In this document: in pieces, positions 1 through 64,000 of the stretch
How positions within the stretch are numbered: position 1 is the stretch's first letter
How the letters are laid out: the number at the start of each line of letters is the position of its first letter
Source: an uncultured Alphaproteobacteria bacterium
Lineage (GTDB): Bacteria > Pseudomonadota > Alphaproteobacteria > RF32 > CAG-239
Reading direction: 5' to 3'
Length of the DNA stretch: 64,000 bases
NCBI GenBank assembly: GCA_944393685.1
Contig: CALYAW010000002.1
Span: 79,586 to 143,585 of the forward strand
Made by a program: the position numbers and the translations under genes
Notes under the pieces: model-generated
What the model was told of the DNA's origin: nothing
What the model saw: only the letters and a program-made list of their open reading frames with translations
Database searches by the model: none

Positions 1-626
1 CTAAAATATTCTTCTAAAATTGGGTTTATGCTATCTTCTTGATTGCCAGAATCCGGTTTCCGAAAAAGTAATTCTTGATATTTTTTCAATGATCGAGGTG
101 ATGTCATGAGATAAAAATTAGCAATTTTATCGGCATCTCGCGCCAAAAATATAATATCCTCAATTTCTTGACGTAACTTCTTATCTGTTATGGCTTGATA
201 CTCAACATCTGCATAAAATTTTTCTATCATATGTCCATGATGTCTTATGGGAATTATTATGCGTGGATCATTATACTCCGGAAACTGAGACAAAAATTCT
301 GCTCCACGTTCGCCGTGATCAAGTAATTGTTTGAATGTTTTATATACACTGCCGGCCTTTTCATAATCATAAATTTCTCTAATTTCAGGAAAACGTCCTA
401 TATCATGTAATAAGTAAGCTAATGTTGCACAACGAATAAAATCGGACGAGCGATTGTGAAATGTTTTTTCGTGCTTCATAATGTAGTTGCCGGCTCCGAT
501 AACCTGCAAAGAGTGTTGTAGTTTCTCCTCACAGTAGACTTTGCACCAACTACTGTCTTTCACATGTTCATATGTTTTTTTATATTCTTGTCGTAATAGT
601 TCTATTTCTTTTTGATATTTTTTCAT
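1..626 (-). CDS. HD-domain phosphohydrolase, partial (C-terminus lies beyond the window start)
   Basis: Minus-strand ATG at 626..624 gives MKKYQKEIELL...; the HD motif 'AYLLHDIGRF' is present and the frame stays open to position 1. I spot-checked the translation at 441..479 (MKHEKTFHNRSSD). The ORF is absent from the supplied track because it runs off the edge. Confidence 0.6.
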   Translation of the reverse strand, partial: MKKYQKEIELLRQEYKKTYEHVKDSSWCKVYCEEKLQHSLQVIGAGNYIMKHEKTFHNRSSDFIRCATLAYLLHDIGRFPEIREIYDYEKAGSVYKTFKQLLDHGERGAEFLSQFPEYNDPRIIIPIRHHGHMIEKFYADVEYQAITDKKLRQEIEDIIFLARDADKIANFYLMTSPRSLKKYQELLFRKPDSGNQEDSINPILEEYF

Positions 627-740
627 CTCTACCTCTATCGCGCGTTTAGGTTAATGAAAAATAATTAATATTGTTTTAACCCTTCTTCTGAAACTTTAGG
701 CTACAAAAAAACACCCGCCTTATTGGACAGGTGTCTTAAA

Positions 741-816
741 TGGTACGCGCGCGGGGGTTCGAACCCCGGACCCACTGATTAAGAGTCAGTTGCTCTACCA
801 ACTGAGCTACGCACGC
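741..816 (-). tRNA. tRNA-Lys (anticodon CTT)
   Basis: The reverse complement reads GCGTGCGTAGCTCAGTTGGTAGAGCAACTGACTCTTAATCAGTGGGTCCGGGGTTCGAACCCCCGCGCGTACCA. It has a canonical D-arm (TAGCTCAGTTGGTAGAGCA), an anticodon stem ACTGA/TCAGT with loop CTCTTAA (U33, anticodon CTT), a T-loop TTCGAAC and an encoded CCA. The acceptor stem carries two G.U pairs. Confidence 0.85.
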
Positions 817-894
817 ATATATCTTCTTTCAAACTAGGGCGAATATAGACTCTATTTTTTTTATTTGCAACATTTTTTTTGTAAAATTTTAAAC

Positions 895-2022
895 TTAAAG
901 TTTATGGGGAAGATAAAGACTAAATACCGTATATTTTCCAACAGATGAGCGCATTTTTATTTTGCCTTTGAGTGTCGTTGTTAGTTTCTTTACAATACTT
1001 AACCCTAGTCCGGCTCCCATTTGGCGATTGTTTGCTATTTTTTGACTCTGGTAAAAATCTTCAAATATTTTTCGAGCATCAATGCTGTCTATTCCAACCC
1101 CATTATCTATTATGCGAATTACTATATATTCTTTCTGTTTGCTACAACTTATGATTATTTTGTTCTTTGTGTATTTCAAAGCATTGCTAAGTAAATTCCT
1201 TATAATTCTTTCTATTAATAAATAGTCGCTGTAAATCCAAACCAAAGGAATATGACATCGAATATGTATATCTTTTTGTGAGGCCGCCGTTTTATACTCT
1301 GAGCACAAACGTTTCAAAAGCGCTGTTAGATTAATCTCTTTGTATTCAGGCGTGATTTTATCAAATTCTATTTTGGATAAATCCAACATATTATCCAACA
1401 TAAAACGAAAATTCACCACCGAATCATCTATTTTTTTAATCAATGTTTTTTGCTCCGGACTAGGATTGGTATCTCCTAAAGCATCGGTAAATAATTGGAG
1501 GGCCTGTAAAGGTTGTCGCAAATCATGGCTGGCTTGTGCTAAAAAATAAGATTTGGATCTACAGGCGTCTTCTGCCTTTTTTTGAGCTCTTTGTAACACT
1601 TGAAGTTGATGTATCCAATCACTGATGTTTTGAAATGTTCCTGCAACTCTGTTTCCTCTGATATCTGCCGTAAATCTACAATAAATTATTTGTCCGCTCA
1701 AATGACGAATACGGATTTCTCCTTGAACAGGATTTTGATGCTTTATCAACTCAATGATTTTTTGCTTATATATAGGCATATCTTCCGGCAAAATCTGCTC
1801 TCGGAAAAGATTTTTTCTGCTACTTATCTGAGTTCCTTTGATTCCAAAAATTTGGTACATCTCTGATGACCAATAAAATCGTTTGGACTGTAAATCAAGT
1901 TCCCAATACCCTATCCTTGCCAATCTTTCTGCAAATCGCATTCGTTGCAATACTGAAAAATGATTTTCTGCATTGCAAAAATTTACATGGGTTTCTCTTT
2001 TTTCTGAAACTGTTTGTGTCAT
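895..2022 (-). CDS. Cytoplasmic PAS-domain sensor histidine kinase (no transmembrane segment, no adjacent response regulator)
   Basis: It has an N-terminal PAS-like segment (YWSSEMYQIFGI), a HisKA H-box 'SHDLRQPLQALQLF', and HATPase_c motifs (NLLSNALKYT; IDNGVGI; GAGLGLSIV). Confidence 0.8.
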   Translation of the reverse strand: MTQTVSEKRETHVNFCNAENHFSVLQRMRFAERLARIGYWELDLQSKRFYWSSEMYQIFGIKGTQISSRKNLFREQILPEDMPIYKQKIIELIKHQNPVQGEIRIRHLSGQIIYCRFTADIRGNRVAGTFQNISDWIHQLQVLQRAQKKAEDACRSKSYFLAQASHDLRQPLQALQLFTDALGDTNPSPEQKTLIKKIDDSVVNFRFMLDNMLDLSKIEFDKITPEYKEINLTALLKRLCSEYKTAASQKDIHIRCHIPLVWIYSDYLLIERIIRNLLSNALKYTKNKIIISCSKQKEYIVIRIIDNGVGIDSIDARKIFEDFYQSQKIANNRQMGAGLGLSIVKKLTTTLKGKIKMRSSVGKYTVFSLYLPHKL

Positions 2023-2030
2023 ACATCCTC

Positions 2031-3008
2031 TTATATTAAGGACGAGGGTGAAAGTATTTTGGATGTTTCTGGAGATAATCTAAAATACCATCCCTCATAC
2101 AGAAATTTGTTATCCTTAATATAATCATTGACTATGCTCATTGGAAGAGGTGTTGTCGATAATGTTATATGAAGCCACTCTTCATTGTGTTCATTGTTAT
2201 AAAAATCAAGATAGAAGACTAAGCCTTGAAAAGTGATAATTTCCATTCGTCGTGACAATAAAAATGTTTTTTGAGAAAAAGTATTTTTATCGGCAACATC
2301 TTCGGCTATTAAACGTTCAAGAACATTGGTTAACGCCTGAGCTCTAATTGTATATCCTTGAGTATCTGTAAATTTTTGCGATGCATCCTTGCGACCTATC
2401 GTTGCGATTTTTCCATCTGTATAAAAACGAATAGTTTCTATCAGTGATTCCGGTAATTCCAATATGGGTTGCAACATCCAGGAATACGCTTGTTGCGGCA
2501 TTTCAAAACGACCGCTGATTAACCATATTTCTTGATTTTTTAGTTTGGCGAAATGATAAAGTCCGTTTTCTGTTTGTTTTCCTAATATTATTGAATTTAG
2601 TTGATCTTTTCCGGAATAAATTTCAATTTGTGTTCCTGTATTTAATTTGTCTTTCTCTGGTGAGTTTAAGTGAAAATCTTTTATTGCTTGTGAAGTGCTT
2701 TTCCTTTTACTGAAAAAAACAGATGTATTGAAATCATTCAAAAGCGTGTTAAGAAGGTATGTCCCCGCATAGTACCCACCCTTTTCTTTTACTCTCCATA
2801 AATTATCTCTCAATTCCAACGTGATTGTTTCCTTAGAATTGCGGATAATTATTTTATCCAACTCAGTTCCGTGTTTATATGTTTCTGCAAACACTAATGT
2901 TCCTTGAGATTGTTTCGGAAATTTAAAATTGGTAAACATCATGCTTAGTATCATTAATAAAAACGCAAAAACAGCCAACCCCAAAGCATAATATAAATTT
3001 TTACTCAT
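2031..3008 (-). CDS. DUF4340-like accessory protein of a Gld-type ABC transporter
   Basis: The ORF track gives 2031..3059. I prefer the internal Met (MSKNLYYALGLAVFAFLLMIL, N-terminal TM), which overlaps the upstream stop by only 8 nt. It is co-oriented and contiguous with the GldG/GldF/GldA-like genes. Confidence 0.5.
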   Translation of the reverse strand: MSKNLYYALGLAVFAFLLMILSMMFTNFKFPKQSQGTLVFAETYKHGTELDKIIIRNSKETITLELRDNLWRVKEKGGYYAGTYLLNTLLNDFNTSVFFSKRKSTSQAIKDFHLNSPEKDKLNTGTQIEIYSGKDQLNSIILGKQTENGLYHFAKLKNQEIWLISGRFEMPQQAYSWMLQPILELPESLIETIRFYTDGKIATIGRKDASQKFTDTQGYTIRAQALTNVLERLIAEDVADKNTFSQKTFLLSRRMEIITFQGLVFYLDFYNNEHNEEWLHITLSTTPLPMSIVNDYIKDNKFLYEGWYFRLSPETSKILSPSSLI

Positions 3009-4851
3009 TGATGTATTCCTCTGCTTTTCGACGATTACGTCTAAACATGAACTCAACAACCAAAATCATCACGCCTATAATTCCTACTGTAATTATGAGA
3101 TTGTATATTATGAAACGATTGATAATTTCTTGATATTTTTGGGTAGTTTGATATTCAATACGTTGTTTTTGTTTTTGAAGTTTTAGTTTTTTACGTTGCA
3201 ATTTTTCAATTTCACGCGTGAGTTTGAGAGACGGGATTAATTCGTTATGACCAATCTGCTGAAAAAGCTGTGAAAGCCTTGCTTCTGTTTTATTTAATTC
3301 TTCAACTGTTTTCTGAACATCTTTTGCATAAGCTTGTTGAGCTTGCAAGGCAAAGACATTTGTCAAAGATTGCGATAGAAATGGTGTTTTTTTAGGCTTG
3401 ATATTTAATGCTTTTTTGGATGCAGACAAATAATCTATTGCGTTTAGCAAAAAATCAACATTACCGCTAAAGGGCTCCATATGATACCATTCTTGTTGTT
3501 CCTTAAGTGATTTATTCCACGTACTTGCGAGCAAAATATCACTATCAGCAACAACCAATAAACTGCTTTTATCCAAAGATAAACTCACAAATGGTACTTC
3601 TTTGATTGCACTGATATAGGGTTCTTTGAAATAAGAATTAAATTTTCCTTCCAGAAGCACCGCTAACGGATATTCCCCTTCTGTAGAGTGCAATGTTTTT
3701 AATTCCTGTCCTAAACTTTGATGTGATAATTCAGCGTTGTTTACTTCAACTCCATTGGGCGAAGATGTAAATAAAACTTGAGTATTTATACCTTCTTGCG
3801 GGGTCACTATCAATTTGGATGCCGTATTCATGTTGATATTGGAAACACCTGTCATTATTGTATGATCTGAAAACAAATCAGGTGTAATCTGCAACCAGAA
3901 TGGATAATTGATTGCTTTATTATCAATTTGCACAATTCTGTTTTTATTTAAGTCACCAATAACCGTGTCCGGAATATATGTAATACCTAGGCGTTTAAGA
4001 AATTCGGGCAAATATGAAACCGATAACATTTTTGGAGGCATCAATTGATGGGCTAACATATAATCAGACAAGGAATCCATCAACATAATAACCTTTCCTC
4101 CATACATTAAAAATTGATCAATTGCATAAAGTGCCACATTAGATAATTCTACAGGGTTAACAACCAATAAAACATCCACATTAAATGGAATTTGCCCTGT
4201 TTGCGGACTAACATAAGTTAGGTCATAATCGCGAGCTAATAATTCTGTAATCGGCCATGGTGATGTATGATCAAAAGCGTCCGGACTTGGAATAAGTTTA
4301 AAAGCCGGTGAGAGAATACCTATATCTGTTCGTTGAGAATTGTCCAGATTGCTTAATATACGACTAATATCTTGCTCCAGATATTTTTGTCGTTGCGGAT
4401 TGAGAAATGGTAATGTGCGCATATGTCCGCTATCATCTGAAATGACTAATCCTAAAAAACCTGTCTGATTGGTATTGTTTGAAATTAACTCCTCAATTTC
4501 CAGATTACGAGCTTCTGCTTCTTGTATTGAAAAGGGATCAATGTTTACAATCTGCAAACCTAGATGATTGTGAGAATGTATTTGATATTGTTCCAAAAGT
4601 TTGACAACGTATAAGGCATATTCCGATAAAGAAGGATCTATTCTTTTCAGATCAGATGATTTGTATAGGCGGATGTATATGTCTTTTTTGTTTGTGTTGA
4701 GCCAATGCAATGTTTCCGGCTGTAAAGTATATTTTCTGTCTGCTGTTAGATCAAATATTTGAGAGCTACCAAACAAAAATACCGCTATATTCAGAGCTAC
4801 GAAAGAAAACAGGAGTAATAAAGCAAAGCTGATTATGTGTGTTTTTTTCAT
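3001..4851 (-). CDS. GldG-like ABC-transporter auxiliary component (616 aa)
   Basis: Large periplasmic-type protein with N- and C-terminal TM segments; it sits immediately downstream of an ABC-2 permease and ABC ATPase, as in gldA/gldF/gldG-type operons (COG3225-like). Confidence 0.6.
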   Translation of the reverse strand: MKKTHIISFALLLLFSFVALNIAVFLFGSSQIFDLTADRKYTLQPETLHWLNTNKKDIYIRLYKSSDLKRIDPSLSEYALYVVKLLEQYQIHSHNHLGLQIVNIDPFSIQEAEARNLEIEELISNNTNQTGFLGLVISDDSGHMRTLPFLNPQRQKYLEQDISRILSNLDNSQRTDIGILSPAFKLIPSPDAFDHTSPWPITELLARDYDLTYVSPQTGQIPFNVDVLLVVNPVELSNVALYAIDQFLMYGGKVIMLMDSLSDYMLAHQLMPPKMLSVSYLPEFLKRLGITYIPDTVIGDLNKNRIVQIDNKAINYPFWLQITPDLFSDHTIMTGVSNINMNTASKLIVTPQEGINTQVLFTSSPNGVEVNNAELSHQSLGQELKTLHSTEGEYPLAVLLEGKFNSYFKEPYISAIKEVPFVSLSLDKSSLLVVADSDILLASTWNKSLKEQQEWYHMEPFSGNVDFLLNAIDYLSASKKALNIKPKKTPFLSQSLTNVFALQAQQAYAKDVQKTVEELNKTEARLSQLFQQIGHNELIPSLKLTREIEKLQRKKLKLQKQKQRIEYQTTQKYQEIINRFIIYNLIITVGIIGVMILVVEFMFRRNRRKAEEYINE

Positions 4852-4853
4852 GT

Positions 4854-5585
4854 TCAGCTCCTTTTATACATAACGGCAACAATGTTAAACCACAACACAA
4901 GGACAATGAAGCTTACATAATAAAAAATATTAGCAATACTTATTTGCCCGGATATAATATTCAGAAAGTGTTGTTCAAAACTAAAGACCTGACTAATGCG
5001 TATTATTATTTCGTTTGATATCTCAGCTTTCTGCAAAAAGATACTGTAATCTATACTGCTAAGCAAAAAACAAGACAACAAAGATATTACGAATGAAGTG
5101 ATGGCATGTGATGTTAGTGCGGAAATAGTGGCACAAATGGAGCATAGCGCACCTGACATTAGCAAACATCCTGCAAAATTTATGAGAATCCCTCCTCTAT
5201 CCACATCTATTTCTTGTGCGCTAAAAAAACAAAGTCCGGAAACAGATATTAGCAAACAACCACTTAAAGCCCATGCTGCAAAAAACTTTCCAAACACCAT
5301 CGAACTTATAGAAATCGGCTGGCTTAAAAGTAATTCTAATGTATTTTGACGATGCTCATCGGTCCATAGTTTCATAGTTATTGCCGGTATTATCAATAGG
5401 AGTATCTCGTTTTGCATCTGAAAAAATTGTTGCATGGTTTCTTCTGTATTTGAGAGGAAATCTGTTCCGTAAAAAACCGCCAGCATAACCAAAAGAGCAT
5501 AAATTCCAAGTATAAACCATCCTAGGCGACTGCGAAAGTAGCCGTTGAATTCTTTTTTGAATATTGTGTATGTATGCGTTGACAT
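4854..5585 (-). CDS. ABC-2 family permease (GldF-like)
   Basis: 243-aa polytopic membrane protein; its start lies 2 nt after the stop of the ATPase gene. Confidence 0.7.
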   Translation of the reverse strand: MSTHTYTIFKKEFNGYFRSRLGWFILGIYALLVMLAVFYGTDFLSNTEETMQQFFQMQNEILLLIIPAITMKLWTDEHRQNTLELLLSQPISISSMVFGKFFAAWALSGCLLISVSGLCFFSAQEIDVDRGGILINFAGCLLMSGALCSICATISALTSHAITSFVISLLSCFLLSSIDYSIFLQKAEISNEIIIRISQVFSFEQHFLNIISGQISIANIFYYVSFIVLVLWFNIVAVMYKRS

Positions 5586-5594
5586 CCGTTTTCC

Positions 5595-6311
5595 CTATTT
5601 TTCCATTGTCAGAGACTGAAACGCTTGTTCTATGTCTGTTGATGATGTGTTTTTTATAAGAAGTTGCGGTGTGGTGTCACAAATAAGGCGTCCATGATTT
5701 ATCAAAATCACCCTGTCTGCCATAGCTTCAACCTCCTCCATTATATGAGTGGAAATTATAACCGTGTTTTTTTTGCCATAATTTTTTATAAAGCCACGTA
5801 TAGATTGTTTCTGATTGGGATCAAGTCCTTCGGTCGGCTCATCTAAAATAACTGTTTTCGGACGATGAATCAATGCTCCGGCAATAGCAACTCGACGTTT
5901 GTATCCTTTGGATAATGTTTCACACTTTTGATTAATCACGCTTTCAATGTCCAGTTCTTTTGCCAGACTTAAAAGGTTATCAATAAAACTTTGTTCCGTC
6001 ATGTTTCTTAAGTCTGCCATGTATTTTATATATTCAAAAACACTCATTTCAGGATACAAAGCTCCGACTTCTGGAACATAGGCCGTATTTTGTAAGGCTT
6101 TCAGACGATCTTTCACAATGTTATGATGATTGATTAGTATTTCTCCGAAATCTGGTTGATAAAAACCAACAATTAGGCGCATTAGTGTTGTCTTGCCTGC
6201 TCCGTTCGGACCTAAAAGCGCTACAACCTCGTTATTTCCAATGCAAACATTGAGTTTATCAATCGCTTTTGTTGTGCCAAATGTTTTACATAATTCTTTG
6301 ATAACAATCAT
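5595..6311 (-). CDS. ABC transporter ATP-binding protein (GldA-like)
   Basis: Walker A 'GPNGAGKTT', ABC signature 'LSKGYKRRV', Walker B 'ILDEPTEGLD'. Confidence 0.9.
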   Translation of the reverse strand: MIVIKELCKTFGTTKAIDKLNVCIGNNEVVALLGPNGAGKTTLMRLIVGFYQPDFGEILINHHNIVKDRLKALQNTAYVPEVGALYPEMSVFEYIKYMADLRNMTEQSFIDNLLSLAKELDIESVINQKCETLSKGYKRRVAIAGALIHRPKTVILDEPTEGLDPNQKQSIRGFIKNYGKKNTVIISTHIMEEVEAMADRVILINHGRLICDTTPQLLIKNTSSTDIEQAFQSLTMEK

Positions 6312-6464
6312 ATGCTTTCCTGTCTAATGCGCTTAATTTATTTTTATCTTAACAAAATAATTTTAAATTTTAACAATTATTTTTATTTTTCAAAATCTTT
6401 GGTGACAAAATATTTATTTTACATTATGTATATAGTAGATTTTACTTAAAGGATTAGAAAACAA

Positions 6465-6965
6465 ATGTTAATACGCGAAGTCTATACAAAAGAAGAAACA
6501 AGATATCTTAGAATTGCCTTTTTGGTTTCGCTGGTGATTGTTTTGATTGTCGGACTATGGATTGTAAACAAAAAACGGGTGAGCCATTCCGACGAAGGTT
6601 CTTATTATGCTCTGGATGCCAGATTTAATCGTACTGATGGTCTGTTGGTCGGCGATTTGGTTAGGGTTGCCGGTATTAATGTCGGAAAAGTCATTAACGC
6701 AAAATTAGATGAAAATTTTAAGGCCGTTTTGACGCTTGAAATTAAAGAGAATGTTAAAATTCCTGATGACAGTAGCGCTTCTATTGTCAGTTCGGGCCTA
6801 ATGGGAGCCAAATATATTGAGATAGAACCCGGTGGATCTGAAGATATGTTGGAACCAGGCGCTGAATTTGCCTATACTCAAGATGCTATGGTTATTGAGG
6901 AGCTGCTTGATAGAATTGTGAGCATCGGTAAAGCTAATCGTAAATCCGAAACCAACAAAAAATAA
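6465..6965 (+). CDS. mlaD: MlaD/MCE-domain outer-membrane lipid-asymmetry protein
   Basis: N-terminal TM anchor plus an MCE domain (VRVAGINVGKV...; IPDDSSASIVSSGLMGAKYIEIEPG). A spaced RBS-like GGATTAG lies upstream. Confidence 0.75.
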   Translation: MLIREVYTKEETRYLRIAFLVSLVIVLIVGLWIVNKKRVSHSDEGSYYALDARFNRTDGLLVGDLVRVAGINVGKVINAKLDENFKAVLTLEIKENVKIPDDSSASIVSSGLMGAKYIEIEPGGSEDMLEPGAEFAYTQDAMVIEELLDRIVSIGKANRKSETNKK

Positions 6966-6995
6966 TTAGAGAATCGATTGATAAGGAGACTTTTT

Positions 6996-7457
6996 ATGAA
7001 TAAAAAACCAGTTGAAACAATTATGGGCATTTTGGTATTGTTGGTTGCTGCCTTTTTTGCCTATTTTGCTTATAATGTGTCCGATTTGCAAGTTGTAAAA
7101 GGGTATAATGTTACTGCTCGTTTCTTAAAAGTCGGTGGTTTGACTGTAGGATCAGATGTACGTCTCAATGGTATTAAAATCGGTACCGTAATTGCACAAA
7201 AACTTGATCCTCAAGACTATACTGCTGAGATTAAAATGAGTTTAAGTTCGGATATCAACTTGCCGACAGACAGTATTGCCGCTATTACCGGCGATGGCTT
7301 GGTGGGTGATAAATATATTAAAATTGAACCAGGTCATGCAAAAACTTTTCTTCAAGATGGTGATGTATTCAAAAACACAAAAGATTACAAAACATTAGAA
7401 GATATGGTCGGTGAGATTATTTTTATGGTGACCGATAATGGTTCTGAAAGTAAATAA
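6996..7457 (+). CDS. MlaD/MCE-domain protein, tandem paralog
   Basis: Same architecture (VRLNGIKIGTV; LPTDSIAAITGDGLVGDKYIKIEPG). I prefer the ATG at 6996 with an AAGGAG RBS over the TTG at 6978 in the ORF track. Confidence 0.7.
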   Translation: MNKKPVETIMGILVLLVAAFFAYFAYNVSDLQVVKGYNVTARFLKVGGLTVGSDVRLNGIKIGTVIAQKLDPQDYTAEIKMSLSSDINLPTDSIAAITGDGLVGDKYIKIEPGHAKTFLQDGDVFKNTKDYKTLEDMVGEIIFMVTDNGSESK

Positions 7458-8271
7458 TTTCTTATTTCTGACTACCTTGCTGAGCAGTGTATGTTTGCAA
7501 AATTTGCAAGCTGCCGATATTGAAACAAATACCGCTCGTATGCAAGCTATGGACAAAATAACCGGCAAGGTTAGCGAAATTGACGTTCCGGTTAATGCTC
7601 CTGTCAGGTTTGGAAGTTTTTCCGTTTTAGTACGAAAGTGTGTGACTAAAACTCCTGAAGAAACACCGGAAAATACGGCTTTTGTGGATGTTGTTGATGA
7701 TTATAACAATCAAGAACCCGTAAATATATTTAAAGGGTGGATGTTTTCTTCAAGCCCTGCCCTCAGTGCTGTTGAACATCCTATTTATGATGTATGGTTA
7801 CTGAAATGTTATAATAAAGATAATCCTTCTGTGAAGACTTTGAGTGAAGAGGAACTGCGTCTTCGTGATGAAATCAAAATGATGAGAATCAATCCGAAGA
7901 TTGCTCAAAAAGAAGAAGCTCCTGAGGAAACGCAGACTTCTGAACTAGATGCTATGATAAAGGAAACTATCGCCTCCGCTTCGAAATTACAAGAAGATAA
8001 TTTATCTCCTTTAGAAAAGATAAAAGAAGACAACCCCTCACAAGTTGTTGTCGTTACCTCATCTGAAGCAGATGTAAATTCGGATAATAACGCCCCTCAA
8101 GCATTGTTTGAAATTAAAACAGAGCAAGATAATACGGATAAAACTACAGAAGAAATTGCTTCTCAAGATGAAATTTCCAATGTTGACGAGAAGCCTTTGG
8201 ATACTGTCGTTTTTGAAGTTGAAGATGAAAACGGCTATCCTGAAGATGAGTTTGAAGATGTTATAGAATAA
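7438..8271 (+). CDS. DUF2155-like secreted protein with an acidic Asp/Glu-rich C-terminal tail
   Basis: Signal-peptide-like N-terminus, a conserved core (RFGSFSVLVRKC...AFVDV), then a highly acidic low-complexity tail. It overlaps the MlaD paralog's stop and ends before a terminator hairpin. Confidence 0.55.
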   Translation: MVLKVNNFLFLTTLLSSVCLQNLQAADIETNTARMQAMDKITGKVSEIDVPVNAPVRFGSFSVLVRKCVTKTPEETPENTAFVDVVDDYNNQEPVNIFKGWMFSSSPALSAVEHPIYDVWLLKCYNKDNPSVKTLSEEELRLRDEIKMMRINPKIAQKEEAPEETQTSELDAMIKETIASASKLQEDNLSPLEKIKEDNPSQVVVVTSSEADVNSDNNAPQALFEIKTEQDNTDKTTEEIASQDEISNVDEKPLDTVVFEVEDENGYPEDEFEDVIE

Positions 8272-8291
8272 AAATTTATTTTTATATTTCT

Positions 8292-8330
8292 TAAAGACGG
8301 TGCCATATAGGTTGGAACCGTCTTTTTATT
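8292..8330. terminator. Bidirectional rho-independent terminator
   Basis: AAAGACGGT...ACCGTCTTT stem followed by TTATTT; it sits between convergent genes ending at 8271 (plus strand) and 8326 (minus strand). Confidence 0.6.
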
Positions 8331-9759
8331 TCCAAAAATTTTTGGTAAATATAACCAAAATGGTCATAACTTCTAGACGACCCAGCAACATGGCAAACGC
8401 TAATATATATTTTACCCCAGCGGGAAAAAATCCGTAATTTCCCGCAGGTCCTATGGATGGAACAATTCCCGGGCCTGCATTTGTCATGGAAGCTAAAACG
8501 GCACTAAATGATGTTGTAAAATCATAGCCAAATAATGAAACCAATATTGTTAAGACTACCAAACTGATGCCAAAAGCAATAAATAAAACATATACAGAAG
8601 AAGATACTTCTGAGTTGATTGGCACTGTTCCGACCTTTAGAGGAGACATCCTATTGGGTTCTAAAGTCGTTATTAGAGCTCTTTTAAGCTGTGCCCAAAT
8701 TACTTGCCATCTGAATATTTTGATAGAACCGGATGTCGAACCTGTACATCCTCCGGTAAGACTAAAAATCACAAAAGCCGTTCCCGCAAAAGCTCCCCAT
8801 TGCAAATAATCTGTTGATACAAATCCTGTGGTGGTAACTATAGAAACTATATTAAACGCAGACTGGCGCAATGCCGTTTCAAAATCATATCTTCCGGTAT
8901 ATGTCAGCCAAATAGTCATAAATAATATGTATACAACCAAGACTTTTATAAAGGTATTAACTTGTGTCGAACGAACAGAATGAATATTACGTGTCGCAAG
9001 TAGGCTATGATAGAATGTCAGTGGCAACGCTCCCAAAAACATAAATAGTGTAATTATCCATTCTATTGACGGGCTATGAAAAGCTCCGATAGATTCATTT
9101 TTGGTTGATAATCCCCCTGTGGCGATGCTGCTTAAAGCATGGCACAATGCGTCAAACCAATTCATTCCTGCCAGTTTTAAGGATAATAGACATGCTGTTA
9201 CTAAGATTACATATACCCCTATAATTCTTTTGGCAATATAACTAATTTTGGGCATAAATTTTTCATTAACATCCGAATTCTCTCGTTGAAAAATCTGCAT
9301 GCCGCCTATTCCTAAAAAAGGAAGCATTGCAATGGCAAAAATAACTATTCCGATACCTCCTAAACCATTTAGTAATGCGCGCCATAACAATATTGATCGT
9401 GGCAAGGCTTCTACATCTGAAAAAATACTGGCGCCTGTCGTTGAAATACCAGAAGCTGCTTCAAAAACGGCATCTGCAAAATTTGAGCCATATAACATAA
9501 ATGGAACGGCTGACAATATTGTTATTGCAAACCAAATGATTGATGTTAAAAGATAGGCTTGGCGCAAATTTATATCTCGTATTTTTCCACGATTGGATAA
9601 AAATAGAGATAAGCCTATAAAAAAAGATATTATTGCAGAATTGATAAAAATTGACCATTTTGCGTTGCTGAAATACATATCTACAGCAGCCGGAAAAAGC
9701 ATTGCTATTCCAAGAACACTGATAAAATAACCACTAATCATCAAAACAGGCTGCCACAT
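8326..9759 (-). CDS. trkH: TrkH-family potassium uptake membrane protein
   Basis: 477 aa, polytopic, with the repeated selectivity-filter-like motifs typical of TrkH/KtrB (..TTTGAS..; ..TGGCTGSTSG..). Confidence 0.85.
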   Translation of the reverse strand: MWQPVLMISGYFISVLGIAMLFPAAVDMYFSNAKWSIFINSAIISFFIGLSLFLSNRGKIRDINLRQAYLLTSIIWFAITILSAVPFMLYGSNFADAVFEAASGISTTGASIFSDVEALPRSILLWRALLNGLGGIGIVIFAIAMLPFLGIGGMQIFQRENSDVNEKFMPKISYIAKRIIGVYVILVTACLLSLKLAGMNWFDALCHALSSIATGGLSTKNESIGAFHSPSIEWIITLFMFLGALPLTFYHSLLATRNIHSVRSTQVNTFIKVLVVYILFMTIWLTYTGRYDFETALRQSAFNIVSIVTTTGFVSTDYLQWGAFAGTAFVIFSLTGGCTGSTSGSIKIFRWQVIWAQLKRALITTLEPNRMSPLKVGTVPINSEVSSSVYVLFIAFGISLVVLTILVSLFGYDFTTSFSAVLASMTNAGPGIVPSIGPAGNYGFFPAGVKYILAFAMLLGRLEVMTILVIFTKNFWK

Positions 9760-9776
9760 AGCATTATCCTATTTAA

Positions 9777-10586
9777 TTAATCCAAAGCTACGTTTTGAGA
9801 ATATCCTTGCTCAACCATACGACGGTTAATATTTATATTGTCTACCATGCAGATTGCTGTCGCGATATTCTGGTAGGTGTATGCATTTATTTGGCAATGA
9901 ACTGTCTTTCCCTCTGTTAATCGGCGCAAATAAATCTCGGCTTCTATACCTTTTTGAGAGTTTGGTTGAACAAATATACCATACAAAAATATGATTTTTT
10001 CAGAAATCTTTATCTCATTAGCGTTAAGAATTTCTGCAATTCCTGAAATATTCTCCAGCTCATCAAGGTATCTCAAATTTAATTTGCGAGTTGCTTTGGC
10101 CTTGGTAGGTAGTGGTTGTGGCTGTTCGATTTTTTGCGATGTTGCGACATCTTTTTGAGGTTGAGTATCAGTTTTGTGTTCTGTAATACCAAACGCTTGA
10201 CGATGTGCTTTGCGAGCTGGTTGAGATACCAATTGCGGCTCATTACCATACGATGGCGTTTCTTTTGTTGTTATGATTCCCGGAGCTATCGTGTCGACCG
10301 CTTTGCCTATTGTTTCCATATTGGGCATGACTTGCTGAGCTTTGTTGGTTATTTTTTCTGAGGCCGTTGTCGAAAAACCTTTGATATGATTCCAATACCA
10401 CAAATGTACTTCCGCCGGTTTAACACCTCTAAACGTCGGCGCCAAAAACAACACCAACACAATCGCCAGAAACCACCAGGGCTTACGCAACGGAAAAAGT
10501 AAAAACATCATAAATCTATGAAATAATCCCATAAATCCACGACTGGGGCCTATATAATCATCATCCTTTTTCATTCGTCTTGTCAT
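9777..10586 (-). CDS. Membrane-anchored thermonuclease (SNase)-family protein
   Basis: N-terminal TM segment; the C-terminal segment has SNase-like motifs (AEIYLRRLTEGKTVHCQ...ICMVDNININRRMVEQGYS). Its stop abuts the metG start. Confidence 0.5.
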   Translation of the reverse strand: MTRRMKKDDDYIGPSRGFMGLFHRFMMFLLFPLRKPWWFLAIVLVLFLAPTFRGVKPAEVHLWYWNHIKGFSTTASEKITNKAQQVMPNMETIGKAVDTIAPGIITTKETPSYGNEPQLVSQPARKAHRQAFGITEHKTDTQPQKDVATSQKIEQPQPLPTKAKATRKLNLRYLDELENISGIAEILNANEIKISEKIIFLYGIFVQPNSQKGIEAEIYLRRLTEGKTVHCQINAYTYQNIATAICMVDNININRRMVEQGYSQNVALD

Positions 10587-12284
10587 TTATTTGGCACTTC
10601 CATATTTTTGTTTTAATTCTTCAATCCGTTCGGGAGAAATTCTTTCAAAAAGCATCTCTCCGACTACAAATTTCTGTCCTGCTTTAAGAGACATAATTTC
10701 TTTTTTAACATCAAAACCATTTAATGAAGGTACATCTTTTAAATTAAGCCCTAATTTATCTAGCATTGAAGCAGAAACCTCCGGCATAACGGGAGCGCTC
10801 AATATTGCAAATATGCGAATTAAATTTATGCAAGTGCGCAAAATGGCTGATGCTCTCGCCTCGTCTGTTTTGATGACCGTCCAAGGCTCCGTTACTGAAA
10901 TATAATTATTTCCTTCCACCCAAATCGCTCGAAGTTCATTCATCGCCTTGCGAAATTCCATTTCATCCATATATTTAAGATAGTCATCAACTCTCTTTTG
11001 CAAAACGGAAATCAGTTCATTTTCTGCCGCAGTCATTTCTCCTCCGGCCGGTATGGTATCTCCTATTTTGGATGATGTCATCTTTAGCACTCGAGATACA
11101 AAGTTTCCAAGTACTCCGTTTAAGTCCTTGTTGACAACTCCTGCAAACAAATCAAAACTGAATGAAGCATCTGAGCCTTCAGGAGCGTTGCTCATCAACC
11201 AATAACGCCAGTAATCTGCAGGAAATTCTTTAATTGCATCTTCGGCAAAAACACCCCGCTTCTCTGATTTGGAGAATTTACCTCCCTCGTAGGTTAGATA
11301 GCTCATACCTTTGAGATAATCTACTTGTGTCCAATTTTCACCGGTGCCAAGCAATGTGGCAGGAAAAGTAATCGAATGATATGGAACATTATCTTTGCCC
11401 ATAAACTCCACATGTCGAACATCTTTGGCATTAAGCCACCAATCTTTCCAATCTCGTGTTTCGGGATTTTCATCTGCCCATTGTTTGGTAATTCCGATAT
11501 AGCCTATCGGCGCATCAAACCAAACATAAAAAACTTTGTCTTCATAGCCTGGCTTGTTGACTGGAAAGCCCCATTTCAAGTCTCTGGTAATGCATCGTTC
11601 TTGCAAACCTTCTTTGAGCCACTTTTGAGCTATGGTATAAGCAACATCCGGCCAAAACGGCTCTTTGGTCTTTATCCATTCGGACAAACGTTGTTCCAGT
11701 TTAGGTAAATTCAAAAACAGATGCTTGGTTTCTCTGACTTCTAGGTTAGTAGAGCCAGAAACAGAACTTTTGGGATTAATCAAATCCGTTGGCTCTAAAA
11801 CTTTTGTACAGTTTTCACACTGGTCACCGCGAGCCTTCTCGTAGCCGCAATACGGGCAAGTTCCGGTAATGTAGCGATCTGCTAAAAACATTTTGTCATC
11901 AATTGAATACACCTGTTTGACTGTGCGTTCTTCTATGAACCCGTTTTTATCCAACTGTTCAAATATGTGATAAGTTATTTCTTTGTTCTGCTCTGAAGAG
12001 GTTCTGCCAAAATAGTCAAATGATAAATTGAAATCTTTATAAGTCTTGGCATGACGGGCATGATACATATCGCAATATGCCTGCACATCCATACCTTCTT
12101 TGAGCGCTCCGACTTCGGAGGTTGTGCCATGTTCGTCAGTGCCTGCAATGTATAAAACCTCGTTGCCTTTCATTCGCATGTAGCGCGCATAAATATCGGA
12201 AGGCAATAGACAGCCGACCATGTGTCCTAAGTGTGGAACACCATTTATGTATGGTAATGCTGAAGTAACTAAGATTTTAGACAT
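10587..12284 (-). CDS. metG: Methionyl-tRNA synthetase, short form without the C-terminal tRNA-binding domain
   Basis: 'PYINGVPHLGH' HIGH motif, 'KFSKS' KMSKS motif, and a zinc knuckle CPYCG...CENC; 565 aa. Confidence 0.95.
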   Translation of the reverse strand: MSKILVTSALPYINGVPHLGHMVGCLLPSDIYARYMRMKGNEVLYIAGTDEHGTTSEVGALKEGMDVQAYCDMYHARHAKTYKDFNLSFDYFGRTSSEQNKEITYHIFEQLDKNGFIEERTVKQVYSIDDKMFLADRYITGTCPYCGYEKARGDQCENCTKVLEPTDLINPKSSVSGSTNLEVRETKHLFLNLPKLEQRLSEWIKTKEPFWPDVAYTIAQKWLKEGLQERCITRDLKWGFPVNKPGYEDKVFYVWFDAPIGYIGITKQWADENPETRDWKDWWLNAKDVRHVEFMGKDNVPYHSITFPATLLGTGENWTQVDYLKGMSYLTYEGGKFSKSEKRGVFAEDAIKEFPADYWRYWLMSNAPEGSDASFSFDLFAGVVNKDLNGVLGNFVSRVLKMTSSKIGDTIPAGGEMTAAENELISVLQKRVDDYLKYMDEMEFRKAMNELRAIWVEGNNYISVTEPWTVIKTDEARASAILRTCINLIRIFAILSAPVMPEVSASMLDKLGLNLKDVPSLNGFDVKKEIMSLKAGQKFVVGEMLFERISPERIEELKQKYGSAK

Positions 12285-12491
12285 TGTATTAATTTCTCCG
12301 TTATTGTGTTTTATTTCTTTTTAGCAGGCCGATTTTACAACATTTTATGAATATCTCAAGTACAAAAACCATCTTGAATCAAACAAATCACAAATAATTT
12401 TATTTTCCCCTTGTTTTTAGACAAAATTTGTGATAATGTCGATTTAATTAAAAGTATATATTCTGTATTTATTTACCTAAAATTAATTTTT

Positions 12492-13640
12492 ATGAATGCA
12501 AGAGAACAAGTAAGAGCGCTTTTGGCTGAAAACGGTTGGAAGTGCAACGCTGACGGACGGCGTTATGTAGCAGAACGGATTAATCACTCTTTCTCCCCTC
12601 GAAATCTACGCCTCAAGAAATGGCGGCACGTTTTAAAATATGCCGAACAAGTTGGCGGATGTCGTCCAGAGACCAGCTTTGATTACATCAATGCTCAAAA
12701 AGAAATTGTTGCCGCCGAGGTCTTTGACCTTTATGACATTCCGAGTGGATTAAAAAACCCGTTTGTTGTCTGTTTTTCAGGTTTTATGACCGCCCATCTC
12801 TACACTATGGAGGCGGTTCGGTTCTATGCTAAAACCCATGGCCAATTGTTGCCGATTTATTGCGTCGGCAAAGAAGGAAACAAAGGCCTATTTAAACAGG
12901 TCTTTGATAGAACAGATGGTTTGATGGTGCAAACCGAAGCCGAAGCTTATCTGCGTCCGCTGTCGCTTCTGGCTCCCAAGCTCTGGGTGCGCCTATATCA
13001 GCGCGCTGTGGAAGATACCGACACAAAAGGAAATTTCAGCGAGATGTACAATCTTGCTAAAGCTCTCGGTCTTGACGAAGCAACATTCCTCTTGTGCTCT
13101 GGTAATTTTTCTTATGATAAACGGCTTCTTGCCGAAGGAATGCTGGAGCTGGCCAAGCCGGAATATGCGGATATTAAGATTAATCTGGCTGTGTTGCACT
13201 GCCCGATGTGTTTGAATCTTTCTGTTCCGGAAGGACACTTAAGTGAACTGCTACTTGGTTATGTGGCGGCTTCTCTCGGGCCCATGCTTAAAGATACGAC
13301 ACCTTTGTCGACAGATATCTTGCCAGATTTTACCAAAGAGCGTTATCTCTTGCCAGGAACTGAAGACGAAGACTGGGGATGTTTCAGAGAACTGATTACG
13401 GAGTATTCGAATATGGGGTGGCCCAATTATCAGGAACTGATATATGGGATTGACCACGAAACGGCCGTCGAAAATATTATCCTCGCAGATCTTCATGCAC
13501 GAAGCAGTTTCTCTCCGGAAGGATATGACGAAGCTCTTCGGGCAGATATCAAAAAATACCAGGAATTTGTCGGAGAATATAAACAAGGAACTCCGTTCTT
13601 AGAATTTCTGATAAACTCTCCGGACGAAGGTTTCTTTTAA
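12492..13640 (+). CDS. Hypothetical protein with markedly higher GC than its flanks (possible horizontally acquired gene or effector)
   Basis: The ORF track gives 12411..13640; the first 27 codons are AT-rich, so I prefer the Met at 12492 (MNAREQV...). Coding GC is ~50% against ~33% around it (12541..12600 is 31/60 GC). No domain recognisable by eye. It is followed by a perfect terminator hairpin. Confidence 0.55.
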   Translation: MNAREQVRALLAENGWKCNADGRRYVAERINHSFSPRNLRLKKWRHVLKYAEQVGGCRPETSFDYINAQKEIVAAEVFDLYDIPSGLKNPFVVCFSGFMTAHLYTMEAVRFYAKTHGQLLPIYCVGKEGNKGLFKQVFDRTDGLMVQTEAEAYLRPLSLLAPKLWVRLYQRAVEDTDTKGNFSEMYNLAKALGLDEATFLLCSGNFSYDKRLLAEGMLELAKPEYADIKINLAVLHCPMCLNLSVPEGHLSELLLGYVAASLGPMLKDTTPLSTDILPDFTKERYLLPGTEDEDWGCFRELITEYSNMGWPNYQELIYGIDHETAVENIILADLHARSSFSPEGYDEALRADIKKYQEFVGEYKQGTPFLEFLINSPDEGFF

Positions 13641-13659
13641 TTTGTCCGAGTACTGATAC

Positions 13660-13694
13660 AAAAAAGGTTCATCCACACAGGATGAACCTTTTTT
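13660..13694. terminator. Bidirectional rho-independent terminator
   Basis: A6-GGTTCATCC-acaca-GGATGAACC-T6: a perfect 9-bp stem flanked by A and T runs. Confidence 0.8.
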
Positions 13695-13779
13695 GTATAC
13701 GGGCACTTGACTTTTGTGATACACGTATTCATAATGCCAGATATATTTCATCCTATTAATCAATTAAAAATATACCATT

Positions 13780-14103
13780 ATGAACATTTATTATCCGATT
13801 GTCGGTATACTGTTGCTTGCAATCATAGTGTTTGCACCACAGTTGAATGAAATTTTTTCCAGATTTTATTGGTATAAAAATTTTAGAAAACTTTCCTGCT
13901 ATCAACAGGCATTTTTTCTGTATACACTTATCCGATATTATCGCATTCATCCTGATGCATATACCGCTTCTCGGGCCGACAGGCTTAAAGTCTACCTTCG
14001 TTTATATGTTACATATAAGTATCCGGGGTGCGAGGCTGAAATAGAAATGCAGTCTCGGATGCTCAACCTCTGGTATCTTTTGAAAGAACAAAAAACTTTC
14101 TAA
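13780..14103 (+). CDS. Small hypothetical membrane protein (107 aa)
   Basis: ORF with a hydrophobic N-terminus (IVGILLLAIIVFAP), bracketed by two terminators; no homology recognisable by eye. Confidence 0.3.
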   Translation: MNIYYPIVGILLLAIIVFAPQLNEIFSRFYWYKNFRKLSCYQQAFFLYTLIRYYRIHPDAYTASRADRLKVYLRLYVTYKYPGCEAEIEMQSRMLNLWYLLKEQKTF

Positions 14104-14104
14104 C

Positions 14105-14140
14105 AAAAAAGCCCCGAAATAAATATTTCAGGGCTTTTTT
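14105..14140. terminator. Bidirectional terminator hairpin
   Basis: A6-GCCCCGAAAT..ATTTCAGGGC-T6 (one mismatch) between convergent ORFs. Confidence 0.6.
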
Positions 14141-14141
14141 C

Positions 14142-14723
14142 TTATTCAATACAACAGTCAACAGCTTTGCGTACAAACGCTTTCATTTTGGCTAGCGCAC
14201 CGCCCTTCTCTGGCGATGCAGCTTCTTTAATTTTTTCTGTCGGAACTGCTTCTAATTTAGCTGAAATCTTTTTGATATCATCAATATTGTCCTCAACCCA
14301 TTTTACATCATCGGTTGAAAGCATTTTCATATTTAAGCCCCAAAACAAACAATATAAATCATAGGCTTGATTAAATAATTTGTATGCCTCTTCTTTGTGG
14401 CCCAATGATTGTTGCTTGGTTCCGACTTCCATTAAACGCATGGAAGATGCCAATAAATGTTTGGATATGCACCAAACTTCTCCCTCATATTCGGGAATAA
14501 CTTTTTGCATCAAATTCTTGCGAAGCTCACGCACATCTTCAACCAAATCATAAAACGAATTTTTACCTGTCTTGGCTCCTGAAAAAACCAGATGCTCTTC
14601 AATAGAAATCAAATTCATAATAGCAATGGTCAAATCCTGATCCGATGACAAATCTTTTGGATTTACCTTCTTGGTGGCATCTATTTTTTCAACAAATTCT
14701 TTTACACTAGCAACTTTTTTCAT
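14142..14723 (-). CDS. Hypothetical soluble protein (193 aa)
   Basis: Its start codon overlaps the stop of the upstream membrane-protein gene (ATGA at 14723), so the two are probably co-transcribed from the Fur-box region. Confidence 0.5.
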   Translation of the reverse strand: MKKVASVKEFVEKIDATKKVNPKDLSSDQDLTIAIMNLISIEEHLVFSGAKTGKNSFYDLVEDVRELRKNLMQKVIPEYEGEVWCISKHLLASSMRLMEVGTKQQSLGHKEEAYKLFNQAYDLYCLFWGLNMKMLSTDDVKWVEDNIDDIKKISAKLEAVPTEKIKEAASPEKGGALAKMKAFVRKAVDCCIE

Positions 14724-15349
14724 TATTTTTCTCCTGAAAATTCATATAATTCCGCAGTATCGCTTAAAATGTCAATTGATTCCGAACTTATGGGAAAATA
14801 ATTAAAATAGACACTCAGCAACGCAAGCGCAGCTACCGGTAAGACTACCTTTTCAAAAGGGAAATGAGCATGACCTCCGTTACGAGCTTTCATCCATTGA
14901 TAAAATTTTGAAACATAAATAAAAGTCAAAGCGCCTAATATTGTACTAAATAGCAATGGATCAAGATAAAAAATTCCTATTACCTGAGGAGAATATGGCA
15001 TTTCTGAAATATACATAAAGCCTATTGAACCAACGGAAATCCCCATTAACAAAGCATCTCGACCCCAAAAATACCAATCCTTTTTATTAAACCACAAAAT
15101 TAGCCAATAGCCCAACAGAGCGAGCAATGCTCCTGCCCAAACACCGACAACCGTGTCTTCGACACCATAGTATCTGGCTATCTCAAGTGAGGCTCCGACA
15201 GCAACAGTACATACCGCGCATGCGGGATTGGCATATGCTTTTATTGCAAAAAACAAACTAATAAATAAAGCTGTAACAGCAACCATTTGATATTCCTTTC
15301 TTGTTAATTCTGCGCATATTAGAAAGTAATTATTTCCAAAATGCAACAA
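14723..15349 (-). CDS. Hypothetical integral membrane protein with a CAVC motif
   Basis: 4-5 predicted TM helices. The true start is probably the internal Met at ~15286 (MVAVTALFISLFF). It is divergent from fur across a shared Fur-box promoter region. Confidence 0.5.
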   Translation of the reverse strand: MLHFGNNYFLICAELTRKEYQMVAVTALFISLFFAIKAYANPACAVCTVAVGASLEIARYYGVEDTVVGVWAGALLALLGYWLILWFNKKDWYFWGRDALLMGISVGSIGFMYISEMPYSPQVIGIFYLDPLLFSTILGALTFIYVSKFYQWMKARNGGHAHFPFEKVVLPVAALALLSVYFNYFPISSESIDILSDTAELYEFSGEK

Positions 15350-15453
15350 GTATTATATATATAAACATATATCAAAAACACTATATAGTAAATACCATAT
15401 ATATTTAAATTGCAATTAATTTATTTTCATGTTGACAATTTTTTTATATTACA

Positions 15454-15475
15454 ATAATGATAATTATTATCATTT
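15454..15475. promoter_or_regulatory. Fur box overlapping the -10 region of the divergent fur/rubrerythrin and membrane-protein promoters
   Basis: AATAATGATAATTATTATCATT matches the GATAATGATAATCATTATC Fur consensus (19-bp palindrome). TTGACA lies at 15432..15437. Confidence 0.7.
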
Positions 15476-15487
15476 ATATGAGTAACA

Positions 15488-15871
15488 TTGATGAAATATT
15501 CAAAACAACGTGAAATAATATTGGAAACCTTAAAACAAAACATGATTCATCCTACCGCGGATCAGGTTTATGCTTTGTTGCATGAAAAGAATCCTAATAT
15601 TAGTCTTGCTACAGTGTACCGTAATCTTAATCAATTAGCAGATATGAACATTATAAGAAAAGTTACGGGACTTGATAATGCAACTCGTTTTGATCATAAT
15701 ACTCACAAGCATCATCATTTTGTTTGCTCAAAATGTCATAAAGTGTATGATATCCCTTACAACATTGCTCCCGATTTGAGCGCTCAAATTGAAGCACAAA
15801 CAAGTGTAAAGATAGAATCGTGCGATATCACTTTTCGTGGAGTGTGTCCCGATTGTATGACAAAAAATTAA
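15488..15871 (+). CDS. fur: Fur-family metalloregulator (Fur/PerR-like)
   Basis: 127 aa; winged-helix N-terminus (TADQVYALL...ISLATVYRNLNQL), an HHHF..C..C metal-binding region and a C-terminal CPDC. Confidence 0.85.
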   Translation: MMKYSKQREIILETLKQNMIHPTADQVYALLHEKNPNISLATVYRNLNQLADMNIIRKVTGLDNATRFDHNTHKHHHFVCSKCHKVYDIPYNIAPDLSAQIEAQTSVKIESCDITFRGVCPDCMTKN

Positions 15872-15903
15872 ATTTTCAAAACTAATCATAAGGAGTAAAA
15901 CCC

Positions 15904-16443
15904 ATGGAACTTAAAGGTTCAAAAACAGAAAAAAACTTAATGGAAGCCTTTGCAGGAGAATCTCAGGCTCGCAATAAATATACTTATTATGCTTCAAAAG
16001 CTAAAAAAGAAGGCTATAATATCATTGCCGATAAATTTGAACAAACAGCCAACAATGAAAAAGAGCATGCTAAAATTTGGTTCAAATTATTACATGGCGG
16101 TGAAGTGCCTTCAACCATGGATAATTTGAAAGATGCAGCTGCCGGTGAAAATTATGAATGGACCGATATGTATGCGCGTATGGCTCAAGAGGCAAAAGAA
16201 GAAGGCTTTAATAAAATTGCTGCATTGTTCACAATGGTCGGAAAAATTGAAAAAGGACATGAAGAACGTTACAGAGCTTTGCTTGATTCTTTGGTCGAAG
16301 GCAAAATCTTTGAACGTCCTACTAAGGTTATTTGGGAATGCGCCAATTGTGGTTGTCGTGTTGAATCTCCCAAGGCTCCTGAAAAATGCCCTGTTTGCGA
16401 TCATCCGCAGGCTTATTTCTTTGAGCTCCAAGAACAGTTCTAA
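15904..16443 (+). CDS. rbr: Rubrerythrin (ferritin-like diiron domain plus C-terminal rubredoxin-like Cys4)
   Basis: An E..EH diiron motif appears twice (EKEHAKIW; EKGHEERY); C-terminal CANCG...CPVCD. A strong AAGGAG RBS lies upstream. Confidence 0.9.
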
Positions 16444-16458
16444 TAAATTGTTAATTAT

Positions 16459-16489
16459 AAAAAAACGCTCTTCAAAGAGCGTTTTTTTT
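16459..16489. terminator. Bidirectional rho-independent terminator (ends rbr and the 24-gene minus-strand operon)
   Basis: A6-CGCTCTT-caa-AGAGCG-T8. Confidence 0.8.
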
Positions 16490-16502
16490 GCAATCTATTT
16501 TT

Positions 16503-17915
16503 TTATAAAATCTGTTTAAACATTTTTACTAAATTTTTAGTGTTTTTCTCATGAGAATAATTAGGAAAAAGATGTTGAAAATTTTTCTCTGAAGAAACAA
16601 TTCCTTCATAACATTTTGAACAAAATTCTGAGGCTTTTTTTTCTAATTCTTTATGATCTATACGCGTTTCTATCATTTTTTGAACATCAAGATTGGGAGA
16701 ATATTTAAATACTCCTGGACATGAATGCCACCATACTTTTCCAAAAATTAAGGCTGGTTTTCCTCCTCTTATGGATTCAAAGGCTGCTGTTCCTGATATG
16801 GTCGCTACAAATTGTGAATGCTCTAGTAATTTGTATGTATTTTCCTCTCTAGGAACAAAAAAGGTGTTTTTCAACAATTTAAAACGCTCAAAAAAACTCT
16901 TGGGACGATAAAAGCTTGTTTGTTTTGGATTTTCTTTTACATAGATTATCCAATCGGTAGGAATTAATGCCCTTAATTGTTCAAGTGCTAATATTTGATC
17001 GTTGTAATATTTTTCTCCCATAATAGAAGTTGTCATTTCTGGTTGTAAATGAAGAGGGAAATATACATATTTCTTTTGATAATCTACTTTTCTAATAAGA
17101 GACTTTAATGTTGTTATATAACACATTGCCAGATAAAATTTTCTAAAATTATGGAAAAAATAAAGAAACATAGGATTCCAGAAAAAGGTATTTTTTATTT
17201 TTTTTAGTCTTATAGCATTTTTTAAAATGTTAAGAGACATAATTATCATTTTTTTCCTTTTTACATTTATATTCGGTGTAAAATATTTTATATTATGCAT
17301 ATAAAATAAATCTTTTTTATATCCTTCTTCTAAACAAATTTTAACATTTCTTACTTTTTTCTTCATACTTTGATAATAGCATTTATCATTTTCATCATAA
17401 TAATATGTAATTATCGGAAGAAAATTATCTGGTTGAAATTCCTGTCCGAGTAAAAGAGTTTTTATTCCTAAATATTTAGCCACGAGATATAACATATTAT
17501 CCACACCTGAATGTGGTACTTCCCAAAAAACTATTTGTTCTATTTTCTCTTTTGTTAAATAACCATATGCAAATCTTAAAGCGATATTTACAGCATGTAT
17601 AGAATCATGAAAACTGAGCACTGGTTCTAGATGTTCATGACGTTCAAAACATTCTATATAAAAATAAAGTTTTTCATACATTTTTGCGTATAAATCTTCT
17701 GGAATAACAAGGTTATCCGTATATTTATGTACCAAATCTTGCGTTGCTCTATTTAACCCATGCCATGGTGAAAAAAATCCTGCTTGCCTAATTAGTTTAG
17801 GATGGTCATCTGCAAATTCTGCAAAAAAATTAATTAACTCTATTTTTCCCTGCCTTTCTAGCTCAAGAAAAGCATCCAGCATAACTGTTGTATAAGCATA
17901 AAAAACCGTTCTCAT
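16503..17915 (-). CDS. Capsule-polysaccharide-biosynthesis-family (KpsS/LpsZ/RkpZ-like) transferase, last gene of the operon
   Basis: 470 aa; the C-terminal segment 'ISGTAAFESIRGGKPALIFGKVWW' resembles the Capsule_synth (KpsS/KpsC) nucleotide-sugar-binding region. The assignment is from memory of that family, not a search. Confidence 0.4.
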   Translation of the reverse strand: MRTVFYAYTTVMLDAFLELERQGKIELINFFAEFADDHPKLIRQAGFFSPWHGLNRATQDLVHKYTDNLVIPEDLYAKMYEKLYFYIECFERHEHLEPVLSFHDSIHAVNIALRFAYGYLTKEKIEQIVFWEVPHSGVDNMLYLVAKYLGIKTLLLGQEFQPDNFLPIITYYYDENDKCYYQSMKKKVRNVKICLEEGYKKDLFYMHNIKYFTPNINVKRKKMIIMSLNILKNAIRLKKIKNTFFWNPMFLYFFHNFRKFYLAMCYITTLKSLIRKVDYQKKYVYFPLHLQPEMTTSIMGEKYYNDQILALEQLRALIPTDWIIYVKENPKQTSFYRPKSFFERFKLLKNTFFVPREENTYKLLEHSQFVATISGTAAFESIRGGKPALIFGKVWWHSCPGVFKYSPNLDVQKMIETRIDHKELEKKASEFCSKCYEGIVSSEKNFQHLFPNYSHEKNTKNLVKMFKQIL

Positions 17916-17927
17916 CTTATTTACTTT

Positions 17928-18947
17928 CTATAAAATATCTTCTTGTTGTAGTGGAGTTCCTAGGGTTAAATCACGCCTCGCCCTTTTTCCTATAATCTTT
18001 TCATAATAACGAGGATGTAAACCTTTAGAAGGACGAATAGATCGTATGTTTTCTGAAGTAAATTCCTCCCCTTGCTTAATTTCTTTTACAACGTAAAGGG
18101 ATCGTCCTAGTTGCCTGTTTTGCTCATTGACCGTATAATCAACCTTCCCAATGGCTTTTTCCGTCTCTCTTACAGCTTTTACCATTGCTGAAAATTCTTC
18201 TTTATTTAAAGAGAAACCACTATCCGCTCCGCCTAAAGAGCGATCTAGCGTAAAATGCTTTTCTATAACAGATGCTCCCATTGAAACAGCCACAATCGGA
18301 GGAACAATACTCATTGAGTGATCAGATAATCCCACTTTTACTCCTTGCGGACCAAATCTATCTCTCATATCTTGAATTGTTAACAAATTCATGTCTTCAA
18401 CTTTTGAAGGATATGCTGAAGTACATTTTAGCAAGGTAATATCTTTGTTTCCCACGGACAAACAGCTGTCTACGGCTTCTTGAATTTCGTCCAATGACGA
18501 AATTCCTGTTGAAATAATCATCGGTTTTCCGTGTTGAGCAGCGTATTTTATCAAATGATAATCGTAGGCTTCAAAACTGGCAATCTTATACAAGGGAACA
18601 TTAATCGTTTCTAAAAAATCAACGGCTGTAGTATCAAATGGTGTTGAAAATAATGGGATACCTAGCTCGTCTGCATAATCTTTTAATTCTCTTTGCCACT
18701 CCCAAGGAGTATATGCTTCAGAATATAAATCGTATAAATATTTTCCATCCCATAGACCTCCATTTAATCTAAATTCTGTATTGTGACAATTTATGGTTAA
18801 GGTATCTGCCGTATATGTTTGAATTTTTACAGCATCGGCCCCCACCTCTTTTGCCGCTTTAATAATTCCTTTGGCTAGTTGTTTATTGCCGCAGTGATTA
18901 GCGGACATCTCGGCAATAATAAATACCTTAGACATCTTGATCTCCAT
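17928..18947 (-). CDS. pseI: NeuB-family nonulosonic acid synthase (pseudaminic acid synthase PseI-like) with a C-terminal SAF domain
   Basis: 'KVFIIAEMSANHCG' N-terminus, a TIM-barrel NeuB core, and a C-terminal SAF/antifreeze-like domain (GRSLYVVKEIKQGEEFT). Confidence 0.85.
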   Translation of the reverse strand: MEIKMSKVFIIAEMSANHCGNKQLAKGIIKAAKEVGADAVKIQTYTADTLTINCHNTEFRLNGGLWDGKYLYDLYSEAYTPWEWQRELKDYADELGIPLFSTPFDTTAVDFLETINVPLYKIASFEAYDYHLIKYAAQHGKPMIISTGISSLDEIQEAVDSCLSVGNKDITLLKCTSAYPSKVEDMNLLTIQDMRDRFGPQGVKVGLSDHSMSIVPPIVAVSMGASVIEKHFTLDRSLGGADSGFSLNKEEFSAMVKAVRETEKAIGKVDYTVNEQNRQLGRSLYVVKEIKQGEEFTSENIRSIRPSKGLHPRYYEKIIGKRARRDLTLGTPLQQEDIL

Positions 18948-19608
18948 AAATTTTCAGAATATATTTTTTCCCTTTCATTTCAAAAAATGCAGGATAGTTT
19001 TCGTTATCTACAATCCTTAATAGATTAAACTGATTTGCAATACTTTGGTGAATATCAAGTTTGCTATCTACAGGACTACGCTTAGCGTAAAATGTTTCCA
19101 CCCCCGTTTGCTCTTTTCCTGTTTGAATAATCGACGGATAGCTAGAGACGAAGGAAATACACATTTCTACGATTTTTTTACCCATTTTTTCTTGCCACTC
19201 ACTTATCAATTCTGAGCCGTCTAATAAGACTGAATCTTGTATATATATTTTCCCGGCATCTACTTTTTCATCTGCTTCAAATAAAGTTAGTGGAATACTG
19301 TCCTTTCCCTCTAAAATTTGCCAACTAGCTGGAGACCATCCTTTTCCTGACGGTAAATTGCTTGCATGCACTACAATATTGTGTCTATTTAGCGCTAATT
19401 TTTCTTTTTTTATGATTTCAAAACAACTCAAAAAAAAGGCTATATCTCCTTTTTGTAGTTGAATTTTATTATCTATTAACCTGACTTCATGTCCTTGGCA
19501 TGTCAAATACTCTTGCAAGGTTAGATTATATTTATTCATCCAACTGGTTTTATCTGTTAATATCGTGATCTTAAGCATTTTATTGCACCTCTTCAAATAA
19601 ATCCGCAT
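18928..19608 (-). CDS. Formyltransferase-domain protein (Met-tRNA formyltransferase / PurN-like N-terminal domain)
   Basis: 'HNIVVHASNLPSGKGWSP' matches the formyl_trans_N catalytic region (HxSLLPxxRG-like). 226 aa. Confidence 0.6.
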   Translation of the reverse strand: MRIYLKRCNKMLKITILTDKTSWMNKYNLTLQEYLTCQGHEVRLIDNKIQLQKGDIAFFLSCFEIIKKEKLALNRHNIVVHASNLPSGKGWSPASWQILEGKDSIPLTLFEADEKVDAGKIYIQDSVLLDGSELISEWQEKMGKKIVEMCISFVSSYPSIIQTGKEQTGVETFYAKRSPVDSKLDIHQSIANQFNLLRIVDNENYPAFFEMKGKKYILKIYGDQDV

Positions 19609-21631
19609 CTTTCAATCTTTTGGCAATCTGGGACAATTCTGAAACAGAAACATTTATGCGATTACTGATATCAATTAAATCATTTGTTCCATCGCTATAA
19701 GCTATTAAATCCATCATGTGTTGAACAATTGATTTTGTGTCTTTTGTGCTTGTAGTTGGGTAAAGACCTCTCTTTCCAAGCTGTGGTTCTCCCAAACATT
19801 TTATTTTATACTTTTTATTTCCTTCTATCGTTGTAATTAATTCTTTATATAACTCAAAAGTTTCTTGCAAGGCATCTGCTGTTACAAAGTTTAAATTGTC
19901 TCCTGAGGTATGATATTCTGGATAAGTTCCATATTTACTTCTTATTACAGAACAGAACGGTAAATCAACTCCTGGAGCACAATATTGTCTCTCGTCAGAG
20001 CCTCTGTCTAAAAAAGTATAAGATTTATAATCTGATGTATTATTACACAATACATTTAGCGCGACTTTGTCTGCAAAAGTATTGCCATATCTGCTTGGAA
20101 TATAAGAAAATTTTCCAGGATCTCCAACACAGGTCAAAATAAAACCCGCCTTTACTTTTTGTTTCAAATGGTGCAAATGTTCTGTAATATATGTGATACT
20201 TCCTATGGTTTCCGGCGCAAAAACAAAACGATAGGTATAATGATTAGGATGAACACTCAGCCACTTTGCTAAAAAGATTGCCAATACAGGACCTGATAAT
20301 TCATTGTTGGCCATGGAAGGATGGCATACATACGTAGAAAACATTATTTCTTCATCAGTTTCTCCCGGAATAACCAAATCCGCGTATGTTAGGGCTCCTT
20401 CTTTTAATTCAGAGTCTATAAAAATTTCATATACATCTTCTTTCAACGACAATCTTTGTGTTTCTGTCATGCAAAAACCGTAGCGCTCTTTATAATAAGA
20501 GGTAATGTAAGGAATCAAGTTCGGTTGTTGGGGTAATGTATATATGATTTCATTCAACTCTTTTAGTGAGACCTTTTTATGAACAGGGATTGAATAGCCG
20601 ACGACATGCAAATTATTTTCTTTAAAATCAATAATTTTATTTCCTGTACTATCTTTAATCCACGCATCTTTGATATTCCATTCTTGAGGAATAACCCAGT
20701 CTTGAACTTGTGTTCCACTGGCTTTCTCATGAATTTGAAGGTGGGGCATAATCTTTTGAAGCTCTTGAAGTGTTTGACGAACGCCATTTCCTGTTAGTGA
20801 ACGGCATATGGGAAACAAACGCTTTATCCACGAATAAATGACCTTACCTTCTCCACCTTGATACAACGCTGCCTTATCGCAAGAATTGTTTTTTATATTA
20901 TCGTCAATAGCATCACACGCTTGTTTCATATCAATTAGTTTTATAAATGAATTTCCTACATAACTTTTCTTTTCTATGTTCCTTTGGCCAAATTCATTAA
21001 ATAATATATAGCCTAATGAAATTAAATCTCTATCTAGATAACGAACATACATTGAATATGTTTTGCTTGAGCGAGTTCCTTCTTCATTAATATAATCTGC
21101 AGTAAATTCTTTTGAAAAACGATATGGAACTAAATTACATGTTTCTACATAGTGGCAAAATGTTGCAGAATCAGAATAGTCAATATTAATAAATAAATTT
21201 TTTGCCCCTATTGCATAGAACCAGCCAAAAATAGAATCTGCGCCAAAAGAATCTTTGTAATCTAAAGAAGTAAGATAGTCTTTGTCTTTCCCATAAACTG
21301 CAAATGAATAAATTGGGTGTTTTGTTCTCTTAAAATCATTTCTCTGTAATGCTTGTTTTGATAAGATACCTGTTTTAGAGGTGGTTTTGTTATAATCGAA
21401 TGTCTTCCCTTTACAAAAACCCCAGTTATATGTCGGAAAAACCAAATTTCCATTATCGCCGACAACTTCTTTTAATGTATCTATAATCATATCTAAAGAA
21501 AGGTCTTCTTTTCGTTCCTGTGCATCACAAAGCAATTGCGTAACATCTGAAGATACAAATAAAGTATCACCCTTTTGAAGCCCCATGTTGATAATATTTT
21601 TTTTAAAGTCATCTATAAGCATATTACACAC
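19580..21631 (-). CDS. Fusion protein: N-terminal AAC(3)-family N-acetyltransferase plus C-terminal M28-peptidase/DUF4910-like domain
   Basis: N-terminal 'MGLQKGDTLFVSSDVTQL' resembles the AAC(3) (Antibiotic_NAT) motif 'GDxLxVHSSL'. The C-terminal half (HPSMANNELSGPVLAIFLAKWL...FVFAPETIGS) is M28/aminopeptidase-like. 683 aa. Confidence 0.5.
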   Translation of the reverse strand: MCNMLIDDFKKNIINMGLQKGDTLFVSSDVTQLLCDAQERKEDLSLDMIIDTLKEVVGDNGNLVFPTYNWGFCKGKTFDYNKTTSKTGILSKQALQRNDFKRTKHPIYSFAVYGKDKDYLTSLDYKDSFGADSIFGWFYAIGAKNLFINIDYSDSATFCHYVETCNLVPYRFSKEFTADYINEEGTRSSKTYSMYVRYLDRDLISLGYILFNEFGQRNIEKKSYVGNSFIKLIDMKQACDAIDDNIKNNSCDKAALYQGGEGKVIYSWIKRLFPICRSLTGNGVRQTLQELQKIMPHLQIHEKASGTQVQDWVIPQEWNIKDAWIKDSTGNKIIDFKENNLHVVGYSIPVHKKVSLKELNEIIYTLPQQPNLIPYITSYYKERYGFCMTETQRLSLKEDVYEIFIDSELKEGALTYADLVIPGETDEEIMFSTYVCHPSMANNELSGPVLAIFLAKWLSVHPNHYTYRFVFAPETIGSITYITEHLHHLKQKVKAGFILTCVGDPGKFSYIPSRYGNTFADKVALNVLCNNTSDYKSYTFLDRGSDERQYCAPGVDLPFCSVIRSKYGTYPEYHTSGDNLNFVTADALQETFELYKELITTIEGNKKYKIKCLGEPQLGKRGLYPTTSTKDTKSIVQHMMDLIAYSDGTNDLIDISNRINVSVSELSQIAKRLKDADLFEEVQ

Positions 21632-22391
21632 CTAAAAGAAAAGATACGTCTTTTGCAAAGTCATCAAGATTTTCTTTGCTGTTTTTATTTGTTTCTATGG
21701 ATATTATCGCATCTGCCGGAAAAACTTCTGCCTTCAAATATTGAATATCCAGTCGGCCTGTTCCTAAATGAGGGTGCGCATCATACGGAGAAGTCATATC
21801 TGAAACGTCCGATAAATGAAACATCTGAGGGTGAAATTGTAATAAATCTTTTATATAAAAATATGCTTCTATACCTTGTGAATTTGCAGAACAAATCGCA
21901 TGCCCTATATCTAAACAAAAACCACATTTCGCAATTTCTTTAATTAAGGAGATTTCTTTGATTGTTGATCCTCGGCAATATTCTCCTCCCATTTTATTTG
22001 GCAAGGCCACAAATGGTTTGTTTTCAATTAAGGCTCGTGATTCTTTTAATTTTGACAGTTGACGAGCCGTCTCTTCGACAGTCCCGTCAATACCTCCATG
22101 AAAAATTATGTATTTTGCCTCCAATTCGTCAGCAAAACGTTTTGTTTGTTCATAGATTTCTATATTGCGTTTTTCATGATCTTTTTTGGCAAGATTAAAA
22201 CCATGCGCAAAATGTGGATTATGAATGATAAACGGAATTTGTAATTTTTTCCATAAATCTAAGGTTTCCTGTGTATCCGGAACAACATATAACTCTATAT
22301 AATCATAAACTCCGCGCTCATATAATTTTTCTGCTTCGTGCAGATAAGAATCGGTATTAATCGACCATAATTTTAGCCCTAGTTTATACAT
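21624..22391 (-). CDS. Xylose-isomerase-like TIM-barrel sugar phosphate isomerase/epimerase
   Basis: 255 aa; AP_endonuc_2-like pattern (FHGG...; HLGTGRLD). Confidence 0.6.
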   Translation of the reverse strand: MYKLGLKLWSINTDSYLHEAEKLYERGVYDYIELYVVPDTQETLDLWKKLQIPFIIHNPHFAHGFNLAKKDHEKRNIEIYEQTKRFADELEAKYIIFHGGIDGTVEETARQLSKLKESRALIENKPFVALPNKMGGEYCRGSTIKEISLIKEIAKCGFCLDIGHAICSANSQGIEAYFYIKDLLQFHPQMFHLSDVSDMTSPYDAHPHLGTGRLDIQYLKAEVFPADAIISIETNKNSKENLDDFAKDVSFLLGV

Positions 22392-23064
22392 TATGCATAA
22401 CCTTATATTTTATTTCTGCCATTTTCCAATCTTCAAGTGTATCAATATCTTGTATTTGACTTTCATCCATCTCAAAAAAAGAAGTTCTATTTTCTTTTCT
22501 TTGAAAAATGTAGTTTTTCATAAAGTAAAACATTCCAACATCATGGTACAATGGCTCTAAATCTTGAGATCGCTTGGAGGCATTTTCTGGTTCACGATAT
22601 TCAAGATATCCTTGTTGGTTAATTCGGAAAGCTCTTTGAATCGGAAAAGAAAATCTTACAACTGGCGTTAATGCATCACAATCTTTATAATAAAATTCTT
22701 CATAGGCTCGCCTTAATATTTCCCCTGTTAAAAAAGGAACACACGGATAAATACAACAGATTGTATCAAAATTCTTACCTTGTTCTTGATACTTTTCAAT
22801 CACTTCTTTCAATACATCTGCTGTTGTCGCATAATCATTGGATGTTTGTTGTGACCTCATAAACGGAATTTTTGCGCCATACTTTAGAGAAATATCAGCA
22901 ATTTCTTCATCTTCCGTCGAAACCATTATCTCACTAAAAATTTGGCTATCTTGTGCAGCTTTTATTGCATAAGATATCATTGGCTTTCCCATAAATTCTT
23001 TGATGTTTTTGCGTGGGATTCTTTTAGAGCCGCCTCGCGCTGTGATAATAGCTACAGAAGACAT
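22384..23064 (-). CDS. pseF: Acylneuraminate/pseudaminic acid cytidylyltransferase (CMP-nonulosonic acid synthetase, PseF/NeuA family)
   Basis: 'AIITARGGSKRIPRKNIKEFMGKPMISYAIKAA' is the canonical CTP_transf_3 N-terminus. Confidence 0.85.
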   Translation of the reverse strand: MSSVAIITARGGSKRIPRKNIKEFMGKPMISYAIKAAQDSQIFSEIMVSTEDEEIADISLKYGAKIPFMRSQQTSNDYATTADVLKEVIEKYQEQGKNFDTICCIYPCVPFLTGEILRRAYEEFYYKDCDALTPVVRFSFPIQRAFRINQQGYLEYREPENASKRSQDLEPLYHDVGMFYFMKNYIFQRKENRTSFFEMDESQIQDIDTLEDWKMAEIKYKVMHNV

Positions 23065-24164
23065 TACTCTATCTCCTTTACCCTCTTTATAATTTCTTCC
23101 AAATCAGTATCCGTTAAACTAGGATAAAGTGGAAGAGATATACATTGTGAGTAATATTGTTCCGCTTTGGGATAATCCCCTCGCTTGTAGCCAAAGCGAG
23201 TATAGTATGGCTGAGTATGAACCGGAATATAATGAACTTGAAGATTTAATCCGTTTTCTCGTGCTTTAAAATAAAAATCACGACGATTTTTAACTAATAT
23301 CGGATATAAATGAAAACAGGCATTAGAATATTTTCTTTCTTGAAGATGTTTTATTCCTAAGTTTTTATTATAAAAATCAACGATTTCACGACGGCGTTTT
23401 TTGAATACATCTAGTTTCTTTAGTTGGCTTATTCCTAAAGCTGCTTGAATATCTGTCATGCGATAATTATAACCAAGTTCCCGCATTTCATATTCCCAAG
23501 TTTCTACCATGTCTTTATCTTTGTGCATTCCATGAGATCGTAGTGCACAAAGTTTTTCGTATAATTCTTTGTTATTGGTAGTAATTGCTCCTCCCTCACC
23601 CGTGGTGATAGTTTTGACCGGGTGGAAAGAAAAAACCGTCATATCCGAATAAGCGCAAGATCCAACCTTTGTATCTTTATAATCTGAACCAATTGCGTGA
23701 GCGGCATCTTCTATAACATACAAATTATGTTTATGAGCTATTTCAGAAATTGCTTCCATGTCACAGGATTGCCCTGCAAAATGAACTGGTATCAATACCT
23801 TTGTCTTATCTGTAATGTGCCTCTCAATTTCTTGCGGTGATATATTTGCTGTTTCTTCTTCTATATCTGCAAATACAGGTGTTGCCCCCGTATAACATAT
23901 ACAATTGGCTGAAGACAAAAATGTTATGGGTGATGTTATTGCCTCATCGCCTTTGCTTAGTCCTGTGGCCATTGCCGCTATATGCAATCCCGCCGTAGCA
24001 TTTGAAACTGCAACACAATATTTGGCTCCTGTATATTTGCAAATCTCTTGTTCAAATTCCTTAATCTTAGGTCCGCAAGTAAGATAATCGCTCTTTAAAA
24101 CATCCATTACTGCCGAAATGTCGCTATCATCTATTGTTTGATGCCCATATCCGTATTTAATCAA
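23064..24164 (-). CDS. pseC: PLP-dependent DegT/PseC-type aminotransferase (UDP-4-amino-4,6-dideoxy-N-acetyl-beta-L-altrosamine transaminase-like)
   Basis: DegT_DnrJ_EryC1 family: N-terminal 'GYGHQTIDDSDISAVMDVLKSDYLT', the PLP region 'SFHPVKTITTGEGG' and a C-terminal SPAT signature. Overlaps pseB by 8 nt. Confidence 0.85.
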   Translation of the reverse strand: MIKYGYGHQTIDDSDISAVMDVLKSDYLTCGPKIKEFEQEICKYTGAKYCVAVSNATAGLHIAAMATGLSKGDEAITSPITFLSSANCICYTGATPVFADIEEETANISPQEIERHITDKTKVLIPVHFAGQSCDMEAISEIAHKHNLYVIEDAAHAIGSDYKDTKVGSCAYSDMTVFSFHPVKTITTGEGGAITTNNKELYEKLCALRSHGMHKDKDMVETWEYEMRELGYNYRMTDIQAALGISQLKKLDVFKKRRREIVDFYNKNLGIKHLQERKYSNACFHLYPILVKNRRDFYFKARENGLNLQVHYIPVHTQPYYTRFGYKRGDYPKAEQYYSQCISLPLYPSLTDTDLEEIIKRVKEIE

Positions 24165-25161
24165 TGTCTAAATCCTTTATTAAATTTTTCATATCATCTA
24201 CACTTAGCCACCATGTGTTTGTTCCAGAATTATATGAGAACCTTGGCGCCACCGGTTTTCCTCCCATTTCTTTGGCATGCTCATGCCACCATGGCGTATC
24301 TGGATAAATGACATAGTACCTATCAAACTCCATGGTATGATGAGCGTCTTCTTCTGAGATCATTTGCTCGTGTATCTTTTCTCCTGGACGAATGCCTATT
24401 TCTCTTATCGGCAAATCTGGTGCAATCGCTTGAGCAAGTTCTGGCATCCGCATAGAGGGAATTTTTTTGACAAATAATTCTCCTCCTTGCATTACTTCAA
24501 AAGCATTAATCACCATTTCCACTGCTTCTTCCAGCTTTAGCCAAAAACGTGTCATGGAACAATCTGTAATGGGAAGATATTCTGCTTTTTCTTTTACAAG
24601 ATTCAAAAAGTACGGGATTACAGAACCTCTTGAGCCTGCAACGTTGCCATATCGTACAACGGAAAACTTTGTCCTTTTATCCCCTCTGTATCCATTGGCT
24701 GCAATAAAAAGTTTGTCTGAACATAATTTTGTTGCTCCATACAAATTAACCGGAGAACTTGCTTTGTCCGTTGATAACGCAACAACTTTTTCAACATTGC
24801 TTTCAAGTGCAACATCTATAACATTTTGGGCTCCTAGAACATTGGTCTTGATTGCTTCAAAAGGATTGTATTCACAGGCTGGGACCTGTTTTAAGGCGGC
24901 GGCATGAATTACGTAGTCCACATTTTCCATAGCTAAACGTAGCCGTTCTTTATCCCTAACATCGCCAATAAAAAATCTTATTTTTGGTAAATATTTTTTT
25001 AGTTCAGGCATATTAGACATCATAAACTGTTTAAACTCGTCTCTTGAGTATATGATAATCTTTTTAACGTCCGGATTGCTTTCTAAGACTGTTTTTGTAA
25101 ATTTTTTACCAAAGGATCCCGTGCCACCTGTGATAAAAAGAGTTTTTCCGCTAAAATCCAT
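24157..25161 (-). CDS. pseB: UDP-N-acetylglucosamine 4,6-dehydratase (inverting), PseB/FlaA1 family
   Basis: Near-colinear with C. jejuni/H. pylori PseB as I recall it: 'LFITGGTGSFGK', 'IIYSRDEFKQ', 'FFIGDVRDKERL', 'YNPFEAIKTNVLGAQNVID', 'LSTDKASSPVNLYGATKLCSDKLF', 'RYGNVAGSRGSVIPYF'. Confidence 0.95.
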   Translation of the reverse strand: MDFSGKTLFITGGTGSFGKKFTKTVLESNPDVKKIIIYSRDEFKQFMMSNMPELKKYLPKIRFFIGDVRDKERLRLAMENVDYVIHAAALKQVPACEYNPFEAIKTNVLGAQNVIDVALESNVEKVVALSTDKASSPVNLYGATKLCSDKLFIAANGYRGDKRTKFSVVRYGNVAGSRGSVIPYFLNLVKEKAEYLPITDCSMTRFWLKLEEAVEMVINAFEVMQGGELFVKKIPSMRMPELAQAIAPDLPIREIGIRPGEKIHEQMISEEDAHHTMEFDRYYVIYPDTPWWHEHAKEMGGKPVAPRFSYNSGTNTWWLSVDDMKNLIKDLDID

Positions 25162-25168
25162 TTTTCCT

Positions 25169-26341
25169 CTACTCTACCCTTATATTTCTTGATATTGTTC
25201 GAACGATATCATACCCGTCCCAAAACACGCCGATATCCATAGCTTTGCCTATGGGAACGATGCGATCTATCCCTTTGACATTGGAATTTATCAAGCTATC
25301 ACAAAAAAAACTTGAGTCAACTCCAAAATAGGTAACGGTTTGAAATCTATCACTAATAATATGTAAAAGTTCTTTTATATCTGATAATGAATATTCATAA
25401 AAATATCCACTCTTTCCTCGATGGTTAACAACTCCATCATCTAATTTTGAAAGCTCTTCGCGATAAATCAAATTCTCTTCTCTGGTACAGCTCAAAAAAT
25501 TCGGATTATTTATCGCCTCCTCACACATTAGTGTATATTTGTCTATTGCTGAAGCATCTTGCAATAAATATTTTTGCTTAGACGCCTCATAGATTGCCTC
25601 CCAAAATATATCTCTGGCTTTGGATGAATCATTTTGCCATAAAATAAGTTGTGGAGAAGAGCAAGCGTTTTGATCCATTAAATATGTATCATTATAAAAA
25701 TTATCTGCCAACCTTTTAATTTCTTCAGAACTTGCTTCTATGATGCTGTGACCATCTATTATAGCTAAGGAATATCTATCAGCAAATGTGATATCTATGC
25801 ATCTCGGTTTTGTCGGCATTTGTTTGATTAAAGAAATCGTTTCATCTCCTCCCCATATCATACGAACATCTGCCATCTTACAAAATACAGATGTAATCTC
25901 ATCATCTCGAGGATATGTTATAAATGCTGTTCTTGTTTCTATTTCAGGATATTTTTTTAATACGTCCTTAAATATATCGCATAAAATTTCTACCTGCGGA
26001 TATTTCTTGCTGGGTAAACGCACAATGTTAGCATTACCAGCCAGTAATCCAAACAAAAAAGTAAATGCGAAATTAATCGGTATATTAGATGGTGCTATAT
26101 GAAAGCATAATCCTCGTCCCAACCATCTGTTGCATTCTCCGAAGTCTCTTTTTAACTTTTCTATATTTTTCTTTCTTCCCCAAAATGCTAACGCGGATAA
26201 ATCCGGATATTGACGGATTAAGGAAGATGTCATTATTTTCTCAGATACATTGGTTATAAAACTGCAAACATCTTCATTATACACCGATAATGGTGTTTGA
26301 ATGATATTTTCTGAACCTATAATAAAATTAACGTTTTTCAT
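25169..26341 (-). CDS. LuxC-like acyl-CoA/acyl-protein reductase
   Basis: 390 aa. LuxC family by length and overall pattern; compare V. cholerae O1 RfbO. Confidence 0.55.
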   Translation of the reverse strand: MKNVNFIIGSENIIQTPLSVYNEDVCSFITNVSEKIMTSSLIRQYPDLSALAFWGRKKNIEKLKRDFGECNRWLGRGLCFHIAPSNIPINFAFTFLFGLLAGNANIVRLPSKKYPQVEILCDIFKDVLKKYPEIETRTAFITYPRDDEITSVFCKMADVRMIWGGDETISLIKQMPTKPRCIDITFADRYSLAIIDGHSIIEASSEEIKRLADNFYNDTYLMDQNACSSPQLILWQNDSSKARDIFWEAIYEASKQKYLLQDASAIDKYTLMCEEAINNPNFLSCTREENLIYREELSKLDDGVVNHRGKSGYFYEYSLSDIKELLHIISDRFQTVTYFGVDSSFFCDSLINSNVKGIDRIVPIGKAMDIGVFWDGYDIVRTISRNIRVE

Positions 26342-27404
26342 ATGTGTCGCTACATCCTCTCAATTCGGCATTTTTTATTCGACCGTAAATTTTAAAGTAT
26401 TTTCCTTTTCGCCCGCAAGGACAATCGTCTTCTCCCAAGATTGCTCCTTCATCTTCTGTTAAAATAATATGTCCGGGATAACTTGTCGGAAGAACGGACA
26501 AAAGCTCAATCAAGCCTTTCTCTCCTATATTTGCTTCGGAAAAATCTTTTGCTCTACGAATAATCACATCAGAATAATTGGAACAATGCATGTGCCCGTG
26601 CTCACATTCAACAAAAACAGATCCTAATTGTTCTGCCATTCCGTAATAATTATATACCTTCACGTTTCCTAAACATTTTTGTATTCGACGATTAAATTCT
26701 AAAACATCGACTGCCTGATCTTTTAGTTTTTTCCAGCCGCCTATGTGAAATAAAATCGCGTTTTTGATATTAAACGAGATATTATTTTCTTCTAATGCTC
26801 GAACAACAAATTGCCATATCATATACGTGTATCCAAACATTAAGATTGGCTCATTTTCGTGCTCTTTGATAAAATCAGAAACTTTTTGGATATTAATATT
26901 CATATTCTCATCTAATGCATATGTACTATTTCTGCCAAAAATCGAAAAACCTATAATCCCGGCTCCTCGAGCAGAATACATCGTCCGATCTTTTTTTATC
27001 ATTTCTGTATCTAAAAGCAATAATGGCAACCTAGACTTACCAATAAAAGAAGAAATAATTTCATTCAATGTTTTGGTTTGATTGCGAACATTCTCTGCAT
27101 CCAAAAATATTTTAGAAACCGCCTGTCCGGATGTCCCTGATGATGTAAGCGTTTTGGTAATCTGTTCGTCCGAAACACTTTTTAATTCAAATTGTTTGAA
27201 AAGTCTGACAGGGATAAAAGGTAAATCTGCACTAGAAAAAACTTCTTGTGGATTGTACCCCAAGGCTTTAAGAATTTTGGCATATTCAGGACAATTTTTA
27301 TAATGTTTTACCGTAAGTTCTTTGAGAATTTGCGTCAAAACTTTATTTTTCTCGGATTTTGTTAATGAATATGGGGCTATCTGAAACAAGTCATTTAATG
27401 TCAT
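26328..27404 (-). CDS. LuxE-like acyl-protein synthetase
   Basis: 358 aa; LuxE family by N-terminal 'TKSEKNKVLTQILKELTVKHYKNCPEY' and a C-terminal Cys-containing region; compare V. cholerae O1 RfbN. Confidence 0.55.
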   Translation of the reverse strand: MTLNDLFQIAPYSLTKSEKNKVLTQILKELTVKHYKNCPEYAKILKALGYNPQEVFSSADLPFIPVRLFKQFELKSVSDEQITKTLTSSGTSGQAVSKIFLDAENVRNQTKTLNEIISSFIGKSRLPLLLLDTEMIKKDRTMYSARGAGIIGFSIFGRNSTYALDENMNINIQKVSDFIKEHENEPILMFGYTYMIWQFVVRALEENNISFNIKNAILFHIGGWKKLKDQAVDVLEFNRRIQKCLGNVKVYNYYGMAEQLGSVFVECEHGHMHCSNYSDVIIRRAKDFSEANIGEKGLIELLSVLPTSYPGHIILTEDEGAILGEDDCPCGRKGKYFKIYGRIKNAELRGCSDTYEKR

Positions 27405-28059
27405 CTTTTATTTCCTTTATAAAAACATCTTTCGGCTCAGAAAAGATTGCTCCCAATGCAGTATATAGATTCAAAACAGCCATATTTTGCGAGCTTATAC
27501 GCCCATTTAATTTCTTGTAGCCTTTTTCATATGCTGTTTTGCAAGCCGTTGCATATAATGCCATCGCAGCTCCGCTCATGCGATATTTTTCATCTACGGC
27601 GGCCAAATACACAAATAGCGAAGAAATATCCTCTTCTTGCAATGCTAAAAATCCTATAGGCTTATCCTTAAAGATGGCAACTAATACCTTATCTAGGTTG
27701 TTGACATATTCTTTTAAAACATATCTCGAAATATCTTTTGAACATAATGGAGCCACATGAAAACGCCTATCATAAAGAAATGAATCTTCTGCTATCTGTA
27801 AAATCTCATTTTTATATTCCGATGTTTCAATGATAGGTAAACGTATAAATTTATCCAAATCTATTGAACATTTATTTAAACTTACGGAGGCTTTTATGGT
27901 TCTGTCTGCAAAATAAAAGCCCTGCTGCTGCATCAATATTTCCGAATTAGCGGAACTAGGCAATTCAACACGCAAATATTGAGCTCCTGACGCATTCCAA
28001 TCTTGAATTTGTGCTGCATCATCGTTAAATACCTTAAAAGCTCCATAATCTTTTAACAT
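27391..28059 (-). CDS. GNAT-family N-acyltransferase (candidate PseH-like or acyl-group transferase)
   Basis: 222 aa; acetyl-CoA-binding-like region 'LAAVDEKYRMSGAAMALYATACKTAYEKGYKKL'. Confidence 0.5.
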   Translation of the reverse strand: MLKDYGAFKVFNDDAAQIQDWNASGAQYLRVELPSSANSEILMQQQGFYFADRTIKASVSLNKCSIDLDKFIRLPIIETSEYKNEILQIAEDSFLYDRRFHVAPLCSKDISRYVLKEYVNNLDKVLVAIFKDKPIGFLALQEEDISSLFVYLAAVDEKYRMSGAAMALYATACKTAYEKGYKKLNGRISSQNMAVLNLYTALGAIFSEPKDVFIKEIKDDIK

Positions 28060-29456
28060 AGTTTATTCAACTCCGCATATAAAACTTTTCCGGCTTCATT
28101 TTTGGGAATTTGTTTTAGATATTGAACATGAAATGCTGTAAAATTCAAATGTGTTTTATTGGCTACGAAACTTTGAATCTCTTTTATTCTTTTATCATCT
28201 GTAATAAAAATTGTCATAGCATCATCTTTTCCGGCACATACACAATCCAAATCTTGATATTGCGTTTTTATCAATCTCTCTGTTTCATCCAAATTAACTC
28301 TATTTCCAAAAATTTTCAAAAATCTTTTTTTTCGCCCGACAATACTATATACCCCATCTTTGTCAAACTTTGCCATATCTCCTGTCTGCAGCAATCCATG
28401 GCGCTCGTCTTCTTTGATTAGATCTTCTCCCTTTTCCGCATATCCAAGGGCCACATTATCTCCCTCATAAACAAGTTCTCCCACTGTTTCCGGTGTCGTA
28501 ATCGTTTGACCCTGCTCGTCTATCAAATGAAATTTTCCTCCCGGAATTGCAATTCCCATACAACCAAATTTTTCTAAGGAAATATTTGATGGAAGGTATC
28601 CCATCCGTGCCGTTGCTTCTGCTTGACCATACATAACGACAAACTCTTTTCCTTCTTTTTGGGCGTATTCGGCAAATTTTTGGTGCAAAATCGGCAATAT
28701 TTTTCCGCCGGCTTGCGTCATTGATTTTAAATATGGAAGTTTGCGCCTAAAAAACATTAGCTTATCAAGCATTTCATAGGTATAAGGAACGCCGGCAAAT
28801 GATGTAGCCTTCTGTTCACTAAACAATGTCCAAAATTCACGCTGCATTAATGTCTTATCTGTTAAAATTAATGTAGCGCCTACAGCCAGATGCGTGTTTA
28901 TTACCGATAAACCATATGTATAATTCATCGGTAACGTGGTAATTGGTCGTTCAGTTCCGTTTAAATGCAAATATTCAACTATAGAATGCGTGTTGGCTTC
29001 TAAGTTTTTGTAACTCTGACGAACAAATTTCGGAGAACCGGTGGAGCCAGATGTCGTTATTAGCAACGCTAATTCGTTGTACATTGGATAAGATGCTGTA
29101 TCCAATCTTTTAATCAGAGCATAATTACAATCTCGATAAACTTCTTCTCCTTCAAATTCACAAACTCGATTTTCTGGAAGCCATAAAAAATCTGGTTTAT
29201 AAAGATGTAAAAACGAAACCAATAAATCCTTATCTAGCTGCTCGTCCAGCATTAAAGGGACAATACCATGGTTGATAAATGCTGTATATCCTAATAAAGA
29301 GCCTATAGAATTTCGACATAAACAAAAGACTAAACATCTTTTGCCTACGGCAGCAGCCAATTTATCACCTTGTTGAGCGAGAAAAGCGTATGAGTAAGAT
29401 TTTCCCTCATCCGAAACAGCCGCTATCTTTGCTCCATATTGGCTAAAATTCCACAT
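28053..29456 (-). CDS. Stand-alone AMP-dependent adenylation enzyme (acyl-CoA/acyl-ACP ligase, DltA/RfbL-like)
   Basis: AMP-binding core motif 'LITTSGSTGSPKFV', and later 'YGQAEAT', 'GELVYEGDNVALGY', 'LQTGDMAKFDKDGVYSIVGRKK'; 467 aa. Confidence 0.85.
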   Translation of the reverse strand: MWNFSQYGAKIAAVSDEGKSYSYAFLAQQGDKLAAAVGKRCLVFCLCRNSIGSLLGYTAFINHGIVPLMLDEQLDKDLLVSFLHLYKPDFLWLPENRVCEFEGEEVYRDCNYALIKRLDTASYPMYNELALLITTSGSTGSPKFVRQSYKNLEANTHSIVEYLHLNGTERPITTLPMNYTYGLSVINTHLAVGATLILTDKTLMQREFWTLFSEQKATSFAGVPYTYEMLDKLMFFRRKLPYLKSMTQAGGKILPILHQKFAEYAQKEGKEFVVMYGQAEATARMGYLPSNISLEKFGCMGIAIPGGKFHLIDEQGQTITTPETVGELVYEGDNVALGYAEKGEDLIKEDERHGLLQTGDMAKFDKDGVYSIVGRKKRFLKIFGNRVNLDETERLIKTQYQDLDCVCAGKDDAMTIFITDDKRIKEIQSFVANKTHLNFTAFHVQYLKQIPKNEAGKVLYAELNKLC

Positions 29457-30144
29457 TTCTTATCTCCTTAATCTCAAAAACTCTTCCGTGTCCAGGAAAA
29501 ACCTTCATAAACTCAGGCATGCTATTAAGAAAAGGCTTTGTTTTTGAAAGATATTTTTGTGAATTTCCACCCGGAAAACGTGTGATTACAGGCGTATTAT
29601 AAATTAAAGAATCTCCTGTAAAAATTGCCACATTATTTAAAATAAAGCAACAACTTCCTGGTGAATGTCCCTCACAGTGTTTGCAAAAAATCTCTTGCTC
29701 TTGCCAGATAAGAGACAACTCTTCTCCAAAGGTTTTATCCGCTGTTATACAAAAAGGAAAAATATCGTCAGTCTGTTCCAAAAACTCTTGTGTTAGATGT
29801 GTTCCTTCCTTTTCATCTTTGTATTCTAACGCTATTCTTATCAGGCTGGGATAATTGTTTCGACTATCAACAATAAATTCGGCACAGTTTTTTTGGCAGA
29901 TTAACTCTGTCGCATATCTCTTTTGTAAACGAGGATAACCTATAACATGATCAATATGTTCATGTGTTAAAAGTATCGTTATCTTTTGGGGAGAATATTG
30001 GGTCAAAAATTTATCCAACTCTTTACTCTCATTAGGATCAATAACCAGAGCTTCTTTGTTGGCACATAAAACATATGAGTTTGCATCAATGAATTTTGAT
30101 GCAAACTTATATATGTTTAATCCGTTTAAAACAATTTTTTCCAT
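29443..30144 (-). CDS. MBL-fold metallo-hydrolase
   Basis: 'LLTHEHIDH' HxHxDH motif. The ORF track start (30228) would overlap the ACP gene by 71 nt, so I prefer the internal Met 'MEKIVLNGL'. Confidence 0.7.
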   Translation of the reverse strand: MEKIVLNGLNIYKFASKFIDANSYVLCANKEALVIDPNESKELDKFLTQYSPQKITILLTHEHIDHVIGYPRLQKRYATELICQKNCAEFIVDSRNNYPSLIRIALEYKDEKEGTHLTQEFLEQTDDIFPFCITADKTFGEELSLIWQEQEIFCKHCEGHSPGSCCFILNNVAIFTGDSLIYNTPVITRFPGGNSQKYLSKTKPFLNSMPEFMKVFPGHGRVFEIKEIRNVEF

Positions 30145-30157
30145 ATTCTCTCGAGAT

Positions 30158-30394
30158 TTAAAAAGTGATGTCGTATTTGGCCAAAATTTCCTGACCTTTT
30201 TCAAAACTGGATAAATCAACAATATCATCTGGCTCTAACATAATATCAAAAGCCTCTTCCAATTGAGCAACCAACCCCATATGTCCAACAGAATCCCAGG
30301 CCGGAATATCTTGAAATTTTAGTTTTTTTGCAGCTTCTTCATCAATATCAAATGCCTGACAAAACGCTTGCGTATACTTTTCAATATTACTCAT
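30158..30394 (-). CDS. Acyl carrier protein (ACP #1)
   Basis: 78 aa; a phosphopantetheine attachment serine in 'DIPAWDSVGHMGLVAQLEEAF'. Confidence 0.8.
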   Translation of the reverse strand: MSNIEKYTQAFCQAFDIDEEAAKKLKFQDIPAWDSVGHMGLVAQLEEAFDIMLEPDDIVDLSSFEKGQEILAKYDITF

Positions 30395-31369
30395 TTAACA
30401 TATCTCCTTATAAGTATTTTCAATTTTTAATGCAATTTTCTCTGGCGTAAGGCCCGCCTGTTCCAATAGATATGAATAGCTTGCCGCATGTGGATATTCC
30501 CCTTGTGTCCCAATTATTAAATGAGGCGGGCGCTTCTTTAGCAGAGAAAGATTTTCTGCAACCGCACCTCCCAATCCGCCATATATTGAGTGTTCTTCAA
30601 CTGTAACAATTAATTTATGACTGAGACTTTCCTTAACGGCTTGTTTGTCCAACGGCTTGATGGTGTGCATATCCATAATTGTAGAGCTTATACCCTTTGA
30701 GGATAATATTTCTGCTGCTTTTAGAGAATTATAGACCATACTTCCTGTCGCTATAATTGCAACATCTTTTCCTTCGCGTAAAGTAATAGCCTTACCTATC
30801 TGAAAATCAAAGTCTTCCTTATATACAATAGGTAAATTATTCGGGCCTCCTATACGAATATATGTTGGACTAAAAACTTCTGATGTCGCTTGTAGTACCT
30901 TTACCATTTGTGTTGCATCACTTGGCGATAAAACCGTAACCTTGGGAAAAGACCGATATAAGGCTATGTCATGTAAAGCATAATGCGTCGGTCCACAATC
31001 TCCTTGTGTTAGCCCCGAAAAAATTCCTATCAGTTTTATATTAAGTCCCATATAGGCCATAGCAACATGTGTTTGATCTGCGCAACGGAGAGAGGTAAAC
31101 GCCGCTTGAAATGCTAAGAAAGGAATATAACCTTCATTAGATAACCCTGCTGCAACTCCAATGGCATTTTGTTCTGAAATTCCCATGTTGATAAAATTAT
31201 CTGGATATTGATTTTGTATTCTATGAAAACCGATCAATGCTCCTTGATCTGCAGTCATGGCTATAATATTCTTTCTTTCGCCAATCATATCATAAAGAAC
31301 TTTGCCTAATGTTCCTCGTTGTCCCAATAAAGCCCATGTCCTTATGTCTGTGGAAGAAAATTTATACAT
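30395..31369 (-). CDS. Transketolase C-terminal section (Pyr plus C-terminal domains), split-transketolase subunit B
   Basis: 324 aa; 'ADQTHVAMAYMGL', 'GPTHYALHDIALYRSFP' and a C-terminal domain. It pairs with the adjacent N-terminal subunit gene. Confidence 0.85.
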   Translation of the reverse strand: MYKFSSTDIRTWALLGQRGTLGKVLYDMIGERKNIIAMTADQGALIGFHRIQNQYPDNFINMGISEQNAIGVAAGLSNEGYIPFLAFQAAFTSLRCADQTHVAMAYMGLNIKLIGIFSGLTQGDCGPTHYALHDIALYRSFPKVTVLSPSDATQMVKVLQATSEVFSPTYIRIGGPNNLPIVYKEDFDFQIGKAITLREGKDVAIIATGSMVYNSLKAAEILSSKGISSTIMDMHTIKPLDKQAVKESLSHKLIVTVEEHSIYGGLGGAVAENLSLLKKRPPHLIIGTQGEYPHAASYSYLLEQAGLTPEKIALKIENTYKEIC

Positions 31370-32180
31370 TTTTTAATTCCTCCATTGCTTGTTCATATTG
31401 TTGCTGTGTTAAAGGATGAACGTGCCATTCTGGATTATTTTCAATGAATGAAACACCTTTTCCTTTGATTGTCCTTGCAATAATGGCTATCGGCTTTTTT
31501 GTTGAACGATGCGAAAAAGCGTTGACTAAATCAGGAATATTATGCCCATCTATAGTTAATACCTCAAATCCAAAAGATTGCCATCGTTCTGATAGCTTAT
31601 CTTTATTCACAATATCTTGCGTTGGGGCGTCTAGCTGGAGCTTGTTCTCATCAATAATAACCGTTATATTATCTAATTGGTGATGTGAAATAAAAGATGC
31701 TGCTTCCCATATAGAACCTTCATCACATTCTCCGTCTCCGATAACAACATAAATATGAGCATTATTATTTTGTTTTCTTAAAGCTAAGGCTGTGCCTGCC
31801 GCCAAAGATAGCCCCTGTCCTAAAGAACCTGATGAAAACTCAATACCAATAGTTGGATCTTTTCTTGGATGTGTCCAAAAATTTTTACTATCTTGTTTAA
31901 AAGAAAATAACTCATTTTCTGAGATGAAACCGGCTTCTTTCAAAACTGCATATAGTGCTATTGCTCCATGCCCTTTACTTAAAATCAGTCTATCTCTTTC
32001 TGGATTACAGACGTTTTTGGGAGATATATTCATAGTATGTAAATATAAGGTTGTTAGAATTTCTGAAAGCGATAATCCCCCTCCTATATGAGCTCCGTAA
32101 CTTCCTGCATGGAGTGTCATCCTCAATATATTTTTACGAACTTGCTGAGCGGTATTTATCAGCATTTTCATGTCATTCAT
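31362..32180 (-). CDS. Transketolase N-terminal section (TPP-binding), split-transketolase subunit A
   Basis: 'GAHIGGGLSLSEILTTLY', a ThDP-binding 'VIGDGECDEGSIWEA' (GDG...E...N-type motif), and 'SKGHGAIALYAVL'. Confidence 0.85.
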   Translation of the reverse strand: MNDMKMLINTAQQVRKNILRMTLHAGSYGAHIGGGLSLSEILTTLYLHTMNISPKNVCNPERDRLILSKGHGAIALYAVLKEAGFISENELFSFKQDSKNFWTHPRKDPTIGIEFSSGSLGQGLSLAAGTALALRKQNNNAHIYVVIGDGECDEGSIWEAASFISHHQLDNITVIIDENKLQLDAPTQDIVNKDKLSERWQSFGFEVLTIDGHNIPDLVNAFSHRSTKKPIAIIARTIKGKGVSFIENNPEWHVHPLTQQQYEQAMEELKNV

Positions 32181-32917
32181 ATTTTCCCTCCATTTGCAAT
32201 AATCTCCATTCCATTGATAAAAGAAGAATTATCACTCGCTAAAAAGGCTGCTATTTCTGCAATCTCGTAAGGACTTCCTTTTCTTTTTAAGGCACATTCT
32301 TCAATCATACGTTTTTCAACAAAATCTTTTACCGATTTGCCCATTGATGTCTCTATCAAGCCTGGTGCGATAGCATTAACACGAATGTTAAAAGCACCTA
32401 ATTCTGCTGCTAGTGTCTTTGTCCATGCTGCCAATGCCGCCTTTGCTGTACCATAAGCTGAATTACCCGCTGATAAATCTATGCCGGAAACAGATGTGAT
32501 ATTTATAATAGAACCTGATTTTTGTAAACACATTTTTCGCAAGACAATTTGAGTAATTTCCATGGCGGAAAAAAGGTTAATATCGTATACTTCTTTTATT
32601 TGAGAAACTGGTGTTCGCAGAAAACTAACTCCATGACCCACACCGGCATTGTTAACTAAAATATCAATATTATTTTTGCCTAAGACAAATTTTTTTAGCT
32701 CATTGCGCATAGATAAAGTATCTCTCAAATCAAAAAAAACCATGTCTATGGTGGTATTGCAGGATGTTTCTGTTTTTTTTACAAATTCAATAAAATCTTC
32801 TGTCTCTTTTCTAGCATGCGCTATAATATGTGCCCCTTTTTGAGCAAAAATTTCTACCATTGCTCTACCTATTCCTCGATTGGAGCCTGTGATAAGAGCT
32901 GTCTTGTTTCTAAGCAT
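32177..32917 (-). CDS. Short-chain dehydrogenase/reductase (FabG-like 3-oxoacyl-ACP reductase) #1
   Basis: 'ALITGSNRGIGRA' Rossmann motif, 'NNAG' and a YxxxK catalytic dyad (YGTAKAAL). Confidence 0.8.
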   Translation of the reverse strand: MLRNKTALITGSNRGIGRAMVEIFAQKGAHIIAHARKETEDFIEFVKKTETSCNTTIDMVFFDLRDTLSMRNELKKFVLGKNNIDILVNNAGVGHGVSFLRTPVSQIKEVYDINLFSAMEITQIVLRKMCLQKSGSIINITSVSGIDLSAGNSAYGTAKAALAAWTKTLAAELGAFNIRVNAIAPGLIETSMGKSVKDFVEKRMIEECALKRKGSPYEIAEIAAFLASDNSSFINGMEIIANGGKI

Positions 32918-34070
32918 TTTGCCCTCTCTTAAAATATTCTATCCAATATTTTATTTTCTCTTCCCTATTTAATTTACCTTCCGGGGTTTTATATTTGCTT
33001 ATTCCGTTTGTTTTTACATCTTTAAAATCGACAACTCCAAATCCCCACGATAATCCTACGCCAAAAGATGCTAAACAAAGATATTGATGTTTCTTCTCGG
33101 AAAGTTCTCTGCATATATCTGTAACTATAGAAGCTGTTCCACAGTTACCATACAAAGAAAAAGTATCCGTTGACCATTTTTCTTTTGGTAATCCGGCATA
33201 CATAGCTACTGTTTTCACAATTTGCTTATTAGCTTGATGAAAAGCAAAATAATCAATATCTGATATTTCTTTACCGGTATAATTTAGAATTTTCTCAATT
33301 CCTTTGGGACCTACATCGGTCGTAAATTTAAAGACATCAATTCCTTTCATTATTTCATCCCATAAATGCCACACATTTCCGGATTGATCTTTTTCTTCAA
33401 TGTCGATTATGTCTTTTTGAATGGGCAATGCCCAACCTCCAGCAGGGGCAATTATCTTGTCCCAATCTTTTCCTCTTGTTCCCGTGTAAAAATAAGCTGT
33501 TTTTTCTTCTGCTGTCCACTCTAGAAGAGTGGCTGTTCCCGCATCACCAAACAACATATTGGAATTGCGGTTGCGTCTATCTGAGTGTGTGCTCGAAATT
33601 TCTCCCGCAAGCAACAAGCATTTTTTCGAAGCGCCGCTTGATATTAACGAATGAGCTAACCATAATCCATGCACATAAGCAGAGCACGCCAATCCTGTAA
33701 TATCAAAACAGGTACAATCTTCACTCAAATTTAAACGCCCTTGTAAAATACATGCTGATGCTGGATATTTATAATCTAGTGATGTTGAAACCATAATTAA
33801 TGTATCGATTGAATCCTTGTCTATATTTAAAAATTCTATCAAATCACGTGCTGCTGCTTCGCATAGATCACAGTTCGTCGTTCGTTCATCAGCAACATAA
33901 CGGGTTCCTAGCCCTAAAATTTTTTTATTACGTTCCAATAGTTTCGGATCGTTGTTAAAAAATTCTATTTCATCATCTATATTAATGAAATGTTCAGGAA
34001 CAACAGCCGTAATCCCACTAATCTTGACGTGACTAAATTTTGATTTAGGCATTGCTATATTGCTCCACAA
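32910..34070 (-). CDS. KAS III (FabH)-like ketoacyl-ACP synthase #1
   Basis: 386 aa; 'GLACSAYVHGL' active-site Cys region and a C-terminal 'HQANKQIVKT' (ACP_syn_III_C His/Asn region). Confidence 0.75.
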   Translation of the reverse strand: MWSNIAMPKSKFSHVKISGITAVVPEHFINIDDEIEFFNNDPKLLERNKKILGLGTRYVADERTTNCDLCEAAARDLIEFLNIDKDSIDTLIMVSTSLDYKYPASACILQGRLNLSEDCTCFDITGLACSAYVHGLWLAHSLISSGASKKCLLLAGEISSTHSDRRNRNSNMLFGDAGTATLLEWTAEEKTAYFYTGTRGKDWDKIIAPAGGWALPIQKDIIDIEEKDQSGNVWHLWDEIMKGIDVFKFTTDVGPKGIEKILNYTGKEISDIDYFAFHQANKQIVKTVAMYAGLPKEKWSTDTFSLYGNCGTASIVTDICRELSEKKHQYLCLASFGVGLSWGFGVVDFKDVKTNGISKYKTPEGKLNREEKIKYWIEYFKRGQNA

Positions 34071-34789
34071 TCAATTATATAATTTTGGGCTGTTATCCAT
34101 TCTGCTTGTTTGGATAGTAAAAATACAACAGTATTAGCAACATATTGGGGTTTCCCTATACCCATAGGATATTTACCTTCTGCAAAAGATCTGGAAATTT
34201 CATCTGCCATGTTGGTAGAAATCAGAGATGGCGAAACACAATTTACGCGAATATATGATGGCGCTAGCTCTCGAGCAATTGCTTGCATCGTTGCTATTAA
34301 AGCTCCTTTTGATCCGGCATATTCTGTCATTCCCGGATCACAATGGACTCCTCCACTTGAAGCAATACAAACTACAGAGCTACCTTTGCCATTATTATTA
34401 CGTTTATCTGTAAATCCTTTTGTCATAAAAACAGGAGAAAAATAATTAATATTAAATAATTTCTGCATCTCTGTAAAATCGATGGATTTTAGCGGCAGTA
34501 TCCTCCCTACTCCCGCACAATTTGCTAGTCCTTGAAATTTTCCATATTTATCCTTTAGTTCTTTTACATAACTTGGTAGCTGCTCTATATTTTCTGCTAA
34601 ATCTTTTATCTCTATATAGATATTCTCAGGATGCTTGGATTTTGTCTTCATTCCCAATAAACGTTCTTCATTTCTGGCTATAGCTATTACGCTTGCTCCT
34701 AATTCATTCAATCGTAGCGCAACCGCTTCTCCTATGCCTGATGAAGCCCCCGTTACAATAAATCTTTGTTCTTTGGTAAATTGTATCAT
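34055..34789 (-). CDS. Short-chain dehydrogenase/reductase #2
   Basis: 'FIVTGASSGIGEA', 'NCAG', 'YAGSKGAL' YxxxK. Confidence 0.8.
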   Translation of the reverse strand: MIQFTKEQRFIVTGASSGIGEAVALRLNELGASVIAIARNEERLLGMKTKSKHPENIYIEIKDLAENIEQLPSYVKELKDKYGKFQGLANCAGVGRILPLKSIDFTEMQKLFNINYFSPVFMTKGFTDKRNNNGKGSSVVCIASSGGVHCDPGMTEYAGSKGALIATMQAIARELAPSYIRVNCVSPSLISTNMADEISRSFAEGKYPMGIGKPQYVANTVVFLLSKQAEWITAQNYIIDCGAI

Positions 34790-35007
34790 TATAGTCCCGC
34801 CTTTTTTGCTATGTCTCCAATCGTTTTCATCTCTTTATAATCTTTCATTGTCGTCTTGATATTAAAGTTCTTTTCCAAAAAGGCCATCGTTGCCATAACA
34901 GATAGAGAATCCCATTCATCTAAATCTTCTAAAACCGTTTCATAGTTCAAGTCTTCTTCTGTTTGTAATACATCTTGCATGTTTGTCAAAAATTCTTCTT
35001 TATTCAT
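34789..35007 (-). CDS. Acyl carrier protein (ACP #2)
   Basis: 72 aa; 'LDEWDSLSVMATMAFLE' with a DSL phosphopantetheine site. Confidence 0.8.
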   Translation of the reverse strand: MNKEEFLTNMQDVLQTEEDLNYETVLEDLDEWDSLSVMATMAFLEKNFNIKTTMKDYKEMKTIGDIAKKAGL

Positions 35008-36134
35008 TCTTCTGCTCCTTTAAAATAGTTAGTCCAATATTCTAGTTGTTGTTTGCGAGTTGGTGTATTTTTAGGGGTAATATACTTTGAAACTCCACCA
35101 TTATACATTCCCGATAAATCAAGTGCGGCACCTCCCCATGACAGCCCTATACCAAATGTACATAAAATCACTTTCTTCATCTCTTTATCTTGATCGCACA
35201 AAACCGTTGCAACTGAATTTGTCGAATTATTGGCATATTTGGAAAATACATCTATGGGGGCCTTTTCTGCAGGAATTTCTGCTTTGGAAATGATATTTTC
35301 AACAATTTGCTTATTGGCTTGATGAATTGCAAACAAATCAATATCATCCTTATCCCAAGCCGCCGCTTTCATTGTCTCTTTTAATAATGTGGGGGCAACA
35401 TCCATTGTAAAATTAAAGACATCTTCTCCCTTTAATATCCCTTGGCTTAACAAGGTCTTGTTGCCAGACACATCTTCAACATATAAATCTATGGTATCTT
35501 TACTTAAAGGCAGACGCGTTCCTCCTAACGGATGAACTATTTTGTTCCACCCCAAACCATCCGTTCCCGTAACAAAATACGCTTTTCTTTCTTCTGACGT
35601 GTATTTCAAAATGGTTGCTGAAGCAGTATCTCCAAATACTGGCGCTACCTTTCGATTCGTCTGATCATTTATTTTAGCGCACAAATCCCCGGCCAATAAT
35701 AAACATGTTTTGAAAGCTCCTGTCGAAACAAAGGCATGAGCTGTCATGAGAGCGTGGATATATCCCGAACAACCTAAATTTATGTCTAATGTTGTACAAC
35801 TCTTTTTTAATCTTAATCTTCCGTGAGCAACACACGCATCACATGGCTCTGGATAATCCGGCTTCTGATTAACAAAAATCAATAAGTCAATATCTCCTCG
35901 GTCAATACTCATTTCTGTCAATAGTTTTTCTGCTGCATCAACAGCCATATCAGTCACTGTTGTCAATTCGTCCGCAATATAACGTCGACCATATCCCATC
36001 ATTTTTTTGGCTCGAGCTAATTTTTTGGGATTGTTGTCAAAATATTGCATTTCATCATCTATATCGATGAAATGTTCCGGAACAACCGTTTTTATACCTG
36101 ATATTTGAACATGTGTGTAAGAAGATACTGTCAT
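35004..36134 (-). CDS. KAS III (FabH)-like ketoacyl-ACP synthase #2
   Basis: 376 aa; 'LGCSGYIHAL' Cys region and 'HQANKQIVEN'; paralogous to 32910..34070. Confidence 0.75.
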   Translation of the reverse strand: MTVSSYTHVQISGIKTVVPEHFIDIDDEMQYFDNNPKKLARAKKMMGYGRRYIADELTTVTDMAVDAAEKLLTEMSIDRGDIDLLIFVNQKPDYPEPCDACVAHGRLRLKKSCTTLDINLGCSGYIHALMTAHAFVSTGAFKTCLLLAGDLCAKINDQTNRKVAPVFGDTASATILKYTSEERKAYFVTGTDGLGWNKIVHPLGGTRLPLSKDTIDLYVEDVSGNKTLLSQGILKGEDVFNFTMDVAPTLLKETMKAAAWDKDDIDLFAIHQANKQIVENIISKAEIPAEKAPIDVFSKYANNSTNSVATVLCDQDKEMKKVILCTFGIGLSWGGAALDLSGMYNGGVSKYITPKNTPTRKQQLEYWTNYFKGAEE

Positions 36135-36871
36135 TTCTTATTCTCTTCATATAGTTTACGTAATACATACATTTCTTTGATGATTATTTTTCCAAAATGC
36201 TGATAAATTCTAAGCATCGGCAAATTATTTGAGGATATGACGGTCTTTAATTTAACGCTTGATCTATCTCCGGAAAGAGATAAACCATAACCAATGTGTT
36301 TGAACTCTGCAAAGACACCTCCCAGTATTCCTTCATCGATTTGCTTTTCTTCATTACGTATATTTATACCAAACGCAACCTCATCTTCCCTTACTTTCAT
36401 TACCCACATCCACGAATTCGGATTATTATATAAATCCAAACACCAATTTTGATAACGTTTACAAGCAATCTCTTTTCCAAAATAAGGATCCAAACTTATT
36501 CTGTCGGTATCAAACATATCTGGAGTAATTTTAGATATTATTCGTTCCCATTCCTTTTTATCCTTGGAAACAACTACTCTTTCGGCTTCTTGCATAAATT
36601 CAGAGATATCTTCTGATGTTTCTTTGGGCTCAAAATAATCTTTAATATGGAATTGTGTCTCCATAAATCTAAAGCCTTCATCTTCCAGTTTATGTAATGC
36701 TTGCAAGTTACCAACGGGCATCTTAATTACAACATAGGCTCCTGAAAAATTTTGTTCATGAATTACTTTTAAAGTCTGTTTAAAATCTTTCAAGTCTCTC
36801 CGTTCGAGGGTAATTTCATATGCATCACGATTTAAATTTCGATTTTCCCAAAATGCCTTTATGATTTTCAT
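36131..36871 (-). CDS. WecD-like (TDP-fucosamine N-acyltransferase-like) GNAT protein
   Basis: 246 aa; N-terminal region 'NLQALHKLEDEGFRFMETQF' resembles the WecD N-domain 'LDALQQLGFSLVEGEV'. From memory of E. coli WecD; weak. Confidence 0.35.
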   Translation of the reverse strand: MKIIKAFWENRNLNRDAYEITLERRDLKDFKQTLKVIHEQNFSGAYVVIKMPVGNLQALHKLEDEGFRFMETQFHIKDYFEPKETSEDISEFMQEAERVVVSKDKKEWERIISKITPDMFDTDRISLDPYFGKEIACKRYQNWCLDLYNNPNSWMWVMKVREDEVAFGINIRNEEKQIDEGILGGVFAEFKHIGYGLSLSGDRSSVKLKTVISSNNLPMLRIYQHFGKIIIKEMYVLRKLYEENKK

Positions 36872-38289
36872 AATCCCAGTTCCTTGAAATGGTAATTTCC
36901 TTCTATTGTTTTTATGTCAAAATCATTCGGCATATCAATATGTTCAATAACCTCACACAAACGACTTTTGACGATACTGCCTTCATAGCTATTTAAATAG
37001 TGCTGATAATTTTGAGTAACGACTCGTTGACATTCTTTCTTATCTGATAGTAATTTTTCTACTCCCAATAAGAGTTCTTCTGCTTTCTCATACATATATG
37101 GAAAATTTTGCATCTGGTATTCATGAAAAGACCAATGAGAATTCTCGCGATTAATTTTGACAACATACGGAACTCTTAAACGCATTAAATCAATCATTGT
37201 CAAAGCTGATGATACTGGAAAACTGTCAATAAATACATCTGCACACTTAAAAATAAGCTCATATTCTTGTGAAAAGGGAATAAAAATTAAACGGTTCTTA
37301 CAATTCGAATCACAGAATATTTTATCTATAATCACTTGTTGCTTATTATTTATATTGGATATTATAATGTGTTTTACAGATGGATTTCTTTCCAATAATT
37401 TCTTGATTGTATAAAAATATTCTGAACCCGTACTATCAAAAAACTTATAAGCACTTGCTCCGGACATTGTGCATAAATCACCTTCTTCAATACCTAATTC
37501 TTTTCTTTTGGCGCTTATTTCTTCATTTGTAAATGATGGGAATTCTTCAACTCTTTTGCTTAACATCGGGATAAAAACCGTTTTATTAAAATGGCGCAAG
37601 TGTTGCGTTATATAGGCTGATGTCGGCAATGCTTCCAAAGATATATCTGCAAAACTTATGCCTAAATTAGGATAATGAGATGCATGCGGACAATAGATAA
37701 TCTTTATGTCCGTATACTTTTTTACTAAAGACAAAGTCATCGTTCCAAATATATCATCAGGATTAATAAAAACAAATAAGGCTATTGGATTAAATTTTGT
37801 TATTTGACTATATAAATTTCTCAATTTTTTTTGCCAACATAGAAATGAAAAATTTTCTCCTGATATAATCGCATTTTCTGACAAACTCAACATCTGCTCC
37901 TGAGCAATATTATAGCTGCGACTTATTTTTGTAAAAAATATCTGCTGTTTATAAGTATCGTTCAGAGCTGTTGTTTGTCTTTCAATGCATTTTGTATGGC
38001 CCCCACTGCTATATATCTCTGTTACTAAATAACCAACACGATTTTTATGAGGCTTAGTTTTGCTATAATCTATTATAGGGCATAAACTACTAATTTCAGC
38101 ATCCAATAAATGAGTGTCAAAATCTTTATTTTCCCTTATTTTTTCTATTATCGCTGATAATTTTGTTCTTTTGCTCCAAACAGGAATGTCAAAAATGCGA
38201 ATAAAAATCTTACCTTTTTTCTCTTGTAAACGAATAATCGATAATCCTAAAATCTTAAAACTGTTATTTACCCATCCAAAAAGTTTCAT
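36868..38289 (-). CDS. Putative glycosyltransferase (GT-B-like; possibly WecF/PseG-like)
   Basis: 473 aa; 'EIYSSGGHTKCIERQ' resembles the G-x-GH-x-x-R nucleotide-sugar motif of MurG/PseG/WecF-type enzymes, but only weakly. Confidence 0.3.
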   Translation of the reverse strand: MKLFGWVNNSFKILGLSIIRLQEKKGKIFIRIFDIPVWSKRTKLSAIIEKIRENKDFDTHLLDAEISSLCPIIDYSKTKPHKNRVGYLVTEIYSSGGHTKCIERQTTALNDTYKQQIFFTKISRSYNIAQEQMLSLSENAIISGENFSFLCWQKKLRNLYSQITKFNPIALFVFINPDDIFGTMTLSLVKKYTDIKIIYCPHASHYPNLGISFADISLEALPTSAYITQHLRHFNKTVFIPMLSKRVEEFPSFTNEEISAKRKELGIEEGDLCTMSGASAYKFFDSTGSEYFYTIKKLLERNPSVKHIIISNINNKQQVIIDKIFCDSNCKNRLIFIPFSQEYELIFKCADVFIDSFPVSSALTMIDLMRLRVPYVVKINRENSHWSFHEYQMQNFPYMYEKAEELLLGVEKLLSDKKECQRVVTQNYQHYLNSYEGSIVKSRLCEVIEHIDMPNDFDIKTIEGNYHFKELGL

Positions 38290-39416
38290 CGTTTACTCCA
38301 AAATTCTATCGTTTTATCGATGACTTTTGTTTGAGCATCTTCACTCAAATTATAATACATCGGTAACCGAACCAACGTATCGCTAACTTTATTTGTTACT
38401 GCCATATCCCCATTTGCACGTCCATATTTTTGTCCAGCAACTGATGAATGAAGCGGAATATAGTGAAAAACACACAAAATACCATTAGATTTCATAAAAT
38501 CTATATATTGCGTTCTAGATGCCAAATCAGGACAACGTAGATAATATATGTGAGCATTAGGCTCGCATTCTGAGGGAAAACTTGGTCGTATAATCCCCTT
38601 TTCTTCCAATTGTGCAAAAGATGAATGATAATTATTCCACAAATGCAACCTCTTTTTTTTAATATCATCCGCGATTTCTAGAACAGAATATAGGTAAGCG
38701 CCGATTATATCACTGGGAATATATGAAGAGCCTTTGTCTACCCATGTATACTTATCCACTTGTCCTCTTATAAATTTATTGCGATTTGTTCCTTTTTCAC
38801 GGATGATTTCTGCTCGTTCTGCCAGACACTCATCATTTGTAACAAATAAACCACCTTCTCCTGAAGTAATGTTTTTTGTCTCATGAAAACTGAAACACCC
38901 CATATCTCCTATTGTTCCCAGAGGTTTTCCTTTGTAATAGGCATCAAACGCATGAGCCGCATCTTCAATTACTAATAATTTATGACGTTGAGCTATATCC
39001 ATTATAGTATCCATCTCACAGCCCACTCCCGCATAATGCATCGGTACGATTGCTCTGGTTTTCGGAGTAATTGCCGCTTCAATTTTATTTTCGTCAATAT
39101 TTAGGGTGTCCGCTCTGATATCTACAAAAACGGGAGTAGCACCCTGCATTACAAAGGCATTGGCTGTGGTACAAAAGGTAAAAGATGGCATAATAACTTC
39201 ATCGCCTGATTTTATGTCCGCCAAAATTGCTGCCATTTCTAGAGCAGCCGTGCCCGAATGAACTAATGCCGCCGTTCTACAGTGCAGTTTTTCTTTGAAG
39301 CTCTCACTACATAGTTTAGAGTATTTCCCATTTCCCGATGTGTGGCCTGTTTTTAGAACATCTGATATATATTCTATGGTTTTATTTGTGTATACTGGGA
39401 CATTAAAATTTATCAT
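38286..39416 (-). CDS. WecE-like TDP-4-keto-6-deoxyhexose 4-aminotransferase (DegT family), first gene of the operon
   Basis: Long colinear similarity to E. coli WecE as I recall it: 'AALEMAAILADIKSGDEVIMPSFTFCTTANAFV', 'IVPMHYAGVGCEMDTIMDIAQRHKLLVIEDAAHA', 'GCFSFHETKNITSGEGG', 'AEIIREKGTNRNKFIRGQVDKYTWVDKGSSY'. Confidence 0.8.
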   Translation of the reverse strand: MINFNVPVYTNKTIEYISDVLKTGHTSGNGKYSKLCSESFKEKLHCRTAALVHSGTAALEMAAILADIKSGDEVIMPSFTFCTTANAFVMQGATPVFVDIRADTLNIDENKIEAAITPKTRAIVPMHYAGVGCEMDTIMDIAQRHKLLVIEDAAHAFDAYYKGKPLGTIGDMGCFSFHETKNITSGEGGLFVTNDECLAERAEIIREKGTNRNKFIRGQVDKYTWVDKGSSYIPSDIIGAYLYSVLEIADDIKKKRLHLWNNYHSSFAQLEEKGIIRPSFPSECEPNAHIYYLRCPDLASRTQYIDFMKSNGILCVFHYIPLHSSVAGQKYGRANGDMAVTNKVSDTLVRLPMYYNLSEDAQTKVIDKTIEFWSKR

Positions 39417-40130
39417 TTACTTTGCTTCAAACACACATATTCAAGTGAAATACATAATGACGCGCTTGAAGAATTAAGAAGAGTATATGTAAATAACTAC
39501 TCAGTCTTGTAGCTCTGAACACCTTCAAACTCCTCAATCCGTCAATTGAAGATAGATTTCTCAACTCTTTTACCAAAGAGCTTGAGACTATCGACGCTAT
39601 ATCATACGCCGTGCTGTAAAAAAAGAGCTTCTTACGACTCTGTGCATTATAATTATACAATGCATTGTCCCCTAAACTAGAGGCTAATCATATTTTTGTC
39701 AAGCCAATATAAAACCACACCATATCTTTGTGTAATATTTAAATATCTTGTTTTGGTTGTAATTTGTTGATTTAATGCGATGTGTGAATTGAAATTATTT
39801 TTTTACAAAGAAACACCCGATTGGAGGTGGTCGGAGAGTTAAGAAAAGCATTACAGCAGTATGCTCCTTTAAGTCTTTAAGATATATATCTCTGAACATA
39901 CACTTAAAGCTCCCCGACCCAAAGCTGGGGATATATTATCGGTGCAGAATAATTAAACCGTTCTGCTTCCAATTGTCGACGTCATTCCCTACGCCGCACT
40001 AAATAAAAAGCTTGTCAAGTCTCCGTACCTTGTAAGATACTAAACGAAACTGTGCCTCGTTTGTCGCTAAAATTAAAGCCTTGTTATGATTTTGTCAAGC
40101 AGATACAATTTATATCAAGACGACTTTTAT

Positions 40131-40162
40131 AAAAAAACCTCCGGTTCTCATCCGGAGGTTTT
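40131..40162 (-). terminator. Rho-independent terminator of the cold-shock gene
   Basis: A7-CCTCCGG-ttctcat-CCGGAGG-TTTT; it reads as a hairpin plus U-run on the minus strand, 20 nt past the csp stop. Confidence 0.75.
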
Positions 40163-40182
40163 GTAATTTGCAGCAGAGAAAA

Positions 40183-40386
40183 CTAAGCCAGCTTTAACTC
40201 ACCTGCAACAGTCTTACCTCTTTCAGACATTAATTCATAGCTTATCTTTGCTCCCTCTTCTAGAGTGCGCAGGCCTGCTTTTTGTACTGCAGAAATATGA
40301 ACAAACACATCTTGTTCTCCTTCATCCGGTGTTATAAAGCCATAACCTTTTTTCTTGTTAAACCATTTAACTGTTCCTGTTGCCAT
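40183..40386 (-). CDS. cspA: Cold-shock protein (CspA family)
   Basis: 'GTVKWFNKKKGYGFITPDEG..DVFVHISAV' with RNP1/RNP2 motifs; 67 aa; the ~170-nt upstream leader is typical of csp genes. Confidence 0.95.
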   Translation of the reverse strand: MATGTVKWFNKKKGYGFITPDEGEQDVFVHISAVQKAGLRTLEEGAKISYELMSERGKTVAGELKLA

Positions 40387-40668
40387 TGCTAATATCCTTA
40401 TAAATAACAGGTTAATAAAATGGGTCTTAGTCTGTCCTTTTGTTATAAAAGGGTGCTTTGCCCCATATAACTATTTTGTCGGTGGTAAGCTGTTGATATC
40501 ATTTGCTAAAAAACTACGTCATCATTAAACCACAGAGGCTTAGTTATGGTTTGAGTCTACTACTTTTTATTTTGTTTGCAAGTGATATTTGCTTTCTTCC
40601 CTCTTGTAATTAAAATGAGCCTGATTATCTCTTTTTCTGATAAAAACACCTTTGGAAAGGATTGTATA

Positions 40669-41214
40669 ATGAAAAAATTTTGCTTCTCTTTGGCTATTGC
40701 CATTCTTGCTCCTGCCATTATTCTTTCTGTTGTAACTTCCGCTTCTGCCCAACGTCGAAACACCACTTCTCATGACGTTATCTCTGCTCAAAAAACTGAC
40801 AACATTAATAAAAATTCCGCAGATAAACTTACAAATGGGCATATTTCTCAATATAACAACCTTGATTGTAACTGTAAAACAAAAGAGGACTGCCCAAAAC
40901 ACTGCAAAGCAAATATACATAATAAACATGATAAAAAGAAACATCATAAAAAAACAGATGAATATTATGAAGATTTAGATGATTATTACAATGATGCTAT
41001 AGAAAAAATAAATTCTTCACACTTATCGTCTGCACAAAAAAATTTATTAATTTCTCAAGCAGAACAAAATAAAGAACTGATGATCAAGCAATTTAATGAA
41101 AAGCAAGAACTTATAAAAAAACATATGCAACAATATGATGAGAGTGATTTTCCTATGAAAAATAAAGAAAATCGAAAAATTATCAAAAAAATCAGAAAAA
41201 TTCTCTCAGATTAA
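40669..41214 (+). CDS. Secreted Cys/His/Lys-rich hypothetical protein
   Basis: The ORF track starts at 40576; I prefer the Met at 40669 (MKKFCFSLAIAILAPAIILSVVTSASAQ, a signal peptide) with a GGAAAGGA RBS. The mature part has CNCKTKEDCPKHCK and HNKHDKKKHHKK clusters and a K/E/Q-rich tail. Confidence 0.55.
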   Translation: MKKFCFSLAIAILAPAIILSVVTSASAQRRNTTSHDVISAQKTDNINKNSADKLTNGHISQYNNLDCNCKTKEDCPKHCKANIHNKHDKKKHHKKTDEYYEDLDDYYNDAIEKINSSHLSSAQKNLLISQAEQNKELMIKQFNEKQELIKKHMQQYDESDFPMKNKENRKIIKKIRKILSD

Positions 41215-41360
41215 GTCTTCTTTGACGACGGCGGATAAAATTCTGTCGTCGTCAAAACAAAAAACTTCACAAATAAAATTAATTCTGCTAAATTGTCTCG
41301 GCAAGTCTGCAACAATGGGGTTGTGGACATTTCATTACGTTATGAAAAGGAATAAATATC

Positions 41361-42878
41361 ATGGCTCTTAAAACAAGCAGAAAAAACAACTATCCCGAAT
41401 GGTATCAAAGTGTTATTGCTGAAGCCGATATGGCTGAAAATTCATCGTCTCCCGGATGTATGGTCGTTAAACCTTGGGGATACGGTATATGGGAACGTAT
41501 TCGTGATGTCTTTGATGAAAAAATTAAATCAGCGGATCATGAAAACTGCTATTTTCCAATGTTTATTCCTCTATCTTTCTTTCAAAAAGAAGCTGAACAT
41601 GTTGATGGGTTTGCTAAAGAAATGGCGGTTGTCACTCATTCTCGCCTGTCTATGAAAGATGGAAAGCTGGTTCCTGATTCAAAACTTGAAGAACCTCTTG
41701 TTGTACGCCCTACTTCTGAGGCTATTATTGCAGACTCGTTTTCTAAATGGGTTAAGTCTTATCGTGATTTGCCTGTTCTGGTAAACCAATGGGCTAACGT
41801 CGTAAGGTGGGAAATGCGTCCTCGTCTGTTTTTGCGCACTCGTGAGTTCTTGTGGCAAGAAGGTCATACCGCTCACGCCAGCGCTAAAGAAGCCGAAGAG
41901 GAAACCAAATGGGCTCTCCTAGCATATCGTGAACTATGTGAAGATACTTTGGCTATGCCTGTTTTGATGGGGCGTAAGCCTGAGCACGAAAAATTTCCCG
42001 GAGCTGTCGATACATATTGTGTTGAAGCAATGATGCAGGATGGAAAAGCTCTGCAAGCAGGAACATCTCACTTTCTGGGACAAAATTTTGCTAAATCTGC
42101 CAATATTTCTTTTATTAATAAACAAAATCAGTCTGAATATGCTTATACTTCTTCTTGGGGGGTATCTACAAGACTTATCGGTGGAGTTATTATGACGCAT
42201 GCTGATGATGAAGGAATGGTGGTTCCGCCAAGAATTGCCCCTTATCAGGTGGTTATTGTGCCTGTCATCAAAAAGCCTGAAGATGAAGATGCTGTTATGT
42301 CTTACATCAAAAACATTCAAAATGACTTGCTTAATAAAATGCCTTTTGGTGAAAAAATTCGTATTAAACTTGATAAAAGAGATAAAAACTCGGTTGATAA
42401 ATTCTGGGAATGGACACGTAAAGGGGCTCCTATCATTCTTGAAATCGGTAAACGTGATGCTGATGGTAATAATGTCATGCTCAAGACAAGAATTAAACTT
42501 GGAAAACCTGATGGCAAAATTGTTTTAAGCCGTGAAGATTTGGAAAATAGTATTGTGGAACGCCTGCAAGACATTCAGAAAGAAATGTTTGAAACGGCTA
42601 AAAAACGTTTGATATCTAACATCCGTACCGACATCAAAACTCCGGAGGATTTTGAAGCATATTTTAAACAATCTAATGAGTGGATTGAGGATGGTAAAGA
42701 AGGAAAAGTTGCTTTTGTCCGTGGAAAATGGTGTGCCGACCCTCAAACGGAAGAAATTCTTAAAGCTATGAAAATTACCATTCGTTGCATTCCTTTTGAT
42801 CAACCTAATGACGAAGGAGTTTGCCTTTTAACCGGAAAACCGGCAACCCTTGACGTTATTTATGCTCGTTCATATTAA
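41361..42878 (+). CDS. proS: Prolyl-tRNA synthetase, archaeal/eukaryotic-type architecture
   Basis: The N-terminus 'NYPEWYQSVIAEADMAENSSSPGCMVVKPWGYGIWERI...ENCYFPMFIP...KEAEHVDGFAKEMAVVTH' follows the archaeal-type pattern (FSEWY...KGC...FPMLIP...KEAEH..GF) and not the bacterial INS-containing type. The C-terminal domain ends in Tyr (...IYARSY*). 505 aa. Confidence 0.85.
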   Translation: MALKTSRKNNYPEWYQSVIAEADMAENSSSPGCMVVKPWGYGIWERIRDVFDEKIKSADHENCYFPMFIPLSFFQKEAEHVDGFAKEMAVVTHSRLSMKDGKLVPDSKLEEPLVVRPTSEAIIADSFSKWVKSYRDLPVLVNQWANVVRWEMRPRLFLRTREFLWQEGHTAHASAKEAEEETKWALLAYRELCEDTLAMPVLMGRKPEHEKFPGAVDTYCVEAMMQDGKALQAGTSHFLGQNFAKSANISFINKQNQSEYAYTSSWGVSTRLIGGVIMTHADDEGMVVPPRIAPYQVVIVPVIKKPEDEDAVMSYIKNIQNDLLNKMPFGEKIRIKLDKRDKNSVDKFWEWTRKGAPIILEIGKRDADGNNVMLKTRIKLGKPDGKIVLSREDLENSIVERLQDIQKEMFETAKKRLISNIRTDIKTPEDFEAYFKQSNEWIEDGKEGKVAFVRGKWCADPQTEEILKAMKITIRCIPFDQPNDEGVCLLTGKPATLDVIYARSY

Positions 42879-42882
42879 AATA

Positions 42883-42920
42883 AAAGCCGCTCTTTTAAGA
42901 GCGGCTTTTATTATTTTTTA
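42883..42920. terminator. Bidirectional rho-independent terminator
   Basis: Perfect palindrome AAAGCCGCTCTT-TT-AAGAGCGGCTTT followed by a T-run; it sits between convergent proS and the DHH-family gene. Confidence 0.85.
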
Positions 42921-43774
42921 TTCAAAAATTCCGGAAGTTTTCTAAGTTTTGATGCGCCTGCCGCTCTGATGTGTCCGCCTCCCCCAAATGTGGCGGCTAT
43001 TTTTGAGACATCTATATTGTCTTTATTGGTGTAAAAAGACAGGTTCCAACTATTCTTTTTATTCATAAAGAAATTGCACATAAAATCATATTTTTCTAGC
43101 TCCGGAACAGAATCAAAAAATTCTGAATATCCTTGCGGCATGTTGGCACATATACATTTATATCCCATATATTCGCTTTCAAATGCCATGCTATGTGATA
43201 AACGAACATTTCTTACCTTTATCCACGATAAAATGGCTTTTCCTGTTTCAACCATTTCGTCTATATTTATGCGGCCAGAAAATAAATCATCCCAAGAACT
43301 GTCTGTCGGACGATTTACTCCCAAAGACTGAAATGCGTATTCAAACGGACGAACCCGCGGATCTCTTAAATCAAAAATATCATTAAGTGCAAGCAATTTT
43401 ATTCCTTCCGGAGTATCTTCCTGCGGATGAAAATATTGCCATGTCAACCATATGGCCGCCGTGCCGATTTTTCGTATACCTTTTATTTCTTTCGCTCCGT
43501 GGCTAAGCGCTTCATTATACGCATTAATAACTGAAGCATGGTGATCTATCCAGGTCAAATCTTTGGTTTCATTTAGTTCAAACATAAAATCTAATGGAAG
43601 AGCTATATCACATACAACGATTTTATCATGTTTTTTTATTTCTTCGTAGGGAATTTCCATGTCATGATTCAACCCCAAAAGCTCTGTTTCGGGAAATTGT
43701 CTTTTTACTATGGCTCCTGAACCTTTTCCGTCATGATCGGCAATGTGATATATACATAACATCTTGTTCTCCAC
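42911..43774 (-). CDS. DHH/DHHA1-family phosphoesterase (NrnA-like nanoRNase / pAp phosphatase)
   Basis: 'LCIYHIADHDGKGSGA' (DHH motif region) and a C-terminal DHHA1 'GGGGHIRAAG'. Confidence 0.65.
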   Translation of the reverse strand: MENKMLCIYHIADHDGKGSGAIVKRQFPETELLGLNHDMEIPYEEIKKHDKIVVCDIALPLDFMFELNETKDLTWIDHHASVINAYNEALSHGAKEIKGIRKIGTAAIWLTWQYFHPQEDTPEGIKLLALNDIFDLRDPRVRPFEYAFQSLGVNRPTDSSWDDLFSGRINIDEMVETGKAILSWIKVRNVRLSHSMAFESEYMGYKCICANMPQGYSEFFDSVPELEKYDFMCNFFMNKKNSWNLSFYTNKDNIDVSKIAATFGGGGHIRAAGASKLRKLPEFLNKK

Positions 43775-43776
43775 TT

Positions 43777-44562
43777 TTATAATTCTATTAACATATTATC
43801 ATAGGCTACTTCAACATTATTCGGTGTTGCTCGCATAATTTCATCATAATCGCATTCACTGGCCAAATGATTTATTACAGCTTTTTGCGGCGCTATTTGC
43901 GTAATTATATCCAAAATTTCTTCCAAACAAGCATGATATTTGTGAACATACGGCGTCGTTAGCGGAATAATCAATAATTTCGGTTTTATTTTTATTTGTT
44001 CTAAGCCGCTTTTATCAATACTGCGAAAATCAGCTATGTGCACGATTTCACCATCATTAAAAACATATCCTTCGGATGGAACATTGTGCCCTATTAGTCG
44101 TATTGGCGTAATTTTTATGTTTTTGATGTAAAAAGGAATATTATGGTTCACTATATGAGGTATCAAATGGGGCTGTGTCATAACATCACAATACTTATCT
44201 GCAGATGCTAGAAGATAGCCAAACCGTTGTGAAATAACAGACATTGTCTCTGAAACAGCATAAATGTCCAGACCACAACCGCTTATACGATTTATTTCTC
44301 GCAAATCATCTATTCCATGCAAATGATCGGCGTGTGAATGGGTATATAATACACCGTCTAAATCCCTAATATTATTTTTCTTTAGTCCCCACAACATGTC
44401 CGGAGATGTATCAACTAAAATTTTGGCAGTGCCAAAATCATAGTATGTTGACGTCCGATGACGATAATTTTTTATATTGTTGGGATTGCAATTTCCCCAG
44501 CCGTTACTTAATGACGGAACGCCTGGTGCTGCTCCCGCTCCCAGTATTGTTACTTTAGTCAT
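43777..44562 (-). CDS. MBL-fold metallo-hydrolase
   Basis: 'LYTHSHADHLHGIDDL' HxHxDH motif; 261 aa. Confidence 0.75.
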   Translation of the reverse strand: MTKVTILGAGAAPGVPSLSNGWGNCNPNNIKNYRHRTSTYYDFGTAKILVDTSPDMLWGLKKNNIRDLDGVLYTHSHADHLHGIDDLREINRISGCGLDIYAVSETMSVISQRFGYLLASADKYCDVMTQPHLIPHIVNHNIPFYIKNIKITPIRLIGHNVPSEGYVFNDGEIVHIADFRSIDKSGLEQIKIKPKLLIIPLTTPYVHKYHACLEEILDIITQIAPQKAVINHLASECDYDEIMRATPNNVEVAYDNMLIEL

Positions 44563-45362
44563 TTTTGTTGATACTCTCTACGGCCTTTGTCACTTGCTTT
44601 GCGAAATAAATTGCAAAAATTATCTGATGTTATTTGAGCTATTTCTTCAAAAGATACATCCCTTAATTGAGCCAGCTTTTCTGCCGTATAGCGAACATAA
44701 GACGGTTCGTTGCGATGTCCTCGTTGCGGAATTGGAGCTAAAAACGGTGAATCTGTTTCTACTAAAAGACGATCCATCGGTATCGTTTCAAATATGGCTC
44801 TAATATCCGCGCTTTTATTGAATGTTATAATCCCTGATGCGGAAATATAAAATCCTATTGATAAAGCAAAATCAGCTAATTTTTGTGTCGAGCTGAAACA
44901 GTGAATTACTCCAGAAAATGCTTTTTGACGATATGATTCATCCAAAATATTTATCATATCATCATCCGACTCTCTATTATGAATAATTAATGGAAGGCCT
45001 GTCTCTTGGGCTGCTTTTATATGCTCTTTTAGCAACTGTATCTGTAAATCTCGAGGAGCATAGTCATAGTAATAATCTAATCCGCTTTCCCCTATTCCAA
45101 CTACTTTCGGATGAGAGGTTTCGGCTATTAATTCTTCTGCTTTGAGATCAGGATATTCTTGTGCATTGTGCGGATGAACACCTACCGCTGTATAGATAAA
45201 AGGATACCTTTCAGACAACACCAATTGGTTTTTCAACTCTTTTAAATTATTTCCCGCATTTAATATTAGGCTGACACCGCTCTCTCGGGCTCGTGCGATG
45301 ACTTCATCCATATCGTCTTCAAAATCGTTAAAATCCAAGTGACAATGGCTGTCTACTAACAT
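44559..45362 (-). CDS. tatD: TatD-family metal-dependent DNase/hydrolase
   Basis: 'MLVDSHCHLDF', 'VGIGESGLDYYY', 'PLIIHNRESDDD', 'GVIHCFSS', 'ETDSPFLAP'. Confidence 0.9.
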   Translation of the reverse strand: MLVDSHCHLDFNDFEDDMDEVIARARESGVSLILNAGNNLKELKNQLVLSERYPFIYTAVGVHPHNAQEYPDLKAEELIAETSHPKVVGIGESGLDYYYDYAPRDLQIQLLKEHIKAAQETGLPLIIHNRESDDDMINILDESYRQKAFSGVIHCFSSTQKLADFALSIGFYISASGIITFNKSADIRAIFETIPMDRLLVETDSPFLAPIPQRGHRNEPSYVRYTAEKLAQLRDVSFEEIAQITSDNFCNLFRKASDKGRREYQQK

Positions 45363-45372
45363 ATTATTCCTC

Positions 45373-46431
45373 TCAAAATTGTTTGCTTATGTTTACAATA
45401 ATATTCATCAGAGCTTGTCTCTTATCCATATTTAGAGTTTCTGTTTCTCTGAAAGTCTTCAGGGCTATCTCCCAAGCCTCTGACAAGCCTTGAGGATTTG
45501 AAGATGTTTTGACTTTTTCACTCAAAAACTTAAATAAAAGTTCTTTGCTCAATTCAAAACTTTCTTCTCCGCTGACCGCCTCATTGCAAAAATCTGTTAA
45601 TGCGGAAATCTTAAATTGACGACCTGATAAAATAATCTTGCATAAGTCATCATAACGAGTAATCGCTTCATTATCAATATAATTTAAGGCTTTACCTATA
45701 CTCCCTGAGCTAATTGCAACAACTTTTTTTATCTGTGCCTCAGAAAGGTGCGGACGATATCTTCTGAGCAAGCTGGCAACCTGATTGTCCTGCAAAGGCT
45801 TTAATGCCAATTTGGCACATCGAGAACGAATGGTTGCTAACAAACCTCCCGGATTATGACTGATTAGCAACATCAGCGCTCGATGCGGCGGCTCTTCCAA
45901 AATTTTTAATACTGCGTTAGCTGAAGCCGTATTCATATCATCAACGCTGTCTATCAGGACAACACGCCATCCATCTTGTGATGAGCAGCGCGATAAAAAC
46001 TCATTTATGGTGCGAACATCATCAACTCGGATAAATGATGATTTTTTCATTTCTTTGAGCTCGCTTTGACTTAATTGTTCCCCATCTTTGATTGCTTTTA
46101 AGATTTTTTTGCGTTCGGTATCTGTGTAGTCTCGCTCTAATACTTTGAAGTCTGGATGAGAACCATTAGAAATCAGTTTTATTACCGATGAATTGGGGGA
46201 TACATCAAGCGATGTATAATTGTCTTTATTCGAAAAATCCGCAGAAAGGATAAATCTTGCCAAACGATACGCCAAGGTTGCTTTTCCAACACCTTTAACG
46301 CCAGATATCAGCCACGAATTATGAAGTGAGCCTTTTTGCCACGCATTCAAAAAAATGCGCTCAGCTTCTTCGTGACCAAGCAGGTATGTATTATCACGCG
46401 GCAATAAAGTCTCTGATACTTCGTTTTCCAT
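45373..46431 (-). CDS. holB: DNA polymerase III delta' subunit (HolB)
   Basis: 'HNSWLISGVKGVGKATLAYRLARFIL' degenerate Walker A, the 'LKILEEPP' and 'SRC' motifs typical of delta-prime. Confidence 0.8.
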   Translation of the reverse strand: MENEVSETLLPRDNTYLLGHEEAERIFLNAWQKGSLHNSWLISGVKGVGKATLAYRLARFILSADFSNKDNYTSLDVSPNSSVIKLISNGSHPDFKVLERDYTDTERKKILKAIKDGEQLSQSELKEMKKSSFIRVDDVRTINEFLSRCSSQDGWRVVLIDSVDDMNTASANAVLKILEEPPHRALMLLISHNPGGLLATIRSRCAKLALKPLQDNQVASLLRRYRPHLSEAQIKKVVAISSGSIGKALNYIDNEAITRYDDLCKIILSGRQFKISALTDFCNEAVSGEESFELSKELLFKFLSEKVKTSSNPQGLSEAWEIALKTFRETETLNMDKRQALMNIIVNISKQF

Positions 46432-46436
46432 TAGAA

Positions 46437-47081
46437 CTAAAATTTAAACCTTTCCGTTATGACATCTACTATATCTTTGTGTAAATCTTCTATACTCTTA
46501 TCTGCATCTAAAACTACACATCTTTGCGGATCCTGTGCCGCAATTTCCAAAAAACCATTGCGTAAACGCTGGTGAAACGCAAGTTCTCGACCTTCAAAAC
46601 GTAATTCTTTTACTGCCATTGTATCTGCTTTTTTGAAAGAACGAGCCAAGCCAACCTGTGGATCTATATCAAGTATCAGCGTTAAATCAGGCTTAAAATT
46701 TCCAACGGCAATTTTATATAAACAATCTAAATCTTCTCTGGAGACTCTTTTATCATAACCGTAGTATTGATAAGCTACCGTTGAATCTGCAAACCTGTCG
46801 CTTAGAACCCATTCGCCTCGTTCCAGTGCGGGCCATACTTTTTGAACCATGTGAATATGACGATCGGCAAAGTACAATAGAGCTTCTGCTGTGGCATCAA
46901 ATTTATCCTTATCTCCTGTTACAAGGATACGACGCAATTCTTGACCGGTATCTGTACCTCCGGGTTCCTTTGTCGGTATGCTTTTTAATCCTTTCTTGGC
47001 CAAATATTCACTCAAAAGTTTGAGCTGAGTTGATTTGCCGGTCCCTTCTCCTCCTTCAAATGTAATAAACTTGCCTCGCAT
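46437..47081 (-). CDS. tmk: Thymidylate kinase
   Basis: 'GKFITFEGGEGTGKSTQ' P-loop, 'DRFADSTVAYQ' DRx motif. Confidence 0.95.
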   Translation of the reverse strand: MRGKFITFEGGEGTGKSTQLKLLSEYLAKKGLKSIPTKEPGGTDTGQELRRILVTGDKDKFDATAEALLYFADRHIHMVQKVWPALERGEWVLSDRFADSTVAYQYYGYDKRVSREDLDCLYKIAVGNFKPDLTLILDIDPQVGLARSFKKADTMAVKELRFEGRELAFHQRLRNGFLEIAAQDPQRCVVLDADKSIEDLHKDIVDVITERFKF

Positions 47082-47085
47082 GTCT

Positions 47086-48240
47086 TTATTGTTCTCCGAG
47101 TAACAAGTACTTGATATTTTTTGAAATTTTACCCCAGATACCTACTTTGGCAACATCTTGAGAAGCTATCAGCGGAATCTCCAAGTCTTCTTGTCCGGGT
47201 ATCTCTGCTTTTACGTATCCAAGCTGTTGACCTGCCTTGACTGGTGCTTTTACCGGCTTGTCGTATACTGCTGTTAATTTAATCTTGTCTGACTTATTCT
47301 TTTTTAGCGTCCTGACAACATCTTGGCTAACTAACATATCAACTTTTTGACTTTGTCCATACCAAACAGGAATTTCGGCTACTTTGGTATCTTTTTTTAG
47401 AATGGTATAGTTATCAAACTCTCTAAAACCCCAGTTCATTATTCTGTCTGCTTCTTCTGAGCGTTCTTTGTTGGACTTGAGCCCTGTCATTACACTAATC
47501 AAGCGGCGCTCGCCTCGTTTTGCTGAGCCTGTCAGACAAAAACCGGCTTCTTCCGTGTGGCCTGTTTTTAAACCATCGGCTGATGGCATGCTGTATAAAA
47601 GAGGATTGCGGTTGCCTTGACGAATATTATGGTATACATATTCTTTTTGAGAAAAAAGATGATAAAATTGAGGATATTCCGCAATAATTCTGCGTGCTAA
47701 TAAAGCCAAGTCTTCAACCGACATCCGATGATCGGGATGCGGCAATCCCGTTGAGTTGGCAAAATGTGAATTCTTGAGACCTATCTCTTTGGCTTTTTTA
47801 TTCATTTCTGAAGCAAAATCATCTTCAGAACCACTTAGATTCTCTGCTGCAACTATACAAGCATCATTACCTGACTGAATAATAATGCCTTTTAATAAAT
47901 CCTCTACGCGAACCTTGTCTCCTATTGATAAAAACATAGTTGAACCGCCGCTGGCAGCTCCGCCTTTGCGCCACGCGTTCTCACTTACTGTAAAAGTATC
48001 ATCAAGTGAAAGACTTCCGTCTTTGAGCTTGCTGAATATCATATAAACCGTCATTAATTTGCTCATGGAAGCCGGAGGTATCATTTTTTGGGCATCTTTG
48101 GAATACAAGTATTGACCGGTATCATAATCCATCAAAATTAAATTTTTTGCCTTCGTTTCTATCGCATGTGCATTAAAGGCATACATACTCAACGAACTTA
48201 ATAAAGCAAAACCAAATATGATGTTATTCTTTGAATTCAT
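47086..48240 (-). CDS. D-alanyl-D-alanine carboxypeptidase (PBP5/6 family, DacA/DacC-like)
   Basis: Signal peptide, 'ASMSKLMT' SxxK, 'SGND' SxN, 'KTGHT' KTG motifs, and a C-terminal PBP5_C domain. Confidence 0.9.
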   Translation of the reverse strand: MNSKNNIIFGFALLSSLSMYAFNAHAIETKAKNLILMDYDTGQYLYSKDAQKMIPPASMSKLMTVYMIFSKLKDGSLSLDDTFTVSENAWRKGGAASGGSTMFLSIGDKVRVEDLLKGIIIQSGNDACIVAAENLSGSEDDFASEMNKKAKEIGLKNSHFANSTGLPHPDHRMSVEDLALLARRIIAEYPQFYHLFSQKEYVYHNIRQGNRNPLLYSMPSADGLKTGHTEEAGFCLTGSAKRGERRLISVMTGLKSNKERSEEADRIMNWGFREFDNYTILKKDTKVAEIPVWYGQSQKVDMLVSQDVVRTLKKNKSDKIKLTAVYDKPVKAPVKAGQQLGYVKAEIPGQEDLEIPLIASQDVAKVGIWGKISKNIKYLLLGEQ

Positions 48241-48257
48241 TTTTCACCTTCTACTTT

Positions 48258-49172
48258 CTAATCTTGTACTACCTTGGCATCATAGACACCATAGTGCTTC
48301 ACTCTTGCCAAAGCTACTTCCGCTTCTTGTCGGTGGCTGTATGGTCCCATTCTGACCCGATATAATTGTCGACCATTAACCGTTACATAATAAACATTGG
48401 TTGCTCCGTATTTATCCAATTTACGACTTAAATCTTGAGCTGAGGATTGTTTACTGTATGCTCCTGCTTGCACAAACCAACTGTTCTTGGGATAAGATAT
48501 TGCGCCAGTCCCCAAATAACCGGCTCCTTTTAGTTCTAATGGTTTGGTCGGCGCACCTGTCGCCTTGCTAACAGATGCTGTTTGTACTGCCGAGGTTGCT
48601 GATGCTGGGCCATCGTATTCTTCTCCAAGAAGAGCTGCTTTTAAGGCCTTGCTTTCTTCCGGCAAAATTTCCACTCGAACTTTTGCAACTCCTTGTGTTT
48701 GATAACCTAAAAGCTGAGCTCCTCGTTTGGAAATATCAATAATACGATCTTTTGCATAAGGACCTCGATCATTAACACGCAAAACCAATGAACGGCCATT
48801 TTCAAGGTTAGTAACTCTGACTATTGAGGGTAAGGGTAATGTTCGATGTGCTGCTGTTAGCGCATGCATGTCATAATTCTCGCCGTTTGCGGTTTTTTTT
48901 GCATGAAAATCTTTTCCATACCATGAGGCCATCCCAACTTCCGAATAGCTATAATCTTCTTTGGGATAATACCATTTGCCCATAATCTTGTATGGATTAC
49001 CTATTTTATATGTCCCTCCTTGCCCTTTTATGGCTGCCGCCTGTGTATAGTGTCCGTTGCCGGCGCCTATTCTGCCATAGGTACAGGCTCCAACAGAAAC
49101 TAATGCGGCAAGTAGCACTAGTTTACATAAATCTTGTCGAAAAGTTATCATCCGCTTCTCTCTGTAGTTCAT
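48258..49172 (-). CDS. rlpA: Septal ring lytic transglycosylase RlpA-family protein with a C-terminal SPOR domain
   Basis: DPBB_1 domain (ASWYGKDFHAKKTANGENYDMHALTAAHRTLPLPSIVRVTNLENGRSLVLRVNDRGP) plus a C-terminal SPOR (WFVQAGAYSKQSSAQDL...YRVRMGPY). Confidence 0.9.
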   Translation of the reverse strand: MNYREKRMITFRQDLCKLVLLAALVSVGACTYGRIGAGNGHYTQAAAIKGQGGTYKIGNPYKIMGKWYYPKEDYSYSEVGMASWYGKDFHAKKTANGENYDMHALTAAHRTLPLPSIVRVTNLENGRSLVLRVNDRGPYAKDRIIDISKRGAQLLGYQTQGVAKVRVEILPEESKALKAALLGEEYDGPASATSAVQTASVSKATGAPTKPLELKGAGYLGTGAISYPKNSWFVQAGAYSKQSSAQDLSRKLDKYGATNVYYVTVNGRQLYRVRMGPYSHRQEAEVALARVKHYGVYDAKVVQD

Positions 49173-49219
49173 TTATTTTGCACCATAATTTATACTGTTT
49201 TTAGTTCTTCGTAAAGTAT

Positions 49220-50506
49220 TTAATCCGGCTTGTGTAATTTTCTTGGCGGCACGGGAATGCTAAATCCTATTTGCGGATTATAATTCTTTATTTTTTGCAA
49301 AAGACGTCTGTCGGGATAACCATCTTGCGGAAGATTGGCTTTCTTTTGTACTTTTTTGACAGCCTCGCGTGTGCTGCTGCCAAGTTGTCCATCCTCTTCA
49401 AGATGTCCGCCGAATACCTTGTTTATAAAATTTTGAACTTGCAAAATATCATCTGTTCTCAAACGTAACGCCGGATCCTCTGTTTGCGCTTGCCACTCTT
49501 TGGTCGAAATAATATAATCGGATAATACTCCTATTGCCAACGCATAGTTTTCCGAACGATTCCAATGCATAATCTTGTTAAAATTATTTAATACCAAATA
49601 GGCCCGACCGTTTTTGCCTTCTGGTGTAATAATTGCTCCTTTAAAAGAAGAATCTAGCTTCAATTTTTGGTTCTTTGTGCTACGAACACCCAATTTGCTC
49701 CATTCTTTGATGCTTTTAATATTGTTGCGACCCGTTTGTGAAAAATCAAAATTCCATGGCAAACTCACCTCTACTCCCCATTGAGAATCTTTTTGCCAGC
49801 CTATTGACGAAAGATAATTCGCGGCTGATGCTGCCGCATCTTCAAACGAGTGCCAAATATCTATTGTCCCATCATTATTAAAATCAACAGCATAGGAATT
49901 AAACGTCGAGGGCATAAACTGAAAATGCCCCATTGCCCCTGCCCAGGATCCCTGCATTTGCGTATAATCAACTTTCCAGGTGTCGATGATTTTTAGTGCC
50001 TCGTATAATTGACTGCGGAAAAATCTCGATCGCCGTTTGTCATAGCTTAGATTGGTTAATGAGGAAATTACATTATATTGTCCGAAATTACTGCCAAAAT
50101 TTGTCTCAACTCCCCAAAAAGCTATTATATATTGCCCAGGAACACCGTATTTTTCCTCTATTTGCTTGAGCAATGGCTGCAAGGTCTGATAATAATATCT
50201 TCCTTTGCGGACTCTGGTGGAAGTAACTACTCGATTAATATAAGCTGTTGATGTTAAGGCAAATTCTATTTGTTTACGATCTCTTTTTACTACTTCTGGA
50301 CTCGGGCTATAGTAATCTTGAGCATAAACAAGATCTAACGTTTGTTGTGAAATTCCTTTGGCATACATATCTTTTTTTAAATCTTCCAACCATGATATAT
50401 ACTCCGGTGGCGCGAAAGACGTCACATTGGCTTGCGCTGCGGCGCAACCTGCCGTACACAGTAATAATGCCGCCAAAGAAAATCGAGAGATAAACTTGTT
50501 CATCAA
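49220..50506 (-). CDS. Lytic murein transglycosylase (MltB/SLT_2-like) with a C-terminal peptidoglycan-binding domain
   Basis: Signal peptide, then an SLT_2-type core (FWGVETNFG...; AGAMGHFQFMPSTF) and a PG_binding_1 domain (QLGSSTREAVKKVQKKANLPQDG). Confidence 0.85.
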   Translation of the reverse strand: MMNKFISRFSLAALLLCTAGCAAAQANVTSFAPPEYISWLEDLKKDMYAKGISQQTLDLVYAQDYYSPSPEVVKRDRKQIEFALTSTAYINRVVTSTRVRKGRYYYQTLQPLLKQIEEKYGVPGQYIIAFWGVETNFGSNFGQYNVISSLTNLSYDKRRSRFFRSQLYEALKIIDTWKVDYTQMQGSWAGAMGHFQFMPSTFNSYAVDFNNDGTIDIWHSFEDAAASAANYLSSIGWQKDSQWGVEVSLPWNFDFSQTGRNNIKSIKEWSKLGVRSTKNQKLKLDSSFKGAIITPEGKNGRAYLVLNNFNKIMHWNRSENYALAIGVLSDYIISTKEWQAQTEDPALRLRTDDILQVQNFINKVFGGHLEEDGQLGSSTREAVKKVQKKANLPQDGYPDRRLLQKIKNYNPQIGFSIPVPPRKLHKPD

Positions 50507-50622
50507 ACATCCATTTTGCGTATAATTTAAACTTTATCTTTGTTATAAAGCAAACTTGTAAATAAATAATAAAAAAATACTTGACGAAAACATAAGTTTC
50601 GGTTATTGCTCTATCTGTCTTT

Positions 50623-50714
50623 GGAGAGTTGGCAGAGCGGTTGAATGCACCTGACTTGAAATCAGACGAGGGGCGTGAGTTCCTCCCGGGGTTCGAATCC
50701 CTGACTCTCCGCCA
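50623..50714 (+). tRNA. tRNA-Ser (anticodon TGA), long variable arm, encoded CCA
   Basis: GGAGAGTTGGCAGAGCGGTTGAATGCACCTGACTTGAAATCAGACGAGGGGCGTGAGTTCCTCCCGGGGTTCGAATCCCTGACTCTCCGCCA: a 7-bp acceptor stem GGAGAGT/ACTCTCC, anticodon loop CTTGAAA, class II variable arm, T-loop GGTTCGAATCC. Confidence 0.9.
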
Positions 50715-50716
50715 AT

Positions 50717-50749
50717 TAAAAACACCCTCTTTGAGGGTGTTTTTCTTTT
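50717..50749. terminator. Bidirectional terminator after tRNA-Ser
   Basis: AAAAACACCCTC-tttg-AGGGTGTTTTTCTTTT. Confidence 0.75.
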
Positions 50750-50750
50750 A

Positions 50751-51137
50751 TCAGCACCTGACTTTTTGAGATGCGTCAAAACTTTTTATCTGCCCCACAT
50801 ATCCACTCTTTTTTGTTGTGGCAACAAATCCTCGACGACGAGACTTGGGCATGGATTTTTCTACATTTTCACGATAGTCTTTTCTGGCTTGAAGCGCCAT
50901 GCCGACTTGGAGCCTTGATATGCTGACAGATTCAAAATCCTTAAAATCTATGTTGCGAAAACTCGGTGATACTTCTTGATATATATAATCCCGCATCTGC
51001 TGCAAATCCTGAGCAGACTCTACATTAAAATTTGAAAATACAGCCTCCTCTCCTTCTGTGAGCTTTTTGTATTCGCTGCCATTAATAAAATCCAAATAAA
51101 TTTGGTATTCTGTTGCGTTTTGCGGATTGTTTGCCAT
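50751..51137 (-). CDS. Hypothetical protein (128 aa)
   Basis: An ORF with good coding periodicity, bracketed by the terminator and an AT-rich promoter region; no recognisable domain. Confidence 0.45.
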   Translation of the reverse strand: MANNPQNATEYQIYLDFINGSEYKKLTEGEEAVFSNFNVESAQDLQQMRDYIYQEVSPSFRNIDFKDFESVSISRLQVGMALQARKDYRENVEKSMPKSRRRGFVATTKKSGYVGQIKSFDASQKVRC

Positions 51138-51293
51138 TGTTTTTTCCTATCAAGATATTATTTTATATTATGTATATAATAATACATAAATTTTAATAAT
51201 AAGTAATCAACTCTCTTTTTTTATGACACATTATGTTGACGATACCTTTAATCCGTGTTCTTATCATAAGAGTAGTTTTTATGGAGAAATAGA

Positions 51294-51956
51294 ATGTCCG
51301 TAATACAACTGTTAAACAAAAGACCTTATACAATTAAAGAAGAAATTTGGAATTGTGTCATTCACGGGCTGGGAATTGCCTTAAGCATTGCCGCCTTGAC
51401 AATACTTGTTATCTTCTCTTCTTTGGAAGGGAACGTGTGGGCCGTGGTTTCAACATCCGTTTTCGGCACATCTATGATTCTACTCTACAGCGCTTCAACA
51501 ATTTATCATGCGGTTTCAAATCCGGAACGAAAAAAGAAACTCAAAAAATTTGATCATATTTCAATTTATTATCTTATTGCCGGCTCTTACACTCCGTTTT
51601 TGTTGGTTAATATGCGCGGAGTTGTCGGCTGGACATTGTTCGGTATTATATGGGGGTTGGCGATTTTGGGAACTTGTCTTAAACTGATGACTTCCGGCAG
51701 TGGTACAAAAGCATGGTCTATCGGTCTTTATATTCTTATGGGATGGATGATTATTTTTGCATCCAAAGAATTATTTGCAAACCTTTCCGAAATTGGCGCT
51801 GTTTTCTTAATTTTGGGTGGAATCTTTTATACATTTGGCATCTTGTTTTATATATGGAAAAGTCGCCAATACACACATGCAATATGGCATTTGTTTGTCC
51901 TTATCGGAACAACTATGCACTTTTTTGCAGTGCTTTACGGCTGTGTCTTAATCTAA
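51294..51956 (+). CDS. Hemolysin III / PAQR-family membrane protein
   Basis: 7 TM segments; conserved 'EEIWNCVIHGLG', 'LLYSASTIYH', 'DHISIYYLIAGSYTP', 'HAIWHLFVLIGTTMHF' motifs. Confidence 0.85.
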   Translation: MSVIQLLNKRPYTIKEEIWNCVIHGLGIALSIAALTILVIFSSLEGNVWAVVSTSVFGTSMILLYSASTIYHAVSNPERKKKLKKFDHISIYYLIAGSYTPFLLVNMRGVVGWTLFGIIWGLAILGTCLKLMTSGSGTKAWSIGLYILMGWMIIFASKELFANLSEIGAVFLILGGIFYTFGILFYIWKSRQYTHAIWHLFVLIGTTMHFFAVLYGCVLI

Positions 51957-51960
51957 CACA

Positions 51961-52368
51961 TTAAAATATTTTACGCCTCTTTACAACACAATCATCACCA
52001 TTGAAACTATAATCTGTGACAACTCCTTCCGTAATCGTAAATAGCGTCTTGCAATAATGAACATCATATTGCGGTTGTGTCGGATATCCAAAGTCTGGCA
52101 TGGATATGGCCGGATAATACACCTCATTTGAATAGGGATCATTACTCAAGGCATGGGAAGATACTTCAAGATATGTCCATACTTTTTTATTGGGTGTTAT
52201 GTAAAAAATATTATAAGGTATTCCCCATGCTTGTTGTAAACGCTGTTGTGACTGACCAAGCCATGGCTGAAGAGTGGACCCATAATTTTGAGGCGCTTTT
52301 TGGCAAGATGAAACCATTATCATCATTACTAAAAGAAAGACTCTTTTCATTTTTTGTTTCCTTATCAT
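51961..52368 (-). CDS. Hypothetical lipoprotein
   Basis: Signal peptide with lipobox 'MVSSC'; 135 aa. Confidence 0.5.
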   Translation of the reverse strand: MIRKQKMKRVFLLVMMIMVSSCQKAPQNYGSTLQPWLGQSQQRLQQAWGIPYNIFYITPNKKVWTYLEVSSHALSNDPYSNEVYYPAISMPDFGYPTQPQYDVHYCKTLFTITEGVVTDYSFNGDDCVVKRRKIF

Positions 52369-52402
52369 TTTCTACTTGATATATAGGAAACCTTTCTTCT
52401 TT

Positions 52403-53695
52403 TCAAAGAGGCTTTAACATTTTTTGTAATTTTGATTCTGTCACTGAATCTAACTTCAACTTAAAACGAATACGATCTTCTTTCAAATTATGAGCTATAA
52501 CTTCTGTGTTATCATAAATCCACGAAATTAAACGACCGTTTGAAACGCCTATTTCTATTTCTTTTACCTCGTATCCTTGAGATAATTTTTTATCCAGCAA
52601 TAATAAAAATGATTTGCATCCCTCTCCGCTTAATGCTGATAGCGGCGCCATATAGTGTTTTTTATGTTCTGCGATATTTTGTTTTTTATCTTCCGTTAGA
52701 AGATCTATTTTGTTTAGAACCTCAACATAACGGCGGTCTTCTTCTATATTTTCAAAGCCTAAATTTTCAAGAACTTTTATCACATCTTGCTTTTGTTCGC
52801 GGCTGTTTTCTCCTGCAATATCTCGCACATGAACTATTATATCTGCGTTTAAAACTTCTTCCAATGTAGCTCTAAATGCCATTACCAACTCGTGGGGCAA
52901 ATCTGATATAAAACCAACCGTATCAGATAATATGGCCTCTTTTCCCGAAGGTAAAATGATTTTGCGCATAGATGTGTCTAGCGTGGCAAACAATAAATCT
53001 TGAGCAAAAACATTGCTATGTGATAGCCGATTGAACAATGAGGATTTACCCGCATTGGTATAACCGACAAGTGCAATTATCGGGTATGGAACACGAGATC
53101 TGGCCGCGCGTTGTATTGAACGTGTTTGTCTGACTTTTTCTAAATCCTTTTTTATTCGGATTATTTTTTCGTCTATAATTCGACGGTCCAGCTCAATTTG
53201 TTTTTCCCCAGGACCGCCTAAAAATCCTGCTCCACCGCGCTGGCGTTCTAGGTGTGTCCAACTGCGGACCAACCTGCTTCGTTGATATGTCAAGTGGGCC
53301 AATTCTACCTGTAGCTTTCCTTCTTTGGTCTGCGCTCGTTCTCCGAAAATTTCCAATATTAACGCTGTGCGATCAATTACTTTTAAGCCCAGTTTGGTTT
53401 CAAGGTTTCGTTGCTGGATGGGAGAAAGCTGCGTATCTATAATCAAAAGCTCAAGACCTTCTTCAACCATGGGCTTAATCTTTTCTATGCTTCCTTGTGG
53501 CAAAAAAGTTGAAGGTTTTATTGAGCGAACTTTGATAATATCTTTATATATGACTTCCAAATTAATCGCCAAAGCCAGACCGGAAATCTCTTCCAATCTG
53601 GCTTCGCTTGATAAACTGATATATTCCCCTACAACCTCAGGAAAAACAACGGCTGCTTTTATTCGAGGTTTTTTTTCAATATCAATTAAGGACAA
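52403..53695 (-). CDS. hflX: GTPase HflX
   Basis: HflX N-domain, G-domain 'GYTNAGKSSLFNRL', 'DTVGF', 'NKID'; hfq sits directly upstream in the canonical hfq-hflX arrangement. Confidence 0.95.
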   Translation of the reverse strand: MSLIDIEKKPRIKAAVVFPEVVGEYISLSSEARLEEISGLALAINLEVIYKDIIKVRSIKPSTFLPQGSIEKIKPMVEEGLELLIIDTQLSPIQQRNLETKLGLKVIDRTALILEIFGERAQTKEGKLQVELAHLTYQRSRLVRSWTHLERQRGGAGFLGGPGEKQIELDRRIIDEKIIRIKKDLEKVRQTRSIQRAARSRVPYPIIALVGYTNAGKSSLFNRLSHSNVFAQDLLFATLDTSMRKIILPSGKEAILSDTVGFISDLPHELVMAFRATLEEVLNADIIVHVRDIAGENSREQKQDVIKVLENLGFENIEEDRRYVEVLNKIDLLTEDKKQNIAEHKKHYMAPLSALSGEGCKSFLLLLDKKLSQGYEVKEIEIGVSNGRLISWIYDNTEVIAHNLKEDRIRFKLKLDSVTESKLQKMLKPL

Positions 53696-53697
53696 TG

Positions 53698-53916
53698 TTA
53701 TGCTATCTCAACTTCAACAGCTTCATTCGGCATTATGGTCGATACGGCATGCTTATATATCAATTGTGTATGACCGTCTCGACGTAACAAAATCGTTGCT
53801 GCATCAAACCATGTGATGATGCCTTGCAATTTTACGCCATTTACCAAAAATACCGTTACCGCGATTTTGTTTTCTTTTAGGTTATTTAAAAAATCTTCCT
53901 GAACATCTTTACTCAT
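53698..53916 (-). CDS. hfq: RNA chaperone Hfq
   Basis: Sm1/Sm2 motifs: '[44 protein letters not shown]'. The C-terminal 'LLRRDGH.QL.YKHA.STIMP' matches the alphaproteobacterial Hfq pattern I recall. Confidence 0.95.
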
Positions 53917-53983
53917 TGTTTTTTCCTTATATTTATCGTTCTATCAAAATCTAACTACATTTTTTTTAATTAGTAAAGACTTT

Positions 53984-55342
53984 TTAAGCAAAAATCTTTT
54001 CTGCCTGACGAACAGCTCTCGCTTCTACATACAATATTATATCGTCTTTATTTTGTAAAACTGTTGTATTATCGCAATAAATTATTTCTTCTCCTCGTTT
54101 AAGCGCTATTATCTTACTACCTGATGGAAGATTTAACATATTAATCTTTTTACCACTCAATGGCGTTTCTTCTTTGATGCTTATCTCCCAGATTTCCGCG
54201 TTCCCGCGGCTGAGAGAATAGGCATCATTCATTTTTGTCTTGCGAATTTCTTTTAATAGTTTGGATATCGTTATGGAGGCCCTATCTACCAATACGCTGT
54301 TGCCAATATCATCCATCAAATTGCTGTAGGAAGGCGTATTAACAACTGAAAGCGGAATATTAACTCCCCTTTTAGAAGATAGGAGTGATGCTAACAAATT
54401 ATCTTTATCATTGGTGGTCACTGCTATACTTGCATCTGCATGGTTCAAATCTGCTTCCGATAAAATGACGTCACTCATCATTTCTCCGTGGATAACCACA
54501 ACATGACTTAAATCTCTGGCTAAACGACGCGCATTATCAATATTGTCTTCGATAATTCGACAATTTACAACCGTATCATCGTGTTCAATCTGTGAGCCTA
54601 AATAAGCTGCTATTTGATTGCCTCCAAATATAACCAATCTCTCGTTAGTCGGCTTTTCAAGACCAAATGAAGCTATTGTATTATATACTGCATCCTTTTT
54701 GACAATCACATTTATCTCATCTCCGGGTTTAAGAACATCATCCCATTGAGGTATAAAACTCTGATTCTCCCTCAAAATATTAACAATCGCTATATCCAAA
54801 TCTTCATCATTACGAGATATTTGCATAACCGGAACATCCGAAAAAGGACTGTTTTCCGTTATCTTGAGAGTCATAACATAAGCTGCGTTATTAAAAATCG
54901 GCAATATATCAAAACAACCTGGGAATTTTAATATCCGCAATATATTCTCTGCAATTTCTATATCTGGTGAAATTATCAAATCAATCGGTATATTTTTTTC
55001 GTTAAATAACACTCCCCATATGGGATCCAAAAAAACCTCGTTGTCAATTCTGGCAATTTTTCTGGGAACTCCAAATAATGTGTGTGCCACTTGGCAAATA
55101 ACCATATTAACTTCATCCATATCCGTTACTGCGAGAATTATATCGGCATTTTTTATGTCCGCTCGTTCCAATATATCAGGATGAGAGGCATCTCCTAAAA
55201 CAGGTAATACATCATATTCTTTGGCTATTTCATCAAGACGTTTTTGATCCTTGTCAATTACAATAATATCATTACTGCCTTTGACTAAATAACTAACTAT
55301 ACTTCTGCCTACACTCCCGCTTCCACATACGATGATTTTCAT
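53984..55342 (-). CDS. trkA: Trk system potassium uptake protein TrkA (two NAD-binding plus two TrkA_C domains)
   Basis: 'MKIIVCGSGSVGRSI' GxGxxG and a second Rossmann motif 'LVIFGGNQIAAYLG'; 452 aa. Confidence 0.9.
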   Translation of the reverse strand: MKIIVCGSGSVGRSIVSYLVKGSNDIIVIDKDQKRLDEIAKEYDVLPVLGDASHPDILERADIKNADIILAVTDMDEVNMVICQVAHTLFGVPRKIARIDNEVFLDPIWGVLFNEKNIPIDLIISPDIEIAENILRILKFPGCFDILPIFNNAAYVMTLKITENSPFSDVPVMQISRNDEDLDIAIVNILRENQSFIPQWDDVLKPGDEINVIVKKDAVYNTIASFGLEKPTNERLVIFGGNQIAAYLGSQIEHDDTVVNCRIIEDNIDNARRLARDLSHVVVIHGEMMSDVILSEADLNHADASIAVTTNDKDNLLASLLSSKRGVNIPLSVVNTPSYSNLMDDIGNSVLVDRASITISKLLKEIRKTKMNDAYSLSRGNAEIWEISIKEETPLSGKKINMLNLPSGSKIIALKRGEEIIYCDNTTVLQNKDDIILYVEARAVRQAEKIFA

Positions 55343-55358
55343 TTTTACCTCTTAGAGA

Positions 55359-56324
55359 CTATTCTTCAATATAGTTATCAAAATAACGATTCACTTCTGC
55401 TATTGCCTCGTTCAAATTATCTATTCTCACATAATTTTCTCGAAATTTGCGAGCATCTCGCATATTCTTGCAATACCAACACACATATTTGCGAGAAAGT
55501 CCTAATGCAATCTTTTCTCCATAGTAATCCACTAGCCCTTTAATATGTGTTAATAATGTTTGTTTAACAATCTCTTTTGATATCTTAGGCTCTTCTGTCC
55601 CTTGTTCCAAATAATTATGAATTTGTGCAATTAACCATGGATTTCCTAAAGCGGCACGCCCAACCATGACGCCATCCGCCCCTGTATAAGTTAACAGTTC
55701 TTTTGCCTTTTGGGGGGATGTCACATCTCCGTTGCCGATAACCGGTATTTTTACCGCTTGTTTTACCGATGCTATAATGTCCCAGTCGGCTTGACCAGAA
55801 TAAAATTCCGCACGCGTCCTCCCATGAACTGTGATATATGACGCTCCGGCGTTTTCACACATTTGGGCAAACTTAACAGCATTAATGTGTGAAGAATCCC
55901 AACCTTTGCGGAATTTGACACTTACTTTCAAGGGGGTGGCTTGAACTACTTTCTTTATAATCCGTTCTGCAAGCGATATATCTTTCATAAGATACGAGCC
56001 CGAATTATTGCCAACAATTTTTTTGACCGGACAACCCATATTTATATCTATGGAATAAGCCCCAAGTTCATATGCAAATTGTGCCGCATCAACAAATAAG
56101 TCTGGTTCTCCTCCTACCAATTGCACAACAACTTTATAAGGCTCTTGTCTTACATCTGCAATCCGCCACGTCTTTGCATTCTTACGTGATAAAGCATTGA
56201 TTGCCACCATTTCAGAAACAATGTTGCCCGAACCAAATGATGATACCAACCGTCTCATCGGATAATCGGTGATTCCCGCCATGGGAGCTAAAAATACTTT
56301 GCTGTTAAAATCAAGTATCTGCAT
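55359..56324 (-). CDS. dusB: tRNA-dihydrouridine synthase (DusB-like)
   Basis: 'FLAPMAGITDYPMRRL', 'VQLVGGEP', 'IDINMGCPVKK' (catalytic Cys), 'VSVKFRKGW', 'TVHGRTR'. Confidence 0.9.
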   Translation of the reverse strand: MQILDFNSKVFLAPMAGITDYPMRRLVSSFGSGNIVSEMVAINALSRKNAKTWRIADVRQEPYKVVVQLVGGEPDLFVDAAQFAYELGAYSIDINMGCPVKKIVGNNSGSYLMKDISLAERIIKKVVQATPLKVSVKFRKGWDSSHINAVKFAQMCENAGASYITVHGRTRAEFYSGQADWDIIASVKQAVKIPVIGNGDVTSPQKAKELLTYTGADGVMVGRAALGNPWLIAQIHNYLEQGTEEPKISKEIVKQTLLTHIKGLVDYYGEKIALGLSRKYVCWYCKNMRDARKFRENYVRIDNLNEAIAEVNRYFDNYIEE

Positions 56325-56663
56325 TTACACCTTAAAATCAAATTCACGATTGTTGGTAAACATCAAATCTATCAAAACCGTTGATGGTTTATTTACTCTT
56401 GAGACATAGTCATAACTATCGCTAACATAGCTCGCATCAATTTGTTGTCCGGAATAAGACATCATATGGTAAGAGACATCGCTCTTGAGCAATGAATAGG
56501 CTCTTTCGCTTAATTGTCCTCCATAACCGTAAGATGCTACTTCCCCTCGCAGCGCATAATCCTTACTATCCTCAAAAACTTTTTTATACTTTATTTTATC
56601 AACAGAAACAGAGATTTCTTGCTGAAGCGATGACAAATAACTATTTAAGACAGGTGCTTTCAT
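56325..56663 (-). CDS. Hypothetical Ser/Tyr-rich protein (112 aa)
   Basis: Tightly packed between the 1394-aa gene (9-nt gap) and dusB (0-nt gap), so probably co-transcribed; no recognisable domain. Confidence 0.45.
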   Translation of the reverse strand: MKAPVLNSYLSSLQQEISVSVDKIKYKKVFEDSKDYALRGEVASYGYGGQLSERAYSLLKSDVSYHMMSYSGQQIDASYVSDSYDYVSRVNKPSTVLIDLMFTNNREFDFKV

Positions 56664-56672
56664 ATCTTAATC

Positions 56673-59600
56673 TCAATTAAGCTTATCCAATGCTTTAGCT
56701 AAAATATAATAAAGTTTTCCGATATCTGCTCCAGAAATCACAGATAGCAAAACTCCCGAATGTTCATGAGATTTTGCTGCGCTGATTAGAACTTCAAATT
56801 CAGAAAGGTATGAGCTTATTAACCCCCTAAACTCATTATTTTTCTCAAATTCACTGCGAATAGCCGTAATTTGCTGTTTCGTCATGTTTTTAGATAGATA
56901 ACGAATAAATACCCCGCTGTCACCATTATAGAATTTTTTCCATAAATCTTCTTCATCTTTGGGATTAAATATTCTATTAATATCAACCGAAACATTTTGT
57001 AATTTTTCTATAATGCCGGCTGCATCTTTTAAGAAATGCTCAATCTTTATTTCTTGATGCGCTGAACTCAACTCTCCTAATGTCTCATTGGCTTTCTTGG
57101 TGCTTTCATTTAGTTGTTTTATTTGTTTGCCAATAACGTCATTAAAGTGCATACTTTGCTGAACAAGATTATCTCCTTGCAAACCAAAATCTTTTCCGGC
57201 CTCTAACAAAGATCCCATTACGGAATTAATCTTGGCCACTGTATCATCTGTTGTGGCGACCAAAGCTTGTGACTGTTTTACAAAAACTTCCCCTGAGGAG
57301 AATATCTCGTTTGATATTCTTTCGGCATTTGCGGCAATTTCACTAATGGAGGCTCGCAATTTATCTCCGGAAGATGTTAAATGTGTTGCGCTTACTTTTG
57401 CTGCCTCTTCCATCTGCATTCCAAGATTTTTTAAATCCTTGCCCAATCCTTTTACCTTGTCATAAGCATCGTTGGCTCTTTCTGCCAACTCATTGGAGGT
57501 ATCATTAAGTACCGTATTAAAACAATCAACCAGTTTTTTGGTATCATCTGATATTTTCACCATTTTTGCGCTTTGATCGCTTATGAGATTATTTATCTCA
57601 TAAACACTGGTACTGGTTTCTGCTGTTACGGTATTGAAGCCTGCTAAATATTTTTCGTATTCCTTAAATACCTTGGCAAACTCAGCTATTGACGAATTAA
57701 TCGCCTCATTTAAATCTTCCGTATTTTGTGTTAATGTTAAGCTGACTTGATCCATATTCTTCATGGATGCTTTTGATGCCTTGTTTACATCTTCTCCGGC
57801 TTTGATTAATCGATCACTCAAAACATCAAATTCATACGCAAGTTTGGTAGTCATATCAAACATATCTGCAGTATTGTTCTTGAAACTATCATTAACTTCT
57901 TTCATCTTATTCGAAACTTGTAGTGATGCATCTGTCAAATACTGATATTGCTGAGCTAAAGATGTTTCTCCCAAGCGGCTTTGCGTTGCTAATGTATTGG
58001 CTACTTCTACCATGCTCTCAGCTTGAGAAGAAAGCATTCTGTTGATTTCTTCTCCTTGTGCTTGTGCCTTAAGCATTGAAATATCTATATTCTTAGTGTG
58101 CTCATTGATAAGTTTTACCACGTTGGATGTTTCTTTGCTCAAGTTGGTTTGTGCAGCCGAAAGCTCGTTGCAACTTGACAGTATACCAGAGCTAGAGATT
58201 TTTGCTTCCTCTTTTAATTGCTTTGCATTATTTGTAAACATGTTGAGAGCTTCTTGCATTTTGCCTGAAATACTCCGTAGGTTTTCAGACACTTCTTCAA
58301 CCATATGCGAAATATTGGTGTTTTTGGATGCTATCAGTTCTTCTATCTCGTTTAAGCGTTCTATCGACTGTGTCGAGTTGGCAACAACAGAATCCGCATG
58401 CCGAGAGGTATCTTCTTCCAACATGACCATGCGTGAAAATACTTTATCCGCACTCTGCTCTATAATACCAACTTGCTTCTTGAGCGCTTCTTTCATTATA
58501 TCGGCATTTTCTGCTATCTTGTCGCAAAAACTATAAAATTCATCTTCTTGTTGCTTAAACAATATATTAAGAGACGCTGCTTTGGCATCCATCCCTTGAG
58601 CCACTTCTGCAACATATGAAGCTGTGCTTCTTGATATATCATTCAGACCTTTACTTTGTTCTTCAAAGGAATTCATGGCCTTGGTCAAGCTCTCTTGTGA
58701 CAATTGGGTCATATCATTAATATTTTTGTGTTGACGGATCAATATATCTTCAATATTAGCCGCTCGTTCTCCAATGACCTGCATAAGATTATCCATGTTT
58801 TGGTTTTGAACGGTTAAGACACTCTCAAATTGCGTTACTTTTGAAAGTGTGCGATTTGCTGAAGTATCAAATTGATTGGCTTGCTCTGATAAATTATCAT
58901 TAATTGCTTTGCTCTTATTAATAACATCATTACATGATGCCAACATAATATTCAAATTTTGCTTTAGAGTATTAACGGTATCCGCGGCATCACTCTCCAA
59001 CAATGCCGAGGCTGATGACAAATCCTCAATTTGTCGTTTGAGTTCTGATTTGATTTCTTCAACTCTGGCTGCTGAAGCTGTAATATTCTTTTGTTGTTGT
59101 GCCAATGATGTTTCACTTACCTGACTTTGAGCAACAACAACTGTTGTTGCTTCCGTGAGTAGTGCCGCATGTTTCTGCATCGCATCTGCAATCTCGCTCA
59201 TTTGTCGTGATGAATCAGAAGACTGGTTGCGCAGATTTTCTGATGAAGTATTTATTAATTCATTAAGCTCTTGTATCTGTGCATTTACACTGGAAATTGT
59301 TTCTTTGATGTGTTTGTGGCGAGCAAGCAATACATCTCCGGCTTGTGCCGACTTATCTAATACATCCGAACTTAGTCGCTCTAAATCAGATGTCTTTTCT
59401 TGCAAGTCTTCTATATATTGATGCAAATCATCACTTGCCATTGTACTTTTTTCTCGCAATGAGTTTATGTTGGCTTCCATTGACAGGTCAACTCGTTGCA
59501 TTGCATCTATTACTTGAGAAGAAACATTGTTCATCTTTGAAACTTGAGTAGAAATACTGTCCTCAAGGTTGTTACTGCGAACCATTAGTTTGTCTATTTC

Positions 59601-60857
59601 TTGTGCCAAAAGATCACTGTGAACGGATAATTTAGCATTTACATCTTCTGCTTTGGTATCTAATGTCTTTATCAATGTAACCATGTCGTGATTATGTTTG
59701 GTCATCGCAGTATCGACTTTTTTTATCTGCGTATCTATTGAACCGTCCAAACCTTGCACGGTTTTTTGAATTTTATTGTCTATTTCTATTATATTATCTG
59801 CTGCTTTTTTACCCAGCTCATCTATTTTGGATTTGAGAACATCATTTGCAACGGCAATTGATTTTTCAAGTTTTTCTGTATGCGTTTCGACCAATGCTCC
59901 AAGTTTTTCTACTTCTGTCGAAACCGATTTCTTTATAATATTGCCGTTTTCAATGGCGCTTCGCGCTATATTTTGCAGCATGGATGTTTGTGTATCAAGT
60001 GTTTCGCTTAAATTTGCAAGATTAGCCGTTGCCTCACTGTTAAACTGACGCAACTCTTCATTAGCGCGATGCATAGAATGGTTGTTGGCATCAGAAATAT
60101 TATGCAAAAGTTCTGCTGCTTCTTTCAATTCTTTGATTCTTGGCAATAAATTATTAAACAAATTACCAAGATTATTTTCAATATCAGCGGCTTCTTCGCT
60201 AAAATCTTTGTTCATTTCGCTAAATGTGGCAATAGAACTCTTCGTTTTATCCGTTATGTTCTCAAAATTTTGGGAAATAAATTTTACACTCTCACTTAAC
60301 TCTACTATTGTTTTAGATGAATATGTATCTAATGTCGCTATCAATTTGGAGAGTTCTGCAATATTAGATTTCATTTCATCTTTTATGATTGCTGTTTGTT
60401 GTGTCGCTGCCTTGGAGACCTGCTGTAATTCAACAACCTGAGATCTTATTGCGTCTGCCATGGCTTTTGCCGTTTGCGGTGCACCATCTTCAGGATAGAC
60501 AAGCTGATTCATGTACGCACGCAAAAATTTGGCTTCTTGCTTAAAAGAACTACCTCTATCAATATAAGCCATAACAACCCATATGATTGCCAACGGAAGT
60601 GTTATGCCTGCCAAAAATCCGCCAAACTCGTCTGGCATCATCAAAAATAGATTTGACCAACCAAAAAACTGCGTAATATATATTAAAACAACTCCAAACC
60701 ATATGATACTGACACTTATCATTAGTTTGTGCAAATTGTTGTTTAGCCACGATTGTTTTTCTTCAATCTCGGTGTATGTCGGCTGTTCTTTCATAAATTG
60801 TGGAAGAGAGTTGTTCGCTTTGGACCGACTGCTGTCAGTTTGTTGACTGGACATCAA
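56673..60857 (-). CDS. Giant (1394 aa) membrane-anchored coiled-coil protein
   Basis: Two N-terminal TM helices (ISVSIIWFGVVLIYITQFF; FLAGITLPLAIIWVVMAY), then ~1200 aa of low-complexity Ser/Glu/Lys/Asn/Gln-rich heptad-like sequence with recurring '...LSE..N..' modules and a distinct C-terminal ~130-aa domain. The continuous ORF and its strong codon bias support a real gene. Confidence 0.7.
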   Translation of the reverse strand: MMSSQQTDSSRSKANNSLPQFMKEQPTYTEIEEKQSWLNNNLHKLMISVSIIWFGVVLIYITQFFGWSNLFLMMPDEFGGFLAGITLPLAIIWVVMAYIDRGSSFKQEAKFLRAYMNQLVYPEDGAPQTAKAMADAIRSQVVELQQVSKAATQQTAIIKDEMKSNIAELSKLIATLDTYSSKTIVELSESVKFISQNFENITDKTKSSIATFSEMNKDFSEEAADIENNLGNLFNNLLPRIKELKEAAELLHNISDANNHSMHRANEELRQFNSEATANLANLSETLDTQTSMLQNIARSAIENGNIIKKSVSTEVEKLGALVETHTEKLEKSIAVANDVLKSKIDELGKKAADNIIEIDNKIQKTVQGLDGSIDTQIKKVDTAMTKHNHDMVTLIKTLDTKAEDVNAKLSVHSDLLAQEIDKLMVRSNNLEDSISTQVSKMNNVSSQVIDAMQRVDLSMEANINSLREKSTMASDDLHQYIEDLQEKTSDLERLSSDVLDKSAQAGDVLLARHKHIKETISSVNAQIQELNELINTSSENLRNQSSDSSRQMSEIADAMQKHAALLTEATTVVVAQSQVSETSLAQQQKNITASAARVEEIKSELKRQIEDLSSASALLESDAADTVNTLKQNLNIMLASCNDVINKSKAINDNLSEQANQFDTSANRTLSKVTQFESVLTVQNQNMDNLMQVIGERAANIEDILIRQHKNINDMTQLSQESLTKAMNSFEEQSKGLNDISRSTASYVAEVAQGMDAKAASLNILFKQQEDEFYSFCDKIAENADIMKEALKKQVGIIEQSADKVFSRMVMLEEDTSRHADSVVANSTQSIERLNEIEELIASKNTNISHMVEEVSENLRSISGKMQEALNMFTNNAKQLKEEAKISSSGILSSCNELSAAQTNLSKETSNVVKLINEHTKNIDISMLKAQAQGEEINRMLSSQAESMVEVANTLATQSRLGETSLAQQYQYLTDASLQVSNKMKEVNDSFKNNTADMFDMTTKLAYEFDVLSDRLIKAGEDVNKASKASMKNMDQVSLTLTQNTEDLNEAINSSIAEFAKVFKEYEKYLAGFNTVTAETSTSVYEINNLISDQSAKMVKISDDTKKLVDCFNTVLNDTSNELAERANDAYDKVKGLGKDLKNLGMQMEEAAKVSATHLTSSGDKLRASISEIAANAERISNEIFSSGEVFVKQSQALVATTDDTVAKINSVMGSLLEAGKDFGLQGDNLVQQSMHFNDVIGKQIKQLNESTKKANETLGELSSAHQEIKIEHFLKDAAGIIEKLQNVSVDINRIFNPKDEEDLWKKFYNGDSGVFIRYLSKNMTKQQITAIRSEFEKNNEFRGLISSYLSEFEVLISAAKSHEHSGVLLSVISGADIGKLYYILAKALDKLN

Positions 60858-60987
60858 TTTAATTCCCCATTGTATAGATAATATTCCCCTTGCCTTTTCA
60901 GACTGTGCTTATCTTAATCCATAAAATTTAAAAAGGGAAATATTTATACTTCTAGAATCGCATTTTATCCACATGTCAAAATAAAAT

Positions 60988-61170
60988 TTATTCTTCTTCC
61001 GCTCGTTTTCGCAAAACATAGTTAAGACGACTTAGGGCCTGAATTTTCATTTGCTCTTGTGTTAAACCAGCTGGTACAACAACACTCGCCTCTATTCGTG
61101 TCTCCGGCTCTATGGCCGTAACTTTGACGCTTGAACCATGCCTAACAAACTCAAACAGAATTTCACTCAT
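60988..61170 (-). CDS. Small hypothetical protein (60 aa)
   Basis: Overlaps the upstream 274-aa gene by 4 nt (translational coupling). Confidence 0.35.
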   Translation of the reverse strand: MSEILFEFVRHGSSVKVTAIEPETRIEASVVVPAGLTQEQMKIQALSRLNYVLRKRAEEE

Positions 61171-61991
61171 CTTATTCCTCGTGCTGCAGCTGGTGAAAAA
61201 ATTACGGCGGAGGTTAATAATCTTTTTACTTTTACCTCTCGGCTTTTGTATTTAAAATCATTGGTTTTATTAAAAATAACTTTACGTCGGCTATCATCAT
61301 AGCCTCGTGCAACATATCCCTGCTCTATCAATGCTGAAACATTATCTATATCCATTTCTTCATAAGATAGTTCTTGAGGAATATGGCTTATGTTAAACAT
61401 GGTTTCTTTTCCTATCTCTTTTGACATATATATTATGTGACCGCCGTCATCTGGATCTATGGCCGCTTGTGTAATACACATTCCATTACGAAAACCATTA
61501 CGATAACTATAAAAATTTTTAATATCTACCATCGTGACAGCATAACGACGTCCATGTTCCTGATAAGCTATTTTTTGACGTAAGGCATTCATAATTGAGG
61601 CAAGATTATTACCTCTATAAGCCGGATTAACCGAAGCCTGCTCTAAAACCGCGATTTTATCTGCTTCGTAATCTAATGCAAAATTCGGCAAAACATTATC
61701 TATTGTCCTTTGATTAACAAAGTTGGCCGACGCATATGCTATTAAATTTTCTCCACAAAATGCTCCTATGAATAAATGTTGCGGATTTTGAATCATTTTT
61801 CGAAAATCATCCGATGACTTCTTGTGTATAAAACATTCTTGCCCCGGCTTTAAATTATCTAATATAATTTTGTGTAAAGTCGTTATTGCCAATATATCTT
61901 TTTCTTGAAGATGACGAATTTGGTAAGGTTCATTATTCTTGCGTAAACGCGCATTCAAAATCACTGGAGTTGCAGACATAGCTTTCCTCAA
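61167..61991 (-). CDS. GNAT-fold N-acyltransferase-like protein (274 aa)
   Basis: Putative acyl-CoA-binding region 'LEQASVNPAYRGNNLASIMNALRQKIAYQEHG'. The family is not resolved. Confidence 0.4.
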   Translation of the reverse strand: MRKAMSATPVILNARLRKNNEPYQIRHLQEKDILAITTLHKIILDNLKPGQECFIHKKSSDDFRKMIQNPQHLFIGAFCGENLIAYASANFVNQRTIDNVLPNFALDYEADKIAVLEQASVNPAYRGNNLASIMNALRQKIAYQEHGRRYAVTMVDIKNFYSYRNGFRNGMCITQAAIDPDDGGHIIYMSKEIGKETMFNISHIPQELSYEEMDIDNVSALIEQGYVARGYDDSRRKVIFNKTNDFKYKSREVKVKRLLTSAVIFSPAAARGIR

Positions 61992-62204
61992 ATAGAAATT
62001 ATCAATGTTTATTTAGGATAAAAGGCCTTAAACACAGGCTCAAGGGAGCCCCCCTGCCGGAATTTAAATTCCGGCGGTCAGTTTTCGTTTGCATATGTCT
62101 TGCAAAATAAAATACATTAAAAACTCCGACACTTGTATGTTCCGTATAAAGATAATGGGGCTTTACCCTTGTGTCAAGCCCCTTTTCTCTTTAATCTTAA
62201 TTCT

Positions 62205-64000
62205 CTAGCCCATAAATTTATTGTTTTTCGGAAAACCAAACGGCACAAGTTTGCCGACTTGAGCTCGATGCCCAATCCATGTCAACAAATCTGTTTCAGT
62301 CTTCATTCCGCCGGAACGAGCATACTTAAAACCTTCCTCTTTCTTAAATATCTGGACATCAGCCAAACCACCGTCTTTATACTTTTGCAAAGAGACTCCT
62401 CTGCCTCTGGCCATTGTCGGAACCTCTTCAAGTGGAAAAATTAATAACTTACGATTTTCGCCAACAACAGCAACCATATCGCCTTCTATCTTGGTACAGA
62501 AATTGACCTTTTCTCCATCGGCAACATTCATGATCTTGCGACCGCCTCGCGTTTGCGCTATTATATGGTTTTCATCTATCACAAAGCCTCTGCCGCTATT
62601 GGATGCTATCAAATACGATGCTTTTGCCTCAAAAACAAACATACTGACAATATTATCCGTATTACCTAAATCAACCATCAGACGTAGCGGCTGACCAAAA
62701 CCTCTACCACTTGGAATCTCACTGCCGGATATATTGAAAAATTTACCCGAATTATCAAGCAAAACTATCTTATCCGTTGTTTGGGCATGAATTGCCATTA
62801 ATAGACTGTCATCATCCTTAAATTTAAAATCTTCTTTAAGATCATTGTGACCTTTGGTACAGCGAATCCATCCTTTTTGAGATAAAATAACCGTTATGGG
62901 CTCTTTTTCAACCATGGCTTCTATTGAAATTTCAATATCATCGGAAACTTCAGAAAATTCCGTACGACGACGCCCTAAAGCCGTCTTCTTACCAAATTTC
63001 TCTCGGATTGCTTTGACTTCTTCGGCAATTCTTTGCCACAAAAGTTCTTCACTGCCAAGTAATTTTTCCAACCCCTCTTTTTCTGCTGTCAATTCGTCAA
63101 ATTCTTTGCGAATTTCTGCCTCTTCCAACTTGCGTAAATTCCGCAATTTCATATTTAGAATCGCTTCCGCCTGATTTTCACTCAGACTGAATTTATTCAT
63201 CATCACCTGTTTGGGATCTTCTTCCTCGCGGATAATGCGTATAATCTCATCCAAATTGAGATATGCAATCAAATAACCTGAAAGTATTTCCAGACGATTG
63301 TTAATTTTACCGAGACGATAATTGGAACGGCGGATTAAAACTTTTTGGCGATGGTTTAAGTATTCCCGCAACACCTCTTTTATGCTCATAACCCGAGGAA
63401 CTCCATCAGAATCCAATACGTTCATATTCATATTGAACTTGATTTCCAATTCCGTTTGTTTGAACAAAAGTTCCATCAATACATTGGCATCAACATTACG
63501 ATTTTTGGGTTCAAGCACGATGCGAACATCATGTGTCGACTCATCTCTGACGTCGCTTAATAACGGAACTTTCTTATCCTGTAGTAATTGAGCAATTTTT
63601 TCTATCAATTTGGATTTTACAACCTGATATGGTATCTCGGTTATAATAATCTGATATTGCCCCATACCAAGATCTTCTTTTTCCCATTTGGCGCGGATTC
63701 GAAAATTTCCTTTTCCTTGGGTATAAGCGTCTAATATGGTTGAAAACTTATCAACAATAATGCCTCCGGTCGGAAAGTCAGGCCCTTTTATCTTACGTAC
63801 CAAAGGCTCTATTTCAATATCCGGTTTATCTATCAATAACAATAAAGCATCACAAACTTCCGAAAGATTATGCGGCGGAATATTTGTTGCCATACCAACA
63901 GCAATACCAGAGGCTCCGTTACATAACAGATTAGGCACAGCCCCCGGCATAACAACAGGTTCTGATTCCTCGCCGTCGTATGTATCTCTGAAGTCTACAG
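62205..64000 (-). CDS. parC: DNA topoisomerase IV subunit A (ParC), partial; the N-terminus lies beyond the window end
   Basis: 'NGASGIAVGMATNIPPHNL' type IIA topoisomerase motif near the window end; the frame is open to 64000. The C-terminal beta-pinwheel lacks a GyrA box, and the projected length (~745 aa) fits ParC rather than GyrA. Confidence 0.8.
   Translation of the reverse strand, partial: VDFRDTYDGEESEPVVMPGAVPNLLCNGASGIAVGMATNIPPHNLSEVCDALLLLIDKPDIEIEPLVRKIKGPDFPTGGIIVDKFSTILDAYTQGKGNFRIRAKWEKEDLGMGQYQIIITEIPYQVVKSKLIEKIAQLLQDKKVPLLSDVRDESTHDVRIVLEPKNRNVDANVLMELLFKQTELEIKFNMNMNVLDSDGVPRVMSIKEVLREYLNHRQKVLIRRSNYRLGKINNRLEILSGYLIAYLNLDEIIRIIREEEDPKQVMMNKFSLSENQAEAILNMKLRNLRKLEEAEIRKEFDELTAEKEGLEKLLGSEELLWQRIAEEVKAIREKFGKKTALGRRRTEFSEVSDDIEISIEAMVEKEPITVILSQKGWIRCTKGHNDLKEDFKFKDDDSLLMAIHAQTTDKIVLLDNSGKFFNISGSEIPSGRGFGQPLRLMVDLGNTDNIVSMFVFEAKASYLIASNSGRGFVIDENHIIAQTRGGRKIMNVADGEKVNFCTKIEGDMVAVVGENRKLLIFPLEEVPTMARGRGVSLQKYKDGGLADVQIFKKEEGFKYARSGGMKTETDLLTWIGHRAQVGKLVPFGFPKNNKFMG

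Follow-up and report, generated by a model that had tools for sequence, protein, structure and literature searches.

A 24-gene operon-like island predicted to make and transfer two N-acylated amino sugars

We analysed a 64,000-nucleotide stretch of DNA (the window) from an uncultured gut alphaproteobacterium, in which 24 genes on one strand, g1 to g24, form an operon-like island. The most likely reading is that the island produces two N-acylated amino sugars and transfers them, with two dedicated carrier proteins serving for assembly of the acyl groups; we assign this explanation as a whole a probability of about 0.6. What we observed directly are the protein family assignments, the intactness of catalytic motifs, synteny and fused genes.

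Organization and boundaries of the island

From the ORF listing and our own translation, exactly 24 consecutive minus-strand ORFs were recovered between 39416 and 16503 (Table 1), in agreement with the initial annotation. With the longest ORFs, the 23 junctions range from −71 to +12 nt and three of them (0, +7 and +12) are without overlap. When alternative starts were taken from gene callers on identical metagenome contigs, 16 of the 23 junctions overlapped by 1–14 nt and the widest gap, between ACP2 and the MBL-fold gene, was 13 nt. The earlier limit of 12 nt on intergenic gaps therefore holds for the longest ORFs but is dependent on the choice of start codon, being correct to one base. This gene geometry suggests a single transcript. 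Consensus scans inside the operon returned 61 promoters against 63.7 expected from shuffled sequence and 12 terminators against 8.4, counts that favour neither the presence nor the absence of internal signals.

Upstream of the operon lies a cspA-like gene, whose hairpin/T-run terminator occupies 40129-40167. In the leader that follows it, about 715 nt long, the box cTTGACAa occurs three times and some 130 nt are weakly duplicated; neither a credible ORF nor a match to Rfam was found there, and similar DNA was not found in related loci. Immediately past the final stop codon is the hairpin AAAACGCTCTTTGAAGAGCGTTTT, shared with the convergent rubrerythrin gene, which the consensus terminator scan did not list. 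We can dismiss an assembly artefact, since the LuxE-like protein occurs on 20 contigs and six of these, from six metagenome samples, carry the same operon with collinear neighbours at 98–100% identity.

Table 1. Features of the island and its flanks, with the matches on which each assignment is based
Feature	Predicted product or nature	Coordinates	Strand	Likely (gene-caller) start	Basis
Leader	Promoter/leader region between the cspA terminator and the operon's first start codon	39417..40130	-		
g1	WecE-type dTDP-4-amino-4,6-dideoxyhexose aminotransferase	38286..39416	-		PF01041, 3.9e-92
g2	GT-B glycosyltransferase, 473 aa, family not modelled in Pfam	36868..38289	-		AF2 model and Foldseek
g3	Divergent GNAT-like N-acyltransferase, 246 aa, paralogue of g14	36131..36871	-		Profile-profile match
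g4	FabH-type (KS III) ketosynthase 1	35004..36134	-		PF08545, PF08541
g5	Acyl carrier protein ACP1	34789..35007	-		PF00550, 26.6 bits (cut-off 20.8)
g6	SDR ketoreductase 1	34055..34789	-		PF13561, 5.5e-42; PF00106, 3.9e-39
g7	FabH-type ketosynthase 2	32910..34070	-	34052	PF08541, PF08545
g8	FabG-like SDR ketoreductase 2	32177..32917	-		PF13561, 3e-53; TIGR01830, 199 bits
g9	Transketolase N-terminal (thiamine diphosphate-binding) subunit (TktN)	31362..32180	-		PF00456, 1.8e-38; GDGECDEG motif
g10	Transketolase C-terminal (pyrimidine-binding) subunit (TktC)	30395..31369	-		PF02779, PF02780
g11	Carrier protein ACP2	30158..30394	-		Weak PP-binding matches, 17.7 bits, under cut-off
g12	MBL-fold hydrolase, glyoxalase-II type, possible thioesterase	29443..30144	-	30144	PF00753, 5.7e-10
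g13	Adenylate-forming ligase, presumed ACP2 loader	28053..29456	-		PF00501, 5.9e-36; TSGSTGSPK P-loop
g14	Cassette GNAT N-acyltransferase, distantly WecD-like	27391..28059	-		PF13673, PF00583
g15	LuxE-family acyl-protein synthetase	26328..27404	-		PF04443, 5.1e-59
g16	LuxC-family acyl reductase (aldehyde-forming)	25169..26341	-		PF05893, 3.8e-27
g17	PseB, inverting UDP-GlcNAc 4,6-dehydratase	24157..25161	-		TIGR03589, 502.5 bits (cut-off 407.75)
g18	PseC aminotransferase	23064..24164	-		TIGR03588, 487.9 bits (cut-off 423.5)
g19	PseF, CMP-pseudaminic acid synthetase	22384..23064	-		TIGR03584, 283.2 bits (cut-off 205.7)
g20	Endonuclease-IV-like TIM-barrel metallo-phosphoesterase	21624..22391	-		PF01261, 1.8e-14
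g21	AAC(3)-type N-acetyltransferase + M28-like DUF4910/DUF2172 + winged HTH fusion	19580..21631	-	21622	PF02522, PF16254, PF09940, PF16221
g22	Formyltransferase-like protein	18928..19608	-	19578	PF00551, 35.5 bits (cut-off 26.1)
g23	PseI, pseudaminic acid synthase	17928..18947	-	18935	TIGR03586, 478.8 bits (cut-off 340.25)
g24	KpsC/WbbB-like ulosonic-acid glycosyltransferase	16503..17915	-		PF05159, 24 bits (cut-off 20)
Terminator	Hairpin with T/A runs, likely bidirectional	about 16455-16490	.		Read directly from the sequence

A cassette shared across phyla

Genes 4-16 recur in 53 GTDB species, with LuxE identities of 49–91%, among Alphaproteobacteria, Desulfovibrionaceae, Gastranaerophilales, Lachnospiraceae, Spirochaetia, Synergistaceae, Negativicutes and Eggerthellaceae. 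They form a conserved, horizontally mobile cassette. Its members (KS, ketosynthase; MBL, the MBL-fold gene) are present to different extents in the 53 loci: LuxC in 49, AMP-ligase in 45, LuxE in 42, GNAT in 41, ACP2 in 40, TktC in 38, KS in 32, ACP1 in 22 and the optional MBL in 15. The two FabH-type ketosynthases, two SDRs, two ACPs, split transketolase, LuxE, LuxC and AMP-ligase named in the initial annotation were each identified by family matches, but its grouping into two FabH/SDR/ACP triplets and a Lux set gave way in the 53-locus comparison to three other blocks: KS-ACP1-SDR(KR)-KS, SDR(KR)-TktN-TktC and ACP2-(MBL)-AMP-ligase-GNAT-LuxE-LuxC. The second ketoreductase, g8, travels together with the transketolase, still adjoining TktN/TktC in loci that are free of ketosynthases (L026, L038 and L054). 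Against locus L007, the SDR2-Tkt block is 44–47% identical and the adjoining blocks 62–97%; the blocks recombine independently of each other.

The ketosynthases, ACPs, AMP-ligase, transketolase, LuxE and LuxC all have intact catalytic motifs, which their homologues conserve. Both ketosynthases match NF009519 (249.8 bits for g4, under the cut-off, and 269 bits for g7) and retain their motifs (CS-G Cys and HQAN His in g4; ACSA and HQAN in g7). The serine motifs of the carrier proteins are kept throughout, DSL in 22/22 homologues of ACP1 and WDSV in 40/40 of ACP2, which always adjoins the AMP-ligase. The relatives of that ligase include amino-acid adenylation domains and DltA. LuxE has its SSGTSG motif and C-terminal RGCSD cysteine in 44/44 homologues, and scores 75 bits on the true-LuxE equivalog, which requires 550; the NACSS cysteine motif of LuxC is present in 48 of 51. 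The best NCBIfam matches of g12, to hydroxyacylglutathione hydrolase and SolJ, are both under cut-off. The cassette GNAT, g14, profile-matches GNAT structures in the PDB and reaches the WecD model NF008212 at E 3e-6, far under its cut-off.

Genes for amino sugars and glycans surround the cassette, encoding FdtA, GT2 enzymes, PglD-like acyltransferases, ArnC/ArnT-like proteins and ABC exporters, and on Rhizobium megaplasmids its core adjoins DegT and a glycosyltransferase. In nine loci LuxC is followed by an LDH-family gene; the seven members in which a motif search located the site have Arg at the LDH Gln102 position, a malate-dehydrogenase signature. In L061, a methyltransferase lies directly downstream of LuxC.

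The two proposed sugar branches

WecE stands at the head of the operon, as had been claimed, with 567.5 bits on NF008687 (cut-off 375) and 542.6 bits on TIGR02379 (cut-off 434.85). The second gene, previously left uninterpreted, had no Pfam, NCBIfam or PDB sequence match, and structure search identifies its product as a GT-B glycosyltransferase: the AF2 model (pLDDT 91.2) found GT41 OGT-type and GT4 enzymes as its best Foldseek matches (1e-14 to 1e-12). A DegT-family aminotransferase lies directly upstream of the g2 homologue in 6/6 contexts, 5/5 of those tested being WecE-type, and some g2 homologues carry a GNAT or a GT56 domain by fusion; g2 is a candidate for transfer of an N-acylated 4-amino-4,6-dideoxyhexose. 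Pfam and NCBIfam searches gave no direct family match for g3. Its earlier description as WecD-like needs correcting: only a profile-profile alignment with the g14 family, the cassette GNAT, marks it as a GNAT (hhalign probability 93.4%, E 2.6e-7, 196 columns). In L020, L027 and L053 a g3 homologue directly precedes the KS-ACP1 block, in L025 it precedes a KS, and in L020 and L064 it follows the homologue of g2.

At the other end of the island, PseB, PseC, PseF and the NeuB-family synthase (PseI) all exceed their NCBIfam cut-offs, bearing out the earlier assignments. Among the window ORFs scanned, all but a few short ones, the PseG and PseH models had no match and neither RmlA nor RmlB was found, again as first reported. 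Aligned to PDB 5zhz, g20 retains the H / HGG / EN / CxDxxH / HxxD / DxH / ET motifs, the metal ligands of Endo IV. A TIM barrel is the sole unassigned gene of a compact PseB-PseC-PseF-TIM-[GNAT+NeuB] operon in L150 and also adjoins Pse genes in L113 and L123. On the basis of this one compact locus and two co-occurrences, we consider g20 the strongest candidate for a substitute of the missing PseG.

The AAC(3)+DUF4910/M28 fusion and the formyltransferase-like protein were likewise recovered by domain matches. The fusion, g21, matches PDB 3k9t at 2.5e-118, and of 43 metagenome loci of 8 kb or more, 17 have a relative of it beside a NeuB-family synthase; it is a candidate enzyme for the PseH step, for N-acyl remodelling or for both. 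The NCBIfam match of g22, NF005414 at 8.5e-16, is under cut-off; in L151 a GNAT+Formyl_trans_N fusion sits at the PseH position. The final gene belongs to the Capsule_synth family, consistent with the capsule-family transferase first described. Its profile matches KpsC (6e-6), and the best Foldseek matches of its AF2 model (pLDDT 86) are the KpsC and WbbB beta-Kdo transferases (6e-8 to 4e-7), with low global TM-scores of 0.31-0.36. Homologues adjoin PseB/C/F/I genes in L150 and L151, and g24 is a candidate pseudaminyltransferase. The window contains no flippase, polymerase, ligase, Maf/FlmG or flagellin genes.

Proposed pathway and known systems

In the pathway that we infer, the substrates, the order of the steps, the pairing of acyl groups with sugars and the final acceptor are all predictions. 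WecE would aminate dTDP-4-keto-6-deoxyglucose, the supply of which would require RmlA and RmlB, necessarily encoded outside the window; g3 would N-acylate the resulting amine and g2 transfer the sugar. In the other branch, PseB and PseC would produce a 4-amino sugar nucleotide, to be N-acylated by g14, by the AAC(3) domain of g21 or by both. The TIM barrel would remove the nucleotide in place of PseG, PseI would condense the sugar with PEP, PseF would form the CMP-sugar and g24 would transfer it. Four N-acyltransferase candidates (g3, g14, the AAC(3) domain of g21, and g22) compete for two or three amino groups, and the acyltransferase assignments are accordingly under-determined.

Two acyl groups are envisaged. 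The two KS III enzymes, ACP1 and a ketoreductase, with no dehydratase or enoyl reductase, would build a short 3,5-dihydroxyacyl chain. On ACP2, the AMP-ligase would load a hydroxy-dicarboxylate, probably malate, whose free carboxylate LuxE/LuxC would reduce to an aldehyde. Transketolase requires an aldehyde acceptor, and LuxE/LuxC are the sole aldehyde-generating enzymes present. The split transketolase would attach a two-carbon ketol to this aldehyde, and g8 would reduce the ketone to yield a 2,4,5,6-tetrahydroxyhexanoyl (3-deoxyhexonoyl) group, a sugar-like polyhydroxyacyl N-substituent that g14 would hand to an amino sugar. Alternatively, the transketolase could act in the manner of DXS, to which g10 shows a likeness (TIGR00204, 156 bits, under cut-off), or could generate glycolyl units. 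As to which sugar receives the cassette product, Pse genes do not adjoin the cassette in the majority of the 53 loci, and the product here may go to the WecE sugar rather than to Pse.

The initial annotation knew of no described locus that fuses all these modules. The full 24-gene fusion was seen solely in this species, and no characterised product for the 13-gene cassette was found in the literature searched, but the cassette itself is widespread and an ACP/SDR/AMP-ligase/LuxE/LuxC set has been described between Pse genes in Aeromonas group II flagellin islands (PMC7874193), with the same set in enterobacterial flagellin islands (PMC4875605). These precedents weaken the novelty of the arrangement, although their ACP/LuxCE modules are simpler than the cassette here; the side-chain part of the island is an uncharacterised cassette common to gut bacteria of many phyla. 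In F. psychrophilum, two KS, an ACP and a KR are assigned to the 3,5-dihydroxyhexanoyl group (PMC6519341). Aeromonas AH-3 carries a 376.14-Da Pse derivative and a 102-Da moiety of unknown identity; the masses that we computed for Pse5Ac7(dihydroxybutyryl), 376.148, and C4H6O3, 102.032, equal these values and are isobaric with others, such as O-methylglyceroyl. The AH-3 module is without a transketolase.

Operon geometry and gene content

The 24 consecutive minus-strand ORFs described in the initial annotation (g1 to g24) were borne out by ORF listing and translation. If the longest ORFs are taken, three of the 23 junctions lack an overlap (0, +7 and +12 nt). With gene-caller starts from identical metagenome contigs, 16 of the 23 overlap and no spacer is wider than 13 nt; the limit of 12 nt first claimed is off by one base at most, depending on the start codons chosen. 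The same genes occur in the same order, at 98–100% identity, on contigs from six metagenome samples, which shows the arrangement to be real. The 5′ neighbour of the block is a cspA-like gene that ends in a hairpin/T-run terminator, after which comes a non-coding leader of about 715 nt; the 3′ border is a hairpin with flanking A/T runs, shared with a convergent rubrerythrin gene. The sole match in an Rfam scan of the leader was a sub-threshold hit to the cspA thermoregulator RF01766 (21.8 bits vs 78) over the neighbouring cspA gene, and blastn found no similarity between the leader and related loci. Both flanks consist of housekeeping genes (Fur, rubrerythrin, MetRS, TrkH, Mla and ABC genes on the left; ProRS, DNA polymerase III delta′ subunit, PBP5, lytic transglycosylases, HflX, TrkA and Dus on the right); exact look-up of two proteins on the right flank returned no record.

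Positions of features in the window and in compared loci, with the blocks of the acyl cassette
Feature	Sequence	Position (strand)	Remarks
Operon g1–g24	window	39416–16503 (−)	24 ORFs in a row
CspA-like cold-shock gene	window	40183–40386 (−)	67 aa; own terminator; directly upstream of operon
Terminator of cspA-like gene	window	40129–40167	
Leader	window	39417–40130 (−)	three cTTGACAa boxes; ~130-nt unit weakly duplicated (blastn E 0.004)
TTG ORF	window	39427–39660	77 aa; non-protein-like; ends 10 nt before g1
Palindrome	window	30073–30112	perfect, 17-bp stem (ATATGAGTTTGCATCAATGAATTTTGATGCAAACTTATAT); in 5′ part of MBL gene g12, just downstream of ACP2; reported on both strands by terminator scan
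3′ border hairpin	window	~16455–16490	
Long ORF	window	56673–60857 (−)	1394 aa; weak sub-threshold Apolipoprotein-repeat match; may be a giant helical-repeat protein
Cassette block 1			KS-ACP1-SDR-KS; from presence/absence and identity discontinuities
Cassette block 2			SDR-TktN-TktC; from presence/absence and identity discontinuities
Cassette block 3			ACP2-(MBL)-AMP-ligase-GNAT-LuxE-LuxC; from presence/absence and identity discontinuities
Bilophila cassette	L020	107–16000	Bilophila wadsworthia ATCC 49260
LDH/MDH-family gene	L034	12247–13191	Spirochaetia MAG
Dehydratase variant	L064	8913–20840	
DUF4910/M28 locus	L091	6969–18033	
DUF4910/M28 locus	L113	1709–8364	
Distant core	L149	5239–15021	Rhizobium anhuiense plasmid pRA_T24_2
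Compact Pse operon	L150	9416–14434	
Compact Pse operon	L151	9410–15477	

Most of the initial gene calls were confirmed by curated models. The WecE, PseB, PseC, PseF and NeuB-family assignments all scored above cut-off: g1 on the WecE model NF008687 (567.5 bits, cut-off 375), g17 on TIGR03589 for PseB, the inverting UDP-GlcNAc 4,6-dehydratase (502.5 bits, cut-off 407.75), g18 on TIGR03588 for the aminotransferase PseC (487.9 bits, cut-off 423.5), g19 on TIGR03584 for the cytidylyltransferase PseF (283.2 bits, cut-off 205.7) and g23 on TIGR03586 for the synthase PseI (478.8 bits, cut-off 340.25). At the level of Pfam families the operon encodes two FabH-type ketosynthases (KS), two SDRs, two carrier proteins (ACP1 and ACP2), a split transketolase (TktN and TktC), an MBL-fold hydrolase, an adenylate-forming ligase (AMP-ligase), a GNAT and one protein each of the LuxE and LuxC families. 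The catalytic motifs of the KS enzymes, carrier proteins, AMP-ligase, transketolase, LuxE and LuxC are intact and are conserved in their homologues. All the families of the Aeromonas and enterobacterial acyl module are present at this level, and their members g8, g11, g13, g15 and g16 adjoin g17–g23.

The 24 operon proteins contain no match to PseG (TIGR03590), to PseH (TIGR03585, at E ≤ 1e-3) or to WecF-type GT56, and neither RmlA nor RmlB was present among the window ORFs scanned (all but a few short ORFs); the earlier statement that no rmlA/rmlB or pseG/pseH was identified thus held. On the WecD model NF008212 the GNAT g14 reached only 27 bits (cut-off 219), and g3 did not match. Despite family matches to PF05893 and PF04443, the operon proteins are not LuxCDE orthologues (LuxC 48 vs 750 bits, LuxE 75 vs 550), and neither LuxD nor LuxAB is found in the operon. 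A full type II FAS cycle is likewise absent from the operon, which has KS III, KR and ACP only, with no FabZ/FabA and no FabI/K/L/V.

Distribution and blocks of the acyl cassette

Antigenicity, flagellar assembly and host recognition are all influenced by surface glycans that carry unusual N-acyl groups, and for most such groups we know of no biosynthetic genes. A search with the LuxE-like protein g15 gave no fewer than 7996 relatives at E ≤ 1e-20, and the closest loci belong to uncultured gut Alphaproteobacteria and Rhodospirillales MAGs, with LuxE identities of 81–91%. A scan of one genome per GTDB species yielded 53 loci in which, by tblastn and clustering, g4–g16 recur as a unit: LuxC is present in 49, AMP-ligase in 45, LuxE in 42, GNAT in 41, ACP2 in 40, TktC in 38, TktN in 34, KS in 32, ACP1 in 22 and MBL in 15. 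The hosts are nearly all gut or rumen organisms and comprise Alphaproteobacteria, Bilophila, Mailhella, Gastranaerophilales, Lachnospiraceae and other Clostridia, Spirochaetia, Synergistaceae, Fretibacterium, Anaerovibrio, Veillonellaceae, Succinatimonas, Burkholderiales and Eggerthellaceae. Judged from these sequence comparisons, the acyl factory g4–g16 is a mobile cassette, which passes as a set of 10–13 genes between gut and rumen bacteria from seven or more phyla. Three blocks (see table) replace the two FabH/SDR/ACP triplets into which these genes had first been grouped; relative to locus L007, the SDR2–Tkt block is 44–47% identical and the remaining blocks are 62–97% identical.

Pse genes adjoin the cassette in few loci only (L043, L045, L008, L046 and L057). 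Its other neighbours include FdtA with a GNAT, PglD-like acyltransferases, GT2 enzymes, ABC exporters and ArnC/ArnT-like genes, and in L061 it is flanked by housekeeping genes. Depending on the host, the cassette is plugged into one or another amino-sugar pathway, for Pse, for a 4-amino or 3-amino dideoxyhexose or for an Arn-like lipid-carrier system. A role in phage defence or secondary metabolism was considered and rejected on account of the sugar genes at the cassette flanks.

The composition of the cassette and of its surroundings varies. In L064, WecE, homologues of g2 and g3, a 394-aa protein and two FabA-like dehydratases are followed by SDR, TktN, TktC, ACP, AMP-ligase, LuxE, LuxC and GT2; here dehydratases substitute for the ketosynthase block, implying that another acyl product is made. 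In Bilophila (L020 and L025) the cassette comes after homologues of g2 and g3, and on its 3′ side lie an ArnC/GtrB-like GT2, a small membrane protein and a large ArnT-like membrane protein, identities that were read from the sequence by eye. This arrangement suggests delivery by a lipid carrier to a periplasmic acceptor rather than protein glycosylation. A more distant core, at ~40% identity, is found on Rhizobium megaplasmids, where DegT and glycosyltransferase genes lie beside it. In L149 the order TktN-TktC-LbH acyltransferase-small ACP-AMP-ligase is followed by glycosyltransferase, DegT, LuxE, LuxC and SDR, with FabZ, a GMC oxidoreductase and a methyltransferase close by, and megaplasmids of this type in clover rhizobia are a cultured, annotated relative of the core system. 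No description of a glycan cassette containing transketolase and LuxCE was found in the literature searched.

Amino-dideoxyhexose and pseudaminic acid modules

Because neither g2 nor g3 matched any sequence or model in Pfam, NCBIfam or PDB, the identity of g2 was taken from a structure model and that of g3 from profile–profile comparison. The AlphaFold model of g2 (473 aa, pLDDT 91) is a GT-B glycosyltransferase nearest to GT41 OGT-type and GT4 enzymes; the top Foldseek matches were GT41 (TM 0.55–0.57), and GT4 was equally good (TM 0.58–0.63). The model has no helical-repeat (TPR-like) domain, and its N-terminal residues 1–40 make up a short beta-rich segment. In all six contexts examined, the gene just upstream of the g2 homologue encodes a DegT-family aminotransferase, and a GNAT often follows; the five aminotransferases that were scanned scored 562–600 bits on the WecE model, the frameshifted one from C. 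lanienae being left out. Fusions also occur, in which a g2 homologue is joined to a GNAT or to a GT56 WecF-like domain. Fold and context together point to g2 as a member of a new GT-B family tied to WecE. Comparison by hhalign identifies g3 (246 aa) as a remote paralogue of g14 (probability 93%, E 2.6e-7), and in four other loci a ketosynthase directly follows the g3 homologue; in three of these ACP1 comes next. On the strength of the WecE-linked context, the GT-B fold and the GNAT kinship, we read g1–g3 as a putative aminotransferase, transferase and N-acyltransferase for dTDP-4-amino-4,6-dideoxyhexose. In C. lanienae the g2 homologue is fused to a GNAT that scores just above the cut-off of the PseH model (95.1 vs 93.1 bits). 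A divergent PseG was nevertheless rejected as the main reading of g2, since each of the five partner aminotransferases tested is of WecE type and RmlA/C/D are encoded in the C. lanienae locus.

The last gene, g24, had been called a KpsS/LpsZ-like capsule-family transferase, and this agrees with its match to Capsule_synth (PF05159, 24 bits, cut-off 20), with a profile match to KpsC at 6e-6 and with Foldseek, in which the best fold matches to the g24 model were the CMP-Kdo-dependent transferases KpsC and WbbB. Homologues of g24 adjoin PseB/C/F/I genes in two other contexts (L150 and L151), which makes g24 a candidate pseudaminyltransferase.

For the PseG step, the TIM barrel g20 keeps sequence motifs in common with M. 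tuberculosis endonuclease IV, which we take to be metal ligands. The compact L150 operon has the order PseB-PseC-PseF-TIM-[GNAT+NeuB], in which the TIM barrel belongs to AP_endonuc_2 and the fusion is 483 aa; it contains no PseG-like gene, and the TIM barrel would be the only gene left for this step. We consider g20 a candidate PseG surrogate on these correlative grounds. The M28 domain of the AAC(3)-M28 fusion g21 was ranked below the TIM barrel in this role because L150 has the latter and lacks M28.

The M28-like part of g21 equals PDB 3k9t. In a survey of DUF4910/M28 genes in metagenome loci (L068–L147), counts were made from the 43 loci of at least 8 kb: g21 relatives lie beside a NeuB-family synthase in 17, and CMP-transferase, PseC and PseB genes occur in 12, 11 and 10, respectively. 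By this correlation, DUF4910/M28-like proteins fused to or beside an AAC(3)-like protein appear to be recurrent accessories of nonulosonic-acid loci (for example L113 and L091). L113 reads PseB-SDR-PseC-AAC3-M28 and TIM-PseI, with no PseG or PseH match. In L123 and L135 the DUF4910/M28 loci stand beside FabH/SDR/AMP-ligase genes. Candidates for the PseH step are the AAC(3) domain of g21, again by correlation, together with g14 and g3; in L151 a 367-aa GNAT+Formyl_trans_N fusion occupies the PseH position. A variant Pse pathway that dispenses with PseG or PseH would bear on the prediction of nonulosonic acids from genomes.

Proposed acyl chemistry and relation to known systems

We tentatively propose, with a probability of about 0.3, that the ACP2, AMP-ligase, GNAT, LuxE, LuxC, split-transketolase and SDR genes of the cassette form an undescribed route to sugar-like N-acyl groups, in which an ACP-bound hydroxy-diacid would be reduced to an aldehyde, extended by transketolase through ketol transfer and reduced again to give a polyol acyl chain, with g20 as a non-orthologous replacement of PseG. 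Transketolase requires an aldehyde, and LuxE/LuxC are the only aldehyde source in blocks 2 and 3. In these blocks malyl-ACP2 would be converted to the aldehyde, followed by C2 ketol addition and reduction, to yield 2,4,5,6-tetrahydroxyhexanoyl. The composition of block 1 (g4–g7) is exactly that to which 3,5-dihydroxyhexanoyl is ascribed in F. psychrophilum, and the block might act correspondingly. An LDH/MDH-family gene lies directly after LuxC in nine loci, among them L011, L026, L027, L029, L030, L034 and L035. The seven members in which a motif search located the site have Arg at the LDH Gln102 position, the malate-dehydrogenase signature, and this Arg predicts a dicarboxylate (oxaloacetate/malate) substrate. 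A methyltransferase follows LuxC in one locus. O-methylation of 2,4,5,6-tetrahydroxyhexanoyl would give the acyl group that Pse on T. denticola flagellin is reported to carry. The calculated mass of Pse with the methylated group is 450.185 Da, and Kurniyati in 2017 is said to have found the T. denticola flagellin glycan at 450.2 Da. Without transketolase the route would end at dihydroxybutyryl, with calculated masses of 376.148 Da on Pse and 102.032 Da alone; these match the Aeromonas AH-3 values of 376.14 and 102 Da, for which isobaric alternatives exist. A literature search for tetrahydroxyhexanoyl-type groups found nothing.

If this route is correct, it offers a testable biosynthesis of the T. 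denticola 2-methoxy-4,5,6-trihydroxyhexanoyl group, its transketolase-less form explains the 376-Da and 102-Da moieties of Aeromonas flagellin, transketolase gains a role in secondary glycan tailoring, and the genes become markers by which glycan chemistry can be predicted in metagenomes. Two surveys have already described a simple ACP/SDR/ligase/LuxE/LuxC set beside Pse genes and guessed at a 'liposugar' (PMC7874193; PMC4875605). What is new here is the specific mechanistic hypothesis, the putative variant Pse pathway and the proposed GT-B family tied to WecE.

The KS block and the ACP2/LuxCE/transketolase block could instead work one after the other on one and the same larger acyl group, as would be the case if the MBL thioesterase frees a polyketide acid that LuxE/LuxC and transketolase then extend; one sugar only would carry this group, the other amine being simply acetylated or formylated. 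The blocks are contiguous and translationally coupled, they occur together in about 32 of the 53 loci, an MBL-fold hydrolase akin to thioester hydrolases sits between ACP2 and AMP-ligase, and the AAC(3) domain and formyltransferase-like protein could supply simple acyl groups. We find a single chain rather unlikely, however, because loci that lack KS (L026, L038 and L054) keep SDR-Tkt-ACP2-AMP-GNAT-LuxE-LuxC, loci that lack Tkt (L047 and L052) keep KS/ACP1, the two carrier proteins and two GNAT paralogues each stand beside their own block, and MBL is present in 15 loci only. That the FAS-like and Lux-like genes channel fatty acids, so that a lipid is put on the glycan, seems scarcely credible: the operon lacks an elongating KS (FabB/FabF), dehydratase and enoyl reductase, both of its KS being FabH-type, LuxE and LuxC fall far under the Lux equivalog cut-offs, LuxD is missing, a lipid would be heavier than the 376 and 102 Da known from Aeromonas, and lipid synthesis has no role for transketolase. 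LuxC and LuxE are nonetheless fatty acid reductase components in luminous bacteria, and the Aeromonas and enterobacterial surveys read ACP/FabG/ligase/LuxE/LuxC in this way (PMC7874193; PMC4875605).

At the level of the whole operon, g24 might be a polymerising KpsS/KpsC/LpsZ-type enzyme that makes a K-antigen-like polymer rich in acylated Pse, as in Sinorhizobium, rather than decorating protein or LPS. Its membership of Capsule_synth, its resemblance to KpsC and WbbB and a host that is an alphaproteobacterium by nearest relatives are consistent with this, and in Sinorhizobium a Pse-containing K-antigen presumably goes with a neighbouring LpsZ-type gene. A capsule is still very unlikely, given that the 64-kb window has no KpsM/T/E/D-type export or other capsule genes and housekeeping flanks, that a g24 homologue lies in the LPS-core locus L151 and that protein-modifying GT41 enzymes are the top fold matches of g2, with GT4 enzymes equally good. 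From the geometry we infer that g1–g24 form one transcript. Several internal promoters driving separate units, in which case the genes would be a supra-operon and not one polycistron, would fit the many sigma-70-like hexamer pairs within coding regions and the differing evolutionary histories of the modules. We judge such a division unlikely: spacers do not exceed 13 nt, 16–20 of the 23 junctions overlap depending on the choice of start codon, consensus scans found promoter-like and terminator-like sites inside the block no more often than in shuffled sequence, and hairpin/T-run terminators, read by eye from the sequence, lie only outside it.

Among known systems, V. cholerae O1 rfbKLMNO, to our knowledge without transketolase, ketosynthases or Pse genes, presumably makes a short hydroxyacyl N-substituent by ACP, LuxE/LuxC-like and ligase-type enzymes. 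Its gene content resembles that of the window operon in linking a short hydroxyacyl on a 4-amino-4,6-dideoxyhexose to ACP/Lux-like/ligase functions. A literature search on rfbKLMNO and tetronate biosynthesis gave nothing useful; the acyl group itself, 3-deoxy-L-glycero-tetronyl on perosamine, is confirmed (PMC8009174). In F. psychrophilum, the O-antigen genes wfpC-wfpG, with two 3-ketoacyl-ACP synthases, an ACP and a ketoreductase, are the proposed source of a 3,5-dihydroxyhexanoyl group that an amino sugar carries in N-linkage (PMC6519341). Their composition is that of g4–g7, but the acyltransferase is PglD-like (left-handed beta-helix) there and a GNAT in the window operon, and the F. psychrophilum acceptor is UDP-Qui2NAc4N.

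Aeromonas group II polar-flagellin islands carry ACP, 3-oxoacyl-ACP reductase, AMP-dependent synthetase, LuxE and LuxC between Pse genes (PMC7874193), and enterobacterial flagellin islands have the identical gene set in 70–80 strains (PMC4875605); neither survey assigns a chemical structure to the product. Compared by family, the window operon likewise has ACP/SDR/ligase/LuxE/LuxC beside Pse genes. It differs from these islands, as far as the available parts of the two reports describe them, in forming one tight operon, in having a transketolase, which they do not mention, in FabH-type ketosynthases, a second ACP and a WecE branch, which they do not list, and in lacking the canonical PseG, PseH and Maf of the islands. 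A report on T. denticola flagellin describes a pseudaminic-type nonulosonic acid with a six-carbon 2-methoxy-4,5,6-trihydroxyhexanoyl and, in its available part, names no genes for this group (PMC13439194). As given there, the oxygenation pattern of the group equals that of the predicted ACP2/LuxCE/transketolase/SDR product after O-methylation. The Spirochaetia MAG L034 carries the full cassette; the T. denticola group is methoxylated, whereas the window operon has no methyltransferase.

Compared with the canonical Pse pathway of Campylobacter and Helicobacter, four of the six enzymes score above equivalog cut-offs in the window operon, and in place of PseH and PseG it has the AAC(3)-M28 fusion, the endonuclease-IV-like TIM barrel and the formyltransferase-like protein g22. 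As in E. coli ECA wecE/wecD/wecF, an aminotransferase, which passes the WecE model, is combined with a GNAT and a GT-B enzyme, presumably for a dTDP-4-amino-4,6-dideoxyhexose. Unlike in ECA, g3 gives no match to the WecD model, g2 is not a GT56 enzyme, even if a GT56 domain is joined to one of its homologues, and the predicted acyl donor is acyl-ACP in place of acetyl-CoA. Finally, g24 is like the KpsC/KpsS/WbbB beta-Kdo transferases (GT107/GT99) by PF05159, profile and fold, at a sequence identity of only 10–14%, and its genomic context points to CMP-Pse, not CMP-Kdo, as donor.

Follow-up and report, generated by a model that had tools for sequence, protein, structure and literature searches.

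The window, which is the whole 64-kb stretch of DNA analysed here, was confirmed to carry seven ORFs at positions 17928-25161, all on the minus strand and overlapping or closely spaced. The core enzymes were judged by NCBIfam equivalog models with curated cut-offs, and the interval between PseF and PseI was judged by Pfam. As shown in Table 1, PseB, PseC, PseF, and PseI all exceeded their equivalog cut-offs (4/4). The identities of PseB and PseC given in an earlier note on this DNA were confirmed, and so was its assignment to the inverting (pseudaminic) route. Family membership indicates that the steps of these four enzymes are canonical. The Pse region forms the 3' third of a co-directional gene block of ~23 kb, running from 39416 to 16503. 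Homologues of the 470-aa protein encoded downstream were found in eight other loci, in several of them immediately after PseI.

Table 1. Positions of the pseudaminic acid (Pse) genes, protein domains, and neighboring genes in the window.
Feature	Position	Strand	Evidence
PseB, UDP-GlcNAc 4,6-dehydratase (inverting)	24157..25161	-	TIGR03589, 502.5 bits (cut-off 407.75)
PseC aminotransferase	23064..24164	-	TIGR03588, 487.9 bits (cut-off 423.5)
PseF, CMP-pseudaminic acid synthetase	22384..23064	-	TIGR03584, 283.2 bits (cut-off 205.7)
Endonuclease-IV-like TIM barrel, 255 aa, PseG position	21624..22391	-	Pfam AP_endonuc_2
Fusion ORF, 683 aa (668 aa from the ATG of the public gene call)	19580-21631	-	Pfam: Antibiotic_NAT 47-243; DUF4910 with DUF2172 inserted 266-605; HTH_47 608-680
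Fusion: AAC(3)-fold (Antibiotic_NAT) domain	20903..21493	-	PF02522, 94.6 bits (cut-off 25)
Fusion: DUF4910/DUF2172 metallopeptidase-like, non-peptidase domain	19817..20836	-	E = 2.5e-118 to CA_C2195, 3k9t
Fusion: HTH_47 circularly permuted winged-helix domain	19592..19810	-	PF16221, 84.8 bits
Formyltransferase-like protein (FTL), 216 aa from Met11, PseH position beside PseI	18928..19578	-	Partial Formyl_trans_N (Pfam)
PseI, pseudaminic acid synthase	17928..18947	-	TIGR03586, 478.8 bits (cut-off 340.25)
Candidate CMP-Pse glycosyltransferase, 470 aa, KpsS/Capsule_synth-like	16503..17915	-	Weak PF05159 and BFO_1060-family matches
Upstream block: LuxC, LuxE, WecD-like GNAT, AMP-ligase, MBL-fold protein, split transketolase, two SDRs, two KAS III, two unknowns, WecE-type aminotransferase	25169..39416	-	Pfam and NCBIfam
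Upstream ACP genes, two	30158-30394; 34789-35007	-	Small ORFs with WDS ACP motif
Sole nearby GNAT	27391-28059		Weakly WecD-like, not PseH

All frames of the 64-kb window were searched with a PseG HMM derived from six PseG-like sequences, of which four scored above the TIGR03590 cut-off; no PseG was found, even with the threshold relaxed to E <= 10. PseH was likewise not detectable across the 64 kb. The absence of a canonical PseH/PseG pair, noticed earlier, was confirmed. The canonical PseB-PseC-PseH-PseG-PseI-PseF pathway of Campylobacter jejuni and Helicobacter pylori shares with the window its four equivalog-level enzymes and the slot order PseF-hydrolase-acyltransferase-PseI. The window, however, has neither a GT-B PseG nor a GNAT PseH, and in their slots lie an Endo-IV-like TIM barrel and a protein of the formyltransferase fold.

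About 165 related loci were compared, with flanks of 20 kb. The slots were counted in two sets, namely 63 adequately flanked genome loci centred on FTL and 28 metagenome loci centred on the TIM barrel. PseG was present in 34 of the FTL-centred loci, the TIM barrel in 11, both in none, and neither in 18 (P = 5.6e-5); no PseG was found in the TIM-centred loci (0/28). Directly upstream of FTL lay PseG in 18 loci and the TIM barrel in 13, and the upstream neighbor of the TIM barrel was PseF (27 loci) or PseC (10 loci). PseG and the TIM barrel each occurred both with PseH and with FTL, so that every one of the four pairings was observed: PseG with PseH (L087), PseG with FTL (L027, L043, and L064), TIM barrel with PseH-like GNAT (L092, L101, L117, and L118), and TIM barrel with FTL (the window, L002, and L004). 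FTL occurred together with a PseH-like GNAT in 17/63 loci (27%), in some of them in one polypeptide with an apparently intact GNAT, and is therefore no strict alternative to PseH. Many clusters (e.g., L020, L043, and L064) consisted of exactly PseB, PseC, PseF, PseG or TIM barrel, FTL, and PseI, with no further acyltransferase candidate.

The closest solved relative of the TIM barrel by sequence was Endo IV of M. tuberculosis (5zhz), and its AF2 model had a pLDDT of 88. Invariant H57/H60, H98, D161, and H164 aligned with Nfo H69, H109, D179, and H182, and H192, D204, H206, and E233 aligned with Nfo H216, D229, H231, and E261; 8/9 metal ligands of E. coli Nfo were thus matched by invariant His, Asp, or Glu. 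Nfo Glu145 was paired with Pro131 in both aligners, and the IEN motif and predicted strand end suggest that the invariant Glu123 may be its equivalent. In Foldseek, Endo IV matched no better than sugar epimerases or MbnB (TM about 0.63-0.67). The protein shares the TIM barrel and the His/Asp/Glu ligand set with Endo IV but scored 42.5 bits against the best-matching deoxyribonuclease IV model, whose cut-off is 244. CbiR, of the same AP endonuclease 2 superfamily, hydrolyzes a small-molecule sugar-phosphate diester in cobamide remodelling and provides a precedent for such hydrolysis (PMC7733943). The CbiR model did not match the TIM barrel of the window, and relatives scored <=32.5 bits against a cut-off of 105. 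Unlike Endo IV and CbiR, the TIM barrel lies in a Pse cluster and not in a repair or cobamide locus, and its family has four invariant Cys residues.

TIM-GNAT fusion proteins were also found in other genomes. About a third of the best 150 representatives of the TIM family were roughly 400-430 aa long, and 8/10 of those scanned carried a PseH-like GNAT, in either domain order. In P0423, a TIM barrel of the same family as in the window is joined to an orthologue of PseJ that matches 6ci2 at E = 1.6e-42 and retains the N-x-H motif. The PseG slot, the absence of overlap with PseG (0/63), the Endo-IV-type ligands, and the GNAT and PseJ fusions make the TIM barrel the best candidate for a PseG substitute, and we propose that it is a metal-dependent UDP-sugar hydrolase rather than the isomerase named in the earlier note. 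No description of a TIM barrel as a PseG replacement was found in the literature searched.

If the TIM barrel were instead a sugar isomerase or epimerase, it would alter the stereochemistry of the hexose or the nonulosonate and so give a Pse isomer, and the release of UDP would fall to a promiscuous hydrolase or to a PseG encoded at an unlinked site. The public names ("sugar phosphate isomerase/epimerase") and the best Foldseek matches, which include tagatose-3-epimerase-like proteins, favor this, and the loci were viewed with 20-kb flanks only; a PseG could lie beyond the sequenced flanks. We nevertheless find it highly doubtful, since PseG was present in 0/39 TIM loci with adequate flanks compared with 34/52 non-TIM loci, where it was in-cluster, and since the TIM barrel has PseG's position and PseG-style fusions, while PseI and PseF are still orthodox Pse-type equivalogs. 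In addition, the ligand set of the TIM barrel is of the His-rich Endo IV type and includes equivalents of Nfo H182, D229, and H231, which sugar epimerases are not known to have.

The ORF of FTL spans 18928-19608, and the form starting at Met11 (19578) has an identical database protein. Its AF2 model (pLDDT 96) was nearest in fold to 1zgh, ArnA, VioF, WbkC, and HypX-N. The fold, including the small C-terminal subdomain, is common to the ArnA domain, VioF, WbkC, Rv3404c, and FdtF. With the ArnA domain and small sugar N-formyltransferases, FTL also has in common the S-x-LP-x-x-[KR]G loop and two catalytic residues, His and Asp, but it has no catalytic Asn and a shorter N-terminal region, and all NCBIfam scores were far under their cut-offs. 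The fold and the PseH slot next to PseI agree with the earlier placing of a formyltransferase-fold protein at the N-acylation step. Of the catalytic triad, set as a test beforehand, His71 and Asp107 were conserved, as was the S-x-LP loop, but position His-2, canonically Asn, was Val69. Val occupied this position in 88/91 family members, and the canonical Asn was missing in 91/91. Without this Asn, N-formyl transfer is not assured; the conserved features suggest that it is likely and that an N-formyl sugar product is plausible.

The best structural and profile match of FTL was 1zgh, a "methionyl-tRNA formyltransferase" of Clostridium thermocellum from structural genomics (TM 0.79, E = 4.5e-16), which also lacks the canonical Asn. 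It is a representative of another family, FT2 (with Formyl_trans_C_2), against which FTL scored only 19-73 bits; FT2 and a PIG-L deacetylase occurred as a pair in 22 loci. PMC11040635, citing Reimer et al. 2018, gives PseJ of Anoxybacillus kamchatkensis (PDB 6ci2/6ci4) as the N-formyltransferase of the Pse5Ac7Fo route. PseJ resembles FTL in fold, length (about 200 aa), and pathway position, but the two are only remotely related (E = 0.004 with a single sequence, 8e-6 with a profile). PseJ has the canonical N-x-H, whereas FTL has Val at that site and its invariant Asn at His-4. In other genomes FTL adjoins or is fused to PseG, PseG-GNAT, or PseI, with PseG-FTL fusions in 5 loci (linkers 2-6 aa), PseG-GNAT-FTL fusions in 10, and a NeuB-FTL fusion in 1. 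The CoA motif of the GNAT in PseG-GNAT-FTL was intact in some proteins and degenerate or undetectable in others, such as those of Prochlorococcus and Synechococcus, and this decay fits a take-over by FTL.

FTL might also not be the N4-acyltransferase and might serve an extra step coupled to PseG and PseI, as another tailoring enzyme, in non-formyl folate chemistry, or as a non-catalytic partner, with N4 acylation in the window left to the AAC(3) domain or another acyltransferase. The family-wide absence of the Asn, the PseH-like GNATs alongside, the PseG-GNAT-FTL proteins whose CoA motif is intact, and several clusters with a second, 1zgh-like formyltransferase-fold gene and a PIG-L deacetylase are in line with such a role. 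We consider it unlikely, because many clusters have no other acyltransferase candidate, the GNAT domain is decayed or gone in PseG-x-FTL fusions, a true PseJ takes the equivalent position when fused to the TIM barrel, and the His, Asp, and folate-loop motif are strictly conserved.

The earlier note had FTL and the fusion in place of PseH/PseG; on such a reading, the AAC(3) domain or FTL would acylate, the M28-like domain would hydrolyze, and the TIM barrel would be an isomerase in a side role. The fusion does sit within the core, between PseF and PseI, AAC(3) enzymes acylate amino sugars and its AAC(3) domain is a solid Pfam member, and the family analysis of DUF4910 in PMC4000134 places a bound Zn in the conserved cleft. 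However, AAC(3)-DUF4910-HTH_47 is a common architecture, and the fusion or its parts were present in only 6/~165 loci that otherwise have the PseF-TIM-FTL-PseI core; the TIM barrel lay directly beside FTL with no intervening fusion in 13 loci. In Fusobacterium varium, the fusion adjoins a near-canonical PseG/PseH pair together with FkbH and an ACP, and mutual exclusion with PseG is shown by the TIM barrel, not by the fusion. Its DUF4910 domain belongs to the Cj1295 family (PMC3068675, PMC6321876). The N5-acyl Pse variant 5-(2,3-di-O-methylglyceroyl)-Pse depends on Cj1295. In Campylobacter, where both PseG and PseH are present, Cj1295 affects just this one glycoform (PMC3068675). A joint replacement by FTL and the fusion is thus very improbable.

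We read the fusion as an accessory N-acyl exchange module and not as a PseG/PseH substitute, with the AAC(3)-fold domain as the proposed N-acyltransferase and the DUF4910/DUF2172 domain as the proposed N-deacylase. The earlier view that the AAC(3) domain is no resistance enzyme was upheld (33.7 bits against an AAC(3)-IV cut-off of 420), and an H-x-x-E pair in it aligned with B. subtilis YokD. CA_C2195 (PDB 3k9t) is a close homologue of the DUF4910-DUF2172-HTH_47 part; its Zn ligand Asp195 contrasts with Asn-Glu in the window. Cj1295 adjoins pseB/pseC; unlike in C. jejuni, the acyltransferase and DUF4910 are joined in one polypeptide in the window. Like the window, the C. jejuni locus encodes ACPs and KAS III in the neighborhood of DUF4910, and its N-acetyltransferase Cj1296/7 probably has the AAC(3) fold.

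Taken together, we consider it fairly probable that the operon core makes CMP-Pse, or an N-acyl derivative, with FTL and the TIM barrel as non-orthologous substitutes and the fusion as an accessory. FTL would acylate the 4-amino group of UDP-4-amino-4,6-dideoxy-beta-L-AltNAc in place of the GNAT PseH, most likely with N10-formyl-tetrahydrofolate as donor, a swap parallel to the known one of PseJ for PseH. The TIM barrel, with a multinuclear metal site, would free the hexose from UDP in place of the GT-B hydrolase PseG, likely by attack at phosphorus and not at C1. PseI would condense the hexose with PEP, and PseF would activate the product. The fusion, encoded between the TIM barrel and FTL, may exchange an N-acyl group. 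Its DUF4910 domain, which contains Zn, would strip an acetyl or formyl group, and its AAC(3)-fold domain would add another acyl group, for which one of the two upstream-encoded ACPs is the probable carrier. The upstream genes are the probable source of an unusual acyl group and a second amino sugar, although the acyl-chain genes might serve that WecE/WecD-like second sugar and not Pse. The finished sugar would be transferred to its acceptor, probably by the 470-aa protein, and may be destined for a surface glycan.

In the region between PseB and PseI, all seven ORFs named in the earlier note were found; they lie end-to-end, with stop and start codons mostly overlapping. By their NCBIfam equivalog models, PseB, PseC, PseF and PseI are orthodox pseudaminic-acid (Pse) enzymes. 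The interval between PseF and PseI is made up of three genes, which encode a TIM barrel, an AAC(3)-DUF4910-HTH_47 fusion and a formyltransferase-like protein (FTL). The public gene calls (ENA ERZ28614114, a 314-kb metagenomic scaffold) start the fusion at an ATG 15 codons into the ORF and FTL at Met24; an identical 216-aa database protein starts at Met11, from which the homologues of FTL also align. An HMM of six PseG-like sequences, four of them above the TIGR03590 cut-off, found no PseG (TIGR03590, GT-B) in six-frame translations of the whole 64-kb window at E <= 10, and TIGR03590 had no match among the cluster proteins scanned. The sole nearby GNAT did not match PseH (TIGR03585) and was weakly WecD-like, with WecD-type models as its best matches (27 bits). 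Since the seven ORFs are present, PseG is undetectable and no PseH-type GNAT lies nearby, the earlier observation that a canonical PseH/PseG pair is missing was confirmed. Rfam searches over the window returned only two tRNAs, both unrelated, and when the two ends of the block were searched for promoters and terminators, the counts were no higher than those of shuffled sequence.

Table. Positions of the Pse genes and of neighbouring features in the window.
Feature	Position	Strand	Model or remark
Co-directional block	39416-16503		Pse region is its 3' third
WecE-type dTDP-4-amino-4,6-dideoxyhexose transaminase	38286-39416	minus	567.5 bits, above cut-off
ACP-like ORF, 72 aa	34789-35007	minus	WDS motif, weak ACP model match
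Split transketolase, N and C halves	30395-32180	minus	separate genes
ACP-like ORF, 78 aa	30158-30394	minus	WDS motif, weak ACP model match
GNAT	27391-28059	minus	weakly WecD-like
LuxC/LuxE-like genes	25169-27404	minus	acyl-reductase and acyl-protein synthetase
PseB	24157-25161	minus	TIGR03589, 502.5 bits vs equivalog cut-off 407.75, full length
PseC	23064-24164	minus	TIGR03588, 487.9 bits vs equivalog cut-off 423.5, full length
PseF	22384-23064	minus	TIGR03584, 283.2 bits vs equivalog cut-off 205.7, full length
TIM barrel, 255 aa	21624-22391	minus	AP_endonuc_2 (Pfam)
Fusion, 683-aa ORF	19580-21631	minus	Antibiotic_NAT, DUF4910 (DUF2172 inserted), HTH_47 (Pfam)
Formyltransferase-like ORF (FTL)	18928-19608	minus	Pfam
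PseI	17928-18947	minus	TIGR03586, 478.8 bits vs equivalog cut-off 340.25, full length
KpsS/Capsule_synth-like protein, 470 aa	16503-17915	minus	after PseI
MetRS	10587-12284		

The AlphaFold (AF2) model of FTL (pLDDT 96) has a formyltransferase fold, closest by Foldseek to 1zgh, the ArnA N-domain, VioF, WbkC and the HypX N-domain (E = 1e-13 to 1e-14 for ArnA, VioF and WbkC). The earlier note had set the Asn-His-Asp triad beforehand as the refuting test for a formyltransferase, and the triad was found in part. In the alignment with ArnA, H71 and D107 of FTL correspond to H104 and D140, and this His and Asp were kept in all 91 family domains. The Asn was missing: Val69 of FTL aligns with N102, and the position (His-2 of the N-x-H motif) was V or I in 91/91 domains and the canonical Asn in 0/91. 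An Asn was present at His-4 in 90 of the 91, and the full pattern Asn(-4)/Val(-2)/His/Asp in 88. FTL also retains the S-x-LP-x-G-K-G loop. Selection on FTL has clearly preserved a His/Asp active site, but the protein is not an orthodox member of the N-formyltransferases. Its family is tight, with more than 1,300 proteins of ~215 aa. A scan of species-representative genomes located relatives in 218 places, the best 80 of which came from Gastranaerophilales, picocyanobacteria, Desulfobacterota, Negativicutes, candidate-phyla bacteria and methanogens.

The formyltransferase characterised for the Pse5Ac7Fo route is PseJ (Reimer et al. 2018, cited in PMC11040635). PseJ and FTL are remote relatives, and the identification of FTL as PseJ was rejected because of the weak match (E = 0.004 by sequence and 8e-6 by profile). 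PseJ was also rejected as the identity of a second formyltransferase-fold gene in Anoxybacillaceae-type clusters, which is 1zgh-like. In 22 Pse loci, a second formyltransferase-fold gene, with a product ~60% identical to PDB 1zgh and likewise without the canonical Asn, had a PIG-L/LmbE-type deacetylase as its partner (among them L002, L014, L027, L030, L040, L044, L048, L049, L058, L075 and L082; L numbers denote the related loci compared). Such a pair resembles a module that would first deacetylate and then reacylate the other nitrogen.

We then considered the gene context of FTL in 80 genome loci. FTL lay almost always in a Pse cluster, beside PseI, and the gene directly upstream was PseG in 18 loci and the TIM barrel in 13. 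The PseG genes sampled there matched TIGR03590, 4/6 of them above its cut-off. FTL was also fused to PseG in five loci, through linkers of 2-6 residues, to PseG and a GNAT in 10 loci (PseG-GNAT-FTL, checked with Pfam), and to NeuB in one. A reading of the 720-790-aa fusions as PseF-PseG-FTL was rejected, as Pfam shows PseG-GNAT-FTL. Many clusters hold only PseB, PseC, PseF, PseG or TIM barrel, FTL and PseI (e.g., L020, L043 and L064); in these, FTL is the sole candidate for N4-acylation. A PseH-like HMM found a GNAT near FTL in 17 of 63 well-flanked loci, so FTL is not a strict alternative to PseH. The proposal that FTL simply replaces PseH was softened because of these GNATs and those inside the PseG-GNAT-FTL proteins. 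In the tri-domain proteins, the acetyl-CoA motif of the GNAT (R-x-x-G-x-G/A) was intact in L039, L085 and L056, degenerate or undetectable in the Prochlorococcus, Synechococcus and related proteins (L065, L074 and L067), and reduced with its domain to a 96-residue remnant in L045; the GNAT is absent from the short PseG-FTL fusions. We read this graded decay, from the motifs, as a probable take-over by FTL in progress, and the intact GNATs leave room for a different role of FTL.

The TIM barrel occupied the position of PseG. PseG and PseI were scored with non-iterated seed models, which gave clearly bimodal scores; iterated HMM searches for the two were discarded because they strayed to GT-B and NeuB proteins of other kinds (135 and 129 matches). 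Among the 63 well-flanked loci of the FTL-centred sample, PseG was present in 34, the TIM barrel in 11, both in none and neither in 18 (P = 5.6e-5). An independent, TIM-centred metagenome sample had PseG in 0 of 28 well-flanked loci. The upstream neighbour of the TIM barrel was PseF (27) or PseC (10), and the downstream neighbour was FTL, PseI or a small GNAT. These small GNATs matched the PseH model best (31-80 bits vs a cut-off of 93). The GNATs of TIM-barrel loci occurred as separate proteins, as fusions with PseI (481-494 aa) or as fusions with the TIM barrel itself: about one third of the top 150 family representatives are ~400-430 aa long, and 8 of 10 such proteins scanned carried a PseH-like GNAT, in either domain order. 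In one family member (P0423), the TIM barrel was joined to a clear PseJ orthologue (E = 1.6e-42 to 6ci2) with N-x-H intact. All four combinations of PseG or TIM barrel with PseH or FTL were found, and the TIM barrel is joined to PseH-like GNATs in the same way as PseG is. Together, these two observations are the pattern expected of non-orthologous displacement of PseG.

Several further arrangements were seen in these loci. GNAT-PseI fusions (481-494 aa) with the PseH-like GNAT N-terminal lay directly downstream of the TIM barrel in L097, L113, L118, L139, L150, L152, L153, L155, L163 and L164. Another TIM-family protein (P0393, 405 aa) has an N-terminal, endonuclease-like DUF559 domain where others have the GNAT; this could reflect either an erroneous gene call or another type of fusion. 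Between PseC and PseF, an accessory trio recurred, with one gene the size of an aldo-keto reductase, one for a small protein and one for a ~440-aa class-III aminotransferase (L002, L007, L028, L031, L039, L049, L099, L103, L134 and L140; families checked in L002).

The TIM-barrel family gave 1,739 matches in a word-indexed search and 295 clusters at 50% identity (E <= 1e-30) in an exhaustive one. Its members carry the public names 'sugar phosphate isomerase/epimerase' or 'endonuclease IV', and the sole solved sequence relative is M. tuberculosis endonuclease IV. The metal ligands of E. coli Nfo are reportedly H69, H109, E145, D179, H182, H216, D229, H231 and E261 (Hosfield et al. 1999, cited in PMC7733943). 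Eight of the nine aligned with invariant residues of the TIM-barrel family: H69 with H60 (hhalign) or H57 (HMMER alignment to the M. tuberculosis enzyme), and H109, D179, H182, H216, D229, H231 and E261 with H98, D161, H164, H192, D204, H206 and E233, respectively. The hhalign comparison of the family with E. coli Nfo alone was weak (probability 18%, E = 0.0013) and was used for residue mapping only. E145 aligned with Pro131; the invariant Glu123, which sits in an 'IEN' motif where a predicted strand ends, is the likelier equivalent. This His-rich ligand set is characteristic of Endo IV, and sugar epimerases generally use a four-ligand site. Foldseek with the TIM-barrel model did not separate Endo IV, sugar epimerases and MbnB. 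At the family level, the protein falls short of endonuclease IV (Nfo): its best deoxyribonuclease IV model scored 42.5 bits vs a cut-off of 244. It also differs from CbiR (NF041277), which the TIM barrel of the window did not match and its relatives matched with at most 32.5 bits vs a cut-off of 105; CbiR acts in cobamide remodelling, whereas the context of the TIM barrel is Pse biosynthesis. Beside the metal ligands, the family has four additional invariant cysteines (C139, C156, C159 and C167 in the family alignment A3). CbiR, of the same superfamily, is metal-dependent and oxygen-sensitive (PMC7733943) and needs DTT. The cysteines might point to further metal binding or to redox sensitivity of the enzyme.

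The AAC(3) domain of the fusion matched PF02522 with 94.6 bits (cut-off 25) over profile positions 17-228 of 232, and its H-x-x-E pair aligned with that of YokD. As the earlier note had supposed, it is not a resistance enzyme, with AAC_3_IV at 33.7 bits vs 420 and AAC_3 at 27.7 vs 270. DUF4910, DUF2172 and HTH_47 scored 343, 121 and 85 bits, and the C-terminal two-thirds of the protein is a close homologue of CA_C2195 (3k9t; E = 2.5e-118). CA_C2195 is without the M28 catalytic residues, binds one Zn and occurs in modified-sugar operons (Das et al., PMC4000134). The DUF4910 part of the fusion belongs to PIRSF015244 in that the M28 catalytic Asp/Glu are changed to Ser/Pro and HPS and FAPET are conserved. 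The Zn ligands His189 and His324 of CA_C2195 were kept, and the site of Asp195 is an Asn followed by a Glu (HPSMANNELSG), as seen most often in those fusion homologues whose motif was recognised. Cj1295 of C. jejuni, assigned by its domain to the CA_C2195 family (PMC6321876), adjoins pseB and pseC and is required for 5-(2,3-di-O-methylglyceroyl) Pse; removal of the N5-acetyl group was the role suggested for it in that study (PMC3068675). Cj1295 is also correlated with pse genes (PMC13130089).

The fusion architecture is common, being present in more than 100 of the 120 best matches, in Lachnospiraceae, Erysipelotrichaceae and Fusobacterium. In F. varium, it lies beside PseB, PseF, PseG-like (139.6 bits), PseH-like (90.8 bits), PseI and PseC genes. 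Next come FkbH (307.9 bits) and an ACP, a pair of the kind that generates glyceryl-ACP. AAC(3) and DUF4910 are separate adjacent genes in Galligastranaerophilus and Methanospirillum, and of ~165 related loci only six had DUF4910 and only four an AAC(3) gene. The proposal of the earlier note that the fusion stands in place of PseH/PseG was thus not borne out; its rarity among these loci, its split forms and its place beside PseG/PseH-like genes in F. varium indicate a variable accessory, which is most simply a deacylase plus reacylase.

The remainder of the gene block encodes the WecE-type aminotransferase, two unknown proteins, two KAS III, two SDRs and two small ACPs, together with the split transketolase, an MBL-fold protein, an AMP-ligase, the GNAT, LuxE and LuxC. 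Both ACP-like ORFs sit among the KAS III, SDR and transketolase genes and escape a 100-aa ORF filter. The two transketolase genes stand directly before an ACP, an arrangement resembling the systems with which certain natural-product pathways charge an ACP with a two-carbon glycolyl unit; by this analogy, an N-glycolyl or extended hydroxyacyl group could come from them. The WecE-type transaminase and the WecD-like GNAT would imply, from their sequences, a second amino sugar in the glycan, and it could be this 4-amino-6-deoxyhexose, instead of Pse, that in fact receives the unusual acyl group. The LuxC/LuxE-like genes lie immediately upstream of PseB, and three metagenome loci (L090-L092) likewise have a LuxC there. 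The 470-aa protein has only faint similarity to the Capsule_synth and BFO_1060 families and recurs in distant taxa (L007, L057, L064, L075, L085, L101, L134 and L147), in several of them directly after PseI. We regard it as a candidate family of Pse transferases. The MetRS of the window clustered at >= 90% identity with a protein of a MAG labelled 'Alphaproteobacteria bacterium', and the nearest homologues of FTL and the TIM barrel (Pse core 17928-22391) were from Gastranaerophilales. The differing affinities suggest that the Pse core was transferred laterally or that the bin is mislabelled, and the Pse cluster may have been acquired horizontally.

We propose the following pathway. PseB and PseC, by family membership, would convert UDP-GlcNAc to UDP-4-amino-4,6-dideoxy-beta-L-AltNAc. 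FTL would acylate N4, most likely with formyl, as a new kind of N4-acyl transferase from an Asn-less family. The TIM barrel would free the hexose from UDP. Endo IV cuts the P-O(sugar) bond. CbiR, whose model some TIM-barrel relatives matched weakly, hydrolyses a small-molecule sugar-phosphate diester in cobamides (PMC7733943). Given these two activities, hydrolysis of a UDP-sugar by the TIM barrel is chemically plausible: sugar-O-P cleavage would yield UDP and the free hexose that PseI needs, and the protein would represent a new class of nucleotide-sugar hydrolase with a multinuclear metal site and attack at phosphorus. PseI would then make Pse and PseF activate it with CMP, both again by family membership. 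The fusion may swap one N-acyl group for another acyl, putatively made by the upstream ACP, KAS III, SDR, transketolase and LuxE/LuxC genes, and the 470-aa KpsS-like protein may transfer the sugar. Our most far-reaching interpretation is tentative, and we regard it as possible but somewhat short of probable: two Pse steps would have been captured independently in many lineages by unrelated folds, the TIM barrel for PseG and FTL for N4-acylation, with an AAC(3)-DUF4910 deacylase/reacylase in the window.

The Pse pathway, the use of the formyltransferase PseJ in place of PseH and the link between DUF4910/Cj1295 and Pse are already known. The literature searched gave no description of an Endo-IV-like TIM barrel in the role of PseG, of the Asn-less FTL family or its PseG/PseI fusions, or of the AAC(3)-DUF4910 pairing as one acyl-exchange unit. 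Pseudaminic acid, a virulence and vaccine target, is found on flagella, pili, capsules and S-layers. Predictions of the pathway depend on detecting the full set of six Pse genes. Should the TIM barrel be analogous to PseG and FTL to PseH, many genomes scored as Pse-incomplete would be complete, including those of gut Gastranaerophilales, marine picocyanobacteria, methanogens and candidate-phyla bacteria. The AP-endonuclease-2 superfamily would also gain a third chemistry, nucleotide-sugar release, after DNA repair and CbiR. To our knowledge, Cj1295 has been without a biochemical function since 2010. DUF4910/Cj1295 now gains a concrete partner in the AAC(3)-fold acyltransferase fused to it, and this partnership could explain the origin of N-acyl diversity in nonulosonic acids.

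Follow-up and report, generated by a model that had tools for sequence, protein, structure and literature searches.

Positions ~25169 to 32917 of the window, the 64,000-nucleotide stretch of DNA analyzed here, may encode a glycan-tailoring cassette in which a short hydroxylated, non-acetyl acyl group is built on a dedicated carrier protein and then used to acylate the amino group of a 4-amino-4,6-dideoxy sugar in nucleotide-activated form; on sequence comparisons, this reading was given slightly less than an even chance. The region flagged initially (25169 to 30394) is proposed to be the 3' half of this cassette. Profile searches located its six intact minus-strand genes (LuxC-like, LuxE-like, GNAT, AMP-ligase, MBL-fold, and ACP) where the preliminary description had placed them, with every family score well above chance. 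Neighboring genes overlapped by 7 to 14 bp or were separated by 13 bp or less, and use of the MBL start predicted by the gene caller removed the overlap with the ACP gene. The Lux genes lay inside a 24-gene run (16503 to 39416) with no gap above ~40 bp (Table 1). The original boundary of the module was too tight, as a FabG-like SDR gene and the two genes of a split transketolase (TKN and TKC; 30395 to 32917) lay directly upstream, outside it; the transketolase had been missed.

Table 1. Features of the operon discussed in the text
Feature	Position	Strand	Size (aa)	Profile match or comment
PseI, pseudaminic acid synthase	17928-18947	-		TIGR03586, E=8e-144, over cutoff
PseF	22384-23064	-		TIGR03584, E=1.4e-84, over curated cutoff
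PseC	23064-24164	-		TIGR03588, E=1.9e-146, over curated cutoff
PseB	24157-25161	-		TIGR03589, E=4e-151, over curated cutoff
LuxC-like acyl-thioester reductase	25169-26341	-	390	PF05893, E=3.8e-27
LuxE-like acyl-protein synthetase	26328-27404	-	358	PF04443, E=5e-59
GNAT, WecD-like, two-domain	27391-28059	-	222	Acetyltransf_10/_1, E ~1e-6 to 4e-7
Stand-alone adenylate-forming ligase	28053-29456	-	467	AMP-binding, E=6e-36; proposed ACP2 loader
MBL-fold, glyoxalase-II-like hydrolase	29443-30144 (ORF to 30228)	-	233 from called start	Lactamase_B, E=6e-10; GloB-type matches
ACP2 carrier protein	30158-30394	-	78	Weak PP-binding/ACP matches; phosphopantetheine Ser35 (DSVGH)
TKC, split transketolase C-terminal (Pyr + C) subunit	30395-31369	-	324	6yaj, E=3.5e-58
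TKN, split transketolase N-terminal (PP) subunit	31362-32180	-	272	Transketolase_N, E=1.8e-38
FabG-like SDR	32177-32917	-	246	TIGR01830 (3-oxoacyl-ACP reductase), E=9e-59
Second FabH-like KAS III	32910-34070	-		NF009519 (E=5e-74 and 7e-80 for the two FabH genes)
SDR of FabH block	34055-34789	-
ACP1	34789-35007	-		PP-binding, 7e-6
FabH-like KAS III	35004-36134	-		NF009519 (as above)
unk246, second WecD-like N-acyltransferase	36131-36871	-
Protein without assigned family	36868-38289	-	473
WecE-like 4-aminotransferase	38286-39416	-

The cassette was widespread. A survey covered 79 LuxE loci from many phyla, taken from a set of 597 or more in species-representative genomes, and a conserved core of ACP, ligase, LuxE, and LuxC was present in 68 to 79 of them. 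An ACP was found in 68 loci, with the ligase next after it in 26; the ligase was found in 74 and stood immediately ahead of LuxE in 46. An SDR (52/79, or approximately two-thirds) and a split transketolase (31 to 33/79, ~40%) were frequent companions of LuxE and LuxC, whereas the GNAT (7/79) and the MBL enzyme (13/79) were rare accessories. The SDR-TKN-TKC trio adjoined LuxE/LuxC in 28 to 33 loci, with the SDR immediately ahead of TKN in 25 of 31. DegT aminotransferases, NeuB-type synthases, GT2 enzymes, and initiating sugar transferases clustered with the cassette, and one of four N-acyltransferase families was present in 38 of 80 loci, often in the order DegT-acyltransferase-ACP-ligase-LuxE-LuxC. 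Cassette loci are thus glycan loci. No biochemical test of any cassette homologue was found in the literature searched.

The assignment of positions 25169 to 27404 to the LuxC and LuxE families was borne out by the profile matches, as was the anticipated conservation of the catalytic residues. Comparison with Photobacterium phosphoreum LuxC (PDB 7xc6_A; E=7e-8 over LuxC residues 132 to 422) aligned a DQQAC sequence with the catalytic-cysteine motif DQNAC, identifying Cys227, and comparison with LuxE (7xc6_E; E=1.5e-18) aligned RGCS, containing Cys351, with the KGCS of the acylated Cys364. Among related loci from many phyla, Cys227 and Asn86 of LuxC were each invariant (81/81), as were Cys351 (83/83), the TSSGTSG motif, and GGWK of LuxE; LuxE was followed by LuxC in 76 of 82 cases. 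Conservation of these cysteines leads us to expect conversion of a carboxylate, through acyl-AMP and an acyl-S-enzyme, to an aldehyde. The pair shares its folds, families, and both cysteines with its fatty-acid-reducing LuxC-LuxE counterpart in luminous bacteria (PDB 7xc6), but LuxD and luciferase were absent here, LuxC was ~90 to 100 aa shorter at its N terminus than the P. phosphoreum protein, and scores fell far below the cutoffs for true LuxC and LuxE equivalogs (48 versus 750 bits and 75 versus 550 bits). Given the glycan-synthesis context, the pair presumably acts on a short polar acid and not on myristate.

The substrate channel of TKC was atypical in its residues. TKN matched a split transketolase (6yak; E=9.6e-71), contained the GDG...N ThDP motif, and kept the equivalents of human H37, H77, H110, and H258, and TKC retained Glu66 (human E366) and His129 (Escherichia coli H473). 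In human numbering, however, the channel carried the changes S345 to L45, H416 to F117, D424 to C125, and R474 to G175. The same losses were detected in 36 cassette-linked homologues: these enzymes retained the ThDP motif along with the catalytic Glu and every donor-binding His, but none had the phosphate-binding His or the Asp that binds the 2-OH of the acceptor (hydrophobic residues stood in its place), and the phosphate-binding Arg was replaced by Gly in 34 of 36. The split transketolase of Carboxydothermus hydrogenoformans (PDB 6yaj/6yak), which has the same two-gene architecture and accepts non-phosphorylated aldehydes when hydroxypyruvate is the donor, retains the channel Ser, His, Asp, and Arg, in contrast to the cassette enzymes, which are without the His, Arg, and Asp. 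In 10 loci, an ALS-like ThDP enzyme and an extra NeuB-like PEP-aldehyde condensing enzyme, a second aldehyde-accepting pair, occupied the place of the transketolase; the pair and the transketolase occurred together in only 1 locus.

The remaining cassette proteins suggested a possible sequence of reactions. A small acid, probably dicarboxylic with or without a hydroxyl group, would be adenylated by the stand-alone ligase and loaded onto ACP2, whose Ser35 was kept in 58 of 58 related loci from many phyla. No equivalog profile reached its cutoff with the ligase, and its closest solved relatives (oxalate-CoA and malonyl-CoA ligases and NRPS A domains) all scored ~1e-17, with no discrimination among them. 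The remaining free carboxylate would be adenylated by LuxE, held on Cys351, passed to Cys227 of LuxC, and converted at the expense of NAD(P)H into an aldehyde, to which the split transketolase may add a two-carbon ketol from a non-phosphorylated donor. The FabG-like SDR, its proposed ketoreductase partner, would then reduce the new ketone to give a polyhydroxy (3-deoxy-aldonic-acid-like) acyl-ACP for transfer to the sugar amine by the GNAT. The latter is proposed to N-acylate a 4-amino-4,6-dideoxyhexose linked to a nucleotide: its best structural match was WecD (RffC), the TDP-fucosamine acetyltransferase (PDB 2fs5), but identity was only 15 to 19%, its score was far below the WecD profile cutoff (27 versus 219 bits), and its donor is presumably other than the acetyl-CoA used by WecD. 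Loading of an acid on the ACP followed by GNAT transfer had been put forward before; the enzyme families and catalytic residues were as that account gave them, but LuxE and LuxC had been given no role in it. The suggestion that the MBL enzyme acts as a thioesterase or proofreader, by which mis-loaded or stalled acyl-ACP would be hydrolyzed, fits its likeness to glyoxalase II and its apparent replacement elsewhere by a type II thioesterase: MBL genes (13 to 14 of 79 loci; HxHxDH motif intact here and in 15/15 related loci) and type II thioesterase genes (8 loci) occurred together in none. Duplicated LuxE-LuxC-SDR-TK sets in several loci (L014, L017, L029) are not explained by a single "distal carboxylate" model.

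The acceptor in this operon is most likely the product of PseC. The PseB, PseC, and PseF genes (22384 to 25161) lay directly downstream of LuxC and PseI was also present, and neither PseH nor PseG was detected by profile search in the 24-gene operon. With the PseC product as one candidate acceptor amine, the cassette would yield pseudaminic acid (Pse) with an unusual N7-acyl group, standing in for the missing PseH. Alternatively, the acceptor may be the WecE product, as the genes at 36131 to 39416 together form a second candidate acceptor and transferase. Two further candidates in the operon that could acylate the PseC product instead of the GNAT were an AAC(3)-like domain and a gene resembling formyltransferases. 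In near relatives (LuxE identity of 75 to 81%), the whole FabH-ACP1-SDR-FabH-FabG-TK-ACP2-(MBL)-ligase-GNAT-LuxE-LuxC block was kept and pse genes were not downstream, which indicated that the Pse link is a local feature of this operon rather than of the cassette.

Among the closest known counterparts is the tetronate gene set of Vibrio cholerae O1 (rfbK-O/wbeK-O; VC0248-VC0252), comprising a ligase, an iron alcohol dehydrogenase, a fused LuxE/LuxC, and an acetyltransferase; its pathway is itself based on homology and mutant phenotypes. Gene descriptions give both sets a stand-alone ATP-dependent ligase of ~470 aa, the activities of LuxE and LuxC, a reductase, and an N-acyltransferase, and each belongs to a surface polysaccharide locus, where its target is a 4-amino-4,6-dideoxy sugar. 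The preliminary description had equated the flagged genes with RfbO/RfbN/RfbL/RfbM, a likeness that held in kind but not in its gene letters: RfbN is a LuxE-LuxC fusion (2478 nt; separate genes here), RfbM is the iron alcohol dehydrogenase (an SDR here), and RfbO is annotated just as an acetyltransferase (a WecD-like GNAT here). The V. cholerae set is without a transketolase or an MBL enzyme, and its sugar is GDP-perosamine, whereas the sugar context here is pseudaminic acid and a WecE-type 4-amino sugar. An ACP (RfbK) presumably also belongs to that set. The same core is present in the flagellin glycosylation islands of Aeromonas group II and of enterobacteria, with ACP, FabG, AMP-synthetase, LuxE, and LuxC adjoining pseB/pseC (PMC7874193, PMC4875605), and the gene order seen here recurs in the Erwinia amylovora locus L059, which has an ACP, SDRs, a split transketolase, a ligase, LuxE, and LuxC. 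These islands keep PseG and PseH, whereas the window lacks both and adds the WecD-like GNAT, the MBL enzyme, and the FabH/ACP1 block.

These systems raised the alternative, close to the product envisaged initially, that LuxE/LuxC and the SDR only take the distal carboxylate through an aldehyde to an alcohol (e.g., 2,4-dihydroxybutanoyl or 4-hydroxybutanoyl), which the GNAT transfers, with the transketolase off the pathway in supply or recycling of a precursor. The core and a reductase do occur without a transketolase in V. cholerae O1, Aeromonas, and Enterobacteriaceae and in 23 of 79 loci with an SDR, and strains with the Aeromonas-type island have Pse derivatives with masses of 376 and 422 Da, of which the former corresponds arithmetically to Pse5Ac7Ac in which a C4H6O3 acyl group stands in for one acetyl. 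In those transketolase-free systems the aldehyde would just be reduced to an alcohol, giving tetronate-type omega-hydroxyacyl groups. Here, a tetronate-type product is probably not made because the cassette includes a transketolase: the SDR-TKN-TKC trio is embedded in the cassette, as in ~40% of loci, this subfamily has lost the residues for phosphate and 2-OH binding on which the usual reactions with sugar phosphates depend, and the ThDP/NeuB-like pair replaces it almost exclusively. This simpler route was considered unlikely.

A similarly doubtful alternative joins the Lux block to the FabH/ACP1/SDR/FabH genes (32910 to 36134), which form a further acyl-building block and accompany it in near relatives, in a single assembly line. 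FabH-type Claisen condensations would be primed by the hydroxy-acyl or aldehyde on ACP2, or the reverse, producing a longer polyketide-like polyhydroxy acyl for a WecE-derived dTDP-4-amino-4,6-dideoxyhexose and not for Pse. The order from FabH/ACP1 to LuxC was conserved in L007, L087, L089, L090, and L091, three of them without pse genes after LuxC, and this constant linkage in near relatives suggests that both blocks may contribute to a single product. Furthermore, the operon opens with WecE and the WecD-like unk246, whose family co-occurred with the Lux cassette and a WecE-type DegT in 7 loci; this second transferase and aminotransferase also count against the preferred reading with a PseC acceptor. 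However, FabH-type genes were present in only 6 to 7 of 79 Lux loci, so that the Lux cassette works without them, and the presence of ACP, WecD-like transferase, and aminotransferase in two copies each fits two separate acylations equally well.

Transketolase-mediated formation of glycolyl-ACP has been proposed for QncN/QncL-type systems, and the split transketolase directly upstream of the ACP gene, together with the N-glycolyl legionaminic acid suggested for Tannerella forsythia UB4, would accord with an N-glycolyl product and another purpose for LuxE/LuxC, but this is highly improbable, as the operon has no lipoyl-bearing E2-like partner or oxidizing component, the ACP mostly follows other genes and precedes the ligase, and the invariant LuxE-LuxC pair and SDR-TK adjacency are left unexplained. 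Equally remote is a lux-type fatty acid reductase supplying a long-chain fatty aldehyde or acyl to lipidate a glycan (a "liposugar"), which follows the family names (LuxC, LuxE, FabG, FabH, ACP) and the island authors' reading of their genes as fatty-acid synthesis (PMC7874193, PMC4875605), but the operon has no LuxD, LuxAB, elongating KAS I/II, or enoyl reductase, dehydratases occur in only some loci, the LuxC/LuxE equivalog scores are low, and related loci are known to yield short hydroxy-acyl groups.

The preferred reading, with ketol addition to a LuxC-derived aldehyde, can be compared with the flagellin of Treponema denticola, which bears a Pse-type sugar with a 2-methoxy-4,5,6-trihydroxyhexanoyl group. 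This acyl skeleton is the one expected from malyl semialdehyde and a C2 ketol followed by ketoreduction and O-methylation. In T. vincentii, only ACP-MBL-LuxE was found, in another context.

The six genes at 25169-30394 lie within a run of 24 genes on the same strand (16503-39416), in which neighbors overlap or are separated by no more than about 40 bp. In profile searches, the LuxE-like protein matched PF04443 with a score of 200.5 bits (gathering cutoff, 24.9) over residues 6 to 355 of 358, and the LuxC-like protein matched PF05893 with 95.6 bits (gathering cutoff, 21), the match covering only the central part of the model (82 to 251 of 401). Both scores against the equivalog models were below the cutoffs, at 75 bits versus 550 for the LuxE-like protein with NF052244 (true LuxE, long-chain-fatty-acid--protein ligase) and 48 bits versus 750 for the LuxC-like protein with NF052251. 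These scores place the LuxE-like protein within the superfamily but outside the orthologues of bioluminescence LuxE. Profile searches detected no LuxD acyl-transferase or luciferase (LuxAB) family member among the 24 operon proteins. Cys351 of the LuxE-like protein (RGCS) aligned with the acylated C-terminal Cys364 (KGCS) of P. phosphoreum LuxE (7xc6_E) and was invariant in 45 LuxE representatives with 32 to 54% identity to the query as well as in 83/83 locus homologues; the adenylate-forming Ser/Thr-Gly-rich motif, TSSGTSG, was also conserved. The catalytic Cys227 of the LuxC-like protein was identified by a DQNAC/DQQAC alignment with 7xc6_A (Cys286 of P. phosphoreum LuxC), and both this residue and the aldehyde dehydrogenase-type Asn86 were present in all 81 collected homologues. 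Ser35 of the acyl carrier protein (ACP) was retained in 58/58 homologues and the HxHxDH motif of the metallo-β-lactamase (MBL)-fold protein in 15/15. The Pfam matches and this residue conservation bore out the six enzyme families and catalytic residues of the preliminary description, which had staked its reading on LuxC/LuxE profile similarity and on presence of the catalytic residues; as both profiles matched and the residues were invariant, the observation withstood this test. The nearest solved structures to the ligase were oxalate-CoA and malonyl-CoA ligases (∼1e-17), a similarity that did not separate it from NRPS A domains; naming its substrate from these ligases was rejected because the A domains score alike.

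Predicted genes of the same-strand run and their family assignments
Product	Position	Strand	Match or feature
WecE-like 4-aminotransferase	38286-39416	-	E=1e-170, above cutoff
473-aa protein	36868-38289	-	no family match
unk246 (246 aa)	36131-36871	-	WecD-like by profile-profile comparison
FabH-like KAS III	35004-36134	-
ACP1	34789-35007	-
SDR	34055-34789	-
FabH-like KAS III (second)	32910-34070	-
FabG-like SDR	32177-32917	-
Split transketolase, N subunit	31362-32180	-
Split transketolase, C subunit	30395-31369	-
ACP2 (78 aa)	30158-30394	-	weak PP-binding matches; Ser35 in DSVGH
MBL-fold protein	29443-30144 (start per gene callers)	-	Lactamase_B, E=6e-10; HxHxDH intact
AMP-binding ligase (467 aa)	28053-29456	-	E=6e-36
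GNAT (222 aa)	27391-28059	-	WecD-like
LuxE-family protein (358 aa)	26328-27404	-	PF04443, E=5e-59
LuxC-family protein (390 aa)	25169-26341	-	PF05893, E=3.8e-27
PseB	24157-25161	-	above curated equivalog cutoff
PseC	23064-24164	-	above curated equivalog cutoff
PseF	22384-23064	-	above curated equivalog cutoff
Xylose-isomerase-like TIM barrel	21624-22391	-
AAC(3)-like + DUF4910/DUF2172 + HTH_47 fusion (683 aa)	19580-21631	-
Formyltransferase-like protein	18928-19608	-	Asn-His-Asp signature apparently intact
PseI	17928-18947	-	above curated equivalog cutoff
470-aa protein (last operon gene)	16503-17915	-	weak match to BFO_1060 glycosyltransferase family

Only PseB, PseC, PseF and PseI of the canonical six-enzyme pseudaminic acid (Pse) set (PseB, C, H, G, I and F) were found in the operon; no operon protein matched PseH (TIGR03585) or PseG (TIGR03590) at an E value of ≤0.01, and these may be encoded elsewhere in the genome. 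Profile searches of the operon yielded no perosamine pathway matches. A 3-deoxy-L-glycero-tetronyl product on perosamine is thus improbable here, with the Pse enzymes and a WecE-like aminotransferase being present instead and the transketolase in the cassette arguing for another acyl product. Three non-Pse genes separate pseF from pseI (18928-22391); in the product of the second, the DUF4910/DUF2172 part is aminopeptidase-like and the AAC(3) part is of an N-acetyltransferase type. These three could stand in for the absent Pse enzymes or attach a formyl group or some other one. The last gene of the operon, whose product also weakly matches Capsule_synth, occupies the same position after pseI as the gene for the Tannerella forsythia Pse/Leg transferase GtfS (Tanf_01245), and BFO_1060 is the family of the Tannerella nonulosonic-acid transferase. 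The 473-aa protein, whose gene lies between those for the WecE-like enzyme and unk246, has no predicted membrane segments. The two FabH-like enzymes, ACP1 and an SDR (32910-36134) are syntenic with the Lux block in five loci of near relatives (L007, L087, L089, L090 and L091; L numbers designate LuxE-bearing loci from species-representative genomes), and this block could constitute a minimal set for a β-hydroxyacyl group, for example, 3-hydroxybutanoyl or 3,5-dihydroxyhexanoyl. Scans for a promoter and a terminator at the operon ends gave results at chance level. The sequence derives from metagenome assemblies, with identical copies present on contigs of up to 316 kb, and the best match in species-representative genomes was only 75% identical. 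A Bacteroidota origin, considered at first, was rejected because housekeeping genes (Gram-negative-type ParC, MltB_2, DacD-like and PRK07471-type HolB) and the names of GNAT homologues indicate a low-GC proteobacterium, possibly an alphaproteobacterial MAG from the gut.

In the Vibrio cholerae O1 tetronate set, RfbK is presumably the ACP. The set comprises VC0248-VC0252, of which VC0249 (RfbL/WbeL, 471 aa) contains an ATP-binding domain and VC0250 (RfbM) is an alcohol dehydrogenase of the iron-containing type (PMC3441752); VC0252 is an acetyltransferase (PMC9201469, PMC9915646), and the pathway was deduced from homology and mutants. Each component of this set, the ACP as well as the ligase, LuxE plus LuxC, alcohol-forming reductase and N-acyltransferase of the published annotations (PMC9201469, PMC9915646, PMC3441752), has a counterpart in kind here in ACP2, the ligase, LuxE, LuxC, the FabG-like SDR and the GNAT. 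At the level of the enzyme set, the analogy to V. cholerae O1 holds, but the gene letters originally attached to it (RfbO/RfbN/RfbL/RfbM) were wrong.

LuxE-like proteins were abundant, with at least 8,000 clusters at 90% identity sharing words with the query (the best 120 being 69 to 100% identical) and 2,208 clusters at 50% identity with an E value of ≤1e-3, many of the latter being LuxE-LuxC or LuxC-LuxE fusions of 750 to 870 aa. When one genome was scanned for each species, at least 597 LuxE loci were detected in many phyla, and carriers of the cassette included gut Bacillota, Bacteroidales, spirochaetes, Erwinia and Aeromonas. The best 80 of these loci (50 to 75% identity) were compared by ORF calling, comparison with the window proteins and all-against-all clustering, with family counts taken over 79 loci. 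These 80 spanned Lachnospiraceae, Oscillospiraceae, Selenomonadaceae, Bacteroidales, Muribaculaceae, Tannerella, Flavobacterium, Treponema, Sphaerochaeta, Desulfovibrionaceae, Mucispirillum, Smithella, Gastranaerophilales and Erwinia amylovora. LuxE was present in 79/79 loci, the ligase and LuxC in 74 each, an ACP2-type carrier in 68, a FabG-like SDR in 52, the split transketolase in 31 to 33, MBL in 13 or 14 and a WecD-like GNAT in 7. LuxE preceded LuxC in 76/82 cases, the ligase was directly before LuxE in 46 cases and the SDR was directly before the transketolase N subunit in 25/31. These counts and the conserved gene order indicated that the evolutionary core consists of ACP, ligase, LuxE and LuxC, usually with the SDR and often with both SDR and transketolase. 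The GNAT and MBL genes, previously described as additions, were indeed accessories, whereas the module limits then proposed excluded the SDR and transketolase, which are much steadier companions.

Recurrent neighbors of the cassette included DegT-type aminotransferases (29 loci), NeuB-type synthases (18 loci), GT2 and PglD-like hexapeptide acyltransferases (14 loci each), FabA-like dehydratases (14 loci), Acetyltransf_3 GNATs (11 loci), the unk246 family (10 to 14 loci), lactate/malate dehydrogenase-like proteins and FkbM methyltransferases (7 loci each) and initiating sugar transferases. A common order was DegT, N-acyltransferase and then ACP-ligase-LuxE-LuxC. Because of these neighbors, the cassette loci were considered to be glycan loci.

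Both transketolase subunits were closest to the characterized split transketolase of C. hydrogenoformans (E values of 1e-70 for the N subunit and 3.5e-58 for the C subunit), which takes simple aldehydes with hydroxypyruvate as the donor (PMC7661550). The N subunit retains the GDG...N ThDP/metal motif and the equivalents of human H37, H77, H110 and H258, and the C subunit retains the cofactor-activating Glu66 (human E366) and His129 (E. coli H473); among 36 cassette-linked C subunits, the catalytic Glu was present in 34/34 and the His at the H473 position was kept in 34/36. In human transketolase, S345, H416 and R474 (with R318) bind the substrate phosphate and D424 hydrogen-bonds the 2-hydroxyl of the acceptor. 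All four of S345, H416, R474 and D424 are kept in the human and C. hydrogenoformans enzymes, whereas none is kept in the window, where the corresponding residues are L45, F117, G175 and C125. This difference extended to the 36 C subunits from diverse phyla, with His at the H416 position in none, Gly at the R474 position in 34 and, at the D424 position, Leu, Phe, Ser, Ala, Cys or Val but never Asp. By these residues, the cassette transketolases are a distinct subfamily, and the loss of phosphate- and 2-hydroxyl-binding residues implies that they should transfer a C2 ketol between non-phosphorylated substrates to an acceptor without an α-hydroxyl. An aldehyde formed by reduction of an aliphatic acid at its carboxylate meets precisely this requirement. 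Ten loci contained an acetolactate-synthase-like ThDP enzyme beside an extra NeuB-like PEP-aldehyde condensing enzyme, with a transketolase in only one of them. This pair (for example, in L019, L037, L049, L050, L052, L054, L061, L077 and L085) was often accompanied by a FabA-like dehydratase, some of the loci held two NeuB-like genes, and the pair may represent another aldehyde-extension route. Aldehyde-consuming enzymes of alternative kinds are thus found time and again with the aldehyde-generating LuxE/LuxC pair.

We propose that LuxE/LuxC, a phosphate-blind transketolase and a ketoreductase could form an unrecognized carrier-protein machine that converts a carboxylate to an aldehyde and lengthens the latter by two carbons, giving sugar-acid-like polyhydroxy acyl chains. 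The ligase would load a small acid, probably a (hydroxy)dicarboxylate, onto ACP2; LuxE would adenylate the free carboxylate and pass the acyl group via Cys351 to Cys227 of LuxC, which would reduce it to the aldehyde; the transketolase would then add a two-carbon ketol and the FabG-like SDR would reduce the resulting ketone. The WecD-like GNAT would transfer the completed polyhydroxy acyl chain to a 4-amino-4,6-dideoxyhexose linked to a nucleotide, and the MBL enzyme would edit the carrier. In systems such as those of V. cholerae and Aeromonas, which are without the transketolase, the aldehyde would simply be reduced to the alcohol. The best candidate for the acceptor here is the PseC product, because pseB-pseC start 7 bp after LuxC and PseH is missing from the operon, and the end product would be Pse with an unusual N7-acyl group. 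An N-acyl group for an amino sugar is very probably the product of the cassette, and reduction of a carboxylate to an aldehyde is likely to be on the pathway. That the transketolase extends the aldehyde made by LuxE/LuxC is a possibility put at slightly below even, and identification of the acceptor specifically as the PseC product is held with similar reserve. The whole scheme, in which such a machine is a source of exotic N-acyl groups on pseudaminic and legionaminic acids and 4-amino sugars (including the T. denticola group and the 376- and 422-Da Aeromonas Pse derivatives) and the WecD-like GNAT here replaces PseH, is more tentative still and rather less probable than its parts.

The GNAT has the two-domain fold of WecD, a type of sugar-nucleotide N-acyltransferase, and its action on a 4-amino-4,6-dideoxy sugar nucleotide is fairly probable. 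Profile-profile comparison settled the relation of unk246 to the GNAT, so that WecD-like N-acyltransferases, carrier proteins and 4-aminotransferases (WecE-like and PseC) each number two in the operon; in other loci, the unk246 family accompanies the Lux cassette and WecE-type aminotransferases. The MBL protein is glyoxalase-II-like, a thioester hydrolase type, and a type II thioesterase occupies the slot between ligase and LuxE in 8 loci; MBL was found in 14 loci and the two were never found together. This similarity and mutual exclusivity support the thioesterase or proofreading role that had been suggested for the MBL enzyme.

Several findings bear on rival schemes. A plain tetronate-type route would use the enzyme set shared with V. 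cholerae O1 and no transketolase extension, but the in-cassette transketolase argues for an acyl product other than tetronyl, and we consider this route unlikely. Alternatively, the Lux and FabH blocks may cooperate as one assembly line on a single product for the WecE-derived sugar. Near relatives (LuxE 75 to 81% identical) keep the order ACP1-FabH-SDR-FabH-FabG-TK-ACP2-(MBL)-ligase-GNAT-LuxE-LuxC, followed by an Ldh-like gene and GT2 or by a methyltransferase and then miaA/mutL. As no pse genes lie downstream in these relatives, the link to Pse is local to the operon in the window. A hybrid route of this kind is given the same low probability as the tetronate route. The AAC(3)-like domain and the formyltransferase-like protein could acylate the PseC product instead. 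Readings in which the cassette makes a fatty aldehyde or glycolyl-ACP were considered and ranked very low. The model of transketolase extension at a single distal carboxylate is not fitted by the tandem LuxE-LuxC(-SDR-TKN-TKC) sets found with a single ligase in L014, L017 and L029 (also L031, L048, L065 and L072); such duplication suggests repeated use or two different acyl groups, and the machine may thus work in more than one round.

In flagellin glycosylation islands of Aeromonas group II and several enterobacterial types, pse genes are accompanied by genes for ACP, FabG, an AMP-dependent synthetase, LuxE and LuxC; the authors interpreted the latter as fatty-acid synthesis with a possible "liposugar" product (PMC7874193, PMC4875605). 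Among island-bearing Aeromonas, the Pse derivative has a mass of 376 Da in A. piscicola AH-3 (oxonium ion, 377.16) and of 422 Da in A. hydrophila ATCC 7966 (oxonium ion, 423.16), and A. piscicola AH-3 has an additional 102-Da moiety. The sum 316 - 42 + 102 (C4H6O3, dihydroxybutanoyl or an isomer) = 376 is consistent with the proposed model but is no proof of it. Flagellins of T. denticola bear a Pse-configured sugar with a 2-methoxy-4,5,6-trihydroxyhexanoyl group. This skeleton would be formed from malyl semialdehyde and a C2 ketol followed by ketoreduction and O-methylation, which is a lead and not evidence. There was no mention of Lux-type genes in the Pse locus in the Tannerella forsythia literature, reviews of Tannerella describe the enzymes installing non-acetyl N-acyl groups on nonulosonic acids as a major unsolved problem, and no biochemical test of the cassette was found in the literature searched.

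As the cassette has been seen in genome papers and has a named V. cholerae analogue, its type is not categorically new. The variant absent from those genome papers combines the Lux core and SDR with a transketolase subfamily without the sugar-phosphate residues and further has a WecD-like transferase, MBL, a joined FabH/ACP block and a Pse pathway without PseH and PseG. Serotype, phage receptors and immune recognition are all influenced by the non-acetyl N-acyl groups that nonulosonic acids and 4-amino sugars carry, and the very common LuxE/LuxC cassette has so far been annotated as "fatty acid synthesis." A model of carboxylate reduction followed by simple reduction or transketolase extension would permit prediction of glycan structure from genomes and open to direct tests the question of where the sialic-acid-like sugars of bacteria obtain their exotic N-acyl groups, the breadth of the family adding to its interest. 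The model would also define a natural transketolase subfamily for non-phosphorylated, non-α-hydroxylated aldehydes, a specificity that enzyme engineers have aimed for in E. coli transketolase.

Elsewhere in the window, a 1,394-aa ORF (56673-60857) among housekeeping genes had no NCBIfam match at an E value of ≤1e-10. A different context for LuxE was observed in Treponema vincentii OMZ 806 (L042:4694-11077), in which ACP-MBL-LuxE occur without LuxC beside 4-hydroxybutyryl-CoA-dehydratase-like (HpaB family), acetyl-CoA hydrolase/transferase, FabA-like and NifU-like genes; a related ACP-MBL-LuxE-LuxC-ligase arrangement was present in L058, L071, L080 and L082. In L087, a GmrSD-type restriction gene and relaxase/MobC genes follow the Lux block (13178-14866 and 18206-19271), suggesting that this glycan locus adjoins mobile DNA.
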